Shown: positions 1 through 64,000 of the stretch, piece by piece
How positions within the stretch are numbered: the first letter of the stretch is position 1
Layout of the letters: each line of letters starts with the position of its first letter
Source of the DNA: an uncultured Gammaproteobacteria bacterium
GTDB lineage: Bacteria; Pseudomonadota; Gammaproteobacteria; Chromatiales; Chromatiaceae
DNA length: 64,000 bases
NCBI GenBank assembly: GCA_963790775.1
Contig: CAWBPR010000012.1
Location: 2,763-66,762, forward strand
Direction of reading: 5' to 3'
Notes under the pieces: model-generated
Databases searched by the model: none
Seen by the model: only the letters and a program-made list of their open reading frames with translations
Told to the model about the DNA's origin: nothing
Program-made: the position numbers and the translations under genes

Positions 1-644
1 GCACGGGTGATACGATGCAGTTTGCCGGCCTGGGCACTGGCCCTGAGCTGACTCACCAGCCTGCCACGGAAGTGCCGGGAGAGTGCCCGCACAGGAAATA
101 GATAGTAACTCTTGCTGGTCCGCCAGACCCCCTCGGGTGTAGGGGCGCCACCGGGTACCAGGCAGTGCAGATGCGCATGGCGGTTGAGGACCGAGCCCCA
201 GGTGTGCAGGACTGCTGTCATGCCCAGCTGACCACCCAGCCGCTTGGGGTCTTCACCGAAGACTCGCAGTGTTTCCCAGACCGCTCAAAACAGCAGCGGA
301 TAGAGGACTTCCGGATGCAAACCGATCCAGCCATTGAGAGTCTCAGGCAACGTGAAGACCAAATGATGGTAGTTGACCGGCAGTTGGGATACCCGTTGTT
401 TCTCGGCCCACTGTTGAGAGGCTTGCCACTGACACTTGGGGCAATGACGATCCCGGCAGGCATAGTAGTGGGACTGCTCCTGTTGGCAATGATCACACTG
501 CAACCGGAGTCCACCCAGGGTCTCGGTGCGGCACTGTTCGAGGTGTGACATCACCTGGCGGCTGCGGGGATCGAGGCGATGGTGTTGTTGGTAAACGTTT
601 AAATGGGTGACGAGGATCTGCTGCAGGTCGATGGGGTTACCCAT
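1..644 (-). pseudogene. IS91-family transposase interrupted by an in-frame TGA (285-287); C-terminus lies beyond the window edge
   Basis: Minus-strand translation from 644 gives MGNPIDL..CDHCQQEQSHYYACRDRHCPKCQ (Zn-ribbon N-domain)..HHLVFTLPETLN..LLF, then TGA. It continues in the same frame to position 1: AVWETLRVFGEDPKRLGGQLGMTAVLHTWGSVLNRHAHLHCLVPGG.. (HUH-like HLH region typical of IS91 TnpA). Confidence 0.8.
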
Positions 645-1494
645 CGTTGAGCCCCAGGGCAGAGATCAGATCAACACCCCCTGGATCGCCTTGGCTATCG
701 CTAAACACCCAATGGACATAGCGCAGGGTGGATTGGATGCTGCGGTGGCCCAGTTGATATTGCAACTGCTGCACCGGCATCCCGGCCTGCAGCTGGTGGG
801 TCGCATAGGCGTGTCTCAAACTATGGATGCCACCGACCTTGTCAATGCCCGCTTGCTGCTTGGCGCGGCGAAAGACCTTTTGTGGCGTACAGATGGATAA
901 GGGTTCGTCGGGATGCAGGTCATTGGGAAACAACCAGACCTTGGATCGTTGGGTGCGCCAATAGCTCCTCAGCCTTGCCAGTAAAGCCGGTGGCAAGATC
1001 ACATGGCGATCCTTCGCGCCCTTACCCTGATCGATACGCAACAGGCCCCGTTCACTGTCGATGTGGCGCAGCTTGAGCTTCACCAGTTCACTCACTCGCA
1101 GGCCGCAACCGTAGCAGGTCAACAACAAGGTGCGGTGTTTCAGATTGGTACAGGCTTGCAGAAGGCGCACGATCTCTGCGCGTTGCAGCAGCTCCGGGAT
1201 GCGTTGCTTGCGCTTCGGTACTTGCAGGGTCACATCGAAAAAGGCCCGCTTGAGCACCTGCAGATAGAAGAAACGGATGGCGTTGAGGTAGAGCCGGCAA
1301 CTGGCATCGCTCAAGTGGCGTTCCTTGACCAGATAGAGAAAGTAAGCCTGTAGCTGTTCAACGCTGAGTTGATCCGGTGGCTGATGGGTGTGTCGGGCGA
1401 GGTCCTTCACCGCCATCAGATAGCTCTGATGGGTCCGTGGGGAGAAGCCACGCACCGTCATCTCATCGATCATCTGTTCACGTAATTGAGTCAT
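637..1494 (-). CDS. tyrosine recombinase (phage-integrase family) associated with the IS91 transposase
   Basis: 285 aa with an N-terminal SAM-like core-binding domain (RTHQSYLMAVKDLARH..). The catalytic region has GLRVSEL..L, HSLRHAYATH and LGHRSIQSTLRYVH (R..HxxR..Y). A GGAG lies upstream of the ATG. Confidence 0.85.
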   Translation of the reverse strand: MTQLREQMIDEMTVRGFSPRTHQSYLMAVKDLARHTHQPPDQLSVEQLQAYFLYLVKERHLSDASCRLYLNAIRFFYLQVLKRAFFDVTLQVPKRKQRIPELLQRAEIVRLLQACTNLKHRTLLLTCYGCGLRVSELVKLKLRHIDSERGLLRIDQGKGAKDRHVILPPALLARLRSYWRTQRSKVWLFPNDLHPDEPLSICTPQKVFRRAKQQAGIDKVGGIHSLRHAYATHQLQAGMPVQQLQYQLGHRSIQSTLRYVHWVFSDSQGDPGGVDLISALGLNDG

Positions 1495-1612
1495 CGATTG
1501 TCTCCTCTGTTAAAGACCCCAGGTGGGTCTTTTAGGAGTGTGGTTGAGGATGACTCAGAGGGTGTTTTGGGTAGGCCCCGCGCAGCGGTTTAGTTCAACA
1601 GGTGATTATGTA

Positions 1613-1648
1613 GCCGGCACAAAACTTGGGAATATATTGCCGGCACAA
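1613..1648 (+). promoter_or_regulatory. two direct copies of GCCGGCACAA (1613-1622, 1639-1648) 40-75 bp upstream of intI; candidate operator or attI-type recombinase-binding repeats
   Basis: The exact 10-bp direct repeat is read directly from the DNA. ATGTTCT is also repeated at 1669-1675 and 1680-1686, around a TATATAT stretch. Function is unproven. Confidence 0.25.
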
Positions 1649-1687
1649 TAATTGTAATATGCTGCCAAATGTTCTATATATGTTCTC

Positions 1688-3076
1688 ATGGACGGGAAAA
1701 TAGAACAATCCGACTCCAGAATTGAACAGTTTTGGCAGAGATATATGACAATCTGCCAGACTTTTCGCATCCCTGAAAAGGCCCTGCCCTGGTACCGGCG
1801 ACATGTACAGGCTTTCATTGATCAATATCCCGGAATTCGTTTGCAGTCGCAGTCGGCGGAAAATCTGCAAGTTTGGCTTGAAGGTCTTGGCCGTAATGAG
1901 CAGTTGACTGGTTGGCAATACCGGCAAAAGGTCGATGCCCTGCGGCTGCTTTTCTGTCACATGGTGCGCGCGACATGGGCCTTGGAGTTTGATTGGGATC
2001 GCTGGGCGATGGCTGCGCAACCATTGGAGCAAGACCATCCAACGGTTGCCAGAACCTTTGAAATGATTGAGAAAGCGGTAAAAGATCCGAAAAACGATCT
2101 GGGAAAACGTTTTCCTGAGGTCTACAGAAAGTACCTGGCGGCCATTCGGATACCGGAATACTCCATCAACACTGAGAAGAGCTATCTGAGCTGGATCAAT
2201 CGATTCCTTCGTTTTCACAACAAAACACATCCCCAAGATTGTGCAGAGCCAGAAGTTGCCTCCTTTTTAGAGTATTTGGCGGTTCAACGCAAGGTTGCCG
2301 GCGCCACTCAGGCTCAGGCGTTGAATGCGATCGTCTTTTTCTTCACAAAAGTCCTGGAAAAACCTTTGGGTGAAATTGGCCCATTCAGACGCCCCAAAAA
2401 GCCTAAACGGATACCCACCGTATTGAACCCGGATGAAATTCAACGGCTGTTTTCCCAACTCCATGGCATGCATAGCCTGATGATCCGGCTGATGTACGGC
2501 ACCGGGATGCGGGTCATGGAATGTGTTCGCTTGCGTATCCTTGATCTGGATTTTTCCTATCACCATATCGTTGTGCGTCAAAGTAAGGGCAAGAAGGACA
2601 GAGTGGTACCGATGCCGGATGCCTTGTTGAACCTGTTGCAAAAGCAGGTCAAATGGGTGGAACAACTCCATCACAAGGATCTTGATGCCGGATTTGGGAC
2701 GGTATTTCTACCCGAGGCATTGGCCCGCAAGTACCCGAATGCCTTGCGTGAATTACGCTGGCAATATCTGTTTCCAGCAAGCCGTCTGGCGCAAAACCCC
2801 CGGTCAGGCATCATGCATCGTCATCATATTCACCAGAGCGCGATTCAGAAGGCGGTCAAGCAAGCAGCCACGAAAGCGAATATTCTGAAAAGAGTCACCA
2901 GCCATACCATGCGTCACTCATTTGCGACACATCTTCTGGAGACAGGTTCTGATATTCGAACAGTACAAGAACTACTCGGCCATGCGAACGTAGAAACCAC
3001 TATGATTTATACCCATGTCATGAAACGAGGCGGAAACGGTACTCGGAGTCCATTGGATCATTTAAAATTTCATTAG
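1688..3076 (+). CDS. intI: integron integrase (IntI family) with an approximately 140-aa N-terminal extension
   Basis: Collinear with IntI1 from ..YSINTEKSYLSWINRFLRFH.. onward. All catalytic boxes are present (GTGMRVMECVRLR, SKGKKDR, HTMRHSFATHLL, LLGHANVETTMIYTHV). The IntI-specific insertion is present (LPEALARKYPNALRELRWQYLFPASRLAQNPRSGIMHRHHI). Confidence 0.9.
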   Translation: MDGKIEQSDSRIEQFWQRYMTICQTFRIPEKALPWYRRHVQAFIDQYPGIRLQSQSAENLQVWLEGLGRNEQLTGWQYRQKVDALRLLFCHMVRATWALEFDWDRWAMAAQPLEQDHPTVARTFEMIEKAVKDPKNDLGKRFPEVYRKYLAAIRIPEYSINTEKSYLSWINRFLRFHNKTHPQDCAEPEVASFLEYLAVQRKVAGATQAQALNAIVFFFTKVLEKPLGEIGPFRRPKKPKRIPTVLNPDEIQRLFSQLHGMHSLMIRLMYGTGMRVMECVRLRILDLDFSYHHIVVRQSKGKKDRVVPMPDALLNLLQKQVKWVEQLHHKDLDAGFGTVFLPEALARKYPNALRELRWQYLFPASRLAQNPRSGIMHRHHIHQSAIQKAVKQAATKANILKRVTSHTMRHSFATHLLETGSDIRTVQELLGHANVETTMIYTHVMKRGGNGTRSPLDHLKFH

Positions 3077-3325
3077 CCTGTCGATGCAGTTTGTATATAC
3101 CCAAGAGCACTTCATGCAAGACGAGCTACCGCTCACCAGATTCCTGGATTCAATTCATTCTCGCACTGGAAGATAAGTCAACAAGTTTCAAGCTATATGA
3201 CGGAGAGCCTGTACCGACCCATATTTAGTGAGAAACATGTCATAAAAACCCGACCATATTGACCCCATTACCCACCGGGCATACACTCCGTAATAACTTT
3301 TGTAATAACCGCATAAGGTCCCGCC

Positions 3326-3550
3326 ATGCTCAAAGTGAAGGTCACCGCCATTGGTAACTCGATGGGGATTGTGCTGCCCAAAGAGGCGCTTACGAAGCTT
3401 CATGCCAACAAAGGCGACGTGCTTTACCTGGTCGATACGCCGGAGGGTTTGACCCTCACCCCTTACCAGCAGGATTTTGAGGCGCAAATGGATGCCGCGG
3501 AAAAGGTCATGAAAAAATACCGCAACGCGCTCCACGAGCTGGCTAAATGA
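3326..3550 (+). CDS. AbrB/MazE/SpoVT-fold antitoxin (Phd-type partner of Doc)
   Basis: 74 aa with a MLKVKVTAIGNSMGIVLPKEAL.. swapped-hairpin motif. Its 3' end overlaps the doc start by 4 nt. Confidence 0.8.
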   Translation: MLKVKVTAIGNSMGIVLPKEALTKLHANKGDVLYLVDTPEGLTLTPYQQDFEAQMDAAEKVMKKYRNALHELAK

Positions 3551-3939
3551 TTGAGCCGGTATGGGTTCTACCGGAGCTCGTACATGCCATACATCAGATG
3601 CTGCTTGCCGAGCATGGAGGGCTGCCGGGCATCCGTGATCAGACTTTACTCGATTCGGCCTTGGCTCGCCCGAAACAGAAAGCGGTCTATGCAAACGAAA
3701 TTACCCTTTTCGAGCTGGCCGCTTCCTACAGTTACGGACTGTCTCGCAACCACCCATTCATCGATGGCAACAAACGAGTCGCGCTGACGGTTGGCGCGGT
3801 TTTCCTGGAGCTGAACGGTTACTCCCTCGACGCAACTGAAGCAGAGGCCGTAATCATCTACCAGCAGCTCGCGGCAGGAACGCTTACTGAACAACAGCTG
3901 GCGACCTGGATGCAGGATTCATCCATTGCCAACAGCTGA
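3547..3939 (+). CDS. doc: Doc (death-on-curing) Fic-fold toxin
   Basis: 130 aa with the Fic/Doc motif HPFIDGNKRVAL. Translationally coupled to the upstream antitoxin. Confidence 0.9.
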   Translation: MIEPVWVLPELVHAIHQMLLAEHGGLPGIRDQTLLDSALARPKQKAVYANEITLFELAASYSYGLSRNHPFIDGNKRVALTVGAVFLELNGYSLDATEAEAVIIYQQLAAGTLTEQQLATWMQDSSIANS

Positions 3940-3948
3940 CATCATCTG

Positions 3949-6528
3949 ATGCCCGGCAAACACACCCAAGACGAGATATCCAAGGTCGAATCGATTCGCC
4001 AGTTTCTGCTGGTGTTTCTGCCTTTTTCAGCGGTGCTGATGGTCGGCGCCATGGCGCACTACTACACCATCACGCAGACCGAGCGGGTGACCCGGGAATC
4101 GAGCGAGCTGCTCAACGTGGGCCTGGCGCGCAGCGAACTGAACCGCGATCTGGCGAATGTCATCAGCGATCTGATGTTTCTCTCAAGCTATCTGGAGCGC
4201 TGGGGGTCCGAGCAGGAGAGCCGTGAGAAAGAGGCCGAGATCGCCGAGCTCTTTCTGACCTTTTCCCGGGAAAAGCAGCTCTACGATCAGATTCGCTACC
4301 TCGACACCCAGGGCAAGGAGGTGGTGCGCATCAACTTTCGCGATGGCCGCCCTATCAAGGTGCCGCAGCATCGCTTGCAGGACAAAGCGGGGCGTTACTA
4401 TTTCCAGGAGACCCTCAAGCTCGACCGGGGGAACCTCTATATCTCTCCCCTGGACCTGAATATCGAGCAGGGGGTCATCGAAAAACCCCTGAAACCGATG
4501 ATGCGATTCGCGATTCCCCTCTACACACAGGATGGCGGCAACAAGGGTATCCTGGTGTTGAACTACCTGGGCGACCGCATGCTCGGCAACTTCTCCCGCG
4601 CCGGGGCCAATATCGCGGATCATATTCACCTGGTGAATGCCGACGGCTACTGGCTACGCAGCCCGCAACGCTCGGATGAGTGGGGATTCATGTTCCCGCA
4701 TGGCAAGCGGTTTGCCGATCGTTATCCCGAGGCCTGGAAACTCATCACCCAGGGTAACTCAGGTCAAGTCAACTCCACCGAAGGTCTCTTCACGGTTGAG
4801 TCGGTCACCCCGGGACAGGTTGCCGCACAACTCATCGAAGGCGTCGAGCTGGGTTCACGTACCATTCCATCCGGCTCGGACCAGTGGAAGGTCATTGCGG
4901 TTGTCGATGCAAACCCTGACGGCAGCACGATCTGGCAATTCCTGCTGCGCCACCTGCCCCTCTATCTGGTGGTCTTCGCGGTACTCCTGGTCGGCAGCTG
5001 GTTGCTCATGCTGGCCAACCTGCGTCACCTGCGGGCGGAACTGCAGACAGAATACGAGCGGCGTTTCCGGCATACCCTGGAGAACATGCAGCTGGCCGCA
5101 GTGACCGTTGACCAGAACGCCCGGCTGGTGTTCTGCAATGACTATTTCCTGCAACTCACGGATTGGACCCGTAGCGAGGTCATCAATCAGGACTGGATCG
5201 AGCGCTTCGTGATAACCGAGCAGCAAAACAGCCTGCGTGAGACCTTTGCAAGCATCGGCTCCAGCGCCGACTTCCCCCGGGAGATGGAGGCGGAAATCGT
5301 CACCCGGGGCAACGCCAACCGTTTGATCGCCTGGCACAACACACCGGCCTTCGACGCCGGCGGCAAGGTAGTGGGATTCACCGGTGTGGGGGAAGACATC
5401 ACCGAGCGCAAGCGCGCCGAGGAAGAGGTGCGCAAACTCTATCGCGCCGTCGAACAGAGCCCCAGTATCGTCATGCTGACCGACCGCTATGGCCGCATCG
5501 AGTATGTGAATCCGAAGTTCACCGAAGTCACCGGCTATACACCGGAGGATGTGATTGGCGAGAACCCGCGCATCCTGAAATCCGGCGAAACCTCGGTGGA
5601 TGAATATGGACGGCTGTGGCAGTCGGTGCTGGAGGGCAAGGAGTGGCGCGGTGAATTCCATAATCAGCGCAAGAATGGCGAACTCTACTGGGAGTCCGCC
5701 TCGATCTCCGCCCTGCGCGGCCCGGATGGCGAGATTACCGACATCATTGCGGTGAAGGAGGATATCACCCAGCGCAAGCAACTGGAGATGCAGGTTGAAG
5801 AGCGCAATCGCGAACTGGCGCGCAACCAGGCGCTGACGGCGATGGGACGCATGGCCAGCATGATAGCGCATGATCTGCGCAATCCCCTCTCCTCGGTAAA
5901 GATGGGATTGCAGATTATCAGCAAACAGGTCACGGCTGAGAGTCGTGAATTAAGCCAGATCGCCCTCGATCAGATCTTTTACATGGAAAACATCCTTACC
6001 GACATGCTGACCTATGCGCGTCCTGAAGCGGTAAAAACAGACTGGGTCAGTCTCGACAAGCTGTTGGACGTCACCCTGGGCAGTCTGCAGAAACGCATCG
6101 ATGAGGCCCGGGTCGAGGTCGCCGTGCGCTATCAATCCGGTCTGCCAACGGTCCCCGCGGATGCCAACAAGCTGCGTCAGGTCTTCTCCAATCTGATCAT
6201 CAATGCGTTGCAGTCCGTTGAGCAGAAACCGGTGGGTGAACGGCATCTCTACATCAGCACCATGCTGCAGCTGGCTGAGTCGGGCACCGCCATTCAGGTG
6301 GAGATCTGTGACGATGGCGCGGGACTCGATGAAAGCGAGACGGAAAAACTCTTTGAGCCCTTCTTTACCACCCGCACCCGTGGCACCGGACTGGGTCTCG
6401 CCATCGTCCGGCAGATTGTTGAACAACATGGCGGCTCGGTTACACTTCAACAGAGAGCCGCCGGCGGCGCCTGTGCGCTGGTTGTCTTGCCTACCTCGCC
6501 CAGTTCCAGGAGTGAAGACTTACAGTGA
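3949..6528 (+). CDS. sensor histidine kinase (2 TM + large periplasmic sensor, two PAS, HisKA, HATPase_c)
   Basis: 859 aa with TM segments near the N-terminus and at LPLYLVVFAVLLVGSWLLML. PAS-like repeats are present (..ERKRAEEE.. / ..ITQRKQLE..). The H-box is MASMIAHDLRNPL and the G-boxes are DDGAGL / GTGLGLAIV. Confidence 0.9.
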   Translation: MPGKHTQDEISKVESIRQFLLVFLPFSAVLMVGAMAHYYTITQTERVTRESSELLNVGLARSELNRDLANVISDLMFLSSYLERWGSEQESREKEAEIAELFLTFSREKQLYDQIRYLDTQGKEVVRINFRDGRPIKVPQHRLQDKAGRYYFQETLKLDRGNLYISPLDLNIEQGVIEKPLKPMMRFAIPLYTQDGGNKGILVLNYLGDRMLGNFSRAGANIADHIHLVNADGYWLRSPQRSDEWGFMFPHGKRFADRYPEAWKLITQGNSGQVNSTEGLFTVESVTPGQVAAQLIEGVELGSRTIPSGSDQWKVIAVVDANPDGSTIWQFLLRHLPLYLVVFAVLLVGSWLLMLANLRHLRAELQTEYERRFRHTLENMQLAAVTVDQNARLVFCNDYFLQLTDWTRSEVINQDWIERFVITEQQNSLRETFASIGSSADFPREMEAEIVTRGNANRLIAWHNTPAFDAGGKVVGFTGVGEDITERKRAEEEVRKLYRAVEQSPSIVMLTDRYGRIEYVNPKFTEVTGYTPEDVIGENPRILKSGETSVDEYGRLWQSVLEGKEWRGEFHNQRKNGELYWESASISALRGPDGEITDIIAVKEDITQRKQLEMQVEERNRELARNQALTAMGRMASMIAHDLRNPLSSVKMGLQIISKQVTAESRELSQIALDQIFYMENILTDMLTYARPEAVKTDWVSLDKLLDVTLGSLQKRIDEARVEVAVRYQSGLPTVPADANKLRQVFSNLIINALQSVEQKPVGERHLYISTMLQLAESGTAIQVEICDDGAGLDESETEKLFEPFFTTRTRGTGLGLAIVRQIVEQHGGSVTLQQRAAGGACALVVLPTSPSSRSEDLQ

Positions 6529-6577
6529 CACCCGCGATCAAAAATGGCTCTCATTGAATCCCTAGCCCAAAAAGAAT

Positions 6578-7972
6578 ATGCCTAGAATCCTCATAGTCGA
6601 TGATGACACGGCAAGTTGCCGCACGCTACAGCTGCATCTATCCAACCAGGGTTACACTGTTGACCTCGCGCATAGCGTGGATGAAGGCCTGGCGGTGGCC
6701 GCCAAAGCAAAACCCGATCTGATCATCCTGGACATCCGCATGCCGGGTAAGTCCGGTCTGGAGGGCCTGCCGGAATTCAAAGCACTGTCGGATAATGTCC
6801 ACATCATCATGATCACCGCCTTTCATGACATGGAGAGCACTATCCAGGCGATGCAGAAAGGCGCCGAGGACTACATCCACAAGCCGATCGACATCGACGA
6901 ACTGGATGCGGCGGTGGACAAGATGATCGGCCAGACGGAACCGGAATCACACCGGGTTGCCGCCGCACCCCGGGAAATCGACTCCTTCGCCATGGTCGGC
7001 CGTTCCCACGCCATGAAGGAGATCTTCAAGACCATCGGCCTGGTGGCGAAGAGCCCGGCCACCGTATTGATCACCGGCGAATCCGGCACCGGCAAGGAAC
7101 TGGTGGCGAGGGCGATCCATCGCAACAGCGACAAGCCCAACGGCCCTTTTGTCGCGGTCAACTGCGCCGCCCTGGTGGAGACCCTCCTCGAGTCGGACAT
7201 GTTTGGCCACGAAAAAGGCGCCTTTACCGGGGCGGTCGCGAAACAACCGGGCAAGTTTTCGCTGGCGCAGAACGGCGCCATCTTCCTCGACGAAATCAGC
7301 GAGCTCTCACCCGCCATGCAGGCCAAACTGCTGCGCGTGATTCAGTACAAGGAGTTCACCCCACTGGGCGCGCAGGCGCCGCTGAGAAGCAACACCCGCA
7401 TCATTGCCGCGAGCAATGTCACCCTGACCCAGCGGGTTGCGGAAGGTAGTTTCCGCGAGGATCTCTACTATCGTCTGCAGGTGGTGAACATCCATCTGCC
7501 CCCATTGCGGGAACGCACCGAGGACATCATGGATCTGGTGCAGACCCTGCTGGGACGCATCAACCGGGAACTGCGGCGCAGCGCTACACATATCGCCCAG
7601 GACGTGCTGGATCGATTCTACGCCTACCGCTGGCCGGGCAATGTGCGGGAACTGGAAAATGTCCTGACCAAGGCCGTGGCCCTCAGCCCGGGCGACACCC
7701 TATCACTGGATCTCTTTCCGAAGGAAATCACCGGCATTGAATCGGCGCCGCAGAAACCGCTGACGACTGCCACCCTGGGCAGCGAGTTGATGAGTCTGGA
7801 GGCCATGGAAGAGAAACATGTCAGTCATGTCCTGAACAGTGTGGGCTGGCACCGTGGCCAGGCCTGCGAGATTCTCGGCGTCTCCCGGCCGCGCCTGAGA
7901 CGCATGATCCGCCAATACGGCCTGGAGCCACCGCCGCGGAATCGCTCAACGATGAGGACGATTCCGATATGA
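6578..7972 (+). CDS. sigma54-dependent response regulator (NtrC family: REC + AAA+ + Fis-type HTH)
   Basis: 464 aa. The receiver domain has DLIILDIRMPG. The Walker A motif is GESGTGKE and the GAFTGA loop is EKGAFTGA. ESELFGHE-like and C-terminal HTH (ACEILGVSRPRLRRMI) motifs are present. Confidence 0.92.
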   Translation: MPRILIVDDDTASCRTLQLHLSNQGYTVDLAHSVDEGLAVAAKAKPDLIILDIRMPGKSGLEGLPEFKALSDNVHIIMITAFHDMESTIQAMQKGAEDYIHKPIDIDELDAAVDKMIGQTEPESHRVAAAPREIDSFAMVGRSHAMKEIFKTIGLVAKSPATVLITGESGTGKELVARAIHRNSDKPNGPFVAVNCAALVETLLESDMFGHEKGAFTGAVAKQPGKFSLAQNGAIFLDEISELSPAMQAKLLRVIQYKEFTPLGAQAPLRSNTRIIAASNVTLTQRVAEGSFREDLYYRLQVVNIHLPPLRERTEDIMDLVQTLLGRINRELRRSATHIAQDVLDRFYAYRWPGNVRELENVLTKAVALSPGDTLSLDLFPKEITGIESAPQKPLTTATLGSELMSLEAMEEKHVSHVLNSVGWHRGQACEILGVSRPRLRRMIRQYGLEPPPRNRSTMRTIPI

Positions 7973-8031
7973 TTCAGACCGGGATGACTGATGCTCAAGA
8001 GAACGATTATTGAATCGAGACCCAGGGTGAG

Positions 8032-8440
8032 TTATCTGTCGGGTTCATAGCCTTCATATTGAGGGAGATCGCCCAGCTGATCTCCTCCCAGTTGGCCTTG
8101 GAGGTGGCGAAGATGTGGGCTGTCGGGACGTTCCTGAATATCCGATTCGATGGCGCCCAGACGCACCCGGACCCGGTCCGGTGATTGCGCTGTTCCGGCT
8201 CAGGATGGGCGAACCGCAGACTTTGCAGAAATACTTGGTCTGACCAGGACTGGATTCAAATCCTGTCAGCGTCTCTTCTCCCTGGGTGATGATGAAATCC
8301 CTGGACTGCACGAAGCCATTGGTGGCGAAGGCGCTGCCCTGAGCCTTGCGGCACTGTGAGCAGTGGCAATAGATGATCTGGCTGATCCCGCCGTGAATCT
8401 CAAAGCGCACCGCCCCGCACAGACATCCTCCTTGGTACAT
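8032..8440 (-). pseudogene. GFA/CENP-V family (Cys-rich Zn) gene with a frame-scrambled 3' third
   Basis: The N-terminal 85 aa are a typical GFA domain (CLCGAVRF..CHCSQCRK..FCKVCGSPI). The expected C-terminal motifs are split over three frames: RVRVRLGAIESDIQERPDS (frame +1), HIFATSKANWEEI (frame +2) and DLPQYEGYEPDR-stop (frame +1). This implies indels near 8178, 8117 and 8073. Confidence 0.6.
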
Positions 8441-8505
8441 CGCTCCTCCTTATCTCTATCTATCCGATTGGGTGGCGGAAAAGGATTTCCGCCCTACCCT
8501 GCGGT

Positions 8506-9111
8506 TTACTCGGCGAACTTGAGAGAGCTCATTGACTGCTGCACCGCCTGCTTGACCTGCGCATAGTCGTTGAACAGAAACACCGTATAGGCATCCGCCT
8601 TGTCATTCTTGTGCAGGGCCAGCATCATCATCTGGCTGTATTCTTCGCTGTACTCGGGCACCACATCGAACACGCTGACCGCCGCCCAATCGGCATTGAA
8701 GAACTCCCTGGCCTGGGCCTGGGAATACTCCTTGGTCGGACTGCGGCTGCCGCGCTTGGTAAGATTGCCGACCATGGTGTGGAACAGCATGTTGAACATG
8801 TGGTTGGGCTCAGGCATTGCGCTGTGCGGATCTTCGTAGTCGATCTCGATGCGCCCCAGCGGCCTTATCACATAACGCAGCTCCAGTTTCCCGTCTGCGG
8901 AACGCATGGCCTTCTCGTGTTGCAGCAGTGCATTTTTTTCCAGCTTGATCTCGTTGAACCCATCCGGTACCGAGAGTTTCAACCCGGCCTCGCTCAACAG
9001 CTCCGGGAAGGTCGGTATGGCCTGTTCCTGGGCAGTGAGAGAACCGCTTAACAGCATCCAGCCGATGAAACCAAAGACGATGCGTAATTGCTTGTTTGTT
9101 ACTGATGACAT
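8506..9111 (-). CDS. secreted hypothetical protein
   Basis: 201 aa with an N-terminal signal-like segment (LRIVFGFIGWMLLSGSLTAQ). It starts 11 nt after the upstream TPR gene on the same strand. No family recognised. Confidence 0.6.
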   Translation of the reverse strand: MSSVTNKQLRIVFGFIGWMLLSGSLTAQEQAIPTFPELLSEAGLKLSVPDGFNEIKLEKNALLQHEKAMRSADGKLELRYVIRPLGRIEIDYEDPHSAMPEPNHMFNMLFHTMVGNLTKRGSRSPTKEYSQAQAREFFNADWAAVSVFDVVPEYSEEYSQMMMLALHKNDKADAYTVFLFNDYAQVKQAVQQSMSSLKFAE

Positions 9112-9122
9112 GGAATACCTAC

Positions 9123-9887
9123 TTATGAATTGTTTGGATCGGTCTGAATGGACTTATCCCCTTCCCGCCATTTCTTCAGCAGGTCTTCGGCAACCTTGCG
9201 CCACTGGTCATTCTCGACCAACTCGAGGAAGCGCTCGATGTCCTTCACCGCAGCGTCGCGCTGGCCCAGGGCGTCGTAGGTGGAACCCCGGTTGAAATAG
9301 GGCGCCGGGGTATGCGGATCGAGAGCGATGCACTGCTCGAAGTCGGCCAGGGCCTTTTCGAAGTCACTGCTGCTGTAGTGGATGCTGCCGCGATTGAAAT
9401 AGGCTGGAATCAGATCGGGGTCCAGCGCGATAGCCTTGTTCAAGTCTCCGAGCGCCTCTTCGATGCGCCCGAACTGGCGGTAGGCCTGCGCACGATTACT
9501 CAGGGTCTTGGCGTCATCAGGCCTGATCGCCAGGGACGACTCCAAGTCTCTGAGGGCATCGGTGAGCCTGCCCATCTGCAGATAGAGGCTGGCGCGAATC
9601 GAGAAGAGTTCCGCATTCGTCTTGAATTGCACGATGCCGCGATCCAGTTCATGCAGGGCTTCGTTGGGGCGCCCCTCCTGCATGTGCTGCAGCGCGACTG
9701 TGATCAGTTGCTCGGGATCCAGGGTAGCATGCGGATTGTAACCGCCGCTGTGAGGCTTGCCGGTCATGGACGAGGTGACGGGGTCCTGCCCCGCCGCCAT
9801 CGTTGTGGAAATAATACCTGAACCCGATGCACCCATCAGCATGACCACACCGGTAAAAAGGGAGACAAACCTGAAACGAAAAATCAT
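9123..9887 (-). CDS. TPR-repeat protein with signal peptide
   Basis: 254 aa with a hydrophobic N-terminus. It has consecutive 34-aa TPR units (..AYFNRGSIHYSSSDFEKALADFEQCIALDP..APYFNRGSTYDALGQRDAAVKDIERFLEL). Confidence 0.8.
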   Translation of the reverse strand: MIFRFRFVSLFTGVVMLMGASGSGIISTTMAAGQDPVTSSMTGKPHSGGYNPHATLDPEQLITVALQHMQEGRPNEALHELDRGIVQFKTNAELFSIRASLYLQMGRLTDALRDLESSLAIRPDDAKTLSNRAQAYRQFGRIEEALGDLNKAIALDPDLIPAYFNRGSIHYSSSDFEKALADFEQCIALDPHTPAPYFNRGSTYDALGQRDAAVKDIERFLELVENDQWRKVAEDLLKKWREGDKSIQTDPNNS

Positions 9888-10044
9888 AGAGTCTTATCCT
9901 CGTCTTTGTTACTGACGCCGTGATTCGCAAACGATCGAGATTAACCGTTAGACGGAGCCCTGACAAACGGAGGGGCTCATTGCAGAAGGCAATGAACCCC
10001 ATCCAGTCAAAGTTTGTGTCTCATCCCTGAGACGGATCGAATGC

Positions 10045-12444
10045 CTACTTCTTCATCATCTCGGCATAGCTTTTGAACATCTTGTTCATCAGCTCGATAT
10101 GCTGCTCGTCGTTGAGCTGCCCATCGGTAGCCACCTTGTTCCACAACTCGGTGTTGGACATTTCACGATGACAGCCCATGCACAGGCCGGTGCGTTCCAT
10201 GGCGGTGCGCATCTCTTTGGGCAGGGCCCGGGAGAGCGGCCAGTGAGTACCCACCGTCTGCACCTGCTGGTCGTCCTTGATGATGGTGGACCAATCGTAG
10301 TCCAGGTCGACGATCTTCGGGATCTGGATCTTGTAGTTCTTCGGAATCACCTTGCCGGTCTTCTGATCGATCAGATCCTCGACGATATCTTCCGGATAAC
10401 GGGCCTGGAACACACCACCGGAGATGCCGTAACCCAGGGCCTTCGGGTTGTTGTGGCAGCTTTCGCAGGTACGCGCCTTGCGCTGTGCGGAGTGAGGCTG
10501 TACCGGCGCCATGTCGATGGCGTCCGGAGTACGGCTCTGGCCCAGCTCTTCCTGTTCATCCAAGGACTTGCCGATCTGGTTGAGCGCCACAGTCTTGCCG
10601 TCACGGCCGATAACCGTATAGACGATCTGACAACCAGGCATCAGCGGGGTCACGCGACCTTCGCCATTGATGCCGAGCACCGGCTCTTCCCAACGCAGGT
10701 AGGAGCGTTTCTCGAACACCTTGCCGGGGCTCTTGATGCCGCTGCTTCCCACGGCGGACTCGGCGGTGGAGCCATCCGGGAAGCGTTTGTTGCCCGAGGC
10801 GATCCAGTCGGTATCGGTGTAGGGTTTGCCATCCTTGTCATTGCCATAGTTCACCTGCACATGACAGCCATAGCACTGGGGCACCCAGGAGGCATGACAG
10901 GCGTAGCACTCCAGGGATTCGTTGTGCTTCTCCACCTTGCTCATGGCGACCATCGCATCCGGGCTCTTCCAGGTGTTGGTCACCGCCATCTGCTTCAGAA
11001 TCGGCACTTCGAAATCGTTACCGGTAGCGGAGTGCATAATGACCTTCTCACCATCCTTCACCACATTGCCGAAGGGGTTGCCACGGGCGGTCAGCAGATA
11101 ACCGTCTTTCTTCTTATACTGCGTAGCGAAGGCGGCGGTCTCGCTCAGCATGCTGTCACCCAGTCCACGACCCTTGTCGGAGAGCTTCTCCTTGAACTCT
11201 TCGGAATAACCGAGGGGCAGATCCCAGGGATAAGCTCCCGGGGTGCCGTGGCAGTCCTGACACTCGATCTCGACCTGGGCCAGAGTAGTGCCGAAGATGT
11301 TGCCGTCGCCATGCATGTCGATGGTGGTGTGGCAGTCCTGACACAGCAGGCCGCCCTTCGGGTTCTCCGGACGGCTTGCGATCTGGTGATGCAGGTCGTC
11401 GGAGATGAACAGATACTGTTTGGTGTGCAGCTTGGGCTGGGTGTTGCCATCGGCATCGAAGGGTGAACCGTAGGGGAACTCCATCAGGCCCTGATAGGTC
11501 ACGCCGATACGTTTGCCGCGGTTGTGGCAGGAGTTGCAGGTCTCGACCGGGATGCCGGAGTATTCGATATCGCCATGCTTGACCTTGGCCTCACGCGTAC
11601 CCTGGATCTTATGGGTCATGAGATGACCCCTTTCGGACTTGTTGATGGTCGGGTCGTCGCCCTCATAGTAGCCTTCGTTGCCATAGGGAATATGGCAGGA
11701 GGAGCAGCCCTGACCGCGATAGTCACCGCGCTTTTCACGACCATTGACGGCCACGTGACAGCGCTGGCACTGCTGACGGGAGTAGGTGAAACCGGCCAGC
11801 TTGGGATCTTTCTCGATCTCCTCGACTGAGGGTTGGGGCACCATCTTCAATTCCGTCGGAAACTGTTCCTTGTGCGCCGCCATCATGTCCTTCATGTACT
11901 GTTTGTAGGCGTCGGTACCCACCTGCGGTACCGGGCCGTCGGTGTCCTTCACGTCATAGTTGCCCCAGGGCACCTTGTAATTCTGCACCTCGGGAATACC
12001 CCAGGTGTGCAGGTTACCCTGAAGCTTGCCGGCCTCGGTGTTCATCAGGGAGCGTTCCAGTCGATAGGGGTAGCCCTGATGGCACTGTCCGCAGGTGTTG
12101 TCTGCGATCCAGATAGAGCCCGGATCCGGATAAAACATCTTGGGACCGGCGCCCTCTTGCAACCCTTTGGGCGAACCCGTGTGCGCCTCGTCCTTGGTCA
12201 ATCCCTGCGGATTTCCGCCATGACAGACGACACAACCGTTAGGATCCCCATTACCCCCTCCGATGGCCTTGATCTGCAGCATCATGGCGCTCTGGTTGTC
12301 ACGGATATCCTCGATACCCTCATGACAGCTGTTACAACCTTTTTCCTTCGCAACAGCAGGCGATACCTTTTCAGGGACCGCAGCTGTCGACAGACCTGCA
12401 ATTCCCCATAGGCAGGCTGCGATTAGGACGAGTCTTTTTTTCAT
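10045..12444 (-). CDS. multihaem c-type cytochrome, 12 CxxCH motifs, Sec signal peptide
   Basis: The start is trimmed to MKKRLVLIAACLWGIAGLSTAA (ATG at 12444, GGGGAA 6 nt upstream). The longer ORF to 12669 has no signal peptide. Haem motifs are CNSCH, CVVCH, CGQCH, CQRCH, CSSCH, CNSCH, CQDCH, CQDCH, CYACH, CYGCH, CESCH and CMGCH. Confidence 0.9.
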   Translation of the reverse strand: MKKRLVLIAACLWGIAGLSTAAVPEKVSPAVAKEKGCNSCHEGIEDIRDNQSAMMLQIKAIGGGNGDPNGCVVCHGGNPQGLTKDEAHTGSPKGLQEGAGPKMFYPDPGSIWIADNTCGQCHQGYPYRLERSLMNTEAGKLQGNLHTWGIPEVQNYKVPWGNYDVKDTDGPVPQVGTDAYKQYMKDMMAAHKEQFPTELKMVPQPSVEEIEKDPKLAGFTYSRQQCQRCHVAVNGREKRGDYRGQGCSSCHIPYGNEGYYEGDDPTINKSERGHLMTHKIQGTREAKVKHGDIEYSGIPVETCNSCHNRGKRIGVTYQGLMEFPYGSPFDADGNTQPKLHTKQYLFISDDLHHQIASRPENPKGGLLCQDCHTTIDMHGDGNIFGTTLAQVEIECQDCHGTPGAYPWDLPLGYSEEFKEKLSDKGRGLGDSMLSETAAFATQYKKKDGYLLTARGNPFGNVVKDGEKVIMHSATGNDFEVPILKQMAVTNTWKSPDAMVAMSKVEKHNESLECYACHASWVPQCYGCHVQVNYGNDKDGKPYTDTDWIASGNKRFPDGSTAESAVGSSGIKSPGKVFEKRSYLRWEEPVLGINGEGRVTPLMPGCQIVYTVIGRDGKTVALNQIGKSLDEQEELGQSRTPDAIDMAPVQPHSAQRKARTCESCHNNPKALGYGISGGVFQARYPEDIVEDLIDQKTGKVIPKNYKIQIPKIVDLDYDWSTIIKDDQQVQTVGTHWPLSRALPKEMRTAMERTGLCMGCHREMSNTELWNKVATDGQLNDEQHIELMNKMFKSYAEMMKK

Positions 12445-12481
12445 ATTTTCCCCCATCAATGTGATTGCACCGGGATAGTGC

Positions 12482-12497
12482 TGCTGAATAGCATCCA
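12482..12497 (-). promoter_or_regulatory. weak sigma54-type -24/-12 candidate upstream of the cytochrome gene
   Basis: The minus strand reads TGGATGCTATTCAGCA. GG and GC have the canonical GG-N10-GC spacing and the T precedes GG. The flanking consensus bases (TGGCAC / TTGC) are poorly matched. Confidence 0.2.
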
Positions 12498-12524
12498 TTG
12501 CTGATGCACTTATTGTTCCTGAGC

Positions 12525-12562
12525 TTATTGGTTGGTTTTGCGGCTGAATGGTCAACCAATAA
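12525..12562. promoter_or_regulatory. perfect 10-bp inverted repeat TTATTGGTTG-N18-CAACCAATAA upstream of the cytochrome operon (candidate activator site)
   Basis: The repeat is read directly from the DNA, 80-120 bp upstream of the ATG at 12444. This is where enhancer-binding-protein sites usually sit. Function is not demonstrated. Confidence 0.35.
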
Positions 12563-12975
12563 CGGGGACAGATGGAAGCGAATATAACTATTATTTTACA
12601 ATTACTTAGCTGAAATATGGAGACAATCCGCCGGTGCTGCGGAAATACGCCTCCGTTAAAGATACCCAAATCGGGGTAATTTCAACTGAAAGAAACATTC
12701 AGCTTGAAGCTGAGCCTGCCGGCGGACTGAACAAATCGTTCAATTCGCCGCGCCAGCTCTCTTCTCCGAAACCAACGATTTGATTGATGACTCAGATTGC
12801 CGTCAAATGCCCCCTGTCCCGGCGGAAGGCATGGTACTTTGCTTGAGCTATGATGCGGGTCAGGATGGAAGGTATACCCAGTGGTTGATAGCTCCCAGCG
12901 TATATTTACCCATTGTTTTCGACCTGTCCCGTTCGCTACTATCGCCCTCGCAGTATTAATTTGGAGTCTTTCAGG

Positions 12976-13584
12976 ATGTACAAAAGCATTTTTCTTGGCC
13001 TGTTACTAGCGCTCGGCTGGATGATCAATGTCCAGGGAGCTGATGCAAAACCGCAAGACCGCATACTGGAACAGGCCGCGGCGCCCACCGGCGGGGACTT
13101 CACCCTGCAATCCGTGAACGGCCCGGTTTCCACCGCGGCACTGCGCGGCAAGGTGATACTGCTCTATTTCGGCTACACCATGTGCCCCGATATCTGCCCG
13201 ACCTCCCTCTCCTTCATGACCCAGGCCTTGAATGACCTCTCAGAAGATGAACTGGAAGACGTGGTGGGGATCTTTGTCAGTGTCGATCCTCAGCGGGACA
13301 ATGTGAAGAAGCTCGGCGATTATGTGGGTTATTTTCATAAAAACTATATCGGCGTAACCGGCACCGAAGCCGAGGTTGCAGAGGTCGCCAAACTCTACGG
13401 CGCGCAATACTATGCGGTGGAATTGAAAGACTCCGCAATCGGTTATTCGGTCAACCACTCCTCCGCAACTTACATGATCGATACAAAGGGCCAGCTGAAG
13501 TTCATCTTCCCCCATGAAACCCCCCCCAAGGTGATGCTGGAGGCGCTGCGTTATCTGATGGCGGAGAGTGAAGTCCAGGACTGA
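12976..13584 (+). CDS. SCO1/SenC copper chaperone (thioredoxin fold)
   Basis: The start is trimmed to MYKSIFLGLLLALGWMINVQGADA (GGAG 9 nt upstream). The CPDICP (CxxxC) motif and a downstream His region (YSVNHSSATYMID) are present. Confidence 0.88.
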   Translation: MYKSIFLGLLLALGWMINVQGADAKPQDRILEQAAAPTGGDFTLQSVNGPVSTAALRGKVILLYFGYTMCPDICPTSLSFMTQALNDLSEDELEDVVGIFVSVDPQRDNVKKLGDYVGYFHKNYIGVTGTEAEVAEVAKLYGAQYYAVELKDSAIGYSVNHSSATYMIDTKGQLKFIFPHETPPKVMLEALRYLMAESEVQD

Positions 13585-13592
13585 ATTAACAG

Positions 13593-13622
13593 GGGCGCTT
13601 CAGCCCTGCAAGGCAAGCGCCC
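13593..13622 (+). terminator. GC-rich hairpin after SCO1 (GGGCGCTT-N14-AAGCGCCC, then TCTTT)
   Basis: The 8-bp perfect stem is read directly, 9 nt after the SCO1 stop. It overlaps the last codons of the convergent kinase gene. Confidence 0.4.
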
Positions 13623-16257
13623 TCTTTACCGCTTCCAGCTCAGCCTGAAGCCGGCTGAGGGTGGACTGGCTGAGCCTGAACCCGACCTTGCCTGCCTGCA
13701 CCTCCAACTGGCGCGCCAATTCCGACAAAGCATCCCCACCCACATTGGAGCTCGCCGATTTCAAACTGTGGGCCAGCCGGACGACATCACTGAAATCATC
13801 CCCCTCGACGGCAAGCCGAAGGCCATGCATGATCTGTCCTGAACTCTCCAGAAAGGCCGCAATCAGTTCCGCGAAATCCTCTCCGAGCACACTCCGCATC
13901 TCCTGCAGTTTCAGGACGTTGATCGGCTGATCAGACTGCACGGTGACTTGCTCTTCAGCCGGATCTGGCGCGCTCACTGAGATCCGGCCTGAAGCCGTCT
14001 CAGGAAGCCACTTCGAGACTGCTTGCTGCAACGTCTGGATTGAAAAAGGTTTGGCGACGAAATCATCCATACCCGCATCCAGGCATCGTTGACGATCCTC
14101 CTTGAAAGCGTTGGCTGTAAGGGCAACGATCGGGGTATGAGCGGTGTGTCCTTCGTTTTCCCGTATCCGGCCGGTCGCGGTATAGCCGTCCATCTGCGGC
14201 ATCTGACAATCCATCAATATCAGATCAAAATTCTTTTCCGAACAGGCTTCAAGAACCTCCAGACCATGATTGGCGATACTCACCTCCAGCCCAAGTTTCT
14301 TCAGCATGGAAGCAGCCACTTTCTGATTGGCCAGCACATCCTCCGCAAGCAGGACATGGCCTGTGAAACTACCGAGACTGGGTTGCTGTTGTAGACTCGA
14401 TTCATCCAGAGAATGCTGGGTTATCAGCAACCCTTCTGAGTTGTTCACATGCCGCCGGCCCAGGGCGGATGACAGAGCCTGGCGCAACAGGCTTGCGGTA
14501 AGCGGTTTCGTCAGATAGGCGGAGATTCCAATGCGCCTGAAGCGTTCAGCATCTCCCCGCTGGCCAGCGGAAGTCAACAGGATGAGGGGCAGCTCAAAGA
14601 GCCCTTCTTGCTGCCGTATAAGCCGGGCCAGCTGCTCTCCATCGGTCTCTGGCATCAGGTAATCGAGCAGTGCGATGTCGAACGGATGCCCCGATTCCAT
14701 GCCCTGGCGCAGCAGTTGCAACGCCTTGTGCGCACCTGCCGCTTCCTCAACCTCGAGTCCGAAATGCTGCAACTGGCGGGCAAGCAGGGTCCGGTTAATC
14801 TGCAGATCATCCACCACCAGGGCTCGCTTGCCCGACAGATCCTCCGGAGGAATCGCCCCCGGACTCTCCGCCAACGGCAGTGTGAGTTCAATCCAGAAGA
14901 CCGAACCCTCATCAGGGGCGCTTTCGACCCCCATTCTACCGCCCATCAGTTCCACCAGTTGCTTCGAGATGCTGAGACCCAACCCTGTGCCGCCATACTC
15001 CCTGGTGGTGGAGCTATCTGCCTGGCTGAAGGGTCGAAACAGCTTCGCCTGCTGCTGCTCATCGATACCGATACCGGTGTCCTGCAAAATGATGCGCAGC
15101 TCTGCCTGATGGTCACTCGCGCCTTTACAGCTGATTTTCAACAGCACGTAGCCCTGGGCCGTGAATTTTATCGCATTGCCTAAAAGGTTAAGCAGGATCT
15201 GCCGGATTCTGCCGGCATCACCCACCAGGTATGTGGGACAATCCGGTGCGAAATCGATAATCAACTCCAGTCCCTTCTCCTGCGCCTTGCCGGACAACAG
15301 ACTGGTCACATCCTGCACCGAGTGCTCCAGATCGAATGGGATTGGATCCAGGGTCATCTTGTGAGCCTCGATCTTGGAAAAATCGAGGATGTCGTTAATG
15401 ATCTTCAGCAGGGTCTGTCCGGATTGGCTGATGACATCAAGATACTCCCGCTGCTCGCGGCTGAGTGACGTGTCATCGAGCAGCTGAGCCATGCCCAGGA
15501 CACCGTTCATCGGCGTGCGGATCTCGTGGCTCATGGTGGCGAGGAATGCACTTTTTGCCTCCGCCGCCGCTTGAGCTTCGAACAGGGCCTGGCTTAATTC
15601 CACTTGGGTTTGCAGCAGGCTGTCCCGCATACTGTCGAATGCCAGCGTCAGCCTGCCGATCTCATCATTTTTCATGGGTGGCAGACTGGTGTTGAAATCA
15701 CCCTGCGCCAGACGGCTGGCCGCATGTTCCAGCTTTGCCAGCGGACTGCGTATCAGCACATTCTGTAAAGCCAGTCCGGAGAGAATCATCAGACTGAAGA
15801 TAATGATCAGAATCAGCTCTATATGCAGTATTTCAGCACGCTCCTTTTCCTGCAGAGAGGCCCAGTCGGTCACCAGTGTGATCTGTGCCAGCGGCTGCCC
15901 CGCCAGTTGAACTGAATATTCGAGGACCTCGATATATTCACTGTCTGCTTCTACAGGACCGGGATCAGACAATGGAAAAATACGCTTACCCTGGGCAAGT
16001 TTCAAAACCAGCTGTCGCCAGATATGCTCTCTGGCCTGCAACTGATCCGTAAGCGTGGCATACAGCGCGGACAAATCATTCGACAGAATATTCGAGATGA
16101 GGCCGGATTCCAACGTGCCAAGCAGTTCGTACTGCTGTTCAACAAATTCCGCTTGCGCTCGTCTGATCCACGAAGGAGCAATATAGAAATGGAGCAGCGA
16201 GACGAACAGAATGAATGCCAAAAGCAGTGGCAGCATCAATTTTGCCCGAATGCCCAT
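13600..16257 (-). CDS. hybrid sensor histidine kinase (HAMP, HisKA, HATPase_c, two REC, Hpt)
   Basis: 885 aa. The H-box is [14 protein letters not shown] and the ATPase motif is [13 protein letters not shown]. The receivers have [18 protein letters not shown] and [18 protein letters not shown]. The C-terminal Hpt domain has [11 protein letters not shown]. Confidence 0.92.
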
Positions 16258-16260
16258 AGA

Positions 16261-17118
16261 TCAGTTCGGGCTTACATAGAAGCGCTCGAGTTCCATCCTC
16301 TTCAATGGAGCATAATCCTGCATCGTTGCGGAGCCGATCTGGCGGATCGGGACCTGAGTCAGTAATTGTCTGCCCGCGTCACTTTTACCCATCGCCAGTA
16401 GCGCATCACGCACCTGATCACGAATCTCTGCTGGCACACGGGGATGAGCCGCCAGAGGATGTGGTGAAACCGGGGTGGTGCGGTGGATCACCTGAAGCAG
16501 GTCTCGGATCTCCGGCAGCTGGCGGTCAAGCGTCTTTTGTACGCCACCGCCGGCGGCTGCCTGCCCGAGGACAACATTCATATAGACAGAATCATGGGTC
16601 TTCACATAGAGCGGCTTAATCTGAATATCAAACTTATCCGCCAGCTCCTGGCGCATCTGCAAGGATGCGCCCAGCGCATTCGGCGCAGGAAAGGCAACCT
16701 TTTTATTCTGCAGATCAGTTATCTTTTCGATACCACTGTCCTTGCGCACCACCAACACCCCATGCAGGGTCCGGCCAACATCCCGCACCAGGGGAATATA
16801 CCCCTCCGCCTCACTGGCAAGCATGATGTGGTAAGGGTTCATATAGGCAAAATCAAAGATGCCTGACATAAATTCCGTTTCAAATGAAGGAATGGTTGGC
16901 GACCCCACGATCTGGAAGCGTAAACCCGTTCGCTCTTCCAGTTGGTCAAGGATTGGACGCCAGATCCGATACAGCCTGCGAACCTCGAATTGAGGCACTA
17001 TCCCTACCGAATATAGTTTGTCACCCGCTTTGACTGGGACCGGCAGAGACATAAGGATCACGGCACCCAGCAGCAGACTGTGCATGACGTTAAAAAATAG
17101 TGTTGTAAATCTGATCAT
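16261..17118 (-). CDS. PhnD-like (phosphonate-type) periplasmic substrate-binding protein, probable sensor partner of the hybrid kinase
   Basis: The start is trimmed to MIRFTTLFFNVMHSLLLGAVILMSLPVPVKA. The body has SVGIVPQ..PILDQL..FDFAYMNPYH..VAFPAPNALGAS, typical of the PhnD/SBP family. Its stop lies 3 nt before the kinase start. Confidence 0.75.
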   Translation of the reverse strand: MIRFTTLFFNVMHSLLLGAVILMSLPVPVKAGDKLYSVGIVPQFEVRRLYRIWRPILDQLEERTGLRFQIVGSPTIPSFETEFMSGIFDFAYMNPYHIMLASEAEGYIPLVRDVGRTLHGVLVVRKDSGIEKITDLQNKKVAFPAPNALGASLQMRQELADKFDIQIKPLYVKTHDSVYMNVVLGQAAAGGGVQKTLDRQLPEIRDLLQVIHRTTPVSPHPLAAHPRVPAEIRDQVRDALLAMGKSDAGRQLLTQVPIRQIGSATMQDYAPLKRMELERFYVSPN

Positions 17119-17451
17119 CGATTCCACTCCGATATTGGCTTTCGGGCCGTCCTTATCGCCATTCAGAGAATCTAGCGGCAAGCATCAGAGGAAGTTGAAT
17201 CCTTAACCACCGGCGTCACCAGGGGCTAAAGACGCACGGCAAGATCAACTTAAAACAATGACACATTGTTGTTGGATCACGCACAACAGAACGCTGGGGT
17301 TGTGGTATGCAGACAGCAACGCAAGGCAGCAAATAATAACCGCAGGTTGAGATGAGTTCTGCAATAACTCTTGCTGCCTAAACTGTTTTGCCGGGACTGC
17401 GATTGTTATACTCAAGCTCCAAAACTGACTAAAACCATACCGAAATTCACT

Positions 17452-18318
17452 ATGCTGGTGCTCGGGTTTGCAGACTATGAAGAGCAGGGCCGTCGGCTCG
17501 CACAGGCGCTGTCATGCCCCTTCGCCAGGATAGATGTGCATCACTTCCCTGACGGAGAAAGCAAGGTAACGCTGCCTTCGGAACTGCCGGAACAGCTGAT
17601 TATCTGCCGCACTCTCAATTTACCGAACAGCAAACTGATTGAACTCCTGCTGGCGGCTCAGACGGCCAGGGAAAATGGCGCGCGGGAGATGACCCTGGTC
17701 TCCCCCTACCTCTGCTACATGCGCCAGGATATCGCGTTTCAGCCAGGCGAGGCGGTGAGTCAGAAAATTATCGGGCGCTTTCTTGCTGATCTGTTTGATG
17801 GCGTGATTACCACGGACGCCCATCTGCACCGCGTCAGCCGGCTTGCTCAGGCGATACCCGCCGGCAGGGCTGTGAATACCAGTGCCGCCTCCATAATGAG
17901 TGATTTTCTGAAGCGTCAGGCAGGTGAGATCCTGCTCGTTGGTCCCGACACCGAATCGGCGCAATGGGTCGAAGCCATTGCACAAAGCGCGGGCTGTGAA
18001 TATGTGGTTGCGCAGAAACGCCGCTTTGGCGACCGGGATGTAGCGATCACCCTGCCGCCAGGAAATTACCCTGGCAAAAGGATGATTCTGGTGGATGATG
18101 TCATCAGCACCGGTCATACCCTGGTCACGCTTGCGGGTCTGTTGCAGCAACAGGGCGCGGCGGCGATTGATGCGCTGGTCACCCACGCCCTGTTCGATGC
18201 GGCAGCCGCAGACAACATGCATGCGGCCGGGATAGAAAATATCTGGAGTACGGACAGCGTCCCTCATCCCAGTAACATCCTGCATCTGGCTGGTTTACTG
18301 GCTGATGCACTTCATTAA
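17452..18318 (+). CDS. ribose-phosphate diphosphokinase (Prs) family protein
   Basis: The start is trimmed to MLVLGF. Motifs present are FPDGESKV, VSPYLCYMRQD, and the PRPP loop ILVDDVISTGHT. Confidence 0.8.
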   Translation: MLVLGFADYEEQGRRLAQALSCPFARIDVHHFPDGESKVTLPSELPEQLIICRTLNLPNSKLIELLLAAQTARENGAREMTLVSPYLCYMRQDIAFQPGEAVSQKIIGRFLADLFDGVITTDAHLHRVSRLAQAIPAGRAVNTSAASIMSDFLKRQAGEILLVGPDTESAQWVEAIAQSAGCEYVVAQKRRFGDRDVAITLPPGNYPGKRMILVDDVISTGHTLVTLAGLLQQQGAAAIDALVTHALFDAAAADNMHAAGIENIWSTDSVPHPSNILHLAGLLADALH

Positions 18319-18504
18319 AAAATCAAGGGCATGACAGCCCATCGGCATGTCAACACACACTCCGCATGAATTGACTTCTTATTCCCGCTCCGTTTAATGT
18401 GCTGATAAAGATCCTGGTCCCATTTCGGTTAACTTTAATAACAAACCCCTGAAATCTAAAGGGGCATAGATAATCCTTCATTAATAATAACGAGGGCCAA
18501 AGCC

Positions 18505-20406
18505 GTGGTGGATTTAACGACTGCCGCAGACACTGTTCCGATGACGAAGACCATCCATGAGCATATTGTGGAGATCGTCAGCGACTCCGGTGAAGGTGCT
18601 CAGAAAGCGGGGCAGACCTTTGGTGCGGTATGCGCCAGAATGGGCAATGGCGTCTGGACCGTAGAGATCATCCCCGCGGAAATCCAGCCACCCGCCCGCT
18701 CTCCCGCAGGCGCCAGCGGTATCCGTATCCGTCTAGCCTCGCATAATGTCACCAACATGGGAGACGAGGCAGACATCGTGGTGGCCTTCAACGAACAGGT
18801 CCTTTACTCACGCATCGCCAACGGCGCCTACAGGAAAGGCACCCAGGTCCTGCTGGAAGATAAATGGCGCGATGATGCAGTCCCCGAGATCCGTGAGCAG
18901 TACCTCAAGGCAGTCACCGAATTCCGCAACAATGGACTGATCGTCCATGAGTTGCCCATTGAAAAGGCTTGCCTGGAGATCACGCCAAACCCACGCCGGG
19001 GCAAGAACATGTTCGTGCTGGGGATGTTGTGCCGCATCTATTCGCGGGATGTGGAGACGGCCAAGGGGGAAATCGCCACCACCTTCAGACGCAAGGGCGA
19101 CAAAGTCATCGGAATGAATCATCAGCTATTCGATGCAGGCTACCAGTTCGCCCGAGAGACCCTGGACCTGGATTACCAGATCCCGCCACAGCCTGCGCAG
19201 GAAAGGGAAGGCAAGCGCTTCATCGTGACTAACGGCAACACGGCGCTGGGCCTGGGGATTATGGCCTCAGGCATGGAACTGGTCGCCATGTACCCGATCA
19301 CCCCCGCCACATCGGCCTCTCACTACCTGGCCGACGTCTATCACGAGGTGGGTGGCTTCGTGCACCAGGCTGAGGACGAGATTGCCGCCGCCGGTTTTGC
19401 CATCGGAGCATCTTTCGCCGGCAAAACCGCCTGCACCATCACCTCGGGTCCCGGACTGGCGCTGAAGACCGAGATGCTGGCTCTGGCAGTGATGGCGGAA
19501 GTCCCCCTGGTGGTGTGTGTGGTGCAGCGGGGCGGGCCGTCCACCGGCCTGCCCACCAAGGTAGAGCAGGGAGATCTGCTGGCCTCACTCTTCGGTGAGC
19601 CGGGCGATGCCCCGAAAGTGGTGATTGCAGCGGCCACCATCGAGGAATGCCTGCATTTCGTGATCATGGCGCGGCGGCTCGCCGAGACCTTCCGCACGCC
19701 AGTGATACTGCTGACGGATGCCAATCTGGCCACCGGAGTGCAGCCCTACCCACGGCCGGAGCCAAGCCTGGACTGGCAGGCTCCACCCATCGACCAGTCG
19801 GTATGGGATGATTATATTCCGCCCTACAACTGGGACCCGGAGACCGGCCTGTCCCCACGCCCGATTCCCGGCATGCCCGGCGGACAGTACATCCTGACCG
19901 GCCTGGCCCATACCAACCAGAGCAAGGTAGCCTACGACTCTGACTCCAACCAGCACAGCGCCAACATGCGCAGCCGCAAGTTTGCCGCCCTGGGCAGCAC
20001 CCTGAAACCGCCTCCGCTGCATGGTGATGAAACCGGCGATCTGCTGGTTGTCGGCTGGGGTTCAACCCTGGGCGCCATCGAGGAAGCCGTGGATCGCGCC
20101 CGCGCCGGTGGTTACAAGGTCTCATCCCTGCACCTGCGTTTTCTCCTGCCCATGGAACCCGGCCTGAAAAAGATCTTTACGGGTTTTCGCAAAGTCATGA
20201 CGGTGGAGATCAATTACAGCGACGACCCGCACGCGCCCCTGATCACGCCAGAAAACCGCCGCTATTCCCAACTCGCCATGCTGCTCAGGGCACAGACGCT
20301 GATAGACATCGACTGCTGGTCCGTCGTCTACGGTCATCCCCTGCAACCAGGCATGATCCATGGCGTGCTTCTCAAACGGCTCGAAGCCATACAAGGAGAG
20401 GACTGA
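18505..20406 (+). CDS. korA: 2-oxoglutarate:ferredoxin oxidoreductase, alpha subunit (fused gamma+alpha type)
   Basis: 633 aa. The N-terminal gamma-like domain has IVSDSGEGAQKAG. The alpha domain has NGNTALGLG..MYPITPATS..EDEIAAAGFAIGASFAG..TSGPGLALK. The GTG at 18505 has GAGGG 8 nt upstream. An alternative ATG lies at 18541. Confidence 0.88.
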   Translation: MVDLTTAADTVPMTKTIHEHIVEIVSDSGEGAQKAGQTFGAVCARMGNGVWTVEIIPAEIQPPARSPAGASGIRIRLASHNVTNMGDEADIVVAFNEQVLYSRIANGAYRKGTQVLLEDKWRDDAVPEIREQYLKAVTEFRNNGLIVHELPIEKACLEITPNPRRGKNMFVLGMLCRIYSRDVETAKGEIATTFRRKGDKVIGMNHQLFDAGYQFARETLDLDYQIPPQPAQEREGKRFIVTNGNTALGLGIMASGMELVAMYPITPATSASHYLADVYHEVGGFVHQAEDEIAAAGFAIGASFAGKTACTITSGPGLALKTEMLALAVMAEVPLVVCVVQRGGPSTGLPTKVEQGDLLASLFGEPGDAPKVVIAAATIEECLHFVIMARRLAETFRTPVILLTDANLATGVQPYPRPEPSLDWQAPPIDQSVWDDYIPPYNWDPETGLSPRPIPGMPGGQYILTGLAHTNQSKVAYDSDSNQHSANMRSRKFAALGSTLKPPPLHGDETGDLLVVGWGSTLGAIEEAVDRARAGGYKVSSLHLRFLLPMEPGLKKIFTGFRKVMTVEINYSDDPHAPLITPENRRYSQLAMLLRAQTLIDIDCWSVVYGHPLQPGMIHGVLLKRLEAIQGED

Positions 20407-21359
20407 TGTTCGGATTAAAACCTGACTGGTCGCTGGAAGTCTTCGAGCGTTATTTCACCATGGGTGACTATGCGGGGGGCGAGGCCCGCTGGTGCCCCGG
20501 ATGCGGGGACCACGCGGTGCTGACTGCTGCGCAAAAGGTGTTGCGTGATGAACAGCAACGCCCGGAGATGTCCGTGTGCGTCTCCGGCATCGGTTGCTCC
20601 AGCCGCATGCCGCACTACATGGGCACGTTCGGCTTTCACGGCCTGCACGGGCGCGCCCTGCCCGTCGCCTGCGGCATCAAGTCCAGACGCCCGGAGTTGG
20701 ATGTGTGGGTAGCCAGCGGCGACGGCGACTGCTTCTCCATCGGCACCGCTCACTGGATTCACGCCCTGCGCTACAACATGGACATGACCCTGATGGTATT
20801 TGACAACTCGGTCTACGGATTGACCAAGGCCCAGACCTCCCCGACCAGCCCCCAGGGTTTCAAGACCAACACCCATCCATTTGGCGCCATTCTCGAGCCC
20901 CATAATCCGTTGACGGTGACTCTGGGAATCACCAACATCTCGTTCGTGGCCCAAGTGGTGGACTGGAACCCTCCGCTGCTCTACGAGACCCTCAAGGCCG
21001 CCTACCGACACAAGGGAACCGGGTTCGTGCGTATCATCCAGCGTTGCCCGGTTTATGCGGAACGGTTATCGAAGGAGTTGCAGGACAATCCGAGCCGCTT
21101 CGTGCTGCTGGAACATCCGCGGGGGATAGCGCTGGACAAGGGCGTGCGCCGCCAGTTTCCCAACCGGGTGGAGCACGATCCATCGGATCTCAACCGGGCC
21201 TTCCAACTCGCCGCCGATACAGCGTTGTTACCGGTGGGATTGCTCTATCACAACCCGCACGCTCCCTGCTACGAGGACCTGTCAAGCCAGGGTGTCGAGA
21301 TGACTCCTGAAGAGAGACTCGCCGGTTTTAATGCCGTGCTGGATCGCATCACTGTCTGA
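20406..21359 (+). CDS. korB: 2-oxoglutarate:ferredoxin oxidoreductase, beta (TPP-binding) subunit
   Basis: 317 aa with WCPGCGDH and an intact TPP motif (SGDGDCFSIG..VFDNSVYGLTKAQTSPT). The ATG shares 1 nt with the korA TGA. Confidence 0.9.
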   Translation: MFGLKPDWSLEVFERYFTMGDYAGGEARWCPGCGDHAVLTAAQKVLRDEQQRPEMSVCVSGIGCSSRMPHYMGTFGFHGLHGRALPVACGIKSRRPELDVWVASGDGDCFSIGTAHWIHALRYNMDMTLMVFDNSVYGLTKAQTSPTSPQGFKTNTHPFGAILEPHNPLTVTLGITNISFVAQVVDWNPPLLYETLKAAYRHKGTGFVRIIQRCPVYAERLSKELQDNPSRFVLLEHPRGIALDKGVRRQFPNRVEHDPSDLNRAFQLAADTALLPVGLLYHNPHAPCYEDLSSQGVEMTPEERLAGFNAVLDRITV

Positions 21360-21427
21360 TTCTGCGTGTTTGAGCATACGTCCCGAAACATTTAATGGAC
21401 TCCTAAAAAAACGAGAGTTTCACTGAA

Positions 21428-23944
21428 ATGACAACCACACACTCGGCCGGCAATGAACAGCAGACACAGTTGCCAGGCAGTGAACCCAAACAGCTGCCGT
21501 CCCTGCCGACAGCGGTGAAGGATGCCAGGGCTACCCGGGAACTGATGTTCGTGCTGCGTCATTTCCACCTCGGTGACCCCGCCGCCCGGGAGCAGCTGGA
21601 AGCGCTCGGCGATGACTATCTCCCGGCGCTGCTTGATCCATTCCGGGATAGTTCCAGGCTGCGTTACGACTACCCCCTGTTCCTTTTCCCCCCGCATACC
21701 GATGCCGGGTATCAGTCAGCCGATGAACTCGCCTGCCCCCTGGCGCAATGGTTCCAGCAGGCAGCGGCCAGCTTTACCCAGGGGGACGATAAGGCGCGCG
21801 TCCTCAAGGACCACTTCCCCTGGCTGGAACATCGTGTCCGCGAGTTGCTGCAGCAACGGGAAGGTCCGGTAGATGCCGGGGCGACCCTGGCGGAGTCCTG
21901 CCGCCTTTTACAGGCGCACCTGGCGCTGGCCGAACAGGATCGGAAGCGATTGAACAACGATATCGAGCAATTGCTGCAGGCTGTTCCGGAGGGGGCGCAG
22001 CTGCTGAGCTATGGCCGCTATCCCGCCCTGCACCTGCTGATCCATGCCGTCCGCAGTCAGATTTCACATCTCCAGACCCGCTTTCAGGAGCGGATCAATC
22101 AATCCATCCGCGGTCTCAAGGAACTGCTCGAAGTCGAGTGGTCGAAATCAGTCGAATCCATCGAGCCAAAACTGGCCCGAGATAGTATCGGTCTGGGTGG
22201 CGATCGCTTCGACCCCGCCATTCTGTCGGCGGTGATGGATCACTCCCGGGGCACCCAGAGAATGTCTCTGCAGCGGCGCGAGCGTATCGGACAAGCCCTG
22301 AAGATCATGGAGTCCTGGGCGCCGGATCCGGTGCTCGTCCATTTTCTGCACATGGGCACTCTGACCGATCCCTGGGTGCAAGATGTCGACTTCTGCCATG
22401 AGATAGCCGCTGGCGACCCCTGCGCCAAGGCGATGGAGGTTTTCGACCGCGAAGCGGAAAAGCTCACCGCAGTTTTCGGTGCGGTGCGCATCGCACAACT
22501 CGAGATCGAAGGTATTTACACGGCTGAGATCCACGATCCCTGGTTTGCGAATTTCACCTGGGAGGCCTTCTCTCAGGAAGAACTGAGACTGGTGCCATCG
22601 GTCATCGCATTGGGCTCGGCAGACCAGATGGCTGGAGAGGGCCTGCGTACTTTCTCCCGTCTGTTAAGCTCCGGGCGGCCGGTGCAGATCCTGATCCGGG
22701 TCCTGGCCCACGCCAACCCGGGCGCCGGACTCGACGAAGATGCGTTCCGGAATTTCCGCACCGAGCTGGGTTATCTGGGCATCAGCCATCGTCAGGCGGT
22801 TGTCGACCAATCGTCTGCCGCCCGCCATCAACATCTGTTGCAGTGCTATCTTTCGGCCCTGGATGCCACGCGCACCAGCCTGCATGTCATCAACACCGGT
22901 CTGCGTCCTCCCGGCAGGCTGCTCCCGCTCAATGCATGGCTGGTGGCCGGCGCCGCCATCGAAAGCCGCGCTCATCCGTTTTTCCGCATCAATCCGGAAG
23001 CGGGGGATTCCGCCGCCATGCGGATGGATTTCAGCGGCAACCCCCAGCAGGATAGAGACTGGCCCCTGCACCCGTTCCACTATCTGGACGACAACGGCAA
23101 CCCTGTCGACAGCGAACTGGCTTTCACCTTCGCCGACTATGCCCTGTTGATCGAACGACTGCGGGACCATTTCCGTCTGATTCCCGCGGGCTGCGACTCT
23201 GACGGACTAGTGTCGATACAGGATTATCTGGCGATGAACCCGGAGCAATCTTATCAGCGGGTGCCGTTCGTCTGGGCCATAGACGGCAATGCCATACTGC
23301 ACCGGCTGGTGATTTCCCGAGAACTCGCTCAGACCTGCCGTGACCGCCTCAATTACTGGCACACCCTGCAGGAAATGGCCGGCGTGCGAAACCGCTATGT
23401 CGAACTGGCGGTGGAAAAAACCCGGGCAGAGGAGCGCAAACTTGCCAGTGAGGAACGTGAGCGTCTGCGGGCGGAACATGCCGAGGCGCTGGAGCGCGTG
23501 CGGAACGAGGCTGCCGGTGAGGCCATGCAGCGCCTCACCGATGTCCTGTTGGGACTGGACTCCATAGGAATGCAGGGGGCGTACCTGCCGTCATCCGGTT
23601 CTTCCGCGGAACAGCCTGAAACCCCAGACGAGCAGGAGTCGGCACAACAGGCGATGCTTGGCACGCCGGACGAAGAGGATGAAGAACTGTCCTTTGACGA
23701 GCCCTGGATAGATACTCCGTTGTGCACCAGCTGTAATGACTGCCTGCCAATCAATCCACTGTTGTTCACCTATAACGAAGAAAAACAGGCGCTGCTCGGA
23801 GACCTGAGCAGCGCCACTTATGCCCAGCTGGTGCAGGCGGCCGAACTCTGTCCCGCCAGGTGCATCCATCCGGGCAAGCCACTTGATCCCGACGAGCCGG
23901 GCCTGGCCGAGTTGATCGATCGCGCCGCACCGTTCAACCAATGA
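21428..23944 (+). CDS. uncharacterised 838-aa protein: unknown N-domain + degenerate PFOR domain-VI-like core + coiled coil + C-terminal single-cluster ferredoxin domain
   Basis: The central region parallels the C-terminal third of the 1534-aa PFOR-like ORF and canonical PFOR: SVIALGSADQMAGEGLRTFSRLLSSGRPVQILI, ELGYLGISHRQAVV, SLHVINTG, RAHPFFRINPEAGD. The C-terminus has CTSCNDC..CPARC (CxxCxxC..CP). The stop overlaps the rnfB ATG (ATGA). Confidence 0.7.
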   Translation: MTTTHSAGNEQQTQLPGSEPKQLPSLPTAVKDARATRELMFVLRHFHLGDPAAREQLEALGDDYLPALLDPFRDSSRLRYDYPLFLFPPHTDAGYQSADELACPLAQWFQQAAASFTQGDDKARVLKDHFPWLEHRVRELLQQREGPVDAGATLAESCRLLQAHLALAEQDRKRLNNDIEQLLQAVPEGAQLLSYGRYPALHLLIHAVRSQISHLQTRFQERINQSIRGLKELLEVEWSKSVESIEPKLARDSIGLGGDRFDPAILSAVMDHSRGTQRMSLQRRERIGQALKIMESWAPDPVLVHFLHMGTLTDPWVQDVDFCHEIAAGDPCAKAMEVFDREAEKLTAVFGAVRIAQLEIEGIYTAEIHDPWFANFTWEAFSQEELRLVPSVIALGSADQMAGEGLRTFSRLLSSGRPVQILIRVLAHANPGAGLDEDAFRNFRTELGYLGISHRQAVVDQSSAARHQHLLQCYLSALDATRTSLHVINTGLRPPGRLLPLNAWLVAGAAIESRAHPFFRINPEAGDSAAMRMDFSGNPQQDRDWPLHPFHYLDDNGNPVDSELAFTFADYALLIERLRDHFRLIPAGCDSDGLVSIQDYLAMNPEQSYQRVPFVWAIDGNAILHRLVISRELAQTCRDRLNYWHTLQEMAGVRNRYVELAVEKTRAEERKLASEERERLRAEHAEALERVRNEAAGEAMQRLTDVLLGLDSIGMQGAYLPSSGSSAEQPETPDEQESAQQAMLGTPDEEDEELSFDEPWIDTPLCTSCNDCLPINPLLFTYNEEKQALLGDLSSATYAQLVQAAELCPARCIHPGKPLDPDEPGLAELIDRAAPFNQ

Positions 23945-24804
23945 GCAGCTATGTCATCGCACCAGCCATCATGACCGGGATCGGCCTGGTTTTTGCGGTT
24001 ATCCTGGCGGTGGCCTATCGGTTTCTGAAGGTGCAGGAAGATCCCCGGATCGAGGAAACCGAAGATCTGCTGCCAGGCTCCAATTGCGGCGCCTGCGGCC
24101 AACCCGGCTGTCACGCCTTCGCCGAACAGCTGGTGCAAGGGGCCGCTTCGCCCAGCAAGTGCACGGTCGCAAGCCAGGAAGTCATCGATTCGGTGGCGGA
24201 ACTGCTGGATGTCGATCCAGGTCAGCAGGAAAAACGCGTGGCCCGGCTGCATTGCGCCGGCGGCAAGGGCCAGGCTTACCAGATCGCCGAGTACCAGGGC
24301 TTCGACAGCTGTCTGGCTGCTGCCGTGGTATCCGGTGGCGGCAAGGGCTGCTCCTGGGGCTGCTTTGGTCTGGGCGACTGTCAGAAAGACTGCACTTTCC
24401 ACGCTATCACGATGAATTTCAATGGCCTGCCGGTGGTGGACGTGGACCGGTGCACCGCCTGCGGCGATTGCGTAGACACCTGCCCGAGGGACCTGTTCGA
24501 GCTGCTGCCCTTGAGTCAGCATTTATTCGTCCAGTGCAAGGCGCCGCTTGCCGGAGAGATGGCCGTCTCTCTCTGCATCACCGCATGCGATGCCTGTGAG
24601 CGCTGTGTGGCGGATGCGGCGCCGGGCCTTATCCGCATGCAGGACAATCTGCCGGTAGTGGATTATACAGGCGGTGGCCCGGCCCGGCCGGAGGCGACCT
24701 ATCGTTGCCCCACCGGCGCCATCCAGTGGCTGGAAGGCGCCCAGTTCGCAGACCAGCACACCACCAGAACCAAGAGTGAGACCCGCTATGCCCGGCTTCG
24801 CTAA
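23941..24804 (+). CDS. rnfB: Rnf complex subunit B (N-terminal TM anchor, CxxCGxxGC cluster domain, polyferredoxin)
   Basis: 287 aa. The TM helix is IAPAIMTGIGLVFAVILAVAY. Motifs present are NCGACGQPGC, CSWGCFGLGDCQKDC and CTACGDCVDTCP. Confidence 0.85.
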   Translation: MSSYVIAPAIMTGIGLVFAVILAVAYRFLKVQEDPRIEETEDLLPGSNCGACGQPGCHAFAEQLVQGAASPSKCTVASQEVIDSVAELLDVDPGQQEKRVARLHCAGGKGQAYQIAEYQGFDSCLAAAVVSGGGKGCSWGCFGLGDCQKDCTFHAITMNFNGLPVVDVDRCTACGDCVDTCPRDLFELLPLSQHLFVQCKAPLAGEMAVSLCITACDACERCVADAAPGLIRMQDNLPVVDYTGGGPARPEATYRCPTGAIQWLEGAQFADQHTTRTKSETRYARLR

Positions 24805-27800
24805 TACCGCCTTGCGGTTATTGAGACGCGTGCTCGGGACGACCTCCCGCACCACAGGTCCCTACGCCGGCAATCCGACCGTCCTCGACGGCAATACCGC
24901 GGTCGCAGTCACAGAAGCGGGGATCAGCGAAGCCGCGGGGTTGGGGGCCACCTTTCCTGCAGAGACCGCCGGACTGGCCTGGCGCAGCGAACAATGGCGC
25001 CACGGCAGCAACCTTGCGGGCAGCCCGCTCAGCACCCTGGCGGCGGAAGGACCCCGCGGCGCGCTGGCTGCCAGCATCGGCCTGGCGATGAGTGGCGTCA
25101 GGGCCACCAGCTTTCTGTCAGGCCCCGATCTGGTCCAGGCCATGGATCTATTGACACTCGCCGCCGGTCGCCGTCTGCCCCTGGTGATACACCTCAGCGA
25201 GCGCAGTCTTGCGGGCCATGCCCCTGCCCTGGGGAGCGGTCACCAGGCCCTGCACCTGAGCGCCGATGCAGGCTGTTTGCTGTTCACCGCAGCCAACGTG
25301 CAGGAGGCGGTGGATTTTTCCCTGATCGCCCGGCGCGTCGCAGAACAGGCCCTGATCCCAGCTCTGGTCGCCATGGATGCTGAGCAGACAGCCCTTGCCG
25401 TACAGGAGGTCCGGTTGCCCCCTGCAGAGCTGGTGGAAAGCTTCCTCGGGCGGCCCGGTGATCAGATACCGGCCCCGACGCCTGCGCAACAGTTGCTGTT
25501 GGGGGATGAGCGCAGGCGGACGCCCTGTTGGCACGACCCTGACCGCCCGGTGATGCTGAATGCTCTGCAAGCTCCGCAAGTTTGGGGGCTGGCCAGAGCT
25601 GCCGGGAAAGCCTGGTTCGACGACCATCTGGCGGCATGCCTCGAGGATGCCTTTGAACGTTTCGCCGCACAGACCGGGCGGCGGCATCGGCAGCTGTCAT
25701 CCTACCGCGTGGAAGATGCCAGACTGATCCTGGTGGCGCAGGGCGCGGCCGTCGAAACCCTGGAGGCGGTGGCAGATCATCTGCGCAGCAGGCACCGGCT
25801 GAAAACCGGCGTGCTGGGGGTCCGCTGTCTGCGTCCCTTTCCTGGAGCGGAGCTGGCGCGGCTCCTGGGCAAGCTGGGCAATGGCGCCAGAGTCTGCGTA
25901 CTGGAGCGCCTGGATACCCCCCTGGCCACGGATCCGCCCTTGTTGCGCGAGGTCCGCGCCACGCTTGACCACGCCTTGGAAAATGACCGCTTTGGGACGG
26001 ATACCCACCCTGACTATCCGGCGCTGAAAGAAAAACACCGGCCCAGGTTCCTGTCAGTCGTGTATGGCCTCGGTGGGTTTCCCCTGCGCGCTGCCGACCT
26101 GGCGGCCTTGTGCCGAAATCTGGCAACGATCCGCCGGCCCCAGGTCTATCTGGGGATTAATTTTTCACACACCTCCAGTGTCTATCCCAAACGACAGGTG
26201 TTGCTTGACCGCCTGCGCCGAAGCTATCCGGAGATCGTCGATCTGGGACTGACTGATGCCGCCGCTTCACCCGACCTGCGCCCGGCAGATGCCTTGACGC
26301 TGACCATACACCGGCTGTCCGGTGGCGCAGGCGAAGGGTTGTTGGCGGAAGCGGCAAGCTTCGCGCATCGGCTCCTGGGCGGCGGATTGCGCAGCAGACC
26401 GGCATTGTTCACCGAGCCTTGGGGCGGAGTCTGCCTTGACCGGCTTACCTTCGGCGCCGCAGACCTGCGGGACCCGGGAGACGAAACCCCCATCGATCTG
26501 GCGCTGATTACCACTGATTCCGACCTGCAGGAACTCTATCCTCAGCAGGGGCTCGATGCAGGATCCGCCCTGCTGGTGCAGAGCGCCCTTCCACATGAGG
26601 CGCTTTGGGCGCAACTGCCCGGCGCCGCTCGGGCTGTGCTGAAGGCGGCGGGCCGCCACCTGTACATCGTATCTCCCCTCGAAGGCCCCGCCTCCACCCG
26701 CAATGAATATCTGCTGGGCGCCTTGTTTGCGGTACTGCTGGACACCGGCCTGCTGAAGGTCACCCAGCGCCGCCTGCTCAGCGTCCGCGAGGAGATACTG
26801 CAGCAATCTGTAGTGGACGCCGGACAACAGCTGGCAGTTTTCGAAGCCGGCATGCAACAGGTCCAGCTGATCAACAGTGCACGTCTCCCCCTTGAGCCTG
26901 CGCAGGCGGCTATCGCTGCCGACGATGAGGCGCCTCCCCTGGTGCGCCGGCTGGGCAACATCGATAATGCCTACGACAGCCTCCCCCGCTTCTGGGACCA
27001 GGTCGGAGTGCTCTACAAACAAGGCAACACCAGTGAACTGGCGCCGGACCCCTATCTGGCGGTGGGGGCGGTGCCGCCCCTGTCGGCCAGTTTTCGCGAC
27101 CTAAGCCCGCTGCGGAGCGAGCTGCCCGTTTTTGAACCCGCGTTATGCACGGGGTGTGGCGCCTGCTGGAGCGCCTGCCCGGATTCGGCCATCCATACGC
27201 TGGCGATTTCACCTGCCCGTCTGATCGATGCGGGTATCCGCAGGACGGGTGCTGAGGCGCTGCGGCCGCTCGTCTCCAAGCTCGCGGCAGGCATCGCGGA
27301 GCAGTGCTCGCGCGAGGATTCCAGCGCTTCGACAGTGGCGCAGCTAGTGACTGGGGCCTACGACAGGCTGAAGGGGAAACTGCCCTTCCCGGAAGAACGC
27401 AAGGCAGCGATCAACGCAGGCCTGGATCAGTTGCTGACGGCATTCGGCTGTCTGCCCGTTGCAGTCACTGCCGCCCTGTTTTTCGAGTCCGAGAACCAGG
27501 CAAAGGGCAGCGGAGAGCTGCTGGCGCTGGCAGTGGACACAGGCGGTTGTAAGGGCTGCGGGATCTGCATCCAGGCCTGCGAGCCGGGGGCGCTGCAGCT
27601 TGCCCATCAAAGCGCTGATGTCCTGTCTCAGGCGCGGCGGATTCAGCAGGCCTGGCACGAGCTGCCCGACACTCAGCCGGCAACAATTCAACGCCTGGGA
27701 CAGCACCCCGGAGTCGGTGCAACGGCAGCGGCGCTGCTTGGACGCGGTGCGGGACTGGCCATCACCGGCGGCGACGGCGCGGAACCTGGATCCGGGGCCA

Positions 27801-29392
27801 AGCTGGCGCTACGCCTGGTGCTGGCGGTCGTGGAGGGTCAGCAAGCTCCGCGGTTTGAGGCTTTCCTGAAAGAGATCCATGCCACCCGTGGGAAAATAAC
27901 CGGATTGATCCGCGATATCCTGGCGGATGCCCTGCCCGCCGATGACCTGGATGCTCTGTCCCGTGGTCTGGATAACATCAATACCCGGCATGCCGATATG
28001 AGCACACTGCTAGGTGAAGCGGAACAGGCGATTGGCAGCGCGCTTGACGCCGCCAGGCTGCGCCGGCTGGTTGACTTGGCGCGGGCGCTGGGCGACCTCG
28101 CCTGGCGGGTGTCCAGCGGACGCCAGGGAATGGGGCGCGCCCGGGTGAGCCTGGTGCTCTCACCCGGCTCTATGGTGAGTTGGGCCAGCAGCTTCCCGCA
28201 CAACCCGTTTTCAGTTCCCGTCACCCTGGACCCCAGTGGTGACGGCGCTCAGCTTGCCGCCGGCTTGCTGGAAGGTCAACTGCGCCAGGCGACACAGGGT
28301 TTTGTACTGATGCGCAAGGCGCGCGTGGAGCTGCAGCGCCCGGCGGACGCGGCCCGCGCCTGGTCAGACCTCGAGGCTTTGTCCTGGCGTGACCTCGATG
28401 ATGCAGAGCGGGCCTTATGTCCCTCACTGCTTCTGGTAGGCGACAGCAGCCTGCTGAGCGGCGCTGGCCTGGGGCAGGTGAGCATTATTCTCGGTAATGA
28501 TTTGCCGGTTAAAATGCTGTTGCTCAGCGACCTGGACCTGGGGATCGACAAACCGGCAGGCCTGCAGGCTCCCCTGGCCGCAGTGGATGATGTCAGCGTA
28601 GATCTAGGCCTGTTGGCGATCGCCCGGCGCGGCGCCTGCATCGCCCAGACCGCGATCAGCGCCAGCGCGCATTTTGCCGCAAGCATTCACTCGGCCTTTA
28701 CCTTCCGGGGTCCGGCCCTGCTGCATGTGCATGCCCCAAGCCCGGCGCGCCATGGCTTCGCACCGGACCAGACCCTGCACCGGGCCCAGGCCGCAGTGGA
28801 CGCCAGGGTGTTTCCCCTGTTCCGTTATGATCCTGAGGCCGAAGGCGTGTTCGGCTCCCGCATCAGTCTGGATGGCAACCCGGCTCCTCTGGATACCTGG
28901 AACATGATTTCGGATGGGAGCGCCTGCACCCCTGCCCAATGGGCGTTGGGCGAGGAGCGCTTCTGCGATTGGTTCCTGCCGTTGCAGGAGGACGCTGCCG
29001 ATCCAACCCCAATAGCGGAATATCTAACCCTGCCCCGGCGGGAGCGAAGCAAACGGACGCCCTTTGTGGAACAAACAACCAGTGGCAGCGAGACCCAGCG
29101 CTTCTCGGTTGATCAGTGGCTGGTGCGCATCAGCGAGGAGCGGCAAGACTCCTGGCGCATGCTGCAGGAGCTGGCAGGGCTGGTGACTCCATTTACTGCG
29201 CGGGTAGAGCGAGCGGCGGAAGCACGTGTTGCTGCGGACCACAAGGCTGAGCTGAGCGCACAGGCAGAAGTCTACGAACAGCGTCTTCGGGATCTGCGCA
29301 ACGCGCTTCAGCAAGAAAACCGCCAGCAGATGCGTGAACGCCTGATGCAGCTTGCCGGCTACCGCGACGCTGCCGTACGCAAATCGGGTTAG
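24788..29392 (+). CDS. PFOR (pyruvate:ferredoxin oxidoreductase)-like protein, 1534 aa, catalytic motifs apparently degenerate
   Basis: The start is trimmed to the first ATG after the rnfB overlap (MPGFANTALRL). Collinear with PFOR domains I-VI: DGNTAVAVTEAG.., LSGPDLVQAMDLL.., VRCLRPFPG..VLERLD, and a 2x[4Fe-4S] domain (CTGCGACWSACP at 27146, CKGCGICIQACEP at 27548). The TPP region reads GDSS..LLLSDLDLG and the FPLFRYDPEAEG box is present. Confidence 0.8.
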   Translation: MPGFANTALRLLRRVLGTTSRTTGPYAGNPTVLDGNTAVAVTEAGISEAAGLGATFPAETAGLAWRSEQWRHGSNLAGSPLSTLAAEGPRGALAASIGLAMSGVRATSFLSGPDLVQAMDLLTLAAGRRLPLVIHLSERSLAGHAPALGSGHQALHLSADAGCLLFTAANVQEAVDFSLIARRVAEQALIPALVAMDAEQTALAVQEVRLPPAELVESFLGRPGDQIPAPTPAQQLLLGDERRRTPCWHDPDRPVMLNALQAPQVWGLARAAGKAWFDDHLAACLEDAFERFAAQTGRRHRQLSSYRVEDARLILVAQGAAVETLEAVADHLRSRHRLKTGVLGVRCLRPFPGAELARLLGKLGNGARVCVLERLDTPLATDPPLLREVRATLDHALENDRFGTDTHPDYPALKEKHRPRFLSVVYGLGGFPLRAADLAALCRNLATIRRPQVYLGINFSHTSSVYPKRQVLLDRLRRSYPEIVDLGLTDAAASPDLRPADALTLTIHRLSGGAGEGLLAEAASFAHRLLGGGLRSRPALFTEPWGGVCLDRLTFGAADLRDPGDETPIDLALITTDSDLQELYPQQGLDAGSALLVQSALPHEALWAQLPGAARAVLKAAGRHLYIVSPLEGPASTRNEYLLGALFAVLLDTGLLKVTQRRLLSVREEILQQSVVDAGQQLAVFEAGMQQVQLINSARLPLEPAQAAIAADDEAPPLVRRLGNIDNAYDSLPRFWDQVGVLYKQGNTSELAPDPYLAVGAVPPLSASFRDLSPLRSELPVFEPALCTGCGACWSACPDSAIHTLAISPARLIDAGIRRTGAEALRPLVSKLAAGIAEQCSREDSSASTVAQLVTGAYDRLKGKLPFPEERKAAINAGLDQLLTAFGCLPVAVTAALFFESENQAKGSGELLALAVDTGGCKGCGICIQACEPGALQLAHQSADVLSQARRIQQAWHELPDTQPATIQRLGQHPGVGATAAALLGRGAGLAITGGDGAEPGSGAKLALRLVLAVVEGQQAPRFEAFLKEIHATRGKITGLIRDILADALPADDLDALSRGLDNINTRHADMSTLLGEAEQAIGSALDAARLRRLVDLARALGDLAWRVSSGRQGMGRARVSLVLSPGSMVSWASSFPHNPFSVPVTLDPSGDGAQLAAGLLEGQLRQATQGFVLMRKARVELQRPADAARAWSDLEALSWRDLDDAERALCPSLLLVGDSSLLSGAGLGQVSIILGNDLPVKMLLLSDLDLGIDKPAGLQAPLAAVDDVSVDLGLLAIARRGACIAQTAISASAHFAASIHSAFTFRGPALLHVHAPSPARHGFAPDQTLHRAQAAVDARVFPLFRYDPEAEGVFGSRISLDGNPAPLDTWNMISDGSACTPAQWALGEERFCDWFLPLQEDAADPTPIAEYLTLPRRERSKRTPFVEQTTSGSETQRFSVDQWLVRISEERQDSWRMLQELAGLVTPFTARVERAAEARVAADHKAELSAQAEVYEQRLRDLRNALQQENRQQMRERLMQLAGYRDAAVRKSG

Positions 29393-29423
29393 CAATGGAT
29401 AATCCACACAGACCGGGAACCCT

Positions 29424-30764
29424 ATGCTAGCCCTGTCCAGACTGTTCAAGCGCGGCTTCTCCCACGGTATTCATCCACATGCATACAAGGAGCAGACTGC
29501 CGGACTGCACACCCAGCGCATGCCCTTCGTCGAGCGCTATATACTTCCCGTTCACCAGCACCTGGGAGCCCCTTCCAAGCCTGTGGTGGAAGTGGGGCAG
29601 CGGGTGGGACGCGGGACATTGATCGCCGAACCGGGGGCCTTCGTCTCCACCAGTCTGCACAGCCCGGTTACCGGCTGGGTCCGGGCCATCGGCCGACGGC
29701 GCTTTCCCGGCGGCCGCTATGCACAGGCCATCGAGATCGAGGCGGACCCCTATGCCACCCAACGGCTGGATGTCGAGCGCCCTCCCGATTGGCGCGGCCT
29801 GTCGCTGGAGGATTTCGTTTCCGTGATGCAGCTGACGGGTATCGTCGGCCTGGGCGGGGCCTCGCTTCCCGCCCACGTCAAATACTCCCTGCGCGAGGGG
29901 GTGAAGATCAAATACCTGATCGCCAACGGCGCTGAGTGCGAGCCCTATCTGACCAACGACCACCGGGTGATGGTGGAGCGGCCTGACGCCCTGCTGCGCG
30001 GTATGGAAATTCTGCAAACTCTGCTCGGCGCCGAGGAATCCATCATCGGCATCGAACTCAACAAGCCCGATGCCATCGAGGCGCTGCGTGCGCGCATCCC
30101 TTCCGACCGGCCCTGCCGGGTGGCGCCCCTGCGGGTCAAGTATCCCCAGGGTGATTCGAAAATGCTCATCAAATCCCTGTTGAACATAGAGGTTCCCACG
30201 GGTCTGCACGCGGCGGACCTGGGGATCATTATGAATAATGTAAGCACCATTGCCGCGATCGCGGACTACTTCGACACCGGCCTGCCCTATATCGACCGCA
30301 TGGTCACGGTGTCTGGTCCCGGTATCGAATACCCCGCCAATCTGATCGTGCCATTGGGTACGCCGGTGCGAGAGGTGTTGCGTTTCTGTGGCGGCCTTAA
30401 ACGCGACACCAAGGAGGTCATCATGGGCGGCCCCATGATGGGCACCCCGATCGCCAGCCTGGACGCTCCGATCATCAAATCAAGCTCCGGGGTGCTGGCC
30501 TTTACGGCCGAGCAGACGGCCCGCCCCAAAGAGTATCCCTGCATCCGTTGCGGCCGTTGCGTGGAGGCCTGCCCCTATTTTCTCAATCCGTCCAAACTGG
30601 CCCGTCTGGCCAAGGCGCGCCTGTTCGAAAAGATCAAGCAGGCCAACGTGATGGAGTGTGTGGAGTGCGGTTCCTGCACCTACTCCTGTCCCTCGGGTAT
30701 CCCGATCGTGCAGCTGATCCGAAGCGCGAAAAGCGACATCCGCAGTAAGAAGGGGGCGAGATGA
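29424..30764 (+). CDS. rnfC: Rnf complex subunit C
   Basis: 446 aa. Motifs present are FSHGIHP, HLGAPSKPVVEVGQRV, GLGGASLPAHVK, ANGAECEPYLTNDHR, KYPQGDSKML, and two 4Fe-4S motifs (CIRCGRCVEACP, CVECGSCTYSCP). Confidence 0.88.
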   Translation: MLALSRLFKRGFSHGIHPHAYKEQTAGLHTQRMPFVERYILPVHQHLGAPSKPVVEVGQRVGRGTLIAEPGAFVSTSLHSPVTGWVRAIGRRRFPGGRYAQAIEIEADPYATQRLDVERPPDWRGLSLEDFVSVMQLTGIVGLGGASLPAHVKYSLREGVKIKYLIANGAECEPYLTNDHRVMVERPDALLRGMEILQTLLGAEESIIGIELNKPDAIEALRARIPSDRPCRVAPLRVKYPQGDSKMLIKSLLNIEVPTGLHAADLGIIMNNVSTIAAIADYFDTGLPYIDRMVTVSGPGIEYPANLIVPLGTPVREVLRFCGGLKRDTKEVIMGGPMMGTPIASLDAPIIKSSSGVLAFTAEQTARPKEYPCIRCGRCVEACPYFLNPSKLARLAKARLFEKIKQANVMECVECGSCTYSCPSGIPIVQLIRSAKSDIRSKKGAR

Positions 30765-31768
30765 TGCACAAAGACCCCAAGCTGCTGGTGCAGCCAGCCC
30801 CCTTATTGAAGCAGAACATGAGCACGGTGCAGAGCATGCGCGATGTGCTCTACGCCCTGCTGCCGGCAACCCTGGCGGCAATCTGGCTGTTCGGCCTGGG
30901 GGCGCTGCTGGTGCTGCTGGCGTGCATTCTGGGGGCAGTATTCACCGAGTGGATCTTCTCGCCTGCGGAACAGCGCTCGGTGCGGCTGCTGGATACCAGC
31001 GGGGTGCTGACCGGTTTGCTGCTGGGGCTCTCCCTGCCCCCCGCGCTGCCGCTGTGGATGGCCTTCCTGGGCGGGGTTGTTTCCATTGGCCTGGGTAAAC
31101 TGATCTGGGGCGGGTTGGGGCAAAACCTGTTCAATCCGGCCCTGGTTGGCCGGGCTTTTCTGCTTGCAACTTTCCCCAATGCCATGACCACCTGGAGCTC
31201 CCAGCTGAGCGGGGAAGGCTTTTTCCAATGGCACCCTTCCAATCTTGCCCTGCCTTTCATGCAGCCCGAATATGACATGCTCTCTGCGGCCACGCCCCTG
31301 GGACTGATGAAATTCGAACAGCAGCCCACTGCGCTGCTGGACTTGATGCTGGGCAATACCGCCGGCTGCCTGGGAGAGACCAGCGGTCTGCTGTTGCTGG
31401 CGGGCGGGGTGTTCCTGCTGCTGAGGCGGGATATTGACTGGCGCATCCCGACGGGTATTTTGCTCTCCGTGGCAGTGCTCTCCGTTGTCTTGTATGCCCT
31501 CGACGCCGCCCGCTTTCCGGACCCTCTGTTCGCCGTGTTCTCCGGCGGGTTGTTGCTGGGCGCCTTCTACATGGCCACCGACCCGGTCACCTCACCGCTG
31601 ACCCCGCGCGGCGCCTGGATCTTTGCGCTTGGCGTTGGCCTGCTGGTGGTGGTCATCCGACTCTTCGGCGGCTTTCCAGAAGGAGTGATGTACGCGATTC
31701 TACTGATGAATGCGGCCACCCCGCTGATCGACCGTTTTATCCAGCCCCGGCTGTTCGGCAAGGTGTGA
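30761..31768 (+). CDS. rnfD: Rnf complex subunit D (polytopic membrane, FMN site)
   Basis: 335 aa and multi-TM, with NqrB/RnfD-type motifs (LFNPALVGRAFL, SAATPLG, YMATDPVTSP). The ATG overlaps the rnfC stop. Confidence 0.88.
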   Translation: MMHKDPKLLVQPAPLLKQNMSTVQSMRDVLYALLPATLAAIWLFGLGALLVLLACILGAVFTEWIFSPAEQRSVRLLDTSGVLTGLLLGLSLPPALPLWMAFLGGVVSIGLGKLIWGGLGQNLFNPALVGRAFLLATFPNAMTTWSSQLSGEGFFQWHPSNLALPFMQPEYDMLSAATPLGLMKFEQQPTALLDLMLGNTAGCLGETSGLLLLAGGVFLLLRRDIDWRIPTGILLSVAVLSVVLYALDAARFPDPLFAVFSGGLLLGAFYMATDPVTSPLTPRGAWIFALGVGLLVVVIRLFGGFPEGVMYAILLMNAATPLIDRFIQPRLFGKV

Positions 31769-31775
31769 AGATCAG

Positions 31776-32432
31776 ATGAAGAACCGGACTCAGCCCCCCA
31801 TCAAGAACGTTGAACCCGGCTCCAGCCGGCTGGTGGCCACCCTTGGCTTCGCCGGCCTGCTGTCGGGCCTGATCATCGTGTCGGTGTACGAGGCCACGCT
31901 GCCGACTATCTCCGCCTACAAGGCCAAGGTGCTGCAGGAAGCGGTGTTCAGGGTGCTTCCGGGCACTACTCGCCTGCAGCAACTGGCTTACCGCGAGGAC
32001 AGGCTGACTGCGGTGGAGAAGTTAGAGAAGGACGAGGAGTCCATCTTCGGCGGCTATGACACGCAGGGGAATCTTGTGGGCTATGCCATCCCCGGCTCAG
32101 GCCCCGGCTTCCAGGACATCATCCGGCTGCTGTACGGCTACCTGCCGGAACAACGCAAGGTGGTCGGCATGGAGATCCTGGAAAGCCGTGAAACCCCGGG
32201 GCTCGGGGATAAGATCTACAAAGACGCCGGGTTCGTGGCTAATTTCGATGATTTGTCTATCGAGCCGGAACTGGTGGTGGTGAAGAAGGGCAACAAGGCC
32301 GCTGCGAACGAGATAGACGCCATCACCGGAGCGACTATTTCCTCCAAGGCAGTGGCGCGCATCATCAATCAAGCGAACCAGCAATGGTCTGCGCGCCTGG
32401 AGGCTCCGGATGAAAACAAAGCTGTCGACTAG
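31776..32432 (+). CDS. rnfG: Rnf complex subunit G (FMN-binding)
   Basis: 218 aa with an N-terminal TM anchor. Motifs present are ETPGLGDKI and the flavinylation motif DAITGATISSKAV. Confidence 0.88.
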   Translation: MKNRTQPPIKNVEPGSSRLVATLGFAGLLSGLIIVSVYEATLPTISAYKAKVLQEAVFRVLPGTTRLQQLAYREDRLTAVEKLEKDEESIFGGYDTQGNLVGYAIPGSGPGFQDIIRLLYGYLPEQRKVVGMEILESRETPGLGDKIYKDAGFVANFDDLSIEPELVVVKKGNKAAANEIDAITGATISSKAVARIINQANQQWSARLEAPDENKAVD

Positions 32433-32485
32433 GCAGGGTGTATCAGGCACCTGCGAATCACAGGTTTTAAACTAGGTTAAAAACC

Positions 32486-33136
32486 ATGCCGCAAAAAAAA
32501 CAGGATGCCACTCAGGAGTTCATCAAGGGTCTGTGGCGGGACAATCCGGTCTTCGTCCAGGTGCTGGGCATGTGTCCCATGCTGGCGGTCACCAACTCGG
32601 CGGTGAACGCCCTGGCCATGGGTGGGGCGACCTTCTTCGTGCTGGTGACCTCGAGTTTTCTCGTCTCGTCGCTGAAACACTGGATTCCAAAGCAGGTGCG
32701 CATCTCCACCTATATCATCATCATCGCCACCTTCGTCACCGTCACTGATTTCACCCTGCAGGCCCTGGCGCCAGAGATCCATAAGGAACTGGGGGCCTTC
32801 ATCCCGCTGATTGTGGCCAACTGCATGATCCTGGGTCGGCAGGAAGCCTTCGCCTCGCGCAATTCGGTGCGTTTGGCCGTGGTAGACGCGCTGGGCATGG
32901 CGAGTGGTTTTATGTTCGCCCTGCTCTCCCTGGGGGCGGTGCGTGAGATACTGGGTGAGGGCTCCCTGTTCGGAATCAAGCTGTTCAGCGAGAATTTCGA
33001 GCCCTGGGTGATCATGATTCTGCCGCCCGGCGGCTTCCTCACCCTGGGCCTGCTGTTGCTGTTTTTCAATTGGCTGAAGGAGCGCAAGGATAAACTGATT
33101 CAACGGCTGGACGAGATGGAGGTCGAAGCACGATGA
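32486..33136 (+). CDS. rnfE: Rnf complex subunit E
   Basis: 216 aa. Motifs present are GLWRDNPVFVQVLGMCP and FIPLIVANCMILGR, typical of RnfE/NqrD. Confidence 0.88.
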   Translation: MPQKKQDATQEFIKGLWRDNPVFVQVLGMCPMLAVTNSAVNALAMGGATFFVLVTSSFLVSSLKHWIPKQVRISTYIIIIATFVTVTDFTLQALAPEIHKELGAFIPLIVANCMILGRQEAFASRNSVRLAVVDALGMASGFMFALLSLGAVREILGEGSLFGIKLFSENFEPWVIMILPPGGFLTLGLLLLFFNWLKERKDKLIQRLDEMEVEAR

Positions 33137-33711
33137 ACGAAATCGTCTGGATTTTTATCAGCGCCCTGTTGATCAACAATTTTGTATTGGCCTATTTTCT
33201 CGGCCTGTGTCCCTTCCTGGGAGTCTCGCAACGCCTGGAAACTGCCTTCCGTCTCGGACTGGCCACCATCTTCGTGATGCTGATCACCGCCCTGTGCGCC
33301 TGGGTTCTGAATACCTACATTCTGATTCACGCGCCTTACCTGCGGCTGATCAGTTTCATCGTAGTCATCGCCAGTACGGTCCAGTTCATCGAGATGGTGA
33401 TCAAGAAGCTGAGCCCGGCCCTGTTCAAGGCTCTGGGGATCTTCCTGCCGTTGATCACCACTAACTGCGCCATCCTGGGTCTGGCAATCTTTGCCACCAA
33501 TAAAGGCTATGGATTCGCCGAGGGTATGGCCTATGCTTTGGGCGCCGGCCTGGGATTCACCCTGGCTCTGGTGCTGATGGCCGGTCTGCGGGAGGAATCA
33601 GAGTTGGCGGCAGTGCCGAGGTTGATCAAGGGCACCGCCATGAATCTGATCATTGCGGGGATTCTCTCCATGGCCTTCATGGGTTTCGCCGGTTTACTCA
33701 GCACTGCCTGA
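33133..33711 (+). CDS. rnfA: Rnf complex subunit A
   Basis: 192 aa. Motifs present are NNFVLAYFLGLCPFLGVS and LPLITTNCAILG, typical of RnfA/NqrE. There is a 4-nt overlap with rnfE. Confidence 0.88.
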   Translation: MNEIVWIFISALLINNFVLAYFLGLCPFLGVSQRLETAFRLGLATIFVMLITALCAWVLNTYILIHAPYLRLISFIVVIASTVQFIEMVIKKLSPALFKALGIFLPLITTNCAILGLAIFATNKGYGFAEGMAYALGAGLGFTLALVLMAGLREESELAAVPRLIKGTAMNLIIAGILSMAFMGFAGLLSTA

Positions 33712-33723
33712 CTGTCTAGGATT

Positions 33724-33894
33724 ATGTGGACTCATCTATTCGCGATCTTGGGATTAGTCGCCTTATGCGCAGGCTGGGTGCTGTTTCAACAGTGGCTGCG
33801 GCGGGTAGACCCGGCGTCTGGGAAATCCGCAGATTCCTGTTCCGGGTGTAGATCCTGTGGCTGTACCCCACCAACCCAGGAAGACAGGGAGTGA
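33724..33894 (+). CDS. small (56 aa) membrane protein with Cys-rich tail, below the ORF-track cutoff
   Basis: My own translation is MWTHLFAILGLVALCAGWVLFQQWLRRVDPASGKSADSCSGCRSCGCTPPTQEDRE-stop. This is one TM helix, a basic stretch and CSGCRSCGC. An AGGA lies 3 nt before the ATG, 12 nt after the rnfA stop. The architecture resembles FeoB-associated Cys-rich peptides. Confidence 0.45.
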   Translation: MWTHLFAILGLVALCAGWVLFQQWLRRVDPASGKSADSCSGCRSCGCTPPTQEDRE

Positions 33895-33949
33895 AACCGA
33901 TGGATTTGTTTTCAGGGCCTATTACACACTGATCCAAGGGCACAAATAA

Positions 33950-33967
33950 AAGCGCCTGGTAGCGCTT
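33950..33967 (+). terminator. short hairpin AAGCGC-ctggta-GCGCTT at the end of the rnf block
   Basis: The 6-bp stem is read directly and is preceded by AAATAAA. There is no clear U-tract, so this is weak. Confidence 0.25.
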
Positions 33968-33993
33968 GAATCAATTGATGTGATTGATTTTAT

Positions 33994-34042
33994 TGGAGGC
34001 TGAGCCCGGAATCGAACCGAGGTATACGGCTTTGCAGGCCGT
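33994..34042 (-). repeat. tRNA-Cys(GCA) 3' fragment (anticodon arm to CCA), copy 1 of a 44-bp direct repeat
   Basis: The minus strand reads ACGGC-CTGCAAA-GCCGT-ATAC-CTCGG-TTCGATT-CCGGG-CTCAGCC-T-CCA. This is a perfect anticodon arm with GCA, a T arm, the 3' acceptor strand, the U73 discriminator typical of tRNA-Cys, and an encoded CCA. No complementary 5' acceptor strand (GGCTGAG) or D arm follows. Confidence 0.75.
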
Positions 34043-34200
34043 GGATGTTTAATTATTCACTTTTTAATTCAGTTAGTTATAAATTTAAAGTGGTGTCCCA
34101 CTTTTTTGACCCACTCTATGTAGGAAACTACGTAATTGTTCCGTAGATACCATACGGTTCGTCCGAATATTTTCACCATACACGCCTCAGCGCTGGCTTT

Positions 34201-34536
34201 TTACTCGACTGTGACCTCTCGCTCAATTGCTCGCTTTACCAACTCGTTTAGATTGATGTTTTTTTGCCTTGCTGCGATTACCGCTGCCCGGTGAAGATCT
34301 CGACCAATCCGTACGTTGAATGTACCTTTATAAGCCTTCTGTGGCTCGATATTCAAATCCACACAAGTCTTTATATAATCATCCACAGCTTCGTGGAACG
34401 CCGCTTCTATCTCATGTACCGTCTCCCCCTCATAGTTCACCAGCGGATCGATAAACTCCAGCTTACCGAACAGGCACTCATCCTCGACACTGGCCTCGAC
34501 AGACCCATAAAAACCTTTGTATTCCATGAACTTCAT
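34201..34536 (-). CDS. hicB: HicB-family antitoxin
   Basis: 111 aa. The N-terminus is MKFMEYKGFYGSVEASVEDECLFGKLEF.. and the C-terminus is RHH-like (GTFNVRIGRDLHRAAVIAARQKNINLNELVKRAIE). There is a 4-nt overlap with hicA. Confidence 0.85.
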   Translation of the reverse strand: MKFMEYKGFYGSVEASVEDECLFGKLEFIDPLVNYEGETVHEIEAAFHEAVDDYIKTCVDLNIEPQKAYKGTFNVRIGRDLHRAAVIAARQKNINLNELVKRAIEREVTVE

Positions 34537-34793
34537 ATCAATCCACCCTGTACCAGTTTTTCGATCAATTGCCGGAGTGCATAACGTTTGACGATATTCC
34601 CAGGATGCGGTTTGTGCAGATTGATCATCTGATCTGTATTACCGTTATCGAACTTCACCCGGGAACCGCTTCCCTGCACTTCCTGATAACCCAGCGCCTT
34701 CAATAAAGCTTTCAATTCCTGCCATGTAAAGTCTGCAGGAACCGCCTTGAGCTTAGCTATCAGTTTGTCTCGCCTTCCCATCTGCAACTCCAT
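34533..34793 (-). CDS. hicA: HicA-family mRNA interferase toxin
   Basis: The start is trimmed to MELQMGRRDKLIAKLKAVPADFTWQELKALLKALGYQEVQGSGSRVKF..LHKPHPGNIV, a HicA/YcfA-like fold signature. Confidence 0.8.
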   Translation of the reverse strand: MELQMGRRDKLIAKLKAVPADFTWQELKALLKALGYQEVQGSGSRVKFDNGNTDQMINLHKPHPGNIVKRYALRQLIEKLVQGGLI

Positions 34794-35429
34794 TTCAGTT
34801 GCTTGAAGCATAGCACTCCAACCAAAATACGCAACTATTATATAGTTGCAATGGATCACAAGGCAAAAACACATATACCGATATTTAACCGGTCTGATAT
34901 GCGGCCAAATTATGGAAAGAACAAGGTGTTTACAAATCCTTAACTTAAGAAGTATCTATATGATATCTATTCAATATGTAATTATTCTTATGCGGACACA
35001 TAAACAGCCATAAAAACTGGACATCACGAACATACCTGATAGGAAAGAGTTGGTGTCGCTGATGGAGCAAATGCGGATTTCGAAGAATTCACATCATCGT
35101 CGAGCCCTCGCTGACTTTGCGCTTGAAGCGGCTGCACACTCGGTGGGCTTTCGCCGGAGCCTTCCACCTAGCACTAATCCTGTAGATCCATAATTGGGTT
35201 GGCTGCATAGGCAAGGTGCTGGATGCGAAACTGGATGCGGGTGTTTTCTATCCCACCCAGGAATGAATAACGGTGGATTTAATCAGCGTCAATCAACTGG
35301 TGGAATGTCGGTGAAATACCTCAATTGATTTCAACTTCTTCCAGTGCCTGAAGTATCTCATCCATCAGCCCGCTCACCTCATTCAAATACAATGTAACCT
35401 CTTCTGGCGCCTCCCCCTGTGTAAGAATG

Positions 35430-35681
35430 TTACGCCAGGACCAGGCAGTGGGTCATGTAGCGGAGATTCCTGACCGATTCCCAGCTCATCCCCTCATCGA
35501 TGTGGAACAGCACACGTTCCCAACCAGAAAAACCGGCATGCTCGACCACTGCCTCACGCAGGTTCAGCCACGCTCCCTGGAGATCGGAGAGTATTGTTTT
35601 TTCATATCCGGAAGGTTCTCGATCAAAGACCATTGTTGACAATTTTAAGTAGAATACCGGATCAGTTGGTTCATGAGACAT
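35430..35681 (-). CDS. hypothetical protein, possibly frameshifted at its 3' end
   Basis: The start is trimmed to MSHEPTD to avoid overlap with the SNF2 gene. After the TAA at 35430 a different frame continues with coding-like WRNILTQGEAPEEVTLYLNEVSGLMDEILQALEEVEIN-stop. No family recognised. Confidence 0.35.
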   Translation of the reverse strand: MSHEPTDPVFYLKLSTMVFDREPSGYEKTILSDLQGAWLNLREAVVEHAGFSGWERVLFHIDEGMSWESVRNLRYMTHCLVLA

Positions 35682-35701
35682 TCTTACCATACCTTTATGC
35701 C

Positions 35702-38530
35702 ATGTCGAAAACAAAGAAACACAGCAAACATTCCAAACAACGTACCCGACCATCAGGCTGGTTCACCAGTAACGCCGATGAGATCGAACGCCGACGTGAA
35801 CGTGGTCTCACTGGGGCATTCCAGATAGCACCCCTGTCACAGGACGATGATTTTTTCGGTGCCTATCAGATCAACTCCACTACCGAGCAGGCTTATCGGG
35901 TAGAAATTCGCTCTCTATCGGAACCCATCAACAGCTGTAACTGCCCCGACCACCGCATCAACGGTTTGGGTACCTGCAAGCATATCGAGGCAACGCTGAA
36001 CCGGCTCCAATACAGACGCAAGCGTGCTTTCAAGAATGCTGCGGGCGCGGGCAGCCCGTACATCGAAATTTTTCTGGATCGGCGCGATAACCAAATCCGA
36101 ATAGCCTGGCCAACAGGCAGCCACCAGCGTTCAAAGGCCAGCGAACTCCTCGCCCCTTTCTTTGGAGACGATAAGGTCCTGATAGGAAACCCACTGGATA
36201 AACTACCCGCCATGCAGCGGGTAATCAGTGCCTCTCATGGGATTGTCCAACGCAAGATCCGATTTTCCAGCGAACTGATCGCTTGGGTCGAGGTATTGGA
36301 CAGACAGCAACAACTGGCCCGTGCTCGGCAACACTTCGAGACCGAGGTGGCGTCCGGCAAGGCGAGTCTCGACCTCCTGGTAAAACATGCGCTGTATCCC
36401 TACCAGCAGGAGGGAATGCTACATTTGGCATTCACCGGTCGTGCCCTGCTGGCGGATGAGATGGGCTTGGGTAAGACGGTACAGGCCGTCGCTGCCTGTG
36501 AACTCCTGCACCGTATTAAGGACATTCAACGTGTATTGGTGATCTCCCCTGCTTCGCTCAAGGGCGAATGGGAAGAGCAGATCACCAAATTCACCAACCT
36601 GCCCTCGCGTATCATCCAGGGAGCACGCTCCAAACGTTTGCACCAATACAGGAAGGCCGGGTTTTTCTATCTTGCCAATTACGAGCAAATCCGCATGGAT
36701 GTTGAAGAGATCAACACCATCCTGGCACCAGATGTGATCATTCTCGACGAGGCACAACGCATCAAGAACTGGCAGACCAAGACAGCCATTTCGATTAAGC
36801 GGCTGATCAGCCCCTACGCCTTCGTGCTGACAGGCACGCCAGTGGAGAACCGCATCGACGAGATCTACTCCATCGTACAGTTCCTCGATCCACATATTTT
36901 CGGCCCCTTATTCCGCTTCAACCGGGATTTCTACCAACTGGACGAAAAAGGGCACGCGAGCGGCTACAAAAACATCGACAAACTACATACACGACTGCAG
37001 TCCGTCATGCTGCGCCGGCGCAAAGAGGATGTGGAGGGGCAACTGCCAGGCCGCACGGTAAACACCTATTTCGTTCCCATGCACAACGAACAGCATCTGC
37101 GCTATGAAGAGTACGAGTCGAAGGTGGCGCGTCTGGCCGCTATGGCGAGAAATCGACCATTGAAAAAAGAGGAAATGGAACGGCTTCAGCAATACCTGGC
37201 CTGCATGCGTATGCTTTGCGACACGCCTTACATTCTTGATCAGGATTGCCGCATCTCTCCCAAGTTGAAAGAGCTCGTCACCATCCTCCAGGAAATTCTG
37301 GAGGATGGTGATCACAAGATCATTATCTTTTCCGAGTGGCAGCGCATGCTGGAATTAGTGCGGGAGCAGACCAGAGAGATGGGCTTGGATCACGCCTGGC
37401 ATACTGGCGAAGTTCCACAGCCCAAACGCCGCGAAGAGATCCGTCGCTTCAAGGACGATCCTGAATGCCGGCTTTTCCTCTCCACTGATTCCGGTTCCGT
37501 CGGGCTCAACCTGCAGGCGGCTGATGTCGTAATCAACCTGGATATGCCATGGAACCCAGCCAAGCTGGAACAGCGCATCGCGCGCGCCTGGCGCAAACAT
37601 CAAAAGCGTCCAGTACAAGTGATCAATCTGGTAACCGAACACTCCATCGAGCACCGCATGCTCTCGCTACTGGAGCAGAAACGCTTACTGGCCGAGGGTG
37701 TGGTGGACGGTAAGGGTGACAATGAAATGAGCCTGCCCTCCGGTCGTGCCGCCTTTCTGGAGCGGCTTGACGCCCTGATGGCGTGTGAAGCAAGTAAACC
37801 GCACAAACCACCCACTGATCCGATCGATCATTTAAGGGATGCAATCCTTACCCAATGGAGCCCTCAACTGGAACTCATCGAGTTGCATGGCGAAGGGGAG
37901 CAACTGACGTTGCTGGTGGTGGCTGACCGGCCGCATGACTCCCTACAGAACGCCCTTACCGATCAAATACAGGAACACTTTCCCGAGCAGACACCACAGT
38001 TACAATTACTTGACACGAAAGCTTACGCAACCATCCAGCAATTGATCGAGACCGGCATCTTGAGCGCCAACCTGGATTCGGCCAGAACCTTGTACCGGGC
38101 ACCTATCGGTGATAGGGCAAAAGATAGCGGACAATCTAAACGACTATCCGAGGCTCAAGATCGTTTCCGCCAGGGTGATCACAAACGACGGATGGCGAAA
38201 GTACTGGCCGACGGAAGCTTTGTTCTGGAGGCGCTCGACCCGATGTGTGAGGTCGTGGAGACGGCGCTGCAAGCCCTGGTAATATGGCAGAGTCATGATG
38301 CTGAGATACCCCTGGAACTGGGATTGATCGAATCCGCACTGATTCGAACGAACCTGTTGCCAGCTAAAACCCTATCCCTGGTCGCACGTCTGCGGGATAA
38401 GCAAGACGAACTGGATAAAGCTCAGGCACACAAACTGCTTACACAAAGCGAAAGCTTCCTTTCGCAGGCAGCTGCATTATTGGAATTGGGTAAAGAACCA
38501 AGGATTAACGCAAACCAGCAGGTGAGATGA
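35702..38530 (+). CDS. SWIM zinc-finger + SNF2-family helicase (YwqA-like), about 250-aa C-terminal region of unknown function
   Basis: The start is trimmed to MSKTKKHSK. SWIM motif: CNCPDHRINGLGTCKHIEA. Helicase motifs: LLADEMGLGKT (I), ILDEAQRIKN (II), LTGTPVENR (III), and a C-terminal lobe with LSTDSGSVGLNLQAAD..WNPAKLEQRIARAWRKHQ. Confidence 0.88.
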   Translation: MSKTKKHSKHSKQRTRPSGWFTSNADEIERRRERGLTGAFQIAPLSQDDDFFGAYQINSTTEQAYRVEIRSLSEPINSCNCPDHRINGLGTCKHIEATLNRLQYRRKRAFKNAAGAGSPYIEIFLDRRDNQIRIAWPTGSHQRSKASELLAPFFGDDKVLIGNPLDKLPAMQRVISASHGIVQRKIRFSSELIAWVEVLDRQQQLARARQHFETEVASGKASLDLLVKHALYPYQQEGMLHLAFTGRALLADEMGLGKTVQAVAACELLHRIKDIQRVLVISPASLKGEWEEQITKFTNLPSRIIQGARSKRLHQYRKAGFFYLANYEQIRMDVEEINTILAPDVIILDEAQRIKNWQTKTAISIKRLISPYAFVLTGTPVENRIDEIYSIVQFLDPHIFGPLFRFNRDFYQLDEKGHASGYKNIDKLHTRLQSVMLRRRKEDVEGQLPGRTVNTYFVPMHNEQHLRYEEYESKVARLAAMARNRPLKKEEMERLQQYLACMRMLCDTPYILDQDCRISPKLKELVTILQEILEDGDHKIIIFSEWQRMLELVREQTREMGLDHAWHTGEVPQPKRREEIRRFKDDPECRLFLSTDSGSVGLNLQAADVVINLDMPWNPAKLEQRIARAWRKHQKRPVQVINLVTEHSIEHRMLSLLEQKRLLAEGVVDGKGDNEMSLPSGRAAFLERLDALMACEASKPHKPPTDPIDHLRDAILTQWSPQLELIELHGEGEQLTLLVVADRPHDSLQNALTDQIQEHFPEQTPQLQLLDTKAYATIQQLIETGILSANLDSARTLYRAPIGDRAKDSGQSKRLSEAQDRFRQGDHKRRMAKVLADGSFVLEALDPMCEVVETALQALVIWQSHDAEIPLELGLIESALIRTNLLPAKTLSLVARLRDKQDELDKAQAHKLLTQSESFLSQAAALLELGKEPRINANQQVR

Positions 38531-38848
38531 TGCGTGTCAACCAACCCCGAGTTAGTTCTTGATTAACATAACCGCGCTATCCGTCACCTAATTACGAAGA
38601 TTTTACTGATCCCTTAACGGAGACTCTAAACACTGCCTATGAACTAGAAACCATGGCAAAGACACTACCCTATAACTGGTGTCCACGTGTTTTCGTTATC
38701 CATACGCGTGAGATCACCCACTTTTCTTTCTTAATTAGGCCGATTGTAGCGGGTCTAGGCTGTTTATAATTGTGTTTATACCCGGCCCTTTTGAGCACAA
38801 AATAAGACACCTGATTTCGTCTTAACTAATTGATTTAATTGTTATTAA

Positions 38849-38892
38849 TGGAGGCTGAGCCCGGAATCGAACCGAGGTATACGGCTTTGCAG
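38849..38892 (-). repeat. tRNA-Cys 3' fragment, copy 2 of the 44-bp direct repeat
   Basis: Identical to 33994-34037 over 44 nt (TGGAGGCTGAGCCCGGAATCGAACCGAGGTATACGGCTTTGCAG), then diverges. The 5' anticodon-stem strand here (GCGGA) mispairs and no acceptor 5' strand is present. Confidence 0.75.
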
Positions 38893-39651
38893 TCCGCTTC
38901 TCTACTATTATTATCAATTGGTTACTAGCTATACCACTCGTTATGCCACTCAATTGGGCATAATTTTCCCATTCTGTACTGATCAAATTCTCTTTCTTTG
39001 GTTTCTGCTTGAGTAACAATTCGCAAAAGTCAGTTATCGAGGGATTCGAACCCTCGATGTTTCATTGTTTTTCTATAGGTTACTAAGACTTCATGTCCAG
39101 ATCATGCCTTAATGGTACACGAAACTCTCGAAAGGGGTAAAAGCGTCTACTTCAAATTGCTCTCTGTACGCAACACGAAGTCATCCTGCCGTTTTCCAGA
39201 CACCGATTCACAAATGACGTAATCCTGACACGGAGATTTTCAGTCCATTGGATACTAAATTATTATTATATATTCAATGAGTTACCGTGGTGCCCGTTGC
39301 TCATCTTTGCACCACGATGCAGGACAGCGCATAATTCATTCACGCAAAATTCCCGCATGGATTATTCATGAAGAATAGACCGACCAACGTTACTCGTACA
39401 TGACTACCCTGCTCTACCAAGTTCATTAAATAGCGACACGAATCCTTGTTCGGAGTTCGGCTCTACCCCCTCAATACCACGGCTCTTCGACACTAACAAT
39501 GACCGAGAATTACTGATTGGCGTCGCTTATGAAAAACACCAAGAACATCAAGCTAAGGAGGGACAATAGTAATCGAACCTCCATTTGCATCACTCAATGC
39601 ATTCACTCCCAAAACTGAGATATATTTAGACTCCAAGAGGAGTATAAGAGC

Positions 39652-39912
39652 ATGGCTATGTTGACCATTCGTAATCTCGACGATGAGGTCAAGGACGACT
39701 CAGCATGAGGGCCGCCAGACACGGTTGCTCCATGGAGGAAGAAGCACGGCAGATTCTGCGTCAAGCGCTGTCTGAAAAGACGTCAGAAAAGGGGCTGGCC
39801 AGCCGTATTCATAAACGGGTGGTGGAGACGACTGGCGGTGTGGAGCTGGAGCTGCCGGCACACTCTCAACCCCGTCCAGCTCTCGATTTTTCAGGAGGTA
39901 GTGCGCGATTCT
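39652..39912 (+). pseudogene. vapB: vapB/fitA-type (Arc/RHH) antitoxin, frameshifted
   Basis: MAMLTIRNLDDEVKD stops at 39706-39708. The expected continuation RLSMRAARHGCSMEEEARQILRQAL..GGVELELP.. is in the +1 frame (the ORF at 39705). This implies a 1-nt indel near 39695. The 3' limit is approximate. Confidence 0.7.
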
Positions 39913-40332
39913 GCTGGACACCAATGTGCTGTCCTAACTGATGAAACCTGCGCCGGAATTTGCGGTAATACAATGGCTGGATGCACAGCTGGATAGCCAG
40001 GTTTTCTTGCCCGCTGTCACCAAGGCCGAGATTGAACTCGGTATAAGCTTTGTGGCCCAACGGGAAACACAAGAATACGTTTACCCGACTGGCCGGCGCA
40101 GTGTTCGACGAGTTTCGGGACCGAATCCTTCCCTACGATGCTAGCGATGCCTCCTACTATGCCAACTTGGTTGCCACCGCCTGGAAGACTGGCCGCTCCA
40201 TCCCGGTGGAGGATGCCCGGATCGCCGCCATCACCCAGGAAAACCGATTGACTCTGGAAACACGCAACACCAAGAATTTCGAATTCATTACCGATTTTTT
40301 TATTGATCAATCCATGGCAAATAACCGGTTAA
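39901..40332 (+). pseudogene. vapC: vapC/fitB-type PIN toxin with one nonsense codon and about three frameshifts
   Basis: GTG (39901, AGGAGG upstream), then an extra G at 39907. ILLDTNVLS is followed by TAA (39935-39937) where Glu is expected, then LMKPAPEFAVIQWLDAQ... There is a frame switch near 40050 to PNGKHKNTF..RILPYDASDASYYANL..DARIAAITQENRLTLETRNTKNF. A final switch in the T7 run (40294-40300) leads to LINPW. Confidence 0.75.
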
Positions 40333-40410
40333 CCCAAAGCAACCGTTCGATCTAATTCGATATTCCAATAAGGAAGATCATGTCGGTCAACCGAAACACC
40401 GACAGTCTGT

Positions 40411-41394
40411 TCAACGGGAAGCAAGCCTGCCGACAAGACCGGCAAGCTGTGCCAACCAGTGCTTCTTTTTCGCCTGATAGGTGACTTCATACAAATCAGC
40501 TGTTGCACTGGCGGTGAGCAGATAGTCGTCACTGGTTTGCAGTTCGTCGACCAACTTGAGTTCTCGGGCCTCAGCGCCGAACCAGTGTTCGCCGTTGGCG
40601 ACGACTTCTATGTCGAGGGCCTGACGGTGGGTCTTAAGAAAGGTCTTGAATAGGGTATGGGCTGTCTCCACCTCTTCCTGCAGTTTTGCTCGGCCAGCCT
40701 CGGTAGTCTCGCCGAACAGGGTCACGGTTCTTTTGTATTCGCCGGCCGTGAACTGTTCAAAATCCACATCATGGTTTTTCAGCAACCGATTGAAATTGGG
40801 AATCTGGGAAACAACCCCAATCGAGCCGATCACGGCGAAAGGAGCCGCGATAAGAAGATCGGCGACACAGGCCATCATGTAACCCCCGCTGGCCGCGACC
40901 TTATCGACCGTTATCGTCAGCGGAATACCTCGTTCCTTTATGCGAACCAGTTGGGACGCCGCCAGTCCATAGGCGTGAACGACACCACCCGAGCTTTCCA
41001 AACGGACTACCACCTCGTCTTGGGGCTCCGCCACGGATAATATCGCCGTCACCTCTTCCCTTAGGGAGGTAACGCCAGATGCGATAATATCGCCATGGAA
41101 GTTCAGCACGAAAACCCGGCGTCTGGGTTGCTGCTCGGCTGAAGCCTTATCTGACTGATCTTTGTCTGCTTTTTTCAGCAGTTTCCGCAAGCTCTTTTTG
41201 GGCTGCATAGCCGCCTTCATACTGTTCTGCATGCGTTCGTACTGCCGATTCAGATTCTTTATCTGAATCATTTCTCTGCCTTCATGCCTCGCCCGGGACA
41301 AGAGAGCAACGATGCCAGCCAGTGTGGCCAGAATGAGTACAAACAGGGTCAGCCCCTTGGCAAGAAACAGTAGATACTCACTCATTATGTCCAT
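40411..41394 (-). CDS. sohB: SohB-type S49 peptidase
   Basis: The start is trimmed to MDIMSEYLLFLAKGL (E. coli SohB starts similarly). Motifs present are VFVLNFHGDI, VVRLESSGGVVHAYG and DKVAASGGYMMAC. Confidence 0.85.
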   Translation of the reverse strand: MDIMSEYLLFLAKGLTLFVLILATLAGIVALLSRARHEGREMIQIKNLNRQYERMQNSMKAAMQPKKSLRKLLKKADKDQSDKASAEQQPRRRVFVLNFHGDIIASGVTSLREEVTAILSVAEPQDEVVVRLESSGGVVHAYGLAASQLVRIKERGIPLTITVDKVAASGGYMMACVADLLIAAPFAVIGSIGVVSQIPNFNRLLKNHDVDFEQFTAGEYKRTVTLFGETTEAGRAKLQEEVETAHTLFKTFLKTHRQALDIEVVANGEHWFGAEARELKLVDELQTSDDYLLTASATADLYEVTYQAKKKHWLAQLAGLVGRLASR

Positions 41395-41620
41395 GACAGC
41401 ATTCCGCACTACCCTCGAAACGGTGGATTTGATGATCAAGGATCATCGAAGCAATATGCCGAGTTTAATTGAAAATCACGAGATCCCATACCTGCGGATA
41501 CGCAGGGCCGGAGAACATCAGGCAACGACAACGGTTAGGCAGTGCCAAACGAATGCCAGGAAGCAGACATGTCGATGTTCGACCGATGGTGTCCCTCCCG
41601 AAAACTCATATCACACACTA

Positions 41621-41887
41621 TCACGCTGCCAACCGTTCATAATGGTGATGTAGGCCACCGACTTCTGGAAATTACACTACCTTTCCAAGAGTTGGTAGCT
41701 GCACCGATTGAGACTCAAGACTATCCACCCCTCGCGACAGATGTGTGCGCCAACGATGATAATAGTTGAAATGGCTGGTTAGGTTTCGTTTGCCAATACC
41801 TCCCCCCGTGTCGGTACACTTACCTTTCAATATTAAGGATAGTCTGTGTGTTGGAAAGCAGTTACGTTGAGGAATAAGGCCATCCAT
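41621..41887 (-). pseudogene. C-terminal remnant of a DDE (rve/integrase-core) transposase with an in-frame TAA
   Basis: ..LTSHFNYYHRWRTHLS..SQSVQLPTLGKVV-TAA-FPEVGGLHHHYERLAA-stop. This matches the conserved C-terminal tail of a common rve-family transposase (..YYHRSRTHLSL...P..GKV...P.VGGLHHRYER.AA). No N-terminal or catalytic part is present. Confidence 0.6.
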
Positions 41888-41942
41888 TTAACGATAACTT
41901 GCGTTAATATGACCCTGTCACTCAACTGCCTCAACGCAATCC

Positions 41943-42611
41943 ATGGCTGCCAAGAAAGTACGCACACTGCACATCCAACGCTATCTTTTGAGCGGGATCG
42001 TTACGCTTATCCCGCTTTGGGTGACCTGGCTGATCTTCGAGTATGTCTTTAAACAACTCTCCAAACTGGGTACGCCCTGGGTGCGGGTCTTTTCCAAAAG
42101 CATTCAGGGCGAATACCCTTCCGTTGCTCAATGGCTTTTAGAACCATGGTTTCGTAATACCTTCGCCGTACTGCTGATGCTGTTAGGCCTCTACCTGGTC
42201 GGATGGCTTGCCAGCCGCGTGGTTGGGCGCCGCCTGCTCAACGCATTCGATGCTGCTGTCGAGCGCCTGCCTATGATCCAGAACGTCTACCGTCTGGTGA
42301 AAAAGCTCATCTCGGCGCTCCAACAAAAGCCCGAAAAAGTGCAACAGGTCGTACTCATCGAATTCCCGTCACCAGAGATGAAGACAGTCGGATTCGTGAC
42401 CCGCACTATGGTGGACAAGCACAGCGGCAAAGAGCTGGCGGCGGTCTATGTGCCGACCACGCCAAATCCCACATCGGGCTACCTGGAGATCGTGCCGATC
42501 GACAAACTCGTTTCCACGGACTGGAGCATGGACGAAGCGATGAACTTCATCATCTCGGGTGGTGCCGTCGCGCCTGAACACGTGCCCTATACGAAACAGG
42601 GCACAGACTGA
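41943..42611 (+). CDS. DUF502-family membrane protein
   Basis: 222 aa with two N-terminal TM helices. The conserved tail is VGFVT..VYVPTTPNPTSGYLEIVP..MDEAMNFIISGG. Confidence 0.8.
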   Translation: MAAKKVRTLHIQRYLLSGIVTLIPLWVTWLIFEYVFKQLSKLGTPWVRVFSKSIQGEYPSVAQWLLEPWFRNTFAVLLMLLGLYLVGWLASRVVGRRLLNAFDAAVERLPMIQNVYRLVKKLISALQQKPEKVQQVVLIEFPSPEMKTVGFVTRTMVDKHSGKELAAVYVPTTPNPTSGYLEIVPIDKLVSTDWSMDEAMNFIISGGAVAPEHVPYTKQGTD

Positions 42612-43185
42612 CATGAGAATTTTCTGTCAGACCACCGCTCAGTGTCATATGGTGAGGATTACGTGGAGTCACGCGAAGCGACTCCACGTACTGCAATGAT
42701 TAAATTGTGAAATTAAAATATGACCATGGCGATTATATGCACCAGTTTTCATCCACGTTGGCACGAACCCGCCAACGCTCGCGCTGCATGCCAACAAAGT
42801 TGCGTTCCAAAGTCGTACCATTATGTTGTGATATGTCAGGCAATGTTGACCACTTGTTTCCACCCATTCACCTGCATTCACTAGACCTAAAGTATCGACC
42901 TCGACACTGTATTTCACAAGCGACAGGTTGACAGGATTCCATCGAAACTGAATATAAGCGGCTAATGATCGAATACGCCTTCTTTTTGAGGTTGCTCGAG
43001 CTGCGGTCCCTTCTTCCACCAGGTTAAGGTAGGATGTGAGTATCCATCCAGACTAATTTTCTTGTATAAATGGTGCTTTTACCGATTACCAGATCAAGCT
43101 GATTAAACTTATGTGGCTCTTGCAAAGCAAAACAGTATCAATGCAATGGCTGATGTGTCGAAAGCGTTTCAACTCAGGCTGATCT

Positions 43186-43905
43186 ATGAGTATTCGGGTT
43201 GGCACATCTGGATGGAGCTATGACCATTGGAAAGGACGCTTCTACCCTGAGGGTCTGGCAAAAAGCCATTGGTTCCATTTTTATGCGCAACATTTCAACA
43301 CAGTTGAGGTGAATGCAACCTTTTATCGCCGCTTCGCGGATGAGACTTACCATAAATGGAGGGAGCAAGCGCCTGATGGTTTTCGTTATGTCCTGAAAAC
43401 ACCACGCCTCATTACCCATCAGTACCAGCTGAATAATGTCACAGAACTGATTTCCGATTTCAGCCGATCATGCCATCTTCTCGAAGAAAAATTAGGACTG
43501 ATTCTTCTGCAGTTACCACCGAATATGCCATATAACCCGGAGCGACTGAGCACTGCCCTGCACTACTTTGACAATCCTTCACTTGTCGTCGTTGAATTTC
43601 GACACCAGCAGTGGCTGACTCAGGAGACATTTACCTTGCTCGGGAAATTGGGTGCAAACTACTGCAATCCAGACTCCCCTGATCATCAGTTAACGGGCCT
43701 CCTTACCGGTAAACATGGCTATCTACGGCTCCACGGCCGTAGACAATGGTATGCCGATAAGTACAATCACAGGGAGTTGCAGTCAATTGCTGAAACCGCA
43801 AGACAGCTGCAGGACCAAGGGGCGAAGGAAGTCTTCATCTTCTTCAACAACGACTTTGAGGGGTATGCCCCGGAAAATGCCGCTGACCTACTACAACTGC
43901 TGTGA
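43186..43905 (+). CDS. DUF72 (YecE-like) family protein
   Basis: 239 aa. Motifs present are IRVGTSGWSYDHWKGRFYP, FNTVEVNATFYR, EFRHQQW and LRLHG, typical of DUF72. Confidence 0.85.
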   Translation: MSIRVGTSGWSYDHWKGRFYPEGLAKSHWFHFYAQHFNTVEVNATFYRRFADETYHKWREQAPDGFRYVLKTPRLITHQYQLNNVTELISDFSRSCHLLEEKLGLILLQLPPNMPYNPERLSTALHYFDNPSLVVVEFRHQQWLTQETFTLLGKLGANYCNPDSPDHQLTGLLTGKHGYLRLHGRRQWYADKYNHRELQSIAETARQLQDQGAKEVFIFFNNDFEGYAPENAADLLQLL

Positions 43906-44180
43906 CGATTGTCCCAGTGAGTGAACGAACAATAATACAGTAGCAGGAAGACGCCCCCTCGGACTAGCCGGGATTTACGATGAAAAATGACGCCTCAAAG
44001 CTGTCCGGTATCGGCTTCTCCAGCCAGGTATTCATAACGGATCATTGATGCTGTCAAGGCACTGGGTAGCTGCTGATTTGCTATCATTTAAATAGAACCA
44101 TCAGGTGGTCCAGCAGCATTGACAAATGTCGCTTTCGTTAGCGAAAAGATGATCTCAAAAGCGTTCAATCAACACAGACC

Positions 44181-44972
44181 ATGAGTATCAAGATGATCAA
44201 GGGCCGTCTTTACATGCTACCGGCCATTCTCTGCAGCCTGCTGACGAACTGGGCGTGGGCCGAGACCGCCAACATCGAACGTGGTCGCCTGTTATACGAA
44301 AATCACTGCCTGGCCTGCCATGAAAGCCAGGTACACATACGGAACAATCAAAAAGTACACACCCTGGGTGGCGTCAACCGGGAAGTGATTCGCTGGTCTG
44401 AAGAGCTGAAACTCACATGGCGCGCCAGTGAGATCAACGATGTCTCCCACTACCTTTACCGGACCTTCTATCTCGGCAACGTCAAACATCGAGGTGATCC
44501 TATGAGCTTGAAGCTGACCTCTTCCTCCTTTTTAGCCGACAGTCCCATTCCCTCCCGTTATACCTGCACCGAAGCGGATATCTCCCCGGCGCTGAGCTGG
44601 TTTGGCATTCCTGCCGGCACGCAGAGTCTTGCACTGATCGTGGACGATCCTGACGCACCCGATCCGGCGGCGCCGAAAATGACCTGGGTACACTGGGTGC
44701 TTTACAATCTACCCCCCGAGACGCAGGGACTCCCGGAAGCCGTCGACACAGATGATCTACCCCAAGGCACGCTTGAGGGCATCAACGACTGGAAACGCAC
44801 CGGCTACGGCGGCCCCTGCCCGCCCATCGGCAGGCATCGCTACTTTTTCAAACTCTATGCCCTTGACAGTCTGCTACCCGATCTTAAGCAGCCTACAAAA
44901 GCACAACTGGAACAGGCGATGCAGGGGCATATACTCGAGCAGGTGGAATTGATGGGCACCTACCAGAAATAG
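44181..44972 (+). CDS. single ORF encoding a signal peptide + monohaem cytochrome c domain + YbhB/YbcL (PEBP) domain
   Basis: The N-terminus is a signal peptide (LPAILCSLLTNWAWA) plus CLACH. From MSLKLTSSSF onward it is a complete PEBP/YbhB fold (ISPALSW, DDPDAP, WVHWVLYNLP, GYGGPCPP.GRHRYFFKLYAL). There is no stop between the halves. An internal GAGGTGA-N4-ATG lies at the PEBP start (about 44491-44504). Confidence 0.75.
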   Translation: MSIKMIKGRLYMLPAILCSLLTNWAWAETANIERGRLLYENHCLACHESQVHIRNNQKVHTLGGVNREVIRWSEELKLTWRASEINDVSHYLYRTFYLGNVKHRGDPMSLKLTSSSFLADSPIPSRYTCTEADISPALSWFGIPAGTQSLALIVDDPDAPDPAAPKMTWVHWVLYNLPPETQGLPEAVDTDDLPQGTLEGINDWKRTGYGGPCPPIGRHRYFFKLYALDSLLPDLKQPTKAQLEQAMQGHILEQVELMGTYQK

Positions 44973-44992
44973 CCGTTTTTGCAACTCAACCG

Positions 44993-45250
44993 ATGACCGA
45001 ACAGCGCTTCGATGTCAAAGACCTGGCCCTGACGGATCAAGGGGTTTCCCGCACCGAATGGGCACTCCAGGAAATGCCGCTGGTGCGTGGGCTGATGCAA
45101 CAGTTCGAACGTGAGCAACCACTGCAGGATATCCGCACCAGTGGTTGTCTGTATATTGCCACCCTTAAGCTGCAGGCCATGGAGCTCAACACTGATCGGC
45201 TCACCGACGAACAGCAGGCCTATCTCTCCTCCTGGGAAGAGGGTACCTGA
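44993..45250 (+). pseudogene. S-adenosylhomocysteine hydrolase (ahcY) remnant with a large in-frame internal deletion
   Basis: The 85-aa ORF has an AhcY N-terminus (FDVKDLALTDQGVSRTEWALQEMPLVRGLMQQFEREQPLQDIRTSGCL). This is joined directly to the AhcY C-terminal tail (LKLQAMELNTDRLTDEQQAYLSSWEEGT). The approximately 330-aa Rossmann/catalytic body is absent. Confidence 0.6.
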
Positions 45251-45264
45251 GCCACCAGCCAACC

Positions 45265-46113
45265 ATGGACGCCCCCCTCAATACCCAGATCGCCATGAAA
45301 CTTCAGGAAATGTCCGATCTGCTCGAACAGCAAGGCGCCAATCCCTTTCGTATCAAGGCCTATCGTCAGGCGGCCATCACCCTGTCCGATCTCGGGCAGG
45401 ATGTGGCGGATATCCTCCAGCAGGAAGGCAACAAGGGCCTGGAGACCCTACCGGGAATTGGCCGGGGCATTGCCACCGCCATCGCAGAGATCGTTACCAC
45501 GGGTCGTTGGGCCCAGTTGGAGCGTCTGCGAGGCAGCCTGGATCCGTTCCATCTATTCCAGACCGTACCGGGAATTGGCCCGGAACTGGCGGCGAAGATT
45601 CATGACGAGTTGCACATCGATACCCTGGAGGCTTTGGAGAATGCCGCTTTTGACGGCTCCCTGGAAAAACTCAAGGGTATCGGCGGCCGCCGCCTGACGG
45701 CGTTGCGCGCTACACTCGCCGTCATGCTCGGCCGGGCTCGCCGGGAACGGCGCTCACAGCCTACAGACGGACCAGATGTCTCCCTGCTGCTGGAGGTGGA
45801 TCGTCTCTACCTGGAGCAGGCCTTCACAGGGGAGTTGCCGAAAATCGCACCCAAACGCTTTAATCCGGAGAGTAAGGCCTGGCTGCCGATCCTGCATACG
45901 GAGAAAGCAGACTGGCACTTTACCGCCATGTTCTCCAACACGGCCCGCGCGCATCAGCTCAACAAGATCCATGACTGGGTAGTGATCTATTTCTATGACG
46001 ATCACCAGCAGGAAGGCCAGCATACCCTGGTCACCGAAACCCGTGGCCCCCTGCAGGGGAGGCGGGTGGTACGCGGACGTGAATCCGAGTGTCAGCACCA
46101 TTACCAGACTTGA
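45265..46113 (+). CDS. helix-hairpin-helix DNA-binding protein (Pol X N-terminal-domain-like)
   Basis: 282 aa. Motifs present are NPFRIKAYRQAA, LPGIGRGIATAI, VPGIGPELAAKI and LKGIGGRR. There is no PHP or palm domain. Confidence 0.7.
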   Translation: MDAPLNTQIAMKLQEMSDLLEQQGANPFRIKAYRQAAITLSDLGQDVADILQQEGNKGLETLPGIGRGIATAIAEIVTTGRWAQLERLRGSLDPFHLFQTVPGIGPELAAKIHDELHIDTLEALENAAFDGSLEKLKGIGGRRLTALRATLAVMLGRARRERRSQPTDGPDVSLLLEVDRLYLEQAFTGELPKIAPKRFNPESKAWLPILHTEKADWHFTAMFSNTARAHQLNKIHDWVVIYFYDDHQQEGQHTLVTETRGPLQGRRVVRGRESECQHHYQT

Positions 46114-46416
46114 GTGCTACCCTTCTCTTTTGCGTGTGAGGGGGACAAACGCAACACCCAGTACGTCGGTTACCGAAAGCCCCCCTGATTCCTCTTTCAC
46201 TGCAACCATCAGCTTGCTCAAGTTTTCCAGCTAGGACTTATTCAATAATAATACTGAGCCAACGGGTTCGCATGAGTGCAATATATAAATTGTAGAGAGG
46301 ATTTGATGGTCCAAATCCATCAGATAAACCTGAAGAGACTCAGGATGATTGGGGTGAGGATTTTCCCTAGGAGGCGCTTTCGGAAGAACAATAACGAATT
46401 GCCGGAATTGTCCGGC

Positions 46417-47052
46417 TTAGTGTTTGTTCATTGCGAAAACGTCTTCGAGAATCTGTCTGGGTACATCAATGGCATGCTGTTGCTTGAGTGCCAGTGCGAA
46501 TACTTCCACCGAGGCAGGATATTCCTCCATTTCCAGCAGGAAACTGCTGATATCCTCGATAACGGCCCATGGGTAGATCAACCAGCGCCATTCAGCCACC
46601 TCTTCGGCAAAATAGTCGGGAACAAAACTGGAGACACGTTTATGGTGCAGGACAGCTGTCCTGAGTGATGCCGGTTCACCCCTAGCATGCAAATGTTCTG
46701 TAGCCACTTGAAAGGTATCGCCTGAATCACAGACATCATCGACTAAAAGCACCCGTCTGCCTCCGACTTCGGCAGTCAGTGGATAGCGAACCTTGGCGGT
46801 TCGTTCCTTGTGAACAGCATGATAGTGTTCGACCTTGAGAGTGGCCAGGTCAAACAGATTCAAGTGATCGGAGAGAATCCTGGCCGGTATGAGACCCCCA
46901 CGGCTGATCGCAACAATAATTTCCGGATCGAAATGATTCTCACGCACCTGCCACACCAGATTACGCGCCAGTTGATAGGTCTGACCCCAGGTGATGAGTT
47001 CACAGGGAATCCCTCTATTCCCTTGATTCTGAGAATCAGCAGCTTGCACCAA
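46417..47052 (-). CDS. phosphoribosyltransferase-family protein
   Basis: 211 aa. The PRPP-binding loop is RVLLVDDVCDSGDTF and ISRGGLIPARIL is present. Confidence 0.8.
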   Translation of the reverse strand: MVQAADSQNQGNRGIPCELITWGQTYQLARNLVWQVRENHFDPEIIVAISRGGLIPARILSDHLNLFDLATLKVEHYHAVHKERTAKVRYPLTAEVGGRRVLLVDDVCDSGDTFQVATEHLHARGEPASLRTAVLHHKRVSSFVPDYFAEEVAEWRWLIYPWAVIEDISSFLLEMEEYPASVEVFALALKQQHAIDVPRQILEDVFAMNKH

Positions 47053-47251
47053 GAAACTCCGGTGGTGATGCAGGTGGAATCTCGATTGGCGTATCAGGCG
47101 GCGCCTCTAGCGGCGGAGGTTCAGCTGGTATCTCCTCAGGTTGTCCAGGTGGAATGCCAGGGGGTACTTCAGGCTGGGGTTTCTCCGGTGGTGTCCCGGG
47201 TGGAATATCCTGCTCATCCGGTTGTCGATCTGTAGATATCAATCTCAGCAT
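47036..47251 (-). CDS. proline/glutamate-rich 71-aa ORF (doubtful)
   Basis: DIPPGTPPEKPQPEVPPGIPPGQPEEIPAEPPPLEAPPDTPIEIPPASPPE. It has a low-complexity TonB-spacer-like composition, no signal peptide, and overlaps the next gene by 17 nt. Confidence 0.3.
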   Translation of the reverse strand: MLRLISTDRQPDEQDIPPGTPPEKPQPEVPPGIPPGQPEEIPAEPPPLEAPPDTPIEIPPASPPEFLGASC

Positions 47252-47521
47252 AAATCACTCCAGCTTTCGAGTATGCTTCCTATGTTTAGCCTAGCTCTCG
47301 CCATCTGCAGGCGCCAGTCGAATGGACACATATCTAGTACTTTATTCTGACCTAGATGGCAGTGATCAATATCACTCCAGCAGGCTGTTTACACGCTTAT
47401 CAGGGTAACGTTTGTAGATCGTCACCTGACTGAGGCCCACCTCTATATGCACTCATCTCGGTTGTGAATTTACCTGCTAGCATTGAAGTAGGAGAGTGTG
47501 ATTTTAGGGAGGTATTAGTCT

Positions 47522-48088
47522 ATGCAAGTTCCATTACAGATCACATTTCGGCATATGGATCCCTCGCCAGCGCTTGAGGACCAGATTAGGGAAGAGGCCG
47601 CCAAGCTGGAGCAGTTCCATGAACATATCATGAGTTGCAAGGTGGTTCTGGAAAGTCCGCACAGGCATCATCACAAAGGTAAGCTCTATCATTTTCACAT
47701 CGACCTGAAGACTCCGGGTATGGAGATGTTGGTCACCCGAAAACACCACGATAATCATGCCCATGAAGATGTCTATGTAGTTATCCGAGATGCCTTTGAT
47801 GCGATGCAGAGACAACTGGAAGATTTTGCCAGACGCCAACGTGGTGAAGTTAAGGCCCATGAACCGCCATTACACGGTCGTGTTGCTGAACTGGTGCCGA
47901 TGCAAGACTATGGCAAAATTAAGACACCGGATGGGCGTGAGATTTATTTCCATCGTAACAGTGTATTGGATAATGCCTATGACAAGCTGACGGAAGGTAG
48001 TGAAGTCAAATTCGTTGAAGAGAGTGGAGATGAGGGCCCGCAAGCCAGTACGGTTATTTTTGTCGGTAAACATCACATCCCGGGCTAG
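47522..48088 (+). CDS. HPF/RaiA-family ribosome-associated domain fused to a cold-shock-like (CSD/OB) domain
   Basis: The N-terminus is MQVPLQITFRHMDPSPALEDQIREEAAKLEQF..VVLE..HFHIDL (HPF/YfiA fold). The C-terminus is GRVAELVPMQDYGKIKTPDGREIYFHRNSV..LTEGSEVKFVEESGDEGPQA (CSD-like). Confidence 0.7.
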   Translation: MQVPLQITFRHMDPSPALEDQIREEAAKLEQFHEHIMSCKVVLESPHRHHHKGKLYHFHIDLKTPGMEMLVTRKHHDNHAHEDVYVVIRDAFDAMQRQLEDFARRQRGEVKAHEPPLHGRVAELVPMQDYGKIKTPDGREIYFHRNSVLDNAYDKLTEGSEVKFVEESGDEGPQASTVIFVGKHHIPG

Positions 48089-48149
48089 GGCATTGGGAAA
48101 TTTCAACTGATTGAAGAGTCATGATTTATCCAATGCCAGGAGGTAAAAA

Positions 48150-48629
48150 ATGTCGATCGCGAAACAGTTACAGACCTACCTGAAACAGCATGAAATCAAA
48201 TATCGCCTGATTACTCACCCGCATACAGGCTCCAGTATGGAATCGGCTGAACAAGCCCATGTGCATGGAGATGCACTGGCGAAGGGAATTCTGGTGACTA
48301 CGGCGGATGACGGCTATCGGCTTGTAGTGGTGCCCTCTGACTATCACATCGAACTGGAGTCACTGCAGACACTGTTAAAGCAGGAGGTTGAAATGTCTAC
48401 AGAAACCGAGCTTGGAGAATGCTTCCCGGACTGTGAAGTGGGGGCCGTGCCGCCACTGGGGCATGTTTACGGGATCAAGACCCTTTGGGATCCGGACACC
48501 AGTCTGGGTAGAGAGGAACGGATCTTTTTTGAAGCCGGCGATCACGAGCACCTGGTGGCAGTCAGTGGTGAGCAGTTCCATGAGTTGATGGCGCCGGCGG
48601 AGCGGGGTGAGTTTAGCCAGCATATCTGA
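48150..48629 (+). CDS. YbaK/EbsC-type aminoacyl-tRNA deacylase-domain protein
   Basis: 159 aa. Motifs present are LKQHEIKYRLITHP, AKGILV, LVVVPSDYHIEL, GAVPPLG and IFFEAGDHEHL. Confidence 0.75.
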   Translation: MSIAKQLQTYLKQHEIKYRLITHPHTGSSMESAEQAHVHGDALAKGILVTTADDGYRLVVVPSDYHIELESLQTLLKQEVEMSTETELGECFPDCEVGAVPPLGHVYGIKTLWDPDTSLGREERIFFEAGDHEHLVAVSGEQFHELMAPAERGEFSQHI

Positions 48630-48726
48630 CGCTGGACTGACAAGGTGACAGGAACCGGTGGCCTCCCTTGCCGCTCCATGAAAATATGATTTCCATATGG
48701 CATGCCTAACTCAAGGGATTATTTGA

Positions 48727-49023
48727 CTAGTAGGACGGTAATGGCCGCGAGGTATCATCCACTTCTTTTTCCGCATCGAGCCAGTCCTGCACCTCATATC
48801 CCGACACGAAGCCACGCTGCTCAGCCTTTAGATAGGCCAGTTCCTCGATTTTGCGATGACGCTCTTCGTCAGAGGCGAAAAATGAATTTGTAATCGGAGT
48901 TTTATTAGAGCCTTCTATCTGCCCATGGGTATCGTGCGACGCGGAAGAATCAACTTTTGTCGTCCCTGATACCTTGCGCTTCGTCCTGGGTTGGTTTCCA
49001 CTTGCTTTCTTTCTAGTCGTCAT
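48727..49023 (-). CDS. DUF2934-domain protein
   Basis: The C-terminus is ERHRKIEELAYLKAEQRGFVSGYEVQDWLDAEKEV (DUF2934 signature). The N-terminus is basic and low-complexity. Confidence 0.65.
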   Translation of the reverse strand: MTTRKKASGNQPRTKRKVSGTTKVDSSASHDTHGQIEGSNKTPITNSFFASDEERHRKIEELAYLKAEQRGFVSGYEVQDWLDAEKEVDDTSRPLPSY

Positions 49024-49186
49024 GCTGCTCTCCTCTGTGACTGATCTTCTTTTGTCGAGACCCTCATATACATTTTATAATTTTTGCAATCTTCGATCTC
49101 GATAACCTGTCACGTATTGTTCATTCCCGTTCCCCGCTATTCTTCCCTATTGTCGAATCCCAACCTAATCTTCCTGGATTGAAAGG

Positions 49187-51136
49187 TCATGCTGAATCCT
49201 GTTTCGGCCTCACCAGCTGGGGACAGACAGCGGCTATCTCCTGATACACCCGCCAGGGGTGTTTTTCATAGCGTCGAGAGAAGTGGAAGGGGATCAGGTG
49301 CTGTACCTGCGCCTCATTGGCGATTTCTCCACAGGCAAGGGTTGTCAGATGTCCGGTTCGCCGGGCCTGCGCGCGCTCCTGTTGCAGGAAGGTCGCCTCA
49401 CAGAAGAAGGTGTGCGCACCCTGTGTCAATGCCCTTAGCTTGATCCGGTTATCTAGGGTATCCGCAAAATCTGTCGCATACACCAGCCTGCTACCCTGGC
49501 TTATCAGTATCAGGTCCTCGGCGAGCTTTGCCACCAACTCCGCACGGCCATCGGGAAGCCTAATGCTGGCTGTCTCCTCACCGGCATAGAGACACTCCTT
49601 CAGCTCATTCAGCCAGGGACCGGGTTCCAGTTGCCTTTCGAGTAATCGTTCCTTGCGCACGTTGATCTGTTTGACGGGCTCATAGGCAAAGGCCAGGACC
49701 GGCGTGCCATGATCCAGGGTCACGGCGCGCACTCGGAAATCGGGCTCCGCCAACAGCACATCCTCCCGCACACCCTCTTCACCACAGGGATTACAACCTG
49801 GCTGCCCGGCCTGTAGACGGTATCTTTTCAAATAAGCGCCATGCAGCTCTGTCACCTCGAAGCGAGGTCCTCGCATGCCGATCCGGTCCCAGTGAATCCC
49901 ATTGATGAGACCCTCGATATTGGCTGCCAGATCTGGCGGACCATACAGACGACAGACATTGCTCTCGCCAATGCGGGAACGCAATAGCCAGAGAAAGCCA
50001 CAGATGTGATCCACATGGGTATGGGTGATAAAGACATCGCTCACCTGATGGGCAATGCGTGTCGGCAGCCGGGAACCTTCCCCCAGGTCGAAGAGCAGGC
50101 TGCGCCGCTGATGGCGCAGGCGCAGATGCAGCAACGGATCACCGAACACACCATTGACCAGTACCGCCATGGCGGTTCCCACATGCACCAGAGGCCGCAC
50201 TCCGCCATTTGCTTGTATCGCCGCATCCGGCAGCAGATCCGGTGGCGGTATATAGCGCACCAGCTTATCGGCAAATGGCTTGTTCGTGGTCAGCAGACCA
50301 GCGGCATCGCGGCAGGCATCCCGCACCAGTAAGGTGTCGGTCGGCCGATGCATGGCTGGTAAACGCACGCTGAGTGTCCCGTTATCGGCGCCGGTCACCT
50401 CACCCATCGCCACAGTATGCTCCCGTTCCAGGAAGGCCACCTGCTTGCCCAGCCAGGCTTCCGGCGCATTTCTGGGCGGGGTTCCAACCGTTTTCAGTTG
50501 CTGCAAGGGAACAACGCGTTCTTCTGCCCCATCAAGGTAGTGATCCCAAAGCCCTGTTCGCTGTCGGGCGCGCGTCATCTTACCGGGACGGCTGGCTTTT
50601 TCTGCGGCCTTGATATAAGCCACCTCGATACCCAGGCTTTGCAGCTCATGCACCAGCAGTGGCGGCTGGGCCGGACGCTGCAATACCAGCACTAGATCGA
50701 TATCCGCTGCCCGAACCAGTGAAGTGAGCAGTTCGGCACCGGCAACCCCTCTGATCACACCAGGGGCATCCAGTAACAAGGTGCCGGCAGAGACTTCATC
50801 AGCCAACCTCCTGACTGCCGACACCAGGGGCAGGCGGAATCTGGCGGCATCCAGGGAACAGAGCGCCTCCATCCCCCTCAGTGACCAACCCGTTTCCTCC
50901 CAACTCCCCAGGCAGACCGCGCCGGGCGCGCCAAAGACCGGTGAGCCCGGGTCTGCACTGAGACACCAGACTGAGCGCCCCAAACCCGATAACTGCACTG
51001 CCAGACCCGCAGCCAGAGTGGTCTTGCCGATGCCAGGCTGGCCGAACAGCAATACCCGTCGATCCCGGCTCAACAGATGCCCGGTAATCAAGGCAGGCTC
51101 AGCCTCGAAGCATGCTGGAGAATCGAACTGGTTCAT
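49187..51136 (-). CDS. fusion protein: Clp1/Grc3-like P-loop (polynucleotide-kinase-type) N-domain + metallo-beta-lactamase (RNase Z-like) C-domain
   Basis: 649 aa. The N-domain has the P-loop LLFGQPGIGKTTLAAGLA, then SADPGSP and LLLDAPGVIRGVAGAELL, resembling Clp1_P. The C-domain has LLFDLGEGS..DVFITHTHVDHICGF (HxHxDH) and later His/Asp motifs. Confidence 0.65.
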   Translation of the reverse strand: MNQFDSPACFEAEPALITGHLLSRDRRVLLFGQPGIGKTTLAAGLAVQLSGLGRSVWCLSADPGSPVFGAPGAVCLGSWEETGWSLRGMEALCSLDAARFRLPLVSAVRRLADEVSAGTLLLDAPGVIRGVAGAELLTSLVRAADIDLVLVLQRPAQPPLLVHELQSLGIEVAYIKAAEKASRPGKMTRARQRTGLWDHYLDGAEERVVPLQQLKTVGTPPRNAPEAWLGKQVAFLEREHTVAMGEVTGADNGTLSVRLPAMHRPTDTLLVRDACRDAAGLLTTNKPFADKLVRYIPPPDLLPDAAIQANGGVRPLVHVGTAMAVLVNGVFGDPLLHLRLRHQRRSLLFDLGEGSRLPTRIAHQVSDVFITHTHVDHICGFLWLLRSRIGESNVCRLYGPPDLAANIEGLINGIHWDRIGMRGPRFEVTELHGAYLKRYRLQAGQPGCNPCGEEGVREDVLLAEPDFRVRAVTLDHGTPVLAFAYEPVKQINVRKERLLERQLEPGPWLNELKECLYAGEETASIRLPDGRAELVAKLAEDLILISQGSRLVYATDFADTLDNRIKLRALTQGAHTFFCEATFLQQERAQARRTGHLTTLACGEIANEAQVQHLIPFHFSRRYEKHPWRVYQEIAAVCPQLVRPKQDSA

Positions 51137-51180
51137 TTACCCCTCTGTTCTGAGCATAGCGGAAGTAGAAGCTTTCTCTG

Positions 51181-52407
51181 CTAGCTTCTGATATCGAGCT
51201 CAAACCTGCCATGCATCAGCTTTGTCACCCCTGTTCCCAGGGGAGCACACTCCCGATCCATAGTCTGTTGTAGCCAGTTCTGATCCTGTTCTGTCGGATA
51301 GTGCAACCGGAACTGCCTGATCTGCAAGGGCGTCATCGTCAAACTCAGTAATCTACCGGATCGAGGCTCCATGGTAACGAAGTACATCAGGGTCAGATCA
51401 TCCCGGAACGTTTCATATCCGCTGATGCCCTCGTAGTCATTGAGAAAATCCCCACAGCCATAAAAAATGGGGCGTTCCCGATATATCTCGATCGCCTTGG
51501 GATGATGGGAGGAGTGCCCATGCACGATATCCACCCCCGCCCGGTCGATCAGCCAATGGGCAAACTGCCGCTGTTCAGATGGAATCTGGTATCCCCAATT
51601 ACCACCCCAATGGATGGAAACCATCACCAGGTCTCCCGGACGCTTAGCCACGGATATCCGGTACGCCATTCTGGCGGCCTCATCCTCTGACAGCGCTTCC
51701 AGTAAAGCCACCCCCGGCTGCCGAGGCTCGGCCTGCCACTTCCCGGGTACACCACTCGACCGATGGGCAAATGCGAATAGCAGCAACCTGCCCTTCCCCG
51801 GCAGATCGAATATCGCCGGCGCCTCTGCCTGTACAGATTCACGTCCGGCGCCAGCGCTTCTGATCCCGGCGGCTTCCAGTGACTTCAGCGTCTCCAGCAG
51901 GCCATCGTAGCCCCAATCCAGCACATGATTGTTGGCCAGCACACAGGCATCTATTCTAGCTGCCGTCAGGCAGGGCATATTTTTCGGATGCATGCGGTAG
52001 TTGATGCCCTTTCCGGGCCAATAGGCGTCGCTGGTGGTAACTGCGGTCTCGAGATTGATGATCCGCAGATCCGGATTGAGCTGCTGAAATTCAGTCAGCA
52101 CATCACCCCAGATATAGTCAAAAGAGACCGGCCTGGGTATGGGACCGTTTGCCTGCTCCGCGATCTCCACATAGTCACCGGCGCTTTTCAGATAACCCTC
52201 GTGGATGCGTGGATGACTAGGATGGGGCAATATCTGGTCGATCCCGCGACCTGTCATGACATCGCCGCACAGAAAGAGGCGAATGTTTTCATGCGATGCT
52301 GCAGCGTTGACAGGAATCATGCCGCCTGTGCCTCGCTCAACCACACCGCCCGTGGTGAGAACCAACGCACCCAAACCGAGCATGTGAAGAAACGTCCGCC
52401 GGTGCAT
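51181..52407 (-). CDS. CapA/PGA_cap-family metallophosphatase with Tat-type signal
   Basis: 408 aa with MHRRTFLHMLGLGAL at the N-terminus. Motifs present are LFLCGDVMTGRGID, NLETAVT, ANNHVLDWG, SIHWGGNWGY and HGHSSHHPK. Confidence 0.8.
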   Translation of the reverse strand: MHRRTFLHMLGLGALVLTTGGVVERGTGGMIPVNAAASHENIRLFLCGDVMTGRGIDQILPHPSHPRIHEGYLKSAGDYVEIAEQANGPIPRPVSFDYIWGDVLTEFQQLNPDLRIINLETAVTTSDAYWPGKGINYRMHPKNMPCLTAARIDACVLANNHVLDWGYDGLLETLKSLEAAGIRSAGAGRESVQAEAPAIFDLPGKGRLLLFAFAHRSSGVPGKWQAEPRQPGVALLEALSEDEAARMAYRISVAKRPGDLVMVSIHWGGNWGYQIPSEQRQFAHWLIDRAGVDIVHGHSSHHPKAIEIYRERPIFYGCGDFLNDYEGISGYETFRDDLTLMYFVTMEPRSGRLLSLTMTPLQIRQFRLHYPTEQDQNWLQQTMDRECAPLGTGVTKLMHGRFELDIRS

Positions 52408-52719
52408 CGCTCACTCCAGATGAGGTCGCCATCAAAAAAAACCTTCTTCATACACTGAGTCTAGACCGCATTCGTGACCCACTATTCCAGCCATTTGAAA
52501 GGCCTTTGGCGCTGATCCAGGCGCAGAGTTCGAAAAGCTCAGCCATAACCAGGTTGAGAGTGTAACAGCCCCGTGATTGAAGGTTCAGTATCAGCCTGTT
52601 TACCCGTCATCACCTATGCTTTGATACAGCGCTGTTTAAACAATAGGCACTATGGGCATAAGATGACGAAACTGATCCTGCTACTGACCTTGGCAGTTGC
52701 GGCCTGATGGGAGACAACT

Positions 52720-53343
52720 ATGGCTGAAACGAACATCCATCAGCTGCCGGAACCACGCCTGGAAGGCGGTAAGGCCTTGATCGAAGTATTGAAGGAACGC
52801 CGATCAATACGGGAATACTCAGCCCAGCCACTTACCCTGCAGGAGGTTGCCCAACTTCTTTGGTCGGCCCAGGGAATCACCTCGCGGGATGGCTTTCGCA
52901 CTGCTCCGTCTGCTGGTGCACTCTATCCTCTGGTATTAGATCTGGTGGCTGGAGCGGTGGAAGGGCTGGCTCCCGGTAGTTACCGATATGATCCTCACGG
53001 CCATACACTGAAAATAGTCGTTGCTGGTGATCTTCGCCCCGGCCTTGCGCATGCCGCACTGGATCAGGGATGGATTCAGCGGGCATCAGCAGCGGTGGTG
53101 ATAACTGCAGTTTATTCACGCACAACCGGGAAATATGGCAAACGGGGCATCCGATATGCTCACATGGAGGCAGGTCACGCCGGGCAGAATCTTTTCCTGC
53201 AGGCCGAGGCGATGGGATTGGCTACTGTTGTCGTGGGCGCATTCGATGATGATGCCCTGAAAACTTTATTGCATCTACCTAAGGATGAACAACCCCTTTC
53301 CATTCTGCCTGTCGGCTATCCCAGACAGGCCATAACGGATTGA
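52720..53343 (+). CDS. SagB-type dehydrogenase / nitroreductase-fold protein
   Basis: 207 aa. Motifs present are LKERRSIREY, SAGALYPL, RYAHMEAGHAGQNLFLQAEAMGL and VVGAFDD. GGGAGA lies 5 nt upstream of the ATG. Confidence 0.8.
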   Translation: MAETNIHQLPEPRLEGGKALIEVLKERRSIREYSAQPLTLQEVAQLLWSAQGITSRDGFRTAPSAGALYPLVLDLVAGAVEGLAPGSYRYDPHGHTLKIVVAGDLRPGLAHAALDQGWIQRASAAVVITAVYSRTTGKYGKRGIRYAHMEAGHAGQNLFLQAEAMGLATVVVGAFDDDALKTLLHLPKDEQPLSILPVGYPRQAITD

Positions 53344-53583
53344 TTGCCCGCTTGAATGCAGTAGAGAAATGTGTCGCCTTTTTTAGCCACAATCAGCGAT
53401 TGAGAATGTATGAGAGTGAAATACGTATTTTCTATCTCGATTTCGGTAAAGGGATTTATTCTTATTATTCAGCCCACAACCTTATTGAGCATCGGTTTCC
53501 TGCGTTAAACGATGCATCAATCTCCTATACTAAATATAAAGGGCTGATACATCAGGATTCCCAGCTCAGCCGGAGGCTTAACC

Positions 53584-53823
53584 ATGAATGATACAGGCAA
53601 CAAACCTCAAGTCGGCGCACCGGATCCGGAACTGAAAACCTCGCCAATCTTCGATGAGTCCGACCAGGAATTTCTGTCACTGGATACCGAGTTGGAAGAA
53701 GGCCTCTGTTATTTCAATGACCAGATTTACCGGCTTGGTGATTATGTTTGCAGTGGCGATGAATTGTTACGCTGCGAAGTATATGGGGTCTGGATAAGGG
53801 AAGGGAGTTGTTACGAGAAATGA
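53584..53823 (+). CDS. hypothetical 79-aa acidic protein with four Cys
   Basis: An open frame with a GGAGG 8 nt upstream of the ATG. No family recognised. Confidence 0.4.
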   Translation: MNDTGNKPQVGAPDPELKTSPIFDESDQEFLSLDTELEEGLCYFNDQIYRLGDYVCSGDELLRCEVYGVWIREGSCYEK

Positions 53824-53977
53824 CTGTTCACGTTGATTAACGATCAGGGCAGACCACTTCGGTAACACCCTGCCCCTGTCCGCCGGAGAGTGTCGTAGCT
53901 GTCTGCTTCTTTAATTGAAGATCATTTCAATGAGGCAACCACCAACAAGGAGAAGGGCCAATGTCGAAGGAACAGCT

Positions 53978-54370
53978 ATGTTGAACATCAATCCAGAAAC
54001 TGTCTGTTTCATTATCTCAAAGGCACGGCAATTTCAGGCCAAGGAAGAGGTTGTGATTACGGAGGTGCCATACAGCTCCGCTGATGATTGGGCCCTTCAA
54101 ATATTGGCGAACCACATTGACGACCCCTGTGTTCAGGAAGTGAAGGCGACAGTCAGGGATCTTGAGCCGGACCAACAGGCAGAGCTGGTGGCGTTGATGT
54201 GGCTCGGACGCGATGACTATCTTTTAAGCGAGTGGGACTCGGCAACGGCTGATGCGGCGGAATCCCTGACCGACATAACGGACCCGGGTGCCTACCTGCT
54301 TGCCCATCCACTGGTAGCCAACTATCTGTTGGAGGGCCTGATCCAACACGGCGTCAGCTGCGAGGAGTGA
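53978..54370 (+). CDS. DUF3775-domain protein
   Basis: The start is trimmed to MLNINPETVCFIISKARQF (AAGGAA upstream). DLEPDQQAELVALMWLGRDDY is typical of DUF3775. Confidence 0.7.
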   Translation: MLNINPETVCFIISKARQFQAKEEVVITEVPYSSADDWALQILANHIDDPCVQEVKATVRDLEPDQQAELVALMWLGRDDYLLSEWDSATADAAESLTDITDPGAYLLAHPLVANYLLEGLIQHGVSCEE

Positions 54371-54399
54371 GCACTCCACCCGCTAGACGATGAGCGCTC

Positions 54400-54547
54400 T
54401 GGCTGTCAGCATCCTGGAGGTGGTGAGAAACAACGAGTACCGATGAAGTTGGCGGCATCCGGCTGGAACCTGTATGGGGTGAGTGATCTGGCGATACTCG
54501 ACTTCGTGTTGTTCCAGGTAGGCCTGTAGCGTTTATGAGATAGACAT
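54400..54547 (-). pseudogene. N-terminal remnant of a second YbaK-like gene (paralogue of 48150-48629) with TAA at codon 5
   Basis: The minus strand has GAGAGGGGAA-ATG TCT ATC TCA TAA ACG CTA CAG GCC TAC CTG GAA CAA CAC GAA GTC GAG TAT CGC CAG ATC ACT CAC CC. This translates to MSIS-stop-TLQAYLEQHEVEYRQITHP, versus MSIAKQLQTYLKQHEIKYRLITHP in the intact copy. HTGSS continues in another frame. The 3' limit is approximate. Confidence 0.6.
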
Positions 54548-54642
54548 TTCCCCTCTCACTCTTAGAATGGGTCCTCTCCGACCGGATAGCTGCACCACAT
54601 CGTTCGTTACACGAGTTATTGACCTTAAAAGACTCAAGGCAC

Positions 54643-54891
54643 TCAAAAGCCCACGTTGTGTAAAAAATCGCGCAGGTGATGGATATCCTGCTTGGTCAAC
54701 ACTGAACTGTGGTGGGGTTTGTGAACTGTACCCGCCACACCATGAAGCACGAAGGTCATACGCGCACCGTGTGTCACCTGGAGTTCCGCTCCCAAGGCCT
54801 CCAGCAAGGATTCGACATCTCGCCAGTGGACATTACCACTTGCCGGTTTTTTAAGTATGGCTTCAAGCGTATGTTTCTGTTTGTGATTCAT
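54643..54891 (-). CDS. HicA-like toxin (long-form family), orphan
   Basis: 82 aa. K.KHTLEAILKKPASGNVHWRDVESLLEALGAEL...GARMTFVLHGV....HKPH matches my memory of the K.TLEAIF..P....I.W.DIE.LL..LGA form of HicA. No HicB-like ORF follows. Confidence 0.55.
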   Translation of the reverse strand: MNHKQKHTLEAILKKPASGNVHWRDVESLLEALGAELQVTHGARMTFVLHGVAGTVHKPHHSSVLTKQDIHHLRDFLHNVGF

Positions 54892-55147
54892 CGTATTGAA
54901 CCAGCGATTGAATAGTGTGCGAAATCACCCTCTACCCCGAGGAGAGGGGACAGAGGTAAGGGGATCCGGAATAGTATCTGACTTTTTCGGTCTCCCTCTT
55001 CCCTGTCTTCTCCTGCTTGGAGGAGGCACCCCGCAGTCTATGCTTAGCTTAAGTATCCATTTCCTATGATACTCAATATGATTCGTAGTGAAAGAAGTCA
55101 TAGGTCTGCGGATAGATCCTGTATAGATTGATTCAGATAGTAATCAG

Positions 55148-55765
55148 ATGAGTGGAAAACAGAAAAAACCGATCTGCGCCATCCTGTTCGATTTCGGAGG
55201 CGTCATTGCCGAAGAGGGTTTCCATGAAGGACTCAAGGCTATTGCCAGAGACCAGGGACTGAATCCGCAACGACTGAGACGGCTGGGCATGGAGGCGGTT
55301 TACGATTCGGGCTATGTCATAGGCAGAGGAAGCGAAGAGGACTTCTGGCGCCTGCTGCGCAAGAGATCGGGGATAGCGGGGAGTGACGCCTCACTCCGGC
55401 ATGAGCTACTTTCACGTTTTACGGTCCGAACCTGGGCGATCGAACTGGTAAGGCAGCTGCGTGGAAGAGGCTACCAGACGGCCTTACTGAGCGATCAGAC
55501 CAACTGGCTGGAAGAACTGGATAGCCGGCAAGGTTTTCTGAAGGAGTTCGACAGGGTATTCGTCAGCTACCGACTCGGTAAAGGCAAACGGGACGCCACT
55601 CTCTTCGATGTGGTGATGGAGAGTCTCGGGCTGAAAGCAGAACAGGCGATCTTTATCGATGACGCCCCGGAGAACATCGAAACGGCCAACAGCCGTGGGC
55701 TGAGGGGGCTGCTTTTCACTGACCGCACAACCTTGGAGACGACCCTGTGGTCATTGCTGGGATAG
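55148..55765 (+). CDS. HAD-superfamily hydrolase
   Basis: 205 aa. Motif I is AILFDFGGV, motif II is LLSDQTN, and motifs III/IV are K..D...FIDDAPENI. Confidence 0.8.
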   Translation: MSGKQKKPICAILFDFGGVIAEEGFHEGLKAIARDQGLNPQRLRRLGMEAVYDSGYVIGRGSEEDFWRLLRKRSGIAGSDASLRHELLSRFTVRTWAIELVRQLRGRGYQTALLSDQTNWLEELDSRQGFLKEFDRVFVSYRLGKGKRDATLFDVVMESLGLKAEQAIFIDDAPENIETANSRGLRGLLFTDRTTLETTLWSLLG

Positions 55766-55793
55766 ACAACGGATTACCCCCACAGACACGCCA

Positions 55794-56628
55794 ATGACAG
55801 ATATTGAGTGCGTACAATTTCTCCAATGGGTCCTACCGCAACTGCAATTGCGGTGGCTGGGATTTCGGAAGGTGCACAAACAGGTCTGCAAACGCATTGC
55901 CAGACGCATTGGGGAGTTGGGTCTGCCCAGCCTTCAGGCCTACCGGTACCACCTCCGGGACAACCGGGATGAGTGGCGGGCGGATGCTGGATGGCCTCTG
56001 CCGCGTCAGTGTTTCCCGCTTCTACCGTGACAAGCGGGTATTCGGCATGTTGGAGGAGGAGTTCTTACCCTCTCTGGCACAACAGGTGCTGAAACAGGGC
56101 GGTACTAAACTGAGGGTATGGAGTGCAGGCTGCGCCTCGGGCGAAGAGCCCTATACCCTGGCACTACTCTGGGCTTTTACCCTAAGTGCCCGGTTTCCTA
56201 ATCTCAGGCTGCATATCCTGGCGACAGACGCTGACCCGGATCTGTTAACGCGGGCCAAAGCGGCCTGTTATGCCTACGGGAGTGTCAAGAATCTGCCTGA
56301 GGGCTGGCGGGACCGTGCGTTTTCTCATATAGATGACCGCTATTGCCTCCACCGGCCATTCGCCAGGCCAGTGAAATTCAGCCAGCAGGATGTGCGAGAT
56401 ACCATCCCAGACGGCCCCTTTCATCTCGTACTGTGCCGCAATCTCGTTTTCACCTATTTCGAGACTGGGTTGCAACAGGCTTTTCTGAACAGGCTTGAAC
56501 ATGCCATGCACCCTTCCGGGGTTTTATTGCTGGGCGTCCATGAGTCCCTGCCTGAATCCAGGCAGGGCTTTGCCGCCTCTTCAGACCGCTGGGTTTTCTA
56601 TGAGTTACAACCATCGGAAACAGTCTGA
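55794..56628 (+). pseudogene. CheR-type SAM-dependent methyltransferase, frameshifted near 55975-55985
   Basis: The N-terminal helical domain (ORF 55794-56030: ..KRIARRIGELGLPSLQAYRYHLRDNRDEW) and the body (ORF from 55804: MLDGLCRVSVSRFYRDKRVF..VWSAGCASGEEPYTLA..ILATDADP..) lie in frames offset by 1. The join is in the GGCGGGCGG run. Confidence 0.7.
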
Positions 56629-56822
56629 TCATGCCCGCCATGAAGCTGAAACGAGCCGCAATCGAAGTAAAATTTGCAGAAGAGATCCGCCGATTGTACG
56701 CAGAGCATGCCGCTGTGTCCTGAATATGATCAGCTCGAAAGCGCCGGGTGAACTAACATGAATCGTGGTATTGTGTAAGCGCCTGCAATGAGCAAAATCG
56801 TGACTGTTATCACACCGCTGGA

Positions 56823-57491
56823 ATGAGCAAGATTCGTCTCTGGATCCTATTCCTCGCGGCCGTTTGCTGCGCCTGTGCGGCACCGGTCAGAGATGCGCCT
56901 GCGCCGAGCGAAAGCGGGCCGCGCAGAACGATCTATCTGGTGAGCCACGGCTGGCATGCCGGGATCGTGCTGCGGCGCTCCGAGATTCCTGAAAGCATCT
57001 GGCCAGCACCTGGGGATTTTTCCGATGTGCAATATCTAGAGGTAGGCTGGGGAGACATGGATTACTACCAAACACCGGACCCCCACATGGGACTCATCCT
57101 CAAGGCGGCCCTGTTGCCTACCGCCAGTGTCCTGCACATTGTTGGTTTCAGCGGCTCAGTGCCGGCCTATTTCCCCTACAGCGAGACCATCAGGATCGAA
57201 TTGTCCTTTGCCGGTTTTGAACAACTCACACGCACTATTACGGCAAGTTTCGCCAGGGACGAGGCCGGCACCACCACCTCACTGGGTCACGGTCTCTACG
57301 GAAACAGCCGCTTCTACCTATCCAGAGAGATCTACCATCTGTTCAACACCTGTAATGTCTGGACTGCACGGGCGCTGCGCACTGCCGGTCTTCCAATCAC
57401 CCCGGCGCGCGCCATTAGCGTGGAAAGTCTCATGTCCCAGGTACGTATATTTGGAATAGTGGTGCAATCTGGGCCGGAACCTTCGGAGTGA
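56823..57491 (+). CDS. TIGR02117/DUF2459-family lipoprotein
   Basis: 222 aa with the lipobox-like segment LFLAAVCCAC. Motifs present are IYLVSHGWHAGIVL, EVGWGD and FNTCNVWTARALRTAGLPI. Confidence 0.7.
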   Translation: MSKIRLWILFLAAVCCACAAPVRDAPAPSESGPRRTIYLVSHGWHAGIVLRRSEIPESIWPAPGDFSDVQYLEVGWGDMDYYQTPDPHMGLILKAALLPTASVLHIVGFSGSVPAYFPYSETIRIELSFAGFEQLTRTITASFARDEAGTTTSLGHGLYGNSRFYLSREIYHLFNTCNVWTARALRTAGLPITPARAISVESLMSQVRIFGIVVQSGPEPSE

Positions 57492-57560
57492 TGCGTCAGG
57501 GGATTCATAATTGACCGAACATCAAGATAAGGCCGCAAACTGCGGCCATGGGAGAAAAAA

Positions 57561-58499
57561 ATGAAACAGTTCAGAAAAATCCTCCTGGTACTGGACCCCG
57601 AGGCGCCACAGCAACCGGCCCTGGAGCGGGCTGCCGAGCTGGCGCGCCTGCACGGGGCCAGACTGCACGTATTGGTGGTCCTCGAGGACCTGCCACTGGA
57701 GTTGGAAATACTCTTGTCGACCCCACATCCCGGGGAACTCCGGGAGAGGATCGAGCATCAGCACCGTACTCGCGTCGAGAAATGGCTGGCTCCGCTTCGT
57801 GAGCAGGGTATCGACCTGCATCTCGACATACAGTGGCATCGTGTCGCTTTTCTGGCAATTATCCGCGAGGTGCTCCGGCATAGCCACGATCTGCTCATCA
57901 AAACCACTGAAGGCGTAACCGGCGCCGGGGTCGTCCTGTTCCACCCCACCGACCGTCATCTGATGCGCAAATGCCCCTGCCCGGTCTGGATGGTCAAACC
58001 GGAGCCGCACCCTGCGTATAAACGCATCCTGGCCGCGGTGAATCCGTTTCCGGATGAGCCGGCAAATCACACATTCAACGCACGCATTCTGGAGCTTGCC
58101 GCCGCGATAGCAACACTCGACGGGGCGGAACTCCATGTCGTGCATGCCCACCAGGAATATAATGCCATTACCCTGGAACACCTCGGTGTCGACGTGGACG
58201 CCATCGAAGAGCGGAGCCTGGCGCTGCACCGGCAAGGCCTGGATCGGTTGCTGGCGAACCTATCGGTGGCGGAAACACGGCCCCACCTGGTGCTGGGCCC
58301 TCCCAAAGAAGTGATCTTACAGCTTGCCTCTCGCGAGGGCATCGAGTTGATCGTGATGGGTACGGTTGCGCGCACCGGTATCCCGGGACTGTTGATCGGC
58401 AATACGGCCGAGAAGATTCTGGATGGCGTCGAGTGTGATGTCCTCGCCATAAAACCTGCGGGATTCGTCACCCCGGTCACGCTCACTCATTCGGAGTAG
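57561..58499 (+). CDS. tandem universal stress protein (UspE-like)
   Basis: 312 aa with two USP domains (ILLVLDPE..; ILAAVNP..ELIVMGTVARTGIPGLLIGNTAEKILDGVECDVLAIKP). Confidence 0.85.
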   Translation: MKQFRKILLVLDPEAPQQPALERAAELARLHGARLHVLVVLEDLPLELEILLSTPHPGELRERIEHQHRTRVEKWLAPLREQGIDLHLDIQWHRVAFLAIIREVLRHSHDLLIKTTEGVTGAGVVLFHPTDRHLMRKCPCPVWMVKPEPHPAYKRILAAVNPFPDEPANHTFNARILELAAAIATLDGAELHVVHAHQEYNAITLEHLGVDVDAIEERSLALHRQGLDRLLANLSVAETRPHLVLGPPKEVILQLASREGIELIVMGTVARTGIPGLLIGNTAEKILDGVECDVLAIKPAGFVTPVTLTHSE

Positions 58500-58598
58500 C
58501 GTCTGCGTCATGGGTAAATGCTAATTGGAATCGAGGATGGACAACAGGTACGCCGCCAACCTTGCTTTGACGGAGTATCAGACAGCCTGAAAAACCGA

Positions 58599-59411
58599 AT
58601 GATAAAAATCATCCTGCTCCTGCTGCTTGGGCTAGCCCTGTTGAATGGTTGTACGTATCTGCAACAGCCCTCCTTGATCTTTTTCCCTTATGCAACGCTT
58701 GGCCAAACACCTGAGGAGTGGGGACTTGCATATGAGGATGTCTTTCTGGATACCGAAGATGGCGTGCGCCTGCATGGCTGGTACATCCCACGTCAGGGAG
58801 CGAAGCAGACCCTGCTCTTTTTTCATGGTAATGCGGGCAATATCTCCCATCGCGGCGCCTCCGTGGAGATCTTTCACCGGCTTGGCCTGAATATCTTTAT
58901 CTTCGACTACCGGGGTTACGGTAAAAGCCAGGGCAAACCTGATGAGAATGGACTCTATCAAGACGCCAGGGCGGCCTGGCGCTATCTGACCGATGAGCAA
59001 GGGTTCGATCAGCAAGATATCATCCTGTTCGGTCGCTCGCTTGGCGGCGCAGTGGCGGCAGAACTGGCGGCGGAGAATCAGCCGGGAGGACTGATACTCG
59101 AGTCCACATTCAGCTCCGCAAGGGATGTGGCCAAAACGGTTTTTCCTATTCTTTCCCGATTGATTTTTCTGCGTTACGATTTCGATACTGAAGCCTATGT
59201 CAGGCGGGTGTCGTGTCCGGTGTTAGTGCTGCACAGTCCGGATGATGAGATCATTCCATTCAGTCTTGGAGAGAAGGTATTTCAGGCGGCCAATGAGCCA
59301 AAATCCTTCGTGAAGATGAGCGGCGACCACAATAGCGGGTTTCTTATGAGCCAGCCGGACTACGAGCTGGCGCTTGACGCGTTTGTCTCTGCTGCGAAAT
59401 GGGAAAGGTAA
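58599..59411 (+). CDS. alpha/beta hydrolase (lipoprotein-type signal)
   Basis: The start is trimmed to MIKIILLLLLGLALLNGC. Motifs present are FFHGNAGN, the nucleophile elbow GRSLGG, and HSPDDEIIPF..GDHN. Confidence 0.85.
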   Translation: MIKIILLLLLGLALLNGCTYLQQPSLIFFPYATLGQTPEEWGLAYEDVFLDTEDGVRLHGWYIPRQGAKQTLLFFHGNAGNISHRGASVEIFHRLGLNIFIFDYRGYGKSQGKPDENGLYQDARAAWRYLTDEQGFDQQDIILFGRSLGGAVAAELAAENQPGGLILESTFSSARDVAKTVFPILSRLIFLRYDFDTEAYVRRVSCPVLVLHSPDDEIIPFSLGEKVFQAANEPKSFVKMSGDHNSGFLMSQPDYELALDAFVSAAKWER

Positions 59412-59460
59412 ACTGAACCTCAATCTACCGGAAAACGAAGCCCCCTTTAGTGACCTCCAG

Positions 59461-60180
59461 CTATCCGATCATGTCTCCCTGCGCATAGGTTTCAAGCACC
59501 CTTTCTGGGAAGTCTGTAAATACACCGTCGACGCCGAGTTTATGCATTTTATCTATGTCCTCTGGGTAGTTTACGGTATAAACATAGACCTGCAAGCCTC
59601 TGGTATGCGCATCATCAACAAACCGCTGATCTACAAAATCCAAGGATGGGTGCACCGAAAAAGCGCCGAGGTCTTCAGCAAACTTCGCATCATCAACAAG
59701 AAGCCCATGGATCAGCGCTCCAAGTTTTATATCTTGATTCAATCGTTTCATTTCCAATAACTCCCGATGATTAAGCGAAGACACTAAAACCGCTTCTTTA
59801 TCCCATCCTCTCTTGAGGAGATTTGATATCAACTCGGAAACAGGAGCAGCAGTATTTGGCCCCCTAAGATCAATATTGAGACAGGCTTGAGAATCAATCA
59901 CCTCACAGACCTCCTCAAGAGTCGGAATGCGCTGACCATCGCCGGCATCTAGCGATCGTAAATACTCAAAAGATTGCTCGCTCAAATAACCAACTCCATT
60001 GGTTGTCCTCTCAAGCCGATTATCATGAAACACGACTAGTTGTCCATCCACGTAGTGGACATCTACTTCCACATACGGGGCTCCCAACACAAGCGCTTTA
60101 CGGACCGAACTCAATGTGTTCTCTGGCTCATGTCCCATCGCACCGCGATGGCCTATACAGAGTAAGTGAGGTCTTTGCAT
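59461..60180 (-). CDS. glycerophosphodiester phosphodiesterase (GDPD family)
   Basis: 239 aa. Motifs present are IGHRGAMGHEPENTL, YVEVDVH, VFHD and GVDGVFTDFPE. Confidence 0.88.
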   Translation of the reverse strand: MQRPHLLCIGHRGAMGHEPENTLSSVRKALVLGAPYVEVDVHYVDGQLVVFHDNRLERTTNGVGYLSEQSFEYLRSLDAGDGQRIPTLEEVCEVIDSQACLNIDLRGPNTAAPVSELISNLLKRGWDKEAVLVSSLNHRELLEMKRLNQDIKLGALIHGLLVDDAKFAEDLGAFSVHPSLDFVDQRFVDDAHTRGLQVYVYTVNYPEDIDKMHKLGVDGVFTDFPERVLETYAQGDMIG

Positions 60181-60291
60181 GATAAAGTTATAGCTAGATT
60201 AAAAGGGCTAGGGTCGAATTAATTACCGGTCATATAATAGATTATTCACCTTGTCACATGTTTTTCATATTAAATACGACCTTGGCCCCTT

Positions 60292-61089
60292 TTGGCCTTA
60301 GTAAACTGTCAGCATAATCTCCTACAGATTGCCGTGGGTCGCAAGGTGCGCGAGAGAATTTTATCGGCATTAGCCAAGGCCACAGATGTAGTATTCAGCC
60401 ACTTTCACGGCGATCACGTGCCAATCTTGGATGCGAATCCTTATCAGCTGCCATTTCGGGCGCTTCCCTCCTGTTTTCGACAATTGCACTGTTGGAGCAA
60501 ATCCGCTGATGGACTCTCCGCAGAAATGAGTAAGCGATATCACGGCTTGACGGATCTGATGGGTGAAAACCTGCAGATAGCGGAAGAGCGATCAGAGGGG
60601 CCATTATCATTCTCCACAGCAGTGCCCCATGGCGCACTAAACAGCAGTTTGGTTACTGTGATGATGACGCGAGTGGAGATAGGCAATCAGATATTCGTAC
60701 ATGCCTCAGACATTCAACTCCTCGACGATCAAACTGTCGATAAAATCATCGACTGGCGGCCTGATATCGTGCTTGCTGCGGGTCCGCCCCTCTATCTCAA
60801 CCGGCTAAAAAATACCGAGCGAGAAAAGGCCTGGAACAATGCACTACGTCTCGCCCAACAGATTGATGTTGTAATACTTGATCATCACTTGATGCGTAGC
60901 GAGGAAGGTGCCGACTGGTTGGATACACTTACCGAAACTGTTGGTAAAAAGGTCTATTGCGCGGCGGATTACATGGATCTTCCACGGCGGTTACTGGAGG
61001 CGAATAGAAAGCAATTGTATGCACAGATGCCCGTTCCGGAGGGTTGGCATGATGATTATGCTAAAGGAAAGGTAAACACCGAGCCGTAA
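60292..61089 (+). CDS. hypothetical protein with an MBL-like HFHGDH motif; the TTG start and short N-terminus suggest possible 5' truncation
   Basis: 265 aa. Only about 36 aa precede HFHGDH, whereas MBL folds normally have about 60. No clear SD sequence. Confidence 0.45.
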   Translation: MALVNCQHNLLQIAVGRKVRERILSALAKATDVVFSHFHGDHVPILDANPYQLPFRALPSCFRQLHCWSKSADGLSAEMSKRYHGLTDLMGENLQIAEERSEGPLSFSTAVPHGALNSSLVTVMMTRVEIGNQIFVHASDIQLLDDQTVDKIIDWRPDIVLAAGPPLYLNRLKNTEREKAWNNALRLAQQIDVVILDHHLMRSEEGADWLDTLTETVGKKVYCAADYMDLPRRLLEANRKQLYAQMPVPEGWHDDYAKGKVNTEP

Positions 61090-61127
61090 CTAGGACAGGC
61101 AAAACAGAGTTAACACCATTATTTTTC

Positions 61128-61964
61128 TCAGCCAGACAATTCAATCACAGCACCCAGGCCACCCTCGATGTAATCTTCACCCCATTGCTCGCGAAACAAG
61201 CGGATTGCCTTGTCTCCCGTACAATGGCTTGGCGCGACCTTTTTAACGCCCAGCGCTTTCAGACGCTGGATGATCGCACGGATCTCAGCCTCACTCCTAC
61301 CTCCCAGGTGAAAGCCTCCCATCAGCAGATAGATCGGCCTGCCAAGATAGGTCTCAGCTCGCTCGGCCATATCGGCGATATTGGGATGCGCACAGCCCGT
61401 GATGACAATGAGCCCCTGTGGCGTGTCCACAATCAAGCCCTGCTCCTTTGTGTCCCATCCCATCTCTCCCGTTGAATACAGACCATCCATTAGTTTAGTC
61501 GAACCGGAAACGGCTTCAATCATCGCCCCGAGCCGAACGACTTCTTGCTTGAACGATGCCGGGAATGATTCAGGCATATACACAGTGACGTCAGGATTGT
61601 GCCTCAAGAAGGCACCTAGCCCACCGGTGTGATCATTGTGGATATGCGAAAGCACCACCGCATCGATTTTTCTAGCATCAAGCTGCATGCGCCGCATATT
61701 CGACAGCAAAACAGCGCCATTGCCGCCCGTATCGAACAGGACAGTCTTGTTCTGCCCCTCGAGCAGACAGGAAAAACCCCAGCCGGTGCCCAGACCCGCT
61801 TTATAGGGCAGGTTATTGAAAACGACATGGATACGTAGTTGACTCTGTACTGCCTTCTCCTTTCCATCCATCGACATACCGACTGGTGATAGAGACAGCA
61901 CGCACACAAAGAAGATGCCAAGGACTGTGTTTTTGTACGAATAGAGAGGCGTCACCAGTAGCAC
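61128..61964 (-). CDS. MBL-fold metallo-hydrolase with signal peptide
   Basis: 278 aa with a hydrophobic N-terminus. Motifs present are VVLSHIHNDHTGGL, ITGCAH and PSHCTG. Confidence 0.8.
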   Translation of the reverse strand: MLLVTPLYSYKNTVLGIFFVCVLSLSPVGMSMDGKEKAVQSQLRIHVVFNNLPYKAGLGTGWGFSCLLEGQNKTVLFDTGGNGAVLLSNMRRMQLDARKIDAVVLSHIHNDHTGGLGAFLRHNPDVTVYMPESFPASFKQEVVRLGAMIEAVSGSTKLMDGLYSTGEMGWDTKEQGLIVDTPQGLIVITGCAHPNIADMAERAETYLGRPIYLLMGGFHLGGRSEAEIRAIIQRLKALGVKKVAPSHCTGDKAIRLFREQWGEDYIEGGLGAVIELSG

Positions 61965-61967
61965 CCA

Positions 61968-62249
61968 CTAATTTTCCTCGGGTGGCACTAAAGTGGCGAC
62001 CAGCTTTTCCGTGATAGCTGCAAATAACCTTGCGGTATCAGAATCACTGGAATCGACCATCAAGGGCACCCCTTTGTCACCACACTTACGCAGCTCTATA
62101 TCGATAGGCAGTGTGCCCAGCAGAGGTAAACCCATTTCATGGCAAAGTGCCTCGCCACCTCCTTTACCGAAGATCTCGATCCTATCATCAGAGTGTTCAC
62201 TGCAGAAATAGGACCATCTGTTGCTCTTATGCAAAATGTGCCATCTCAT
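61968..62249 (-). pseudogene. C-terminal fragment of an Mrp/ApbC (NBP35) Fe-S carrier ATPase
   Basis: SYFCSEHSDDRIEIFGKGGGEALCHEMGLPLLGTLPIDIELRKCGDKGVPLMV aligns with the ApbC C-terminus (..ENMS.F.C..CG....IFG.GG......G...LG.IPL...IR...D.G.P.V). The P-loop half is missing and the CxxC is degraded to CSEH. Confidence 0.65.
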
Positions 62250-62258
62250 GTTGGCTAT

Positions 62259-62597
62259 TTAGTCCATAGACGATGATCGCGAGCGGTAGAACCCCCAGCG
62301 AGCTGAACAAGCAACAAAGCCATGTTCAGCCTCGGGAATCTGCTCATGTACACCCAGTAACAGTATGCCCTCAGGAGGTATGACCTGTTGCAGATTGCCC
62401 AGGAAGGCAAGCTGTAATCCGATATCGAAATAGGTGAAGACCAGATTACGGCACAACACCAGATGAAAGGGGCCCTCTGGGGTACCAGAGCGTACATCAT
62501 GCTGGCGAAACTCCACCCGGGTACGAAATCTGCGCTGCAGGCAATAGTGACCATTGGCCTGAAGGAATGCCTGTTTACGCCAGACTTCCGTACCCGG
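62259..62597 (-). pseudogene. 3' fragment of a second CheR-type methyltransferase (paralogue of 55794-56628)
   Basis: PGTEVWRKQAFLQANGHYCLQRRFRTRVEFRQHDVRSGTPEGPFHLVLCRNLVFTYFDIGLQLAFL..GILLLGVHEQIPE.. parallels LPEGWRDRAFSHIDDRYCLHRPFARPVKFSQQDVRDTIPDGPFHLVLCRNLVFTYFETGLQQAFL... A stop lies immediately upstream and there is no N-terminal half. Confidence 0.7.
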
Positions 62598-62610
62598 TCA
62601 TTCTAGGCCG

Positions 62611-62934
62611 TCATTTACCCGTTTTGTCATCGGTGGTAATCAAAAAGCTCTCCTGCACCATCACGTCTGCGTCTTTTACCAGGGAGAGTAGCTGTGGCGC
62701 CACATTCCAGCGTTCGTTATTTTCAGTCACGATCCCGACCGTTTTCTTATTGAACTTGATCAGTGTGCCAAAGATGCGGCCTTCAGTGGTCTCGAAGCTG
62801 ACTTTTGAGCCAATGTTAAAGCGCATCATGCTTTGATGAGCTTTCATGTCCCGCAGAAACTTAAGCCTTTCGACGATCCGATGATTAAGATCACGCAGCT
62901 CTTGTTCGCTCAGTTGGTCGATATCAATGGGCAT
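62611..62934 (-). CDS. hypothetical protein translationally coupled to the IS66 transposase
   Basis: 107 aa. Its ATG overlaps the transposase TGA (TGATG). No family recognised. It may be an accessory ORF of the IS. Confidence 0.45.
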   Translation of the reverse strand: MPIDIDQLSEQELRDLNHRIVERLKFLRDMKAHQSMMRFNIGSKVSFETTEGRIFGTLIKFNKKTVGIVTENNERWNVAPQLLSLVKDADVMVQESFLITTDDKTGK

Positions 62935-64000
62935 CAGTGGATAACCAGCCTATCAATATCGGATTGCAGCGGATTGTGTGCGAATTTTTCTTTCCATAAA
63001 CGCGGGGTTAGTTCTTCCACCTGGGAGGCTGGGTGTAAACTGACGCGCTGCAATACATCCACCAGGTAGGTATAAGGATTGATATCATGCAGCCGACAGG
63101 TCACCAGCAGACTCTGGATGATGCCGATGTGTTTCGCCCCAACCTCCGTCCAACTAAACAGCCAGTTTTTTCTGCCCATCGGTATTACCCTGAGGGCTCT
63201 TTCCAGATGATTGGTGTCCGGCTGGACATCCGGGTCATTCAGAAACACTTTCAGGCCAGCCTCACGTTCTCTGGCATACTGCAGTGCTGTCGATAAGGGG
63301 TTGCTGTTCAGCAGGTCTTCGCGCTGGCATTGTGCATCACACCAGGCAAAGAACTTCTCAACCAAAGGCAGACTGTGTTGTGTTCGGTACTTGCGCTTTT
63401 CTTCACCATCGAGCTGCCTGTCCCGGATAGTGCGCTCATGCCGGTAGAGTTCGCCGATCAACTCTAATGCCTGGGCACTGGCAAGCGGCTCAATGTCCTT
63501 GGCCTTTTCAAAGTAACGGCGTGCATGGATCCAACACTGGGCATGGGTGACAGCATCTTTTTTATGGGCATATTTTTCATAGGCACTGTAACCATCGGTC
63601 AGCAGGGTACCGGTAAACTGATCACCCAGGGTATTGAGTACATGTTGCTGCCCTCTGGATGATGAAAAGGTAAAAGCGATTTCATCCGCATCCCCATACA
63701 GCGGCCAGAAGTAACCGGTGTTGAGCTTGCCTTTTTTCTTTTTACCCGCCTTGATCGGTGTCTCATCCATGGCCAGCACCTTGCTTTGCAATATATGCTC
63801 CAGTTGGGCCTGGTAAATGGGTGCTAACAGCTCAATGCTGCGTTGGGTCCAGTTGGTCAGTGAAGACCGTGCCAATTTAAAGCCGTTGGCCTGTAACTTC
63901 TGATGCTGACGGTACAGGGGACGGTGATAAACAAACTTGTCGACCAGCATGGCAGCCAAAAAACTGACATCCACCAGGCTTTTGTCGAAGATGCCCGATG
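62934..64000 (-). mobile_element. IS66-family transposase (TnpC), N-terminus beyond the right window edge
   Basis: ..LLAAMLVDKFVYHRPLYRQHQKLQANGFKLARSSLTNW..VLAMDETPIKAG..GYFWPLYGD..LLTDGYSAYEKY..QCWIHARRYF..NHLERALRVIPMGRKNWLF.. are hallmark IS66 TnpC blocks. The frame stays open to position 64000. Confidence 0.88.

What the first reader, a model, noticed from the sequence alone, without database searches (positions are those of the whole stretch)
18505..33894. korAB followed by rnfB-[PFOR-like]-rnfCDGEA: a 15-kb co-directional ferredoxin module with two giant PFOR-derived genes wired into the rnf operon
All eleven ORFs are on the + strand with tight or overlapping junctions. The korA TGA and korB ATG share a base at 20406. 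The stop of the 838-aa ORF overlaps the rnfB start (ATGA, 23941-23944). The rnfB 3' end overlaps the first ATG of the 1534-aa ORF by 17 nt (24788-24804). The rnfC/rnfD junction overlaps at 30761-30764 and rnfE/rnfA at 33133-33136. In the rnf operons I know (rnfABCDGE, rnfCDGEAB) no large foreign gene separates the subunits. Here a 4.6-kb PFOR-derived gene sits between rnfB and rnfC, and a second PFOR-derived gene precedes rnfB. The block starts 68 bp after a canonical, motif-intact 2-oxoglutarate:ferredoxin oxidoreductase. My inference is a dedicated low-potential-ferredoxin module: ion-gradient-driven Rnf charging ferredoxin for KorAB-type reductive carboxylation, or the reverse. In that model the PFOR-like proteins serve as extra electron-transfer or docking subunits rather than as 2-oxoacid oxidoreductases. 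Separately, RnfC reads GLGGASLP and KYPQGDSKML where I remember GGAGFP and YP.G.EK.L in characterised RnfC, so its nucleotide/flavin site deserves inspection.
Basis: partly seen in the sequence, partly recalled or inferred. Interest (0 to 1): 0.9.

Follow-up and report, generated by a model that had tools for sequence, protein, structure and literature searches.

The report
Rnf–KorAB operon with two dead PFORs
A conserved 11-gene operon joins a membrane ion pump that makes low-potential electrons (Rnf) to a CO2-fixing 2-oxoglutarate enzyme (KorAB) through two large proteins that are catalytically dead copies of pyruvate:ferredoxin oxidoreductase and probably act as built-in electron wiring.

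Summary
Eleven co-directional ORFs lie at 18505-33894: korA, korB, an 838-aa ORF (p838), rnfB, a 1534-aa ORF (p1534), rnfCDGEA and a 56-aa Cys-rich membrane peptide. The order is conserved: of 79 related genomic loci, 49/58 with enough flank have korAB+p838 upstream, 66/71 have rnfB just upstream of p1534, and 46/58 have rnfCDGEA downstream.

Both large proteins derive from a "long PFOR" lineage (PFOR-L, ~1,680 aa, C-terminal tethered ferredoxin). PFOR-L occupies the same operon position in Gemmatimonadota-type genomes with all catalytic motifs intact. p1534 has lost the TPP/Mg motif, the catalytic Glu and all four proximal-cluster cysteines, but keeps two ferredoxin-type [4Fe-4S] motifs. p838 matches only the C-terminal half of PFOR-L. 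It has lost every motif but keeps the coiled coil, a flexible linker and the ferredoxin tail.

KorAB is motif-intact and lacks its own ferredoxin domain. Best reading (inferred): the pseudo-PFORs wire Rnf to KorAB.

The rnfB/"PFOR"/rnfC adjacency was noted in 2014 and a "PFOR-like ferredoxin" co-regulated with korAB in 2024. I found no paper describing the pseudo-enzyme nature or origin. The RnfC motif concern is unfounded.

The parts
18505..20406 (+). korA: alpha subunit (domains III-I-II) of a two-subunit 2-oxoacid (probably 2-oxoglutarate):ferredoxin oxidoreductase
   Evidence: Pfam POR, POR_N, PFOR_II. TIGR03710 scores 493 bits, above its cutoff. Best solved relative is the Magnetococcus OGOR alpha subunit 6n2n_A, E=4e-86, with YPITPAT and QAEDEIA intact.
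20406..21359 (+). korB: beta subunit with an intact TPP/Mg motif and all four proximal [4Fe-4S] cysteines; no ferredoxin domain
   Evidence: Pfam TPP_enzyme_C and PFO_beta_C. The alignment to 5b46_B shows WCPGCGD, GIGCSS, GDGD...DN.VYGLTK.Q and QRCP.
21428..23944 (+). p838: pseudo-enzyme colinear with the C-terminal ~900 residues of PFOR-L. It carries a degenerate domain V/VI, a long helix (res 656-708), a disordered acidic linker (res ~711-757) and a single-cluster ferredoxin tail
   Evidence: Only Fer4_13 is found by Pfam. BLASTP to p1534 residues 1009-1470 gives E=2e-21. The family HMM against PFOR-L gives E=2.5e-111. No catalytic motif is left. In the AF2 model the helix and tail are ordered and the linker has pLDDT<50. 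Foldseek top hits are OFOR beta / TPP PP domains, but weak (best E=0.016).
23723..23863 (+). p838 ferredoxin-tail cysteines C766, C769, C772, C808(P), C812
   Evidence: Invariant in 28 family members. Matches D. africanus ferredoxin I, 1dax. Homologous to the PFOR-L tail.
23941..24804 (+). rnfB: membrane-anchored polyferredoxin subunit (20 Cys), overlapping both neighbours
   Evidence: Pfam FeS plus Fer4 domains; NCBIfam rnfB. Sequence. Overlaps checked. rnfB lies within 3 kb upstream of p1534 in 66/71 loci and overlaps it in 25.
24788..29392 (+). p1534: full-length pseudo-PFOR (domains I, II, degenerate III, V, degenerate VI, C-terminal long helix; no ferredoxin tail)
   Evidence: POR_N, PFOR_II and Fer4 by Pfam; only 127 bits against the 911-bit cutoff of TIGR02176. 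The family profile against M. thermoacetica PFOR 6cin gives E=3e-54, colinear. The AF2 model of residues 701-1534 has pLDDT 79.8, and Foldseek to 6cin gives E=7.5e-14.
27146..27580 (+). p1534 ferredoxin-domain motifs CTGCGACWSACP (C787-C797) and CKGCGICIQAC (C921-C931): two retained [4Fe-4S] sites
   Evidence: All eight cysteines are invariant in 26 and in 48 aligned members. They align with the PFOR-L motifs.
27767..27796 (+). p1534 'GGDGAEPGSG': the relic of the proximal-cluster CxxC (PFOR-L has GGDGSCMGCGEK); Cys->Glu and Cys->Ser
   Evidence: MAFFT alignment against intact paralogs. G994, G995, D996, E999, G1001 and G1003 are invariant.
28418..28555 (+). p1534 relic of the TPP/Mg site: 'LCPSLLLVGDSSLL...LLLSDL'. 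GGDG has become G-x-S and the DTxVYSNTGGQ loop is deleted
   Evidence: 0 of 120 family members carry DTxxYSNTGGQ, against 120 of 120 PFOR-L.
28733..28744 (+). p1534 'APSP': the fourth proximal-cluster Cys is replaced by Ser (OFORs have APCP / TPCQ)
   Evidence: Profile alignments to oxalate oxidoreductase beta and M. acetivorans PorB.
29424..30764 (+). rnfC (NADH/FMN-binding subunit with 2 x [4Fe-4S])
   Evidence: TIGR01945 scores 484 bits. E~1e-90 to the solved RnfCs 9eri_C, 8ahx_C and 7zc6_C.
30761..31768 (+). rnfD
   Evidence: PF03116, E=3.6e-110; TIGR01946.
31776..32432 (+). rnfG (FMN_bind; carries the DAITGATISS motif)
32486..33136 (+). rnfE
33133..33711 (+). rnfA
33724..33894 (+). 56-aa peptide with one TM helix and a Cys-rich tail (CSGCRSCGC); a conserved eleventh gene of unknown role
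   Evidence: A homologous ORF starts 0-45 nt after rnfA in most of the ~42 (of 50) loci that have one. No Pfam or NCBIfam match.

Best explanation
The block is one operon for a dedicated low-potential redox module.

Rnf (RnfB, RnfCDGEA and a small Cys-rich membrane peptide) couples NADH and the ion-motive force to ferredoxin-level electrons. KorAB is an intact two-subunit 2-oxoglutarate:ferredoxin oxidoreductase. It has only its proximal cluster and no ferredoxin domain of its own.

Between them sit two pseudo-enzymes that arose from a long PFOR with a tethered ferredoxin (PFOR-L):
- p1534 keeps the two ferredoxin-domain [4Fe-4S] clusters but has no TPP site, no catalytic Glu and no proximal cluster.
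- p838 keeps only the C-terminal scaffold, a long helix, a flexible linker and the single-cluster ferredoxin tail.

Together they retain exactly the electron-export centres of one PFOR-L subunit (clusters B and C plus the tail) without a catalytic head.

I propose that they pair through their homologous C-terminal helices and dock on RnfB. The leashed ferredoxin domain would then carry electrons between RnfB/p1534 and KorB. In this way ion-gradient-driven reverse electron flow from NADH would drive succinyl-CoA + CO2 -> 2-oxoglutarate. The same wiring would run in reverse when 2-oxoglutarate is oxidised.

Shown: gene content, motif states, ancestry, conserved synteny, and co-regulation of korAB with the p838 homolog in one organism.
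Inferred: complex formation, the electron path, and the direction.
For: 1. Synteny. korAB-p838-rnfB-p1534-rnfCDGEA is colinear in 49/58, 66/71 and 46/58 testable loci, from Chromatiaceae, Sedimenticolaceae, Thiodiazotropha, Woeseiaceae, Thiohalomonadaceae and others. rnfB overlaps p1534 in 25 loci.
2. Motif loss. The losses in p1534 and p838 were scored against intact paralogs. All 120 PFOR-L members have YPITP, EGEH, CxGCGE, TGC[ST] and DTxxYSNTGGQ. No p1534 member has YPITP, EGEH or DTxxYSNTGGQ, and the proximal-cluster Cys positions align to Glu/Ser/Ser. No p838 member has any of the five.
3. Retained redox centres. Eight ferredoxin cysteines are invariant in p1534 and five tail cysteines in p838.
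4. Fold. The p1534 C-terminal half matches PFOR (Foldseek E=7.5e-14).
5. KorB is fully intact, and KorAB is of the Magnetococcus OGOR type with no Fer4 domain.
6. The same operon slot holds a live PFOR-L in other phyla: korAB-X-rnfB-PFOR-L-rnfCDGEA in L081 and L082, and variants in L062 and L084. The large protein's link to rnfB therefore predates its loss of catalysis.
7. One ferredoxin tail per pair. It sits on PFOR-L when the p838-like protein lacks it (L084, L062), and on p838 when p1534 lacks it.
8. Metabolic context in relatives. sucCD is inserted between p1534 and rnfC, or follows p1534. A TfrA-like flavoprotein and a NuoF-like gene lie upstream of korA.
9. In Endoriftia, KorA(3), KorB(3) and the next gene, 'PFOR-like ferredoxin', fall together under sulfide limitation (-2.62, -2.57, -1.91). 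The main text reports that assimilatory-nitrogen genes (nirB, glnL) fall too.
10. p1534 and p838 are intact ORFs in the loci examined, yet they are the fastest-evolving genes of the operon (48% and 53% mean identity against 63-82% for the rest). This fits non-catalytic subunits.
Against:
- With the proximal cluster gone, p1534's inner cluster has no obvious partner, so a through-wire is not guaranteed.
- Some lineages keep rnfB-p1534 without adjacent korAB or p838 (Thiosymbion, Beggiatoaceae, Thiorhodococcus). In Thiorhodococcus, p838 is a stand-alone gene. The pair may therefore serve Rnf in general rather than KorAB specifically.
- Tubeworm symbionts have korAB-p838-rnfB-p1534-sucCD with no rnfCDGEA within 10 kb.
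- Many invariant polar residues remain around the former active site. These could mean a new activity rather than a scaffold role.
- The direction (reductive or oxidative) is not determined by any result.
- The 2-oxoglutarate specificity of KorAB is inferred from similarity and from the sucCD context only.
Confidence: 0.55

Rival explanations
1. p1534 is an ordinary, active pyruvate:ferredoxin oxidoreductase that happens to lie inside rnf, with pyruvate as electron donor to Rnf. This is the reading given for the Solemya velum symbiont and implied by database names.
For: It is annotated 'pyruvate ferredoxin oxidoreductase' in several sources. The literature reads it that way. Domains I, II, V and VI are recognisable. 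In other phyla the same slot does hold a motif-intact PFOR-L.
Against: The family lacks the GDG...N TPP/Mg motif (a 14-residue deletion), the catalytic Glu, all four proximal-cluster Cys and a detectable domain III (PF01558). It scores 127 bits against the 911-bit cutoff of the PFOR equivalog.
Confidence: 0.04
2. p1534 and p838 are structural or assembly subunits of this Rnf subtype, like the enzyme-derived accessory subunits of respiratory complex I. They were retained because RnfB evolved to need the PFOR-L scaffold. They do not link to KorAB, and their clusters are not on the main electron path. korAB is simply a co-regulated ferredoxin consumer that uses a soluble ferredoxin.
For: rnfB-p1534 persists without adjacent korAB in several lineages, and p838 can be unlinked. 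Both genes evolve fastest in the operon. The rnfB-PFOR-L linkage is ancient.
Against: The eight plus five cluster cysteines are strictly conserved, and exactly one tethered ferredoxin is kept per pair. In loci with enough flank, p838 and korAB co-occur 49/49. No soluble ferredoxin gene lies in the operon.
Confidence: 0.22
3. p1534, with or without p838, is a neo-functionalised enzyme with TPP-independent chemistry or a new cofactor at the remodelled site, delivering electrons to or from RnfB.
For: Many invariant residues remain around the former active site: GGDGAE.GSG, R139 (the equivalent of the substrate-binding Arg), H135, H152, H156, D1148, D1152 and HAPSP.RHGF.
Against: No motif of any other cofactor family was found. 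The position of the third former Cys is variable. Domain III (CoA binding) is degenerate. Sequence conservation is the lowest in the operon.
Confidence: 0.12
4. The same wired module works mainly in the oxidative direction. KorAB oxidises 2-oxoglutarate, closing a TCA cycle that lacks 2-oxoglutarate dehydrogenase. The electrons run through p838/p1534 and RnfB to NAD+, and Rnf builds an ion gradient.
For: Rnf and OGOR are both reversible (established knowledge). sucCD also fits the oxidative direction. Mitchell et al. state that the direction of RNF and the OGOR isoforms in vivo is unknown.
Against: A TfrA-type fumarate-reductase-like flavoprotein and a NuoF-like gene sit upstream in relatives. 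The Endoriftia genes drop under energy (sulfide) limitation together with assimilatory-nitrogen genes. The hosts are autotrophic sulfur oxidisers rich in reductant.
Confidence: 0.3

Closest known systems
Rnf complexes with solved structures (Acetobacterium woodii 9eri, Azotobacter vinelandii 8ahx, Clostridium tetanomorphum 7zc6)
   Same: All six core subunits are present. RnfC is about 1e-90 from the solved RnfCs, with the same FMN/NADH and 2 x [4Fe-4S] motifs. RnfB has the N-terminal Fe-S domain plus a polyferredoxin. RnfG carries the TGAT flavinylation motif.
   Different: The operon order is rnfB-[4.6-kb pseudo-PFOR]-rnfCDGEA. It is preceded by korAB and a second pseudo-PFOR, and followed by a conserved 56-aa Cys-rich peptide. 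As far as I know, none of these extras occurs in the characterised complexes.
Homodimeric pyruvate:ferredoxin oxidoreductase (Desulfovibrio africanus 1b0p, Moorella thermoacetica 6cin)
   Same: p1534 shares the domain order and fold (profile E=3e-54; Foldseek E=7.5e-14) and the two ferredoxin-domain clusters.
   Different: p1534 has no TPP/Mg motif, no catalytic Glu and no proximal cluster, and domain III is degenerate. It has extra insertions of about 350 residues and a long C-terminal helix.
PFOR-L: unnamed ~1,650-1,750-aa '2-oxoacid:acceptor oxidoreductase family protein' with a C-terminal Fer4_13 tail (Gemmatimonadota, Acidobacteriota, Myxococcota and others)
   Same: It is the direct ancestor type. 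It has the same insertions, the same C-terminal W..L.ELAG helix and the same ferredoxin tail as p838. It occupies the same operon slot between rnfB and rnfC, downstream of korAB.
   Different: PFOR-L keeps every catalytic motif (120/120). The window's two genes split its non-catalytic features between them.
Two-subunit 2-oxoglutarate:ferredoxin oxidoreductase (Magnetococcus marinus OGOR 6n2n; Hydrogenobacter thermophilus KorAB, from my own knowledge)
   Same: KorA has domains III-I-II and KorB has the TPP motif and four Cys. There is no ferredoxin domain, so an external low-potential partner is needed.
   Different: Here the genes are fused into an rnf operon with dedicated Fe-S partner proteins instead of small soluble ferredoxin genes.
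Hdr-Flx/KorABCD rTCA cluster of tubeworm symbionts and Thioflavicoccus (Rubin-Blum 2019; Mitchell 2024)
   Same: The same idea: an OGOR genetically interleaved with an electron-supplying complex, proposed to hand electrons directly to the carboxylase.
   Different: The OGOR is different (four-subunit KorABCD) and so is the electron source (flavin-based bifurcation rather than ion-gradient-driven Rnf). That cluster has no pseudo-PFORs.

Membership tests
Rnf (RnfABCDGE) ion-motive ferredoxin:NAD+ oxidoreductase | All six subunits A, B, C, D, E and G are encoded together | tested here: met
   Pfam and NCBIfam hits for each subunit. rnfC, D, E and A score above their curated cutoffs. rnfG scores 92.6 against a cutoff of 102, slightly below.
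Rnf (RnfABCDGE) ion-motive ferredoxin:NAD+ oxidoreductase | RnfC has the Nuo51-type FMN/NADH site and two [4Fe-4S] motifs | tested here: met
   The alignment to 9eri_C, 8ahx_C and 7zc6_C shows GLGGASLP against GLGGATFP / GLGGAIFP / GMGGATFP, and both CxxCxxCxxxCP motifs are present.
Rnf (RnfABCDGE) ion-motive ferredoxin:NAD+ oxidoreductase | Covalent FMN sites in RnfG and RnfD | tested here: inconclusive
   RnfG has DAITGATISS. RnfD has SAATPL rather than a strict SGAT. This was judged by eye only.
Rnf (RnfABCDGE) ion-motive ferredoxin:NAD+ oxidoreductase | Ion-translocating Fd:NAD+ oxidoreductase activity | not testable with these tools
   Needs biochemistry.
Pyruvate:ferredoxin oxidoreductase (TIGR02176) - for p1534 | Score above the curated equivalog cutoff | tested here: not met
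   127 bits against a cutoff of 911.
Pyruvate:ferredoxin oxidoreductase (TIGR02176) - for p1534 | TPP/Mg2+ motif GDG-X(~25)-N in domain VI | tested here: not met
   GGDG has become G-x-S and the DTxVYSNTGGQ loop is deleted. 0/120 members have it, against 120/120 PFOR-L.
Pyruvate:ferredoxin oxidoreductase (TIGR02176) - for p1534 | Catalytic Glu and the YPITP substrate loop in domain I | tested here: not met
   EGEH has become AEG(P/A)R, and YPITPS has become GA(S/T)FPA.
Pyruvate:ferredoxin oxidoreductase (TIGR02176) - for p1534 | Proximal [4Fe-4S] cluster with four Cys ligands | tested here: not met
   CxxC has become E..S, TGC has become PG(S/T/x), and APC has become APS. Outside the ferredoxin motifs, only C1211 is invariant.
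Pyruvate:ferredoxin oxidoreductase (TIGR02176) - for p1534 | Ferredoxin domain with two [4Fe-4S] motifs | tested here: met
   C787/790/793/797 and C921/924/927/931 are invariant.
Pyruvate:ferredoxin oxidoreductase (TIGR02176) - for p1534 | PFOR fold and domain order | tested here: met
   The profile against 6cin gives E=3e-54 with colinear domains. Foldseek on the C-terminal-half model gives E=7.5e-14.
PFOR-L lineage (long OFOR with tethered ferredoxin) - for p838 and p1534 | Colinear homology including lineage-specific insertions, the C-terminal helix and the ferredoxin tail | tested here: met
   The p838 HMM against PFOR-L gives E=2.5e-111. The p1534 HMM against PFOR-L scores 1039 bits. The tail is present only in p838.
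PFOR-L lineage (long OFOR with tethered ferredoxin) - for p838 and p1534 | Intact catalytic motifs | tested here: not met
   Both proteins are descendants of the lineage, not functional members.
[quoted passage not shown] | Alpha subunit = domains III-I-II; beta subunit = PP domain with GDG...N and four Cys; no delta subunit or ferredoxin domain | tested here: met
[quoted passage not shown] | Specificity for 2-oxoglutarate | not testable with these tools
   Inferred from the closest solved relative (MmOGOR, E=4e-86), from sucCD in related operons and from literature usage.
Single-cluster ferredoxin (Fer4_13 / D. africanus Fd I type) - p838 tail | Cx2Cx2C...CP cluster motif in a ~55-residue domain | tested here: met
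   PF13370 E=4e-07. 1dax E=2e-4. The cysteines are invariant.

The most novel reading that the evidence does not exclude
The Rnf of gammaproteobacterial sulfur oxidisers (and, with a live PFOR-L, of Gemmatimonadota-type bacteria) is a hard-wired carboxylation supercomplex that needs no soluble ferredoxin. Two PFOR-derived proteins bolt RnfB to a ferredoxin-domain-less OGOR. A ferredoxin domain on a flexible leash is the only mobile carrier. The membrane potential would then directly drive CO2 fixation into 2-oxoglutarate (and into pyruvate in the ancestral form) in microoxic cells. The dead PFORs would be the first enzyme-derived accessory subunits described for an Rnf complex.
Probability: 0.3. 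Interest if true: 0.85.

Novelty: new variant of a known kind. Interest (0 to 1): 0.65.

Why it matters
Rnf, OGOR and PFOR are each well known. How aerobic or microaerobic autotrophs get ferredoxin-level electrons to their oxygen-sensitive carboxylases is still open, and the role and direction of Rnf and of the 'OGOR/PFOR isoforms' in thiotrophic symbionts is explicitly listed as unknown. This operon occurs in at least 442 species-level genomes. It offers a concrete, testable wiring diagram for that problem.

It also has a practical consequence. Metabolic reconstructions of thiotrophs (Thiodiazotropha, Thiosymbion, Beggiatoaceae, Endoriftia, the Solemya symbiont) that count this gene as a pyruvate synthase or PFOR would be counting a protein that cannot bind TPP.

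Finally, it documents a clean case of pseudo-enzyme evolution: one long PFOR was split into two dead paralogs that between them keep only its electron-export parts.

Tried and rejected
- Pfam, NCBIfam and a PDB sequence search on p838 found only the ferredoxin tail.
- The AF2 model of p838 was mediocre (pLDDT 63). Its Foldseek hits were all TPP/OFOR-beta domains, but none reached E<0.01. This was used only as weak support.
I modelled residues 701-1534 instead.
- The promoter/terminator scan across 17-35 kb gave counts equal to the shuffled expectation and no intergenic terminator, so it is uninformative.
The nearest named relatives are Ca. Thiodiazotropha and an uncultured gammaproteobacterial MAG.
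- The 337/340-aa 'X' proteins that replace p838 in L081 and L082 show no significant similarity to p838 (BLASTP E=0.1, no HMM or Pfam hit). I did not count them as homologs.
- The 795-aa neighbour of the stand-alone p838 in Thiorhodococcus is unrelated.
- I considered whether the four former proximal-cluster positions (Glu, Ser, x, Ser) form a new metal site. The third position is variable, so I rejected this as a conserved site.
- The RnfC 'unusual flavin site' claim was rejected.
- Literature searches for a functional characterisation ('PFOR-like' + rnf; rnfBCDGEA; pseudoenzyme + rnf; Thiodiazotropha + rnf) found only passing genomic mentions.

Full report
**Observation.** The window carries eleven co-directional ORFs between 18505 and 33894.
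- The korA stop and korB start share base 20406.
- A 68-nt spacer precedes the 838-aa ORF.
- ATGA overlaps lie at 23941-23944, 30761-30764 and 33133-33136.
- The 1534-aa ORF starts at ATG 24788, 17 nt before the rnfB stop.

Pfam and NCBIfam identify KorA (POR, POR_N, PFOR_II; TIGR03710 above cutoff), KorB (TPP_enzyme_C, PFO_beta_C) and RnfB, C, D, G, E, A. Downstream of 33.9 kb the G+C content falls, and a HicAB pair and an SNF2 helicase follow. Upstream lies a prs-like gene.

**Conservation.** The 1534-aa protein (p1534) has more than 600 relatives of about 1,500-1,550 aa in sulfur-oxidising Gammaproteobacteria: Ca. Thiodiazotropha, Thiosymbion, Chromatiaceae, Thiomargarita and Parabeggiatoa. 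The 838-aa protein (p838) has a parallel family annotated merely 'ferredoxin'. A scan of one genome per GTDB species found at least 442 encoded relatives, and I analysed 79 loci. Mapping the ten window proteins onto them gave:

| Feature | Loci with it / loci with enough flank |
|---|---|
| rnfB within 3 kb upstream of p1534 (25 overlapping it) | 66/71 |
| p838 upstream | 54/63 |
| korAB upstream, always together with p838 | 49/58 |
| rnfCDGEA downstream | 46/58 |

The 56-aa TM + Cys-rich ORF after rnfA recurs in about 42 of 50 loci. The arrangement is therefore a conserved operon, not a chance juxtaposition.

**What the two large proteins are.**
- *p1534.* A profile of p1534 matches Moorella PFOR colinearly (E=3e-54). 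An AF2 model of residues 701-1534 (pLDDT 79.8) matches PFOR structures (Foldseek E=7.5e-14).
- *p838.* It aligns with p1534 residues 1009-1470 (E=2e-21). Its own model is mediocre and gives only weak hits to OFOR-beta/TPP domains.
- *The comparators.* Two loci (L062, L029) contain a third paralog of about 1,670 aa, here called PFOR-L. It has all canonical motifs intact and the same insertions. Its C-terminal helix has the same W..L.ELAG motif, followed by an Ala/Pro linker and a C-terminal Fer4_13 ferredoxin.
- *Size of the PFOR-L family.* More than 4,700 hits in Acidobacteriota, Gemmatimonadota, Myxococcota and others.
- *Homology strength.* The p838 family HMM hits the C-terminal half of PFOR-L at E=2.5e-111. 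The p1534 HMM hits it at more than 1,000 bits.

Motif-by-motif alignment and a census:

| Element | PFOR-L (120/120 intact) | p1534 | p838 |
|---|---|---|---|
| Substrate loop | YPITP | GA(S/T)FPA | not present: p838 has no counterpart of domains I-III |
| Catalytic Glu | EGEH | AEG(P/A)R | not present: p838 has no counterpart of domains I-III |
| Proximal-cluster CxxC | GGDGSCMGCGEK | GGDGAE(P/A)GSG | lost |
| Third Cys | TGC[ST] | PG(S/T/x) | lost |
| TPP/Mg motif | GGDG...DTxVYSNTGGQ | G-x-S plus a 14-residue deletion | lost |
| Fourth Cys | TPC | APS | lost |
| Two ferredoxin-domain motifs | present | present, eight Cys invariant | lost |
| C-terminal ferredoxin tail | seen in L062 and P0288; motif found in 86/120 | absent | present, five Cys invariant |

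PF01558 (domain III) is strong in PFOR-L and undetectable in p1534. Both window proteins are therefore pseudo-enzymes of PFOR-L descent. Together they retain exactly the electron-export centres of one PFOR-L subunit.

**KorAB and Rnf.** KorB has CPGC, GCSS, GDGD...DN.VYGLTK.Q and RCP. KorA is closest to the Magnetococcus OGOR alpha subunit (E=4e-86). Neither has a Fer4 domain. RnfC aligns over its full length with the three solved RnfCs. Its GLGGASLP and KYPQGDSKML compare with GLGGATFP / KYPQGAEKQL (A. woodii) and GLGGAIFP / LYPMGSAKQL (A. vinelandii). Among operon-type orthologs the usual forms are GMGGAAFP and KYPQGAEKML.

**Context elsewhere.**
- In Gemmatimonadota-type genomes the operon reads korAB-X-rnfB-PFOR-L-rnfCDGEA(-apbE).
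- In L084 it reads korAB, a p838-like protein without a tail, PFOR-L with a tail, then rnfB.
- L062 has korAB, a p838-like protein, PFOR-L, rnfB, p1534 and rnfCDGEA.

The big protein's tie to rnfB therefore predates its loss of catalysis, and one ferredoxin tail per pair is maintained.

In Sedimenticola-like loci sucCD sits between p1534 and rnfC. In tubeworm symbionts sucCD follows p1534. A TfrA-like flavoprotein and a NuoF-like gene precede korA in these loci.

Exceptions exist. Thiosymbion, Beggiatoaceae and Thiorhodococcus have rnfB-p1534 without adjacent korAB or p838, and Thiorhodococcus has a stand-alone p838. Tubeworm symbionts lack rnfCDGEA within 10 kb.

**Literature.**
- Dmytrenko et al. 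[quoted passage not shown]
- Rubin-Blum et al. 2019 noted that dimeric korAB is common in gammaproteobacterial autotrophs.
- Mitchell et al. 2024 list KorA(3), KorB(3) and the adjacent 'PFOR-like ferredoxin' (consecutive locus tags) as falling together under sulfide limitation. They state that the function and direction of RNF and the OGOR/PFOR isoforms is unknown.

I found no paper recognising the loss of the TPP site and proximal cluster, the PFOR-L origin, or the breadth of the synteny. The library is incomplete, so this is absence of evidence only.

**Mechanism.** Shown:
- an intact OGOR that needs an external low-potential partner;
- a complete Rnf;
- two Fe-S-bearing pseudo-PFORs that are translationally coupled to rnfB and co-inherited with korAB;
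- co-regulation of korAB with the p838 homolog in one organism.

Inferred: p838 and p1534 pair through their homologous long C-terminal helices, which appear as solitary 50-residue helices in both models. They sit on RnfB and use the leashed ferredoxin to shuttle electrons to KorB. Rnf-driven reverse electron flow would then power succinyl-CoA carboxylation to 2-oxoglutarate.

The reductive direction is favoured only by context: the fumarate-reductase-like genes and sucCD, the drop under energy limitation together with nitrogen-assimilation genes, and the reductant-rich lifestyle of the hosts. It is not established.

Both genes are the fastest-evolving in the operon, as expected for non-catalytic subunits.

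**Verdict.** The adjacency itself is not new. The pseudo-enzyme nature, its origin and its distribution appear to be. I classify it as a new variant of known kinds (Rnf, OFOR) and rate interest at 0.65.

Noticed in passing
window 33724-33894 (+): A 56-aa ORF with one TM helix and a Cys-rich tail (CSGCRSCGC) directly follows rnfA. Homologous peptides follow rnfA in about 42 of 50 related loci, but the ORF has no Pfam or NCBIfam family. It may be an unrecognised small Rnf-associated subunit or a metal/cluster-handling peptide.
   Followed up: partly
L019 14714-17193 (same 2.6-kb gap in L022, L023, L026, L072); L038 14723-16888: The succinyl-CoA synthetase genes sucC and sucD are inserted inside the rnf operon between p1534 and rnfC in Sedimenticola/Polarisedimenticolaceae-type genomes. 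In tubeworm symbionts they directly follow p1534.
   Followed up: yes
L013 282-3591; L038 42-2414; also L016, L019, L023, L026, L046, L072, L075: A TfrA/SdhA-like flavoprotein, a NuoF-like FMN/NADH protein and a ~140-aa ORF precede korA in many relatives. This may be a soluble NADH-dependent fumarate reductase completing a fumarate -> 2-oxoglutarate branch.
   Followed up: partly
L081 3351-16362; L082 4291-18429; L084 2574-21148; L083 8001-19129; L062 1-18765; L029 19432-24623: A motif-intact ~1,680-aa 'long PFOR' with a tethered C-terminal ferredoxin (PFOR-L) sits between rnfB and rnfC downstream of korAB in Gemmatimonadota-type genomes. ApbE follows rnfA in L082. In L029 a second rnfB + PFOR-L pair follows rnfA. 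I found no description of this operon type in the papers I searched.
   Followed up: partly
L085 7001-9514; L020, L028: In Thiorhodococcus, p838 is a stand-alone gene on another contig. The rnf cluster there is rnfB-p1534-rnfDGEA, with rnfC inverted further downstream and no korAB within 7-9 kb.
   Followed up: partly
window 34201-34874 (-), 35594-38530 (+), 637-3076: A HicB/HicA toxin-antitoxin pair and an SNF2-family helicase lie immediately downstream of the operon, with a G+C drop to 0.47. Two phage-type integrase genes lie at the left end of the window. The operon borders variable or mobile DNA.
   Followed up: partly
window 8506-13584: An 874-aa multihaem cytochrome with MtrC/MtrF-like and cytochrome c7/c3 domains (10045-12669, - strand) lies next to a TPR protein and a SCO1/SenC copper chaperone.
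   Followed up: no
window 3949-7972 and 13600-17181: A PAS sensor kinase and a sigma-54 response regulator lie upstream. A hybrid histidine kinase with a phosphonate-type periplasmic binding protein lies on the opposite strand just before the prs-like gene. Either could regulate the operon; this was not examined.
   Followed up: no
window 29424-30764 (RnfC residues ~240-249): The window's KYPQGDSKML is unique among 53 operon-type RnfC orthologs, where KYPQGAEKML is usual. Its GLGGASLP occurs in only 3 of 53. These are lineage-specific substitutions, not a trait of this Rnf type.
   Followed up: yes

What the first reader, a model, noticed from the sequence alone, without database searches (positions are those of the whole stretch)
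21428..23944. 838-aa protein upstream of rnfB is a second, independently degenerate PFOR domain-VI paralogue fused to a ferredoxin domain
Within-window comparison shows the same ordered blocks in the 838-aa ORF and in the C-terminal third of the 1534-aa ORF. (1) SVIALGSADQMAGEGLRTFSRLLSSGRPVQILIRVL matches SLLLVGDSSLLSGAGLGQVSIILGNDLPVKMLLLSDL. (2) ELGYLGISHRQAVVDQSSAARHQHLLQCYLSALDATRTSLHVINTG matches DLGLLAIARRGACIAQTAISASAHFAASIHSAFTFRGPALLHVHAP. (3) RAHPFFRINPEAGDSAAMRMDFSGNP matches DARVFPLFRYDPEAEGVFGSRISLDGNP. (4) Both then have a charged coiled-coil segment (EKTRAEERKLASEERERLRAEHAEALERVRNEA). After that, the 838-aa ORF has an acidic linker (PETPDEQESAQQAMLGTPDEEDEELSFDE) and a CTSCNDC..CPARC single-cluster ferredoxin module. 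The first approximately 330 aa match nothing I recognise. Two PFOR-derived, TPP-motif-less proteins flanking rnfB argues for selection rather than accidental decay.
Basis: partly seen in the sequence, partly recalled or inferred. Interest (0 to 1): 0.75.

Follow-up and report, generated by a model that had tools for sequence, protein, structure and literature searches.

The report
Cofactor-less PFOR relic carrying tethered ferredoxin
The 838-aa gene between korB and rnfB encodes a conserved, enzymatically dead descendant of pyruvate:ferredoxin oxidoreductase with a small iron-sulfur ferredoxin on a flexible tether, which most likely passes electrons between the 2-oxoglutarate enzyme KorAB and the membrane Rnf complex.

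Summary
The 838-aa ORF (T838) and the neighbouring 1534-aa ORF (bigPFOR) are paralogues: BLASTP E 2e-21 and profile-profile E 1e-44, covering T838 residues 42-714.

A high-confidence AlphaFold model (pLDDT 89) matches only 2-oxoacid:ferredoxin oxidoreductases in the PDB (M. thermoacetica PFOR, E 2.5e-7). Its C-terminus matches D. africanus ferredoxin I (TM 0.83).

Across 97 diverse homologues, the TPP/Mg motif and all four proximal-cluster cysteines are absent. Only the four ferredoxin cysteines are invariant. The big paralogue is also a pseudo-PFOR and keeps only its two-cluster ferredoxin domain. The two proteins share derived features, so the decay probably predates their duplication and was not independent.

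The family is large (about 900 clusters at E<1e-30). The order korA-korB-T838-rnfB-bigPFOR-rnfCDG(EA) recurs in Gammaproteobacteria, Myxococcota and Bacteroidota. In Betaproteobacteria an NfnAB-like pair replaces Rnf. KorAB is the most constant neighbour.

Best reading: a non-catalytic scaffold whose tethered [4Fe-4S] ferredoxin links KorAB to a pyridine-nucleotide-linked ferredoxin oxidoreductase. Earlier papers labelled these genes "por-like" and "PFOR" without examining the cofactor sites.

The parts
18505..20406 (+). korA: 2-oxoacid:ferredoxin oxidoreductase alpha subunit (domains III-I-II)
   Evidence: Pfam POR, POR_N and PFOR_II. NCBIfam TIGR03710 scores 493 bits, above its cut-off.
20406..21359 (+). 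korB: canonical TPP- and [4Fe-4S]-binding beta subunit
   Evidence: Pfam TPP_enzyme_C at E 1.5e-24. GDG, N134 and Cys30/33/64/214 are invariant in the alignment A3.
21428..23944 (+). T838, the finding: a pseudo-OFOR scaffold fused to a ferredoxin. The whole ORF, including the stop codon.
21551..21997 (+). T838 aa 42-190: helical N-terminal region. It is homologous to the stretch of the big ORF that holds domain V, but both Cys motifs are deleted.
   Evidence: hhalign of A2 against A4. An independent weak BLAST HSP pairs T838 65-85 with big ORF 800-820. pLDDT is 87-98.
21998..23062 (+). T838 aa 191-545: degenerate domain VI (TPP PP-binding fold) with no GDG/N motif and no cluster cysteines
   Evidence: Foldseek hits to PFOR and OFOR beta subunits. 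Residue census of 97 sequences. Alignment chain T838 to big ORF to MtPFOR/KorB.
23063..23392 (+). T838 aa 546-655: beta-rich C-terminal subdomain ending in the invariant WxxLQEMAG motif (W644, Q648, G652), which is shared with the big ORF
   Evidence: AF2 secondary structure. Invariant columns. The same motif occurs in 9 big-ORF homologues.
23393..23551 (+).
   Evidence: AF2 helix 656-708 with pLDDT about 89-97. It aligns with the C-terminal helix of the big ORF.
23552..23698 (+). T838 aa 709-757: acidic, disordered tether
   Evidence: pLDDT <50 at 710-755. Composition is visible.
23699..23941 (+). T838 aa 758-838: single-[4Fe-4S] ferredoxin domain with ligands C766, C769, C772 and C808
   Evidence: Pfam Fer4_13. 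PDB 1dax. Foldseek 1fxr TM 0.83. The four Cys are present in 97 of 97 sequences.
23941..24804 (+). rnfB. Its ATG overlaps the T838 stop codon (ATGA), which suggests translational coupling.
   Evidence: Pfam FeS plus Fer4. NCBIfam RnfB models. Sequence shown.
24788..29392 (+). bigPFOR (1534 aa): a pseudo-PFOR paralogue. It has domains I, II, V (two intact CxxCxxCxxxC motifs) and a degenerate VI.
   Evidence: MtPFOR E 5e-46; domain VI stretch i-E 8e-8. Motif census.
29424..33711 (+). rnfC, rnfD, rnfG, rnfE and rnfA
   Evidence: Pfam RnfC_N/Complex1_51K, NQR2_RnfD_RnfE, FMN_bind, and Rnf-Nqr twice.

Best explanation
T838 is a non-catalytic descendant of a full-length pyruvate:ferredoxin oxidoreductase.

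What the protein keeps and has lost:
- It keeps the fold of domain VI (the TPP diphosphate-binding, beta-subunit-like domain).
- It has lost the TPP/Mg motif, the proximal [4Fe-4S] ligands, the di-cluster domain V and, in this lineage, domains I-III.
- It carries a single-[4Fe-4S] ferredoxin of the D. africanus Fd I type, which is a classical OFOR redox partner. The ferredoxin sits on a roughly 50-residue acidic disordered tether, beyond a long helix.

Proposed mechanism (inferred):
[quoted passage not shown] KorAB has only one cluster and no ferredoxin domain of its own.
- The ferredoxin swings between KorAB and a pyridine-nucleotide-linked ferredoxin oxidoreductase.
- In this genome that partner is the Rnf complex. 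It is probably reached through RnfB and the two clusters of the paralogous pseudo-PFOR encoded between rnfB and rnfC, with which T838 may pair.
- The module thereby couples 2-oxoglutarate <-> succinyl-CoA + CO2 to NADH and the ion gradient. The direction depends on physiology.

Shown: homology, fold, loss of the cofactor motifs, conservation of the ferredoxin ligands, and synteny.
Inferred: physical docking, electron path and direction.
For: Paralogy and PFOR descent:
- BLASTP E 2e-21 and hhalign E 1e-44.
- The big-ORF profile against MtPFOR gives E 5e-46, with the domain VI stretch at i-E 8e-8. OOR beta gives 5.5e-11.
- The AF2 model has pLDDT 89.1 and pTM 0.80. Its top 24 Foldseek hits are all OFORs.
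- Long homologues carry POR_N and PFOR_II at the N-terminus.

Loss of catalysis:
- There is no conserved Cys, GDG or Asn at the OFOR cofactor positions in 97 sequences. The only conserved Cys are the ferredoxin ligands.
- The same holds for 9 big-ORF homologues, which keep both di-cluster motifs.

Ferredoxin and tether.

Selection: 346 close homologues at 57-100% identity. There are 2013 representative clusters, 908 of them at E<1e-30.

Synteny:
- korA-korB-T838-rnfB-bigPFOR-rnfC-D-G occurs in Ca. Thiodiazotropha and Chromatiaceae, Polyangiaceae and unclassified lineages, and partly in Haliscomenobacter.
- korAB-T838 without rnf occurs in a spirochaete and in two Beggiatoaceae.
- nfnA-like, nfnB-like, korA, korB, T838-like occurs in 4 beta/gammaproteobacterial loci. 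Both Nfn-type models score above NCBIfam cut-offs.
- The T838 stop codon overlaps the rnfB start.

Expression (by gene position and label only; these are not sequence-verified as orthologues):
- In Endoriftia, the gene after korB(3), labelled 'PFOR-like ferredoxin', is down-regulated together with korA(3) and korB(3) under sulfide limitation (PMC11636981, Suppl. Table 5).
- The 'por-like' gene is expressed in the Escarpia symbiont (PMC6315080 supplement).
Against: - There is no direct evidence of any protein-protein contact. No multimer model could be run.
- Seven loci of giant sulfur bacteria and their relatives have the gene next to neither kor nor rnf.
- About 9 of the 150 best family representatives lack the ferredoxin domain entirely. 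The scaffold must therefore have a role that does not depend on the tethered cluster.
- The core contains many invariant polar residues (E385, R455, Q461, R514, N538, D570). These could equally mark a ligand site rather than an interface.
- Sequence profiles of T838 alone do not detect PFOR or KorB.
- The first, shallow-alignment model gave no significant fold match, so the fold assignment depends on one AF2 model.
Confidence: 0.5

Rival explanations
1. T838 is primarily an accessory or input subunit of this Rnf variant. Together with the big pseudo-PFOR it would extend the RnfB ferredoxin-side wire. Its linkage to korAB would then be only operon-level co-regulation.
For: There is an ATGA overlap with rnfB. 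rnfB follows T838 directly in about 15 loci across three phyla, and the paralogue is inserted between rnfB and rnfC. Rnf-linked forms have about 40 more residues between the WxxLQE motif and the ferredoxin than Nfn-linked forms (median 122 against 80). This fits a helix that pairs with the big paralogue.
Against: A large subfamily in Betaproteobacteria and Lysobacter, and a spirochaete homologue, sit after korAB with no rnf nearby. Across phyla, korAB is the more constant neighbour.
Confidence: 0.17
2. T838 is a regulator, protector or assembly factor of KorAB. Examples would be a redox- or O2-sensing brake that uses its cluster, or a shield for the oxygen-labile KorAB cluster analogous to PFOR domain VII. 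It would not be a through-conduit for electrons.
For: Ferredoxin-less family members exist. Hemerythrin and rubrerythrin genes lie directly upstream of korA in four loci. The hosts live at oxic-sulfidic interfaces (background knowledge).
Against: The four ferredoxin ligands are invariant in 97 of 97 diverse members, and 137 of 150 representatives keep CxxCxxC. The consistent third partner is always a ferredoxin:NAD(P)H oxidoreductase, either Rnf or Nfn-like. That is what an electron carrier would need.
Confidence: 0.15
3. The remodelled domain-VI pocket binds a different ligand, and T838 has a new catalytic or substrate-binding function.
For: Many invariant charged or polar residues lie in the core (E385, R455, Q461, E512, R514, N538, D570). 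The whole length is strongly conserved.
Against: The gammaproteobacterial form has no partner PYR domain (domain I). There is no cofactor motif of any recognised kind. Pfam and NCBIfam give no hits outside the ferredoxin domain.
Confidence: 0.1
4. T838 is a working TPP-dependent OFOR beta-type subunit, that is, a real pyruvate or 2-oxoacid oxidoreductase component.
For: It has the fold of domain VI. Earlier papers labelled it 'por-like' or 'PFOR-like'.
Against: The GDG and Asn positions and all four proximal-cluster Cys positions are unconserved or absent in 97 sequences. Comparison with a true KorB profile is not significant (E 0.36). No TPP_enzyme_C hit is found.
Confidence: 0.03

Closest known systems
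Pyruvate:ferredoxin oxidoreductase domain VI and the OFOR beta subunits (M. thermoacetica PFOR 6cin/6ciq, M. acetivorans PorB 9bt4_C, OOR beta 5exd, OGOR beta 6n2n_B)
   Same: The fold is the same (Foldseek E 2.5e-7 to 1.5e-3; TM normalised to the beta subunits 0.38-0.46). The motifs that remain are colinear, for example (W/H)P(L/F)F(R)(Y/I)(D/N)P and the helix after the former CxxC.
   Different: There is no TPP/Mg motif and no proximal [4Fe-4S] ligands. The gammaproteobacterial form has no domain I partner. T838 adds a beta-rich subdomain, a long helix, an acidic tether and a C-terminal ferredoxin.
The 1534-aa 'PFOR' encoded between rnfB and rnfC (window 24788-29392). It was noted as PFOR in the Solemya velum symbiont (PMC4287430) and as 'por' in the Escarpia symbiont (PMC6315080).
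   Same: It is a paralogue (E 1e-44). It shows the same loss of the TPP motif and of the proximal-cluster cysteines, the same WxxLQE(L/M)AG motif and a matching C-terminal helix.
   Different: The big ORF keeps domains I and II and both [4Fe-4S] motifs of domain V, and it has no C-terminal ferredoxin. T838 has lost domain V and gained the tethered single-cluster ferredoxin.
Single-cluster ferredoxins of the Fer4_13 type (D. africanus ferredoxin I 1fxr/1dax, P. furiosus Fd 2z8q)
   Same: The ligand pattern is CxxCxxC...C(P). Pfam scores above its cut-off, and the structural match is TM 0.83 with rmsd 1.2 A. Ferredoxins of this type are natural OFOR partners (background knowledge).
   Different: Here the ferredoxin is not free. 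It is tethered to a roughly 700-residue pseudo-enzyme.
KorAB systems with a dedicated adjacent redox partner, for example the three-subunit 2-oxoglutarate:NADP+ oxidoreductase KorABC of Azoarcus evansii (Ebenau-Jehle et al. 2003; recalled from memory and not checked here)
   Same: A two-subunit KorAB is encoded next to the protein that carries its electrons to or from pyridine nucleotides. A KorC-like gene followed by korA'B' lies beside the T838-type cluster in L029 and L031.
   Different: In the T838 systems the carrier is a pseudo-OFOR-ferredoxin fusion. The NAD(P)H-linked enzyme is a separate Rnf or NfnAB-like complex.

Membership tests
2-oxoacid:ferredoxin oxidoreductase superfamily (homology) | Domain VI / beta-subunit fold (thiamine-diphosphate PP-binding fold), colinear with PFOR | tested here: met
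   Foldseek with the pLDDT-89 model returns 24 hits at E<=1e-3, all of them OFORs. The best is 6ciq_B at 2.5e-7. Transitive sequence link: hhalign to the big ORF at E 1e-44, and the big-ORF profile to MtPFOR domain VI at i-E 8e-8. The direct profile search of T838 against the PDB and KorB is not significant.
2-oxoacid:ferredoxin oxidoreductase (functional enzyme) | TPP diphosphate/Mg2+ motif GDG-X(24-28)-N/T in domain VI | tested here: not met
   At the equivalent columns (T838 395-399 and 424-431), no residue is conserved as Asp, Gly or Asn across 97 sequences. The motif is present and invariant in the adjacent KorB.
2-oxoacid:ferredoxin oxidoreductase (functional enzyme) | Four Cys ligands of the proximal [4Fe-4S] cluster in domain VI | tested here: not met
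   There is no Cys-rich column in the core apart from C332 (59 of 97) and C637 (74 of 97), and neither lies at a ligand position. The mapping of the first three ligands rests partly on my recollection of the PFOR sequence.
2-oxoacid:ferredoxin oxidoreductase (functional enzyme) | Domain I (PYR domain with the catalytic Glu) paired with domain VI | tested here: not met
   T838 has no POR_N. Long homologues have a weak POR_N plus PFOR_II. In the paralogous big ORF, the Glu position is not conserved among 9 homologues.
Fer4_13 single-cluster ferredoxin (PF13370) | Pfam gathering score and the CxxCxxC...C ligand set | tested here: met
   The score is 31.0 bits against a cut-off of 24.5. C766, C769, C772 and C808 are present in 97 of 97 sequences. 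1fxr gives TM 0.83.
Fer4_13 single-cluster ferredoxin (PF13370) | Actually binds a [4Fe-4S] (or [3Fe-4S]) cluster | not testable with these tools
   This needs EPR or UV-vis on the recombinant domain.
Rnf complex subunit | Stoichiometric component of the purified RnfABCDGE complex | not testable with these tools
   Only gene adjacency and the ATGA overlap with rnfB are available. T838 is not homologous to any canonical Rnf subunit.

The most novel reading that the evidence does not exclude
KorAB, T838, the big pseudo-PFOR and Rnf assemble into one membrane-bound supercomplex. In it, two dead PFOR copies, perhaps heterodimerised through their shared C-terminal helices, form a protein-held electron wire. 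The ion-motive Rnf would then drive 2-oxoglutarate synthesis (or 2-oxoglutarate oxidation would drive ion pumping) with no freely diffusing ferredoxin. In Betaproteobacteria the same adaptor would plug KorAB into an NfnAB-type enzyme instead. Under this reading, the 'PFOR' counted in several published reconstructions of symbiont carbon metabolism is not a pyruvate synthase.
Probability: 0.25. Interest if true: 0.8.

Novelty: new variant of a known kind. Interest (0 to 1): 0.6.

Why it matters
1. The family is large. There are about 2000 representative clusters, found in Gamma- and Betaproteobacteria, Myxococcota, Bacteroidota and Spirochaetota. Databases call it only 'ferredoxin', and no family model covers its roughly 700-residue core.

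2. T838 and its big paralogue have been read as PFOR or 'por-like' enzymes in reconstructions of chemosynthetic symbionts (Solemya, Escarpia and Riftia symbionts). If both are cofactor-less, those genomes have one pyruvate synthase fewer than assumed. The rnfB-'PFOR'-rnfC arrangement would then not mean that pyruvate feeds Rnf.

3. The conserved triad is KorAB, this adaptor, and a ferredoxin:NAD(P)H oxidoreductase (Rnf or Nfn-like). It gives a concrete, testable route by which microaerobic autotrophs could supply low-potential electrons to, or remove them from, the reversible 2-oxoglutarate step.

4. It is a clear case of a large redox enzyme recycled as a pseudo-enzyme scaffold.

Tried and rejected
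- Direct sequence evidence for PFOR homology of T838. phmmer and a 34-sequence profile against the PDB found only ferredoxin I. hhalign of the 97-sequence profile against a KorB profile was not significant (E 0.36). Pfam and NCBIfam found nothing outside the ferredoxin domain.
- First AF2 model from a shallow alignment (34 sequences, all >=57% identical). pLDDT was 68.7 and Foldseek gave no hit at E<=1e-3. I replaced it with a 97-sequence alignment.
- The idea that the big ORF might still bind TPP, because the window copy has GDS...D. I rejected it. The D, G and N/D positions and the domain-I Glu vary among 9 homologues, and all four proximal Cys are missing.
- The 858-aa ORF upstream of the homologue in L010 and L012 as a possible hidden paralogue. 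It shows no similarity and has no Pfam hit.
- Neighbours of the homologue in Beggiatoaceae-type loci. They are unrelated genes (RsfS, NMN-adenylyltransferase-like, LRR, MORN, peptidases).
- Promoter and terminator scans inside the operon found no more sites than in shuffled sequence.
- Identifying the source genome by exact-protein look-up: not on record. Cluster-member look-up gave no useful accessions.
- A regex test for a helix motif specific to Rnf-linked forms was mis-specified and is not used. Only the distance statistic is cited.
- Literature searches for an Rnf-OFOR supercomplex or for a description of this family found only gene labels in supplementary tables.
Full report
**What is there.**
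The + strand of the window carries a tight ten-gene row with the following ORFs:

| Gene | Coordinates |
|---|---|
| korA | 18505-20406 |
| korB | 20406-21359 |
| 838-aa ORF (T838) | 21428-23944 |
| rnfB | 23941-24804 |
| PFOR-like ORF, 1534 aa from ATG 24788 | 24788-29392 |
| rnfC | 29424-30764 |
| rnfD | 30761-31768 |
| rnfG | 31776-32432 |
| rnfE | 32486-33136 |
| rnfA | 33133-33711 |

The T838 stop codon overlaps the rnfB start as ATGA. Outside its last 80 residues, T838 matches no Pfam or NCBIfam model. Those residues are a Fer4_13 single-cluster ferredoxin scoring above the gathering cut-off.

**Checking the observation.**
All the quoted peptides are present.
- BLASTP between the two ORFs gives E 2e-21, with 26% identity over T838 181-658.
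- With family profiles (97 diverse T838 homologues against 6 big-ORF homologues), hhalign gives probability 100% and E 1e-44 over T838 42-714 against big ORF 730-1519.

The paralogy is therefore real and covers nearly the whole protein up to the tether, not only residues 330-650. In that alignment, the two CxxCxxCxxxC motifs of the big ORF (787-797 and 921-931) fall into gaps of T838. T838 therefore corresponds to 'domain V without its clusters, plus domain VI, plus the C-terminal extension' of the big ORF.

**Is it PFOR domain VI?**
Sequence methods alone do not connect T838 to canonical enzymes:
- phmmer and a profile search of the PDB find only D. africanus ferredoxin I.
- hhalign against the neighbouring true KorB family is not significant (E 0.36).

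The link is indirect but solid. The big-ORF profile hits M. thermoacetica PFOR at E 5e-46, including a colinear domain VI stretch (1212-1346 against 963-1106, i-E 8e-8). It also hits the OOR and PFOR beta subunits at 5.5e-11 and 1.3e-8.

Structure prediction settles the question. A first model from a shallow alignment was poor (pLDDT 68.7) and gave no significant fold match. A model from the 97-sequence alignment reached pLDDT 89.1 and pTM 0.80. Its 24 Foldseek hits at E<=1e-3 are all 2-oxoacid:ferredoxin oxidoreductases:

| Target | E-value | Note |
|---|---|---|
| MtPFOR | 2.5e-7 | about 430 aligned columns |
| PorB 9bt4_C | 1.4e-6 | TM 0.46 |
| OOR beta | not listed here | TM 0.45 |
| DaPFOR | 1.8e-4 | |
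| OGOR beta (just outside the 1e-3 threshold) | 1.5e-3 | |

The C-terminal domain superposes on ferredoxin I (1fxr) with TM 0.83 and rmsd 1.2 A.

**Cofactor sites.**
I made a residue census of the 97-sequence alignment.
- The columns equivalent to GDG, to the Mg-binding Asn/Thr and to the cluster cysteines hold no conserved Asp, Asn or Cys.
- The only conserved cysteines are C766, C769, C772 and C808 (97 of 97 sequences) and C812 (86 of 97).

The adjacent KorB has all canonical features invariant. T838 is therefore a pseudo-enzyme that can hold one cluster, in its ferredoxin domain.

The big ORF is degenerate in the same way. Among nine homologues, including Myxococcota, the domain-I Glu, the GDG and the Asn positions vary. 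The former CxxC is GG(D/G)GxEPGSG, and the last ligand is Ser in an invariant HAPSP. Both domain V cluster motifs are fully conserved. A marginal hhalign match to KorB (E 3.4e-3) gives the same residue mapping.

**Independent decay?**
Probably not.
- The two families lack the same features.
- They share derived ones: WxxLQE(L/M)AG, an invariant Glu before the first beta-strand of the former TPP motif, a beta-rich C-terminal subdomain and a long terminal helix.
- They are vastly closer to each other than either is to a working beta subunit.

T838-type proteins of 1.2-1.4 kaa exist with POR_N and PFOR_II at the N-terminus, and they are colinear with the big ORF in both regions. The simplest history has three steps:
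1. A full-length PFOR lost catalysis.
2. It duplicated.
3. One copy lost domain V, gained a C-terminal ferredoxin and, in Gammaproteobacteria, lost domains I-III.

**Distribution and context.**
The family is large.
- There are 346 close homologues at 57-100% identity in Ca. Thiodiazotropha, Sedimenticolaceae and Chromatiaceae. All are named 'ferredoxin'.
- An exhaustive HMMER search finds 2013 50%-identity clusters, 908 of them at E<1e-30.

I examined 31 related loci.
- **Full gene order.** korA-korB-T838-rnfB-bigPFOR-rnfC-D-G is identical in Ca. Thiodiazotropha and Chromatiaceae. It is also identical for the long forms in Polyangiaceae and three unclassified lineages, where hemerythrin lies upstream.
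- **Partial order with rnfB.** Achromatium and Haliscomenobacter show T838-rnfB-bigPFOR(-rnfCDG).
- **korAB without rnf.** A spirochaete and two Beggiatoaceae have korAB-T838 with no rnf.
- **Nfn-like in place of Rnf.** Four loci of a roughly 735-aa subfamily from Betaproteobacteria and Lysobacter (1069 hits) read nfnA/sudB-like, nfnB/sudA-like, korA, korB, T838-like. Both Nfn-type proteins score above NCBIfam cut-offs.
- **No conserved neighbours.** Seven loci from giant sulfur bacteria and relatives have unrelated genes on both sides.

KorAB is thus the constant partner. The variable third element is always a ferredoxin:NAD(P)H oxidoreductase.

**Mechanism proposed.**
Three facts lead to the proposal. 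KorAB-type OGORs lack the ferredoxin domain. The T838 ferredoxin is of the type that serves OFORs. It sits on a roughly 50-residue disordered acidic tether beyond a 53-residue helix.

I therefore propose that the pseudo-OFOR body docks the protein to KorAB and, here, to the big paralogue and RnfB. The tethered cluster would then shuttle electrons between KorAB and Rnf. Rnf-linked forms have about 40 more residues between WxxLQE and the ferredoxin than Nfn-linked forms (median 122 against 80). This fits a helix that pairs with the matching helix of the big ORF, but it is only a correlation.

The direction cannot be decided here. It could be 2-oxoglutarate synthesis driven by NADH and the ion gradient, or oxidation feeding Rnf.

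Two things count against a pure shuttle role. About 9 of the 150 best representatives lack the ferredoxin and end in an acidic helical tail. The core also holds many invariant polar residues.

**Prior knowledge.**
The genes have been seen before, but they were not analysed.
- Dmytrenko et al. 2014 noted 'PFOR between rnfB2 and rnfC2' in the Solemya velum symbiont. They inferred that pyruvate donates electrons to Rnf (PMC4287430).
- Rubin-Blum et al. 2019 list 'korA korB por-like rnfB por' in an rTCA cluster of the Escarpia symbiont and treat 'por' as a true PFOR (PMC6315080).
- Mitchell et al. 2024 list a 'PFOR-like ferredoxin' directly after korB(3) in Endoriftia. It is down-regulated with korAB(3) under sulfide limitation, with logFC -1.91, -2.62 and -2.57 (PMC11636981).

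I could not verify these orthologies by sequence. They rest on gene order and labels. No paper found here examines the cofactor motifs, the pseudo-enzyme status, the cross-phylum synteny or the Nfn-linked variant.

**Verdict.**
- It needs three corrections. The decay was shared rather than independent. The N-terminal third is also PFOR-derived. The primary partner is KorAB, with Rnf as one of two alternative partners.
- This is a new variant of a known kind, with moderate to high interest.

Noticed in passing
window 24788-29392: The 1534-aa 'PFOR' between rnfB and rnfC is itself a pseudo-PFOR. Among 9 homologues across phyla, the domain-I Glu, the GDG/N motif and all four proximal-cluster Cys are lost or unconserved. 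Both di-cluster ferredoxin motifs are invariant. Published reconstructions count it as a pyruvate synthase.
   Followed up: yes
window 18000-32000: The kor-rnf cluster is markedly more GC-rich (0.59-0.66) than both flanks (0.47-0.56). The same gene order occurs in high-GC Myxococcota. This suggests the whole module may have been acquired horizontally.
   Followed up: partly
L026 3454-11280; L029 2544-10217; L030 119-7845; L031 2633-10220: In Betaproteobacteria, Burkholderiales and Lysobacter, a roughly 735-aa subfamily of the same protein follows nfnA/sudB-like, nfnB/sudA-like, korA and korB, with no rnf. In L029 and L031, a second set (a 615-aa flavoprotein-ferredoxin fusion followed by korA' and korB') lies just downstream.
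   Followed up: partly
P0204, P0214, P0215, P0218, P0226, P0237, P0240, P0258, P0265 (family representatives): These full-length family members lack the C-terminal ferredoxin. They end instead in a conserved-looking acidic helical tail (…VDxVAAxLLE…). Their genomic context could not be looked up.
   Followed up: no
L022 3726-4801; L024 4235-4705; L027 4798-5905; L028 5496-5924: A hemerythrin gene, and in two loci also a rubrerythrin gene, lies directly upstream of korA in the long-form clusters. This hints at oxygen sensing or protection tied to the module. No equivalent is seen upstream of korA in the window, where a PRPP-synthetase-like gene sits at 17371-18318.
   Followed up: no
L020 12788-14938: In the spirochaete locus, a methylmalonyl-CoA mutase gene lies 0.7 kb downstream of korAB-T838-like. 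This fits a succinyl-CoA-centred role for the module in that organism.
   Followed up: no
window 10045-12669 (-), 13600-16257 (-), 35594-38530 (+): There is an 874-aa multihaem cytochrome with an MtrC/MtrF-like domain, a hybrid histidine kinase with two receiver domains and an Hpt domain, and a SNF2-family helicase next to a low-GC stretch (0.465 at 34-36 kb).
   Followed up: no
L006 10001-12516 and 13363-17956: In one MAG, both the T838 homologue and the big-ORF homologue are split by frameshifts. These are probably assembly errors rather than pseudogenes, because the sequences are otherwise 76-84% identical to the window.
   Followed up: no

What the first reader, a model, noticed from the sequence alone, without database searches (positions are those of the whole stretch)
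24788..29392. 1534-aa PFOR homologue appears catalytically dead: TPP motif and proximal-cluster cysteines are gone, but the 2x[4Fe-4S] ferredoxin domain is kept
By-eye alignment to the Desulfovibrio africanus-type PFOR layout shows collinearity through domains I-VI. The landmarks are DGNTAVAVTEAG; LSGPDLVQAMDLLTLAAGRRLPLVIHL; VRCLRPFPGAEL..VLERLD; the two ferredoxin motifs CTGCGACWSACP (27146) and CKGCGICIQACEP (27548); and the C-terminal FPLFRYDPEAEG box. At the catalytic positions, canonical [10 protein letters not shown]...DTEVYSNTGGQ reads VGDSSLLSGAG...LSDLDLGIDKP (about 28440-28560). This loses the GDG..N(N) Mg-TPP signature. The stretches that should supply the four Cys of the TPP-proximal cluster are also changed: GACSGCGETPY becomes TGGDGAEPGSGA, ATGCSSIWG becomes SPGSMVSWA, and AYATCI becomes VHAPSP. 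It also carries a C-terminal coiled-coil-like tail (..AEARVAADHKAELSAQAEVYEQRLRDLRNALQQENRQQMRERL) that is absent from classical PFOR. A PFOR scaffold retaining only the distal clusters would be an electron conduit or adaptor, not an enzyme.
Basis: partly seen in the sequence, partly recalled or inferred. Interest (0 to 1): 0.85.

Follow-up and report, generated by a model that had tools for sequence, protein, structure and literature searches.

The report
Cofactor-less PFOR relative inside Rnf operon
A large, widely conserved protein that databases and papers call pyruvate:ferredoxin oxidoreductase has lost everything needed for that chemistry, keeps two iron-sulfur clusters, and is almost always encoded right after rnfB, so it is most likely an electron-transfer adaptor of the Rnf membrane complex rather than an enzyme.

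Summary
ORF 24788-29392 (+) is intact, 1534 aa. It is collinear with PFOR domains I-VI (family profile vs 6CIN, E 1e-85).

- **Kept:** all eight Cys of the 2x[4Fe-4S] ferredoxin domain (46/46 sequences).
- **Lost:** the GDG...N Mg-TPP motif, the YPITP motif and all four proximal-cluster Cys. No substitute motif or Cys set exists anywhere in the protein.

It is not a pseudogene. At least 436 species genomes carry a relative, about 1100 50%-identity clusters match, and selection is purifying.

1. The gene is locked to rnfB, which lies directly upstream in 77 of 78 loci (median gap -6 bp). It sits in a ten-gene cluster, korA-korB-X-rnfB-PFL-rnfCDGEA, kept in Gammaproteobacteria, Myxococcota, Calditrichota and Ca. 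Eisenbacteria.
2. X, the 838-aa ORF at 21428-23944 annotated "ferredoxin", is a second degenerate PFOR paralogue. It carries a ferredoxin domain on a disordered acidic linker.
3. Published rTCA reconstructions of tubeworm symbionts count this gene as a working PFOR.

Best reading: a PFOR-derived pseudoenzyme that wires RnfB to ferredoxin-dependent enzymes, chiefly the adjacent two-subunit 2-oxoacid oxidoreductase. Loss of PFOR chemistry is shown. The conduit role is inferred.

The parts
18505..20406 (+). korA: OFOR alpha subunit (domains III+I+II), a bona fide enzyme
   Evidence: Pfam POR, POR_N and PFOR_II. TIGR03710 at 493 bits, above its cut-off. Best PDB hit is Magnetococcus OGOR 6N2N_A, E 4e-86.
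20406..21359 (+). korB: OFOR beta subunit (domain VI) with an intact TPP motif and cluster ligands; serves as the internal positive control
   Evidence: TPP_enzyme_C. The alignment to 5B46_B shows CPGCGD, GIGCS, GDGD, N...YGLTK.Q and CP all retained.
21428..23944 (+). Paralogue B (838 aa, annotated 'ferredoxin'): a second degenerate PFOR-derived protein. It has a domain-VI-like PP fold, the same long C-terminal helix, a disordered acidic linker (aa 711-755, nt 23558-23692) and a C-terminal single-cluster ferredoxin domain (aa 756-838, nt 23693-23941).
   Evidence: BLASTP against the PFL gives 26% identity over 564 aa, E 2e-23. hhalign gives 99.7% probability, E 4e-27. Fer4_13 hit. AF2 pLDDT 76.9, with the linker below 50. 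Top Foldseek hits are PFOR and OFOR beta subunits, E 5e-6. The Calditrichota orthologue is full length (1460 aa) and aligns to the PFL profile over aa 20-1520, E 1e-66.
23941..24804 (+). rnfB: membrane-anchored polyferredoxin subunit of Rnf. Its stop overlaps the PFL start by 17 nt.
   Evidence: Pfam FeS and Fer4. NCBIfam RnfB models. N-terminal hydrophobic helix. Directly upstream of the PFL in 77 of 78 loci, median gap -6 bp.
24788..29392 (+). PFL: 1534-aa PFOR-like protein, the finding itself
24875..26158 (+). PFL domains I-II (aa 30-457), PYR-type fold. YPITP is replaced by GATFP. PFOR Glu64 aligns to Pro89, with E87 two residues upstream. Arg114 corresponds to R139.
   Evidence: HMM alignment to 6CIN and 1B0P, domain E 1e-46 to 1e-49. 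Column statistics.
26159..27124 (+). PFL domains III-IV equivalent (aa 458-779), the least conserved part
   Evidence: Aligned to PFOR aa 403-714, E 3e-12. Only 2 of 243 columns in aa 458-700 reach 90% conservation.
27125..27655 (+). PFL ferredoxin domain V (aa 780-956). It has two CxxCxxCxxxCP motifs (nt 27146-27181 and 27548-27586) separated by a roughly 100-aa helical insert.
   Evidence: Fer4 hits. All eight Cys invariant in 46 of 46 sequences. AF2 pLDDT 82-95 over this stretch.
27767..27796 (+). GGDGAEPGSG loop (aa 994-1003), at the position of PFOR's GACxGCGE (Cys812/Cys815). It has no Cys and is strongly conserved.
   Evidence: D996 and E999 in 45 of 45 close members and S1002 in 44 of 45. 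S1002 in 25 of 25, E999 in 21 of 25 and D996 in 19 of 25 distant members. Low AF2 confidence here. The positional mapping is by order only.
28439..28558 (+). Degenerate Mg-TPP motif: GDSSLLSGAGL (aa 1218-1228) through SDLDLGIDKPA (aa 1247-1257), in place of GDG-x(25-30)-N
   Evidence: Residue-level HMM alignment to 6CIN aa 960-1000. The Asp position is N16/D14/S9 and the Asn position is G/L.
28730..28759 (+). HAPSPARHGF (aa 1315-1324): PFOR Cys1071 replaced by Ser1318
   Evidence: HMM alignment pairs 'aPc.inhG' with 'aPsPerhG'. S1318 in 44 of 45 close and 22 of 25 distant members.
28838..29389 (+). C-terminal extension (aa 1351-1534). It contains the conserved W..LQELAGLVTPFT motif and one helix of about 50 residues (aa 1472-1522, nt 29201-29353). 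The extension is shared with paralogue B.
   Evidence: AF2 helix 728-778 of the 745-1534 construct. The equivalent helix in paralogue B is aa 656-707. The two are aligned.
29424..33711 (+). rnfC (29424-30764), rnfD (30761-31768), rnfG (31776-32432), rnfE (32486-33136), rnfA (33133-33711)
   Evidence: Pfam and NCBIfam hits above cut-off. Present downstream of the PFL in about 79-80% of loci with enough flank.

Best explanation
**What it is.** The 1534-aa protein is a PFOR-derived pseudoenzyme.
- It keeps the PFOR scaffold (domains I, II, III, V, VI) and the two [4Fe-4S] clusters of the built-in ferredoxin domain.
- It cannot bind Mg-TPP in the canonical way and has no proximal cluster. It therefore cannot oxidise or synthesise a 2-oxoacid.

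**How it most likely works.** It acts as an iron-sulfur adaptor subunit that docks on the membrane-anchored polyferredoxin RnfB. Its partner is a truncated paralogue (838 aa), which carries a ferredoxin domain on a flexible acidic tether. Together they would relay low-potential electrons between the Rnf complex and ferredoxin-dependent enzymes. The main client would be the adjacent two-subunit KorAB 2-oxoacid:ferredoxin oxidoreductase, which has no ferredoxin domain of its own.
- With the ion gradient driving Rnf backwards, this would feed reductive carboxylation in the rTCA cycle.
- In the forward direction it would couple 2-oxoglutarate oxidation to NAD+ reduction and ion export.

**Shown:** homology, cofactor-site loss, cluster retention, purifying selection, the paralogy, and the conserved gene order.

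**Inferred:** physical association with RnfB, paralogue B and KorAB; the direction and path of electrons; pairing of the two paralogues through their domain-VI-like cores and long C-terminal helices.
For: **Homology**
- Profile vs PFOR structures gives E 1e-85, collinear over domains I-VI.
- An AF2 model of aa 745-1534 (pLDDT 76.8) hits PFOR best, then OFOR beta subunits.

**Loss of catalytic features**
- No TPP_enzyme_C hit.
- The residue-level alignment shows GDG, the Asn loop and Cys1071 lost.
- YPITP is lost.
- No alternative conserved Cys or GDG..N exists anywhere.
- KorB next door keeps all of them.

**Retention and selection**
- Eight ferredoxin Cys in 46 of 46 sequences.
- More than 120 full-length orthologues at 47-98% identity.
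- 1120 50%-identity clusters at E<=1e-30.
- At least 436 species genomes.
- dN/dS 0.16-0.29 in domains V, VI and the tail against a 97%-identical orthologue.
- Domain III, which I recall as the CoA-binding domain of PFOR (not checked here), is the least conserved.

**Link to Rnf and Kor**
- rnfB lies directly upstream in 77 of 78 loci. Paralogue B is present in 85%, korAB in 83-84% and rnfDGEA in about 80%.
- The same cluster occurs in Myxococcota and Calditrichota.
- In Beggiatoaceae only the rnfB-PFL pair remains.

**Partner**
- Paralogue B shares domain VI and the tail, and carries a tethered ferredoxin.
- Two-subunit OFORs have an open pocket for an external ferredoxin (PMC5020499).

**Expression**
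- The gene is transcribed in the Escarpia symbiont, listed as 'por' beside rnfB, 'por-like' and korBA (PMC6315080 supplement).
- A 'PFOR-like' gene in Endoriftia falls together with a dimeric korAB under sulfide limitation (PMC11636981). I did not confirm that it is this family.
Against: - No direct evidence of protein-protein contact or of electron transfer.
- Many polar residues at the former active site are conserved: D996, E999, S1002, H1315, S1318, H1322, D1250, and in the close clade E87, R90, H135 and R139. A passive wire would not obviously need these, so a new ligand or metal site is possible.
- In purple sulfur bacteria paralogue B stands alone, away from korAB.
- Tubeworm symbionts lack adjacent rnfCDGEA.
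- The ten-gene unit is therefore not obligatory. Only rnfB-PFL is.
- I could not superpose the model on 1B0P, because coordinates are not exposed by the tools.
Confidence: 0.55

Rival explanations
1. Neofunctionalised enzyme. The old TPP and cluster-A pocket has been rebuilt to bind another cofactor, metal or substrate, for example an Asp/Glu/His/Ser metal site or a nucleotide at the Gly-rich GGDGAEPGSG loop. The two ferredoxin clusters would then serve that new chemistry, with electrons supplied or removed by RnfB.
For: Replacement residues are strongly conserved where the cofactors used to sit. Domains I and VI are as conserved as the ferredoxin motifs. The Gly-rich loop precedes a helix and is modelled with low confidence, as ligand-dependent loops often are.
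Against: Most of these residues are not universal. D996, H1315, E87 and R139 vary in Myxococcota-type members. No known cofactor motif was detected by Pfam or NCBIfam. The conserved residues could equally hold the domain I/VI interface together, or form a protein-protein interface. Paralogue B lacks them.
Confidence: 0.2
2. Non-redox structural, protective or assembly factor. The scaffold stabilises or shields RnfB and/or KorAB, for example against O2 in microaerobic sulfur oxidisers, or regulates them. Its own clusters would be vestigial or sensory rather than part of the main electron path.
For: The pseudoenzyme architecture. Occurrence mainly in organisms of oxic-anoxic interfaces: sulfur oxidisers, Woeseiaceae, Myxococcota. 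Paralogue B has lost the domain-V clusters altogether.
Against: Absolute invariance of all eight Cys across phyla argues that the clusters are functional. So does translational coupling to a polyferredoxin.
Confidence: 0.12
3. It is a working pyruvate:ferredoxin oxidoreductase, as assumed in published rTCA reconstructions and in JGI and NCBI product names.
For: Overall PFOR homology. Product names. The interpretation in the PMC6315080 supplement.
Against: GDG...N, YPITP and the four cluster-A Cys are all absent, with no substitute anywhere. TIGR02176 scores 127 bits against a 911 cut-off. There is no TPP_enzyme_C hit. According to PMC5020499 these residues are invariant in OFORs.
Confidence: 0.03
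4. Decaying pseudogene or annotation artefact.
For: None beyond the missing catalytic motifs.
Against: The 4.6-kb frame is intact in hundreds of species from several phyla. dN/dS is well below 1. Synteny is conserved. The gene is transcribed.
Confidence: 0.01

Closest known systems
Homodimeric pyruvate:ferredoxin oxidoreductase (Desulfovibrio africanus 1B0P, Moorella thermoacetica 6CIN)
   Same: Collinear domains I, II, III, (IV), V and VI. The built-in 2x[4Fe-4S] ferredoxin domain has both CxxCxxCxxxCP motifs. The C-terminal 'PL(F/Y)RY(D/N)P' box is kept. The PP fold of domain VI is recovered by Foldseek.
   Different: - No GDG...N Mg-TPP motif, no YPITP, and no Cys at the four proximal-cluster positions.
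- A roughly 100-aa helical insert between the two ferredoxin motifs.
- A roughly 110-aa helical insert in the N-terminal half of domain VI.
- About 120 aa more C-terminal sequence than 6CIN, ending in a 50-residue helix.
- Domain III poorly conserved.
- Encoded between rnfB and rnfC.
Two-subunit 2-oxoglutarate/2-oxoacid:ferredoxin oxidoreductase KorAB (Magnetococcus marinus 6N2N, Sulfolobus tokodaii 5B46)
   Same: Same superfamily. Encoded three genes upstream in the same operon. It is the likely client of the electron relay.
   Different: KorAB keeps every catalytic motif and has one cluster and no ferredoxin domain. The PFL is the mirror image: a ferredoxin domain but no catalytic site.
Accessory polyferredoxins that connect membrane ion-driven complexes to anabolic OFORs. 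Examples are PorE/PorF of the Methanococcus maripaludis POR operon and the polyferredoxins of Eha/Ehb (from my own knowledge, not checked here). RnfB itself is another (7ZC6, 9ERI hits).
   Same: The proposed role: a protein-bound Fe-S relay between an energy-converting membrane complex and a 2-oxoacid synthase, in place of or in addition to free ferredoxin.
   Different: Those are small ferredoxin-repeat proteins. Here the relay is carried by a 170-kDa enzyme-derived scaffold plus a paralogue with a tethered ferredoxin.
OFORs hard-wired to pyridine-nucleotide reduction. One is the NADH-dependent phenylglyoxylate dehydrogenase PadEFGHI (family names appear). Another is the PFOR-NADPH-P450-reductase fusion (PNO) of Euglena and Cryptosporidium (own knowledge).
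   Same: The idea of coupling a 2-oxoacid oxidoreductase to NAD(P) through dedicated redox modules rather than a diffusible ferredoxin.
   Different: Those use soluble flavoprotein modules and a catalytically active OFOR core. Here the coupling partner would be the ion-translocating Rnf complex, and the PFOR-like component is catalytically empty.

Membership tests
OFOR/PFOR superfamily (homology) | Domain I (PYR) and domain II folds | tested here: met
   POR_N at E 5e-24 and PFOR_II at 1e-9. Profile vs 6CIN domain E 7e-46 over aa 30-448.
OFOR/PFOR superfamily (homology) | Domain VI (PP) fold | tested here: met
   HMM alignment of aa 1207-1342 to PFOR 960-1106. The AF2 model hits PFOR at E 2e-12 and OFOR beta subunits at E 4e-7.
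OFOR/PFOR superfamily (homology) | Domain III (gamma, PF01558) | tested here: inconclusive
   No Pfam POR hit in the window protein. The family profile aligns aa 480-700 to PFOR domain III at E 3e-12, and the Calditrichota member has a POR hit. It is the least conserved region.
Catalytically competent PFOR/OFOR (enzyme) | GDG-x(25-30)-N(N) Mg2+-TPP diphosphate-binding motif in domain VI (invariant per PMC5020499) | tested here: not met
   The aligned positions read G-D/N/S-S...L-D-L-G-L. No TPP_enzyme_C hit. No recurrent GD[GSA]..N anywhere. Only the Calditrichota member keeps GDDG...DSQGYVATGGQ.
Catalytically competent PFOR/OFOR (enzyme) | Four Cys ligands of the TPP-proximal [4Fe-4S] cluster (DaPFOR residue numbers 812, 815, 840 and 1071 are from my recollection, not checked here) | tested here: not met
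   C1071 aligns to S1318 in the HMM alignment. There are no conserved Cys columns in aa 957-1350 except single C1211 and a half-conserved column at aa 988.
Catalytically competent PFOR/OFOR (enzyme) | YPITP motif with the substrate-binding Thr (DaPFOR Thr31) | tested here: not met
   Aligned to G-A-S/T-F-P, with Thr replaced by Phe or Tyr in 42 of 45. Absent in distant members.
Catalytically competent PFOR/OFOR (enzyme) | Domain-I Glu hydrogen-bonding TPP N1' (Glu294a in StOFOR per PMC5020499; equated with DaPFOR Glu64 from my own knowledge) | tested here: inconclusive
   The HMM pairs it with Pro/Ala89. A Glu/Asp at 87, two residues upstream, is kept in 43 of 45 close members but only 6 of 25 distant ones.
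Catalytically competent PFOR/OFOR (enzyme) | Carboxylate-binding Arg (DaPFOR Arg114) | tested here: met
   R139 in 44 of 45 close members and 12 of 25 distant ones. It is retained in the window protein but not family-wide.
2x[4Fe-4S] bacterial-type ferredoxin domain | Two CxxCxxCxxxCP motifs | tested here: met
   C787/790/793/797 and C921/924/927/931 are invariant in 46 of 46. Fer4 hits.
Rnf complex (as an additional subunit) | Encoded within the rnf operon and co-inherited with rnf genes | tested here: met
   It lies between rnfB and rnfC. rnfB is upstream in 77 of 78 loci and rnfDGEA downstream in about 80%.
Rnf complex (as an additional subunit) | Physical presence in the purified complex | not testable with these tools
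   The solved Rnf entries that my PDB searches matched (7ZC6, 9ERI) matched only through RnfB's ferredoxin motifs. No experiment is available for this family.
Pseudoenzyme | Loss of catalytic residues together with purifying selection and phylogenetic persistence | tested here: met
   for the loss. for the persistence and selection.

The most novel reading that the evidence does not exclude
The two PFOR-derived paralogues form a pseudo-dimer that mimics the PFOR homodimer, pairing through their domain-VI cores and long C-terminal helices. This pseudo-dimer would be the structural core of a previously unrecognised membrane supercomplex, RnfABCDGE-PFL-B-KorAB. In it, a ferredoxin domain tethered to paralogue B swings between the PFL clusters and the open ferredoxin pocket of KorAB. 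The assembly would be a hard-wired, ion-gradient-coupled 2-oxoglutarate:NAD+ oxidoreductase / 2-oxoglutarate synthase. It would explain how microaerobic sulfur oxidisers and other non-strict anaerobes supply low-potential electrons to the rTCA carboxylase without a free, O2-exposed ferredoxin pool.
Probability: 0.25. Interest if true: 0.88.

Novelty: new variant of a known kind. Interest (0 to 1): 0.72.

Why it matters
1. **It corrects a functional call that is already in use.** In the Escarpia tubeworm symbiont a gene of this family is counted as a working PFOR in the published rTCA reconstruction (PMC6315080 supplement). The 'PFOR-like' isoform of Endoriftia (PMC11636981) and a Thiomargarita 'por' gene (PMC4853749) may be the same family, but I did not verify that. 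Pyruvate synthesis in these organisms must rest on other isoforms.
2. **It defines a large uncurated family.** It covers at least 436 species and about 1100 50%-identity clusters. Public names are 'PFOR', '4Fe-4S binding protein', 'ferredoxin' or 'hypothetical'.
3. **It points to an unknown layer of Rnf biology.** The Rnf complex has been treated as six subunits, and no paper in the library reports an accessory subunit of this kind. Here a 170-kDa Fe-S protein is translationally coupled to rnfB across phyla, usually with a ferredoxin-less OFOR next to it.
4. **It makes an open question testable.** The question is how reverse-running Rnf hands low-potential electrons to CO2-fixing 2-oxoacid synthases in oxygen-exposed bacteria.
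5. **It shows an enzyme being recycled into wiring.** The catalytic core of PFOR was emptied while its internal electron-exit module was kept.

Tried and rejected
I modelled aa 745-1534 instead.
- **hhalign of the C-terminal family profile against the single KorB sequence** was too weak to use (probability 0.6%).
- **The N-terminal half of domain VI (aa 957-1206)** could not be aligned to PFOR by any HMM. The C812/C815/C840 equivalences therefore remain positional guesses. I replaced that test with a whole-protein scan for conserved Cys and GDG..N.
- **My first dN/dS run** assumed equal length and was corrupted by a frame mismatch. I redid it on a codon-aware alignment. The first 75 or so codons of the comparison locus L089 are frameshifted in that assembly and were ignored. 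Counts are small (42 synonymous, 25 non-synonymous over aa 458-1534), so the broad conservation is the stronger argument.
- **My synteny rule undercounts rnfC** (62%), because the PFL end coordinate overshoots in some loci. The rnfD/G/E/A counts (about 79-80%) are the reliable figure.
- **The idea that paralogue B always travels with korAB is rejected.** In Thiorhodococcus and Thiocystis it stands alone.
- **The idea that the whole ten-gene cluster is obligatory is rejected.** Beggiatoaceae and Thiosymbion keep only rnfB-PFL, and tubeworm symbionts lack adjacent rnfCDGEA.
- **Literature searches** for a prior description of a TPP-less PFOR or an Rnf-associated PFOR-like subunit found none.
- **Model coordinates are not exposed**, so no superposition on 1B0P and no pocket inspection was possible.

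Full report

The frame 24788-29392 (+) is open for 1534 codons. The longest ORF starts at GTG 24674. However, the ATG at 24788 gives the N-terminus MPGFANTALRLLRR shared by orthologues, and it overlaps the rnfB stop codon at 24804.

The two CxxCxxCxxxCP motifs begin at nt 27146 and 27548. The degenerate 'catalytic' stretch covers about nt 28436-28555.

Pfam finds POR_N, PFOR_II and two Fer4 motifs. It finds no TPP_enzyme_C, POR or EKR. The NCBIfam PFOR equivalog TIGR02176 scores 127 bits against a trusted cut-off of 911.

**2. Rigorous alignment**

phmmer against the PDB hits PFOR of M. thermoacetica (6CIN) and D. africanus (1B0P).

| Profile | Sequences | E-value vs 6CIN |
|---|---|---|
| Close family | 45 | 1e-60 |
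| Broad family | 46 | 1e-85 |

The match is collinear.

| Family aa | PFOR equivalent |
|---|---|
| 30-457 | Domains I-II |
| 480-817 | Domains III, IV and the first ferredoxin motif |
| 901-956 | Second ferredoxin motif |
| 1207-1348 | C-terminal half of domain VI, including the PL(F/Y)RY(D/N)P box |

In that alignment:
- PFOR '[20 protein letters not shown]...VLVLDTEVYSNTGGQ' pairs with family 'slllvGdsevlagrGlaqla...vlvl-adLdlglaar'.
- PFOR 'YAPC-INHG' pairs with 'HAPSPERHG'.

In domain I:
- YPITP becomes G-A-S/T-F-P, so Thr31 becomes Phe.
- The TPP-activating Glu aligns to Pro/Ala89.
- The carboxylate-binding Arg114 is kept as R139.

Yan et al. [quoted passage not shown]

The stretch aa 957-1206 (N-terminal half of domain VI) cannot be aligned by HMMs. 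It contains a helical insert of about 110 residues. The equivalences C812->D996, C815->E999 and C840->S1128 are therefore positional only.

**3.

I scanned 46 diverse family members for conserved Cys and for any GD[GSA]-x(22-34)-N.

The only Cys columns kept in at least half of the sequences are:
- the eight ferredoxin Cys (46/46);
- C1211 (40/46);
- C442 (31/46);
- one column at aa 988 (23/46; Gly in the window).

No GDG..N match recurs at a common position. The catalytic ligands are not 'elsewhere'.

The same operon supplies a positive control. KorB (20406-21359) keeps CPGCGD, GIGCS, GDGD, the Asn loop and the final CP. KorA's best solved relative is the Magnetococcus 2-oxoglutarate:ferredoxin oxidoreductase.

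**4. Structure**

An AF2 model of aa 745-1534 (19-sequence alignment, pLDDT 76.8, pTM 0.74) is matched best by PFOR (E 2e-12), then by OFOR beta subunits and other TPP PP-domains.
- The ferredoxin domain is modelled with high confidence.
- The GGDGAEPGSG loop is not.
- The C-terminal 'coiled-coil-like' tail is a single helix of about 50 residues (aa 1472-1522), preceded by the conserved W..LQELAGLVTPFT motif.

**5. Not a pseudogene: a large hidden family**
- The search for homologous proteins returned more than 120 full-length proteins (1460-1640 aa, 47-98% identity). They come from Ca. Thiodiazotropha, Thiosymbion, Chromatiaceae, Thiomargarita and Parabeggiatoa. They are variously named 'PFOR', '4Fe-4S binding protein' or 'hypothetical'.
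- An exhaustive HMMER search of 1.84 billion representatives found 1120 50%-identity clusters at E<=1e-30.
- These include a 'Deltaproteobacteria' MAG cluster and a Calditrichota member, and a member encoded on a Myxococcota contig.
They include Woeseiaceae, Thiohalomonadaceae, Achromatium, tubeworm endosymbionts and Ca. Eisenbacteria.

Within the close clade the replacement residues are themselves nearly invariant:
- D996 and E999: 45/45.
- S1002, H1315, S1318, H1322 and R139: 44/45.
- D1250: 42/45.

Across the most distant 25 members:
- S1002 (25/25), S1318 (22/25) and E999 (21/25) persist.
- D996, H1315, E87 and R139 vary.

Only the Calditrichota protein still reads GDDG...DSQGYVATGGQ. That looks like an evolutionary intermediate.

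Domain III is the least conserved part, with 2 of 243 columns at 90% or more. Domains I and VI and the ferredoxin motifs are the most conserved.

Against a 97%-identical orthologue (L089), dN/dS is 0.16-0.29 in domains V, VI and the tail. The counts are small.

**6. Genomic context**

The window's gene order is:

| Gene | Coordinates |
|---|---|
| PRPP synthase | 17371-18318 |
| korA | 18505-20406 |
| korB | 20406-21359 |
| 838-aa ORF (paralogue B) | 21428-23944 |
| rnfB | 23941-24804 |
| PFL | 24788-29392 |
| rnfC | 29424-30764 |
| rnfD | 30761-31768 |
| rnfG | 31776-32432 |
| rnfE | 32486-33136 |
| rnfA | 33133-33711 |

I tested 88 loci by tblastn with the window's proteins.

| Neighbour | Loci with the gene / loci with enough flank |
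|---|---|
| rnfB directly upstream, same strand | 77/78 (median gap -6 bp) |
| 838-aa ORF | 60/71 |
| korB | 55/66 |
| korA | 53/63 |
| rnfD/G/E/A downstream | about 79-80% |

- The identical ten-gene order recurs in a Chromatiaceae genome with pntAB and a CoA-ligase gene upstream.
- It also recurs in Myxococcota, there followed by apbE, and in Calditrichota.
- Beggiatoaceae and Thiosymbion keep only rnfB-PFL.
- Tubeworm symbionts keep korAB-X-rnfB-PFL without adjacent rnfCDGEA.

The invariant core is therefore rnfB plus PFL.

**7. A second degenerate paralogue**

The 838-aa ORF is annotated only as 'ferredoxin' in public records.
- It is homologous to the last 520 or so residues of the PFL: BLASTP 26% identity over 564 aa, E 2e-23; hhalign 99.7%, E 4e-27.
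- The shared region includes the degenerate domain VI, the FR.(D/N)P box, the W..LQE(L/M)AG motif and the long terminal helix.
- Its AF2 model (pLDDT 76.9) hits PFOR and OFOR beta subunits best.
- It also lacks GDG..N and the cluster Cys.
- After the helix comes a 45-residue acidic segment modelled as disordered (aa 711-755), then a single-cluster Fer4_13 ferredoxin domain.
- In Calditrichota the orthologue is full length (1460 aa). It aligns to the PFL profile over aa 20-1520 (E 1e-66) but has a deletion where the first ferredoxin motif should be.

The ancestral cluster therefore held two full-length PFOR-like paralogues flanking rnfB. One kept the internal ferredoxin domain. The other lost it, was truncated in most lineages, and carries a tethered ferredoxin instead. 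Both co-occur even when unlinked, as in Thiorhodococcus and Thiocystis.

**8. Mechanism**

*Shown:* the protein cannot be a TPP-dependent 2-oxoacid oxidoreductase. It retains two ferredoxin-type clusters. It is under selection. It is genetically coupled to RnfB.

*Inferred:* it is an Fe-S adaptor that docks on RnfB, the ferredoxin-facing, membrane-anchored subunit of Rnf. It would extend the Rnf electron path towards ferredoxin-dependent enzymes.

The usual neighbour, two-subunit KorAB, lacks domain V and offers an open pocket for an external ferredoxin (PMC5020499). The tethered ferredoxin of paralogue B is a natural candidate to fill that pocket.
- Running backwards (NADH plus ion gradient), the module would drive 2-oxoglutarate synthesis. 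This fits its position in the rTCA 'cluster 2' of tubeworm symbionts and the neighbouring pntAB.
- Running forwards, it would make 2-oxoglutarate oxidation ion-motive. This fits heterotrophic carriers such as Myxococcota.

The main rival is a remodelled ligand or metal site at the old active centre. This is suggested by the conserved Asp, Glu, Ser and His residues and by the Gly-rich loop. I give it about 0.2.

**9. Comparison with the literature**
- Rubin-Blum et al. 2019 list 'por, rnfB, por-like, korB, korA' in the Escarpia symbiont. They treat the large gene as a functional PFOR supplying pyruvate (supplement of PMC6315080), and the gene is transcribed there.
- Mitchell et al. 2024 call an Endoriftia gene 'PFOR-like' and report that it falls together with a dimeric korAB under sulfide limitation (PMC11636981). 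I did not confirm that it is the same family.
- Neither paper notes the missing cofactor sites.
- Searches for a TPP-less PFOR, an Rnf-associated PFOR-like subunit or an Rnf-OFOR supercomplex found nothing.
- No Pfam or NCBIfam model is specific for either paralogue.

**10. Verdict**

The case is stronger and broader than first described. It is a phylum-spanning pair of PFOR-derived pseudoenzymes built into an rnf-kor gene cluster. One of them is currently counted as an active PFOR in a published metabolic model.

Confidence that it is not a PFOR is about 0.95. Confidence in the RnfB-coupled electron-adaptor role is about 0.55.

Noticed in passing
window 21428-23944 (+): An 838-aa ORF annotated 'ferredoxin' in public records is a truncated second PFOR-like paralogue. 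It has a degenerate domain VI and the same tail helix as the PFL, then a disordered acidic linker and a C-terminal Fer4_13 ferredoxin domain.
   Followed up: yes
window about 33800-40300 (SNF2-family helicase ORF 35594-38530): GC content drops to about 46-47% in the 34-36 and 38-40 kb bins, against 56-65% in the rnf cluster. In the 97%-identical relative L089, rnfA is followed within about 0.6 kb by the peptidase S49 gene, which lies at 40411-41439 in the window. About 6 kb carrying a SNF2/ResIII helicase therefore looks like a strain-specific insertion.
   Followed up: partly
window 10045-12669 (-): An 874-aa multihaem cytochrome with cytochrome c7/c3 and MtrC/MtrF domain II/IV hits. This is an outer-membrane-type extracellular electron-transfer cytochrome in what appears to be a Sedimenticolaceae or Thiodiazotropha-like sulfur oxidiser.
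   Followed up: no
window 1688-3076 (+): A tyrosine recombinase (phage integrase with an N-terminal SAM-like domain) lies near the window start, next to a low-GC bin (2-4 kb, 50%).
   Followed up: no
window 49187-51136 (-) and 51181-52407 (-): A 649-aa protein combines a CLP1-type P-loop/AAA_25 N-terminus with a metallo-beta-lactamase-fold C-terminus. It is adjacent to a PGA_cap (capsule synthesis/CapA) gene. This is an unusual fusion and was not examined.
   Followed up: no
L007 8993-13726 (Calditrichota, P0259): This family member still carries GDDG...DSQGYVATGGQ and a Pfam POR (domain III) hit, while lacking the cluster-A Cys. It is a possible intermediate in the loss of catalysis. Its partner paralogue (L007 3742-8124) is full length at 1460 aa.
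   Followed up: partly
L089 10001-10230: The near-identical orthologue is called 25 aa shorter. It reads out of frame relative to the window over roughly aa 34-72. This is probably an indel error in that metagenome assembly rather than biology.
   Followed up: partly
L008 18567-19838 (Myxococcota): An apbE (flavin transferase) gene directly follows rnfA in the Myxococcota version of the cluster. This is consistent with a self-contained Rnf maturation unit travelling with the kor-PFL genes.
   Followed up: no
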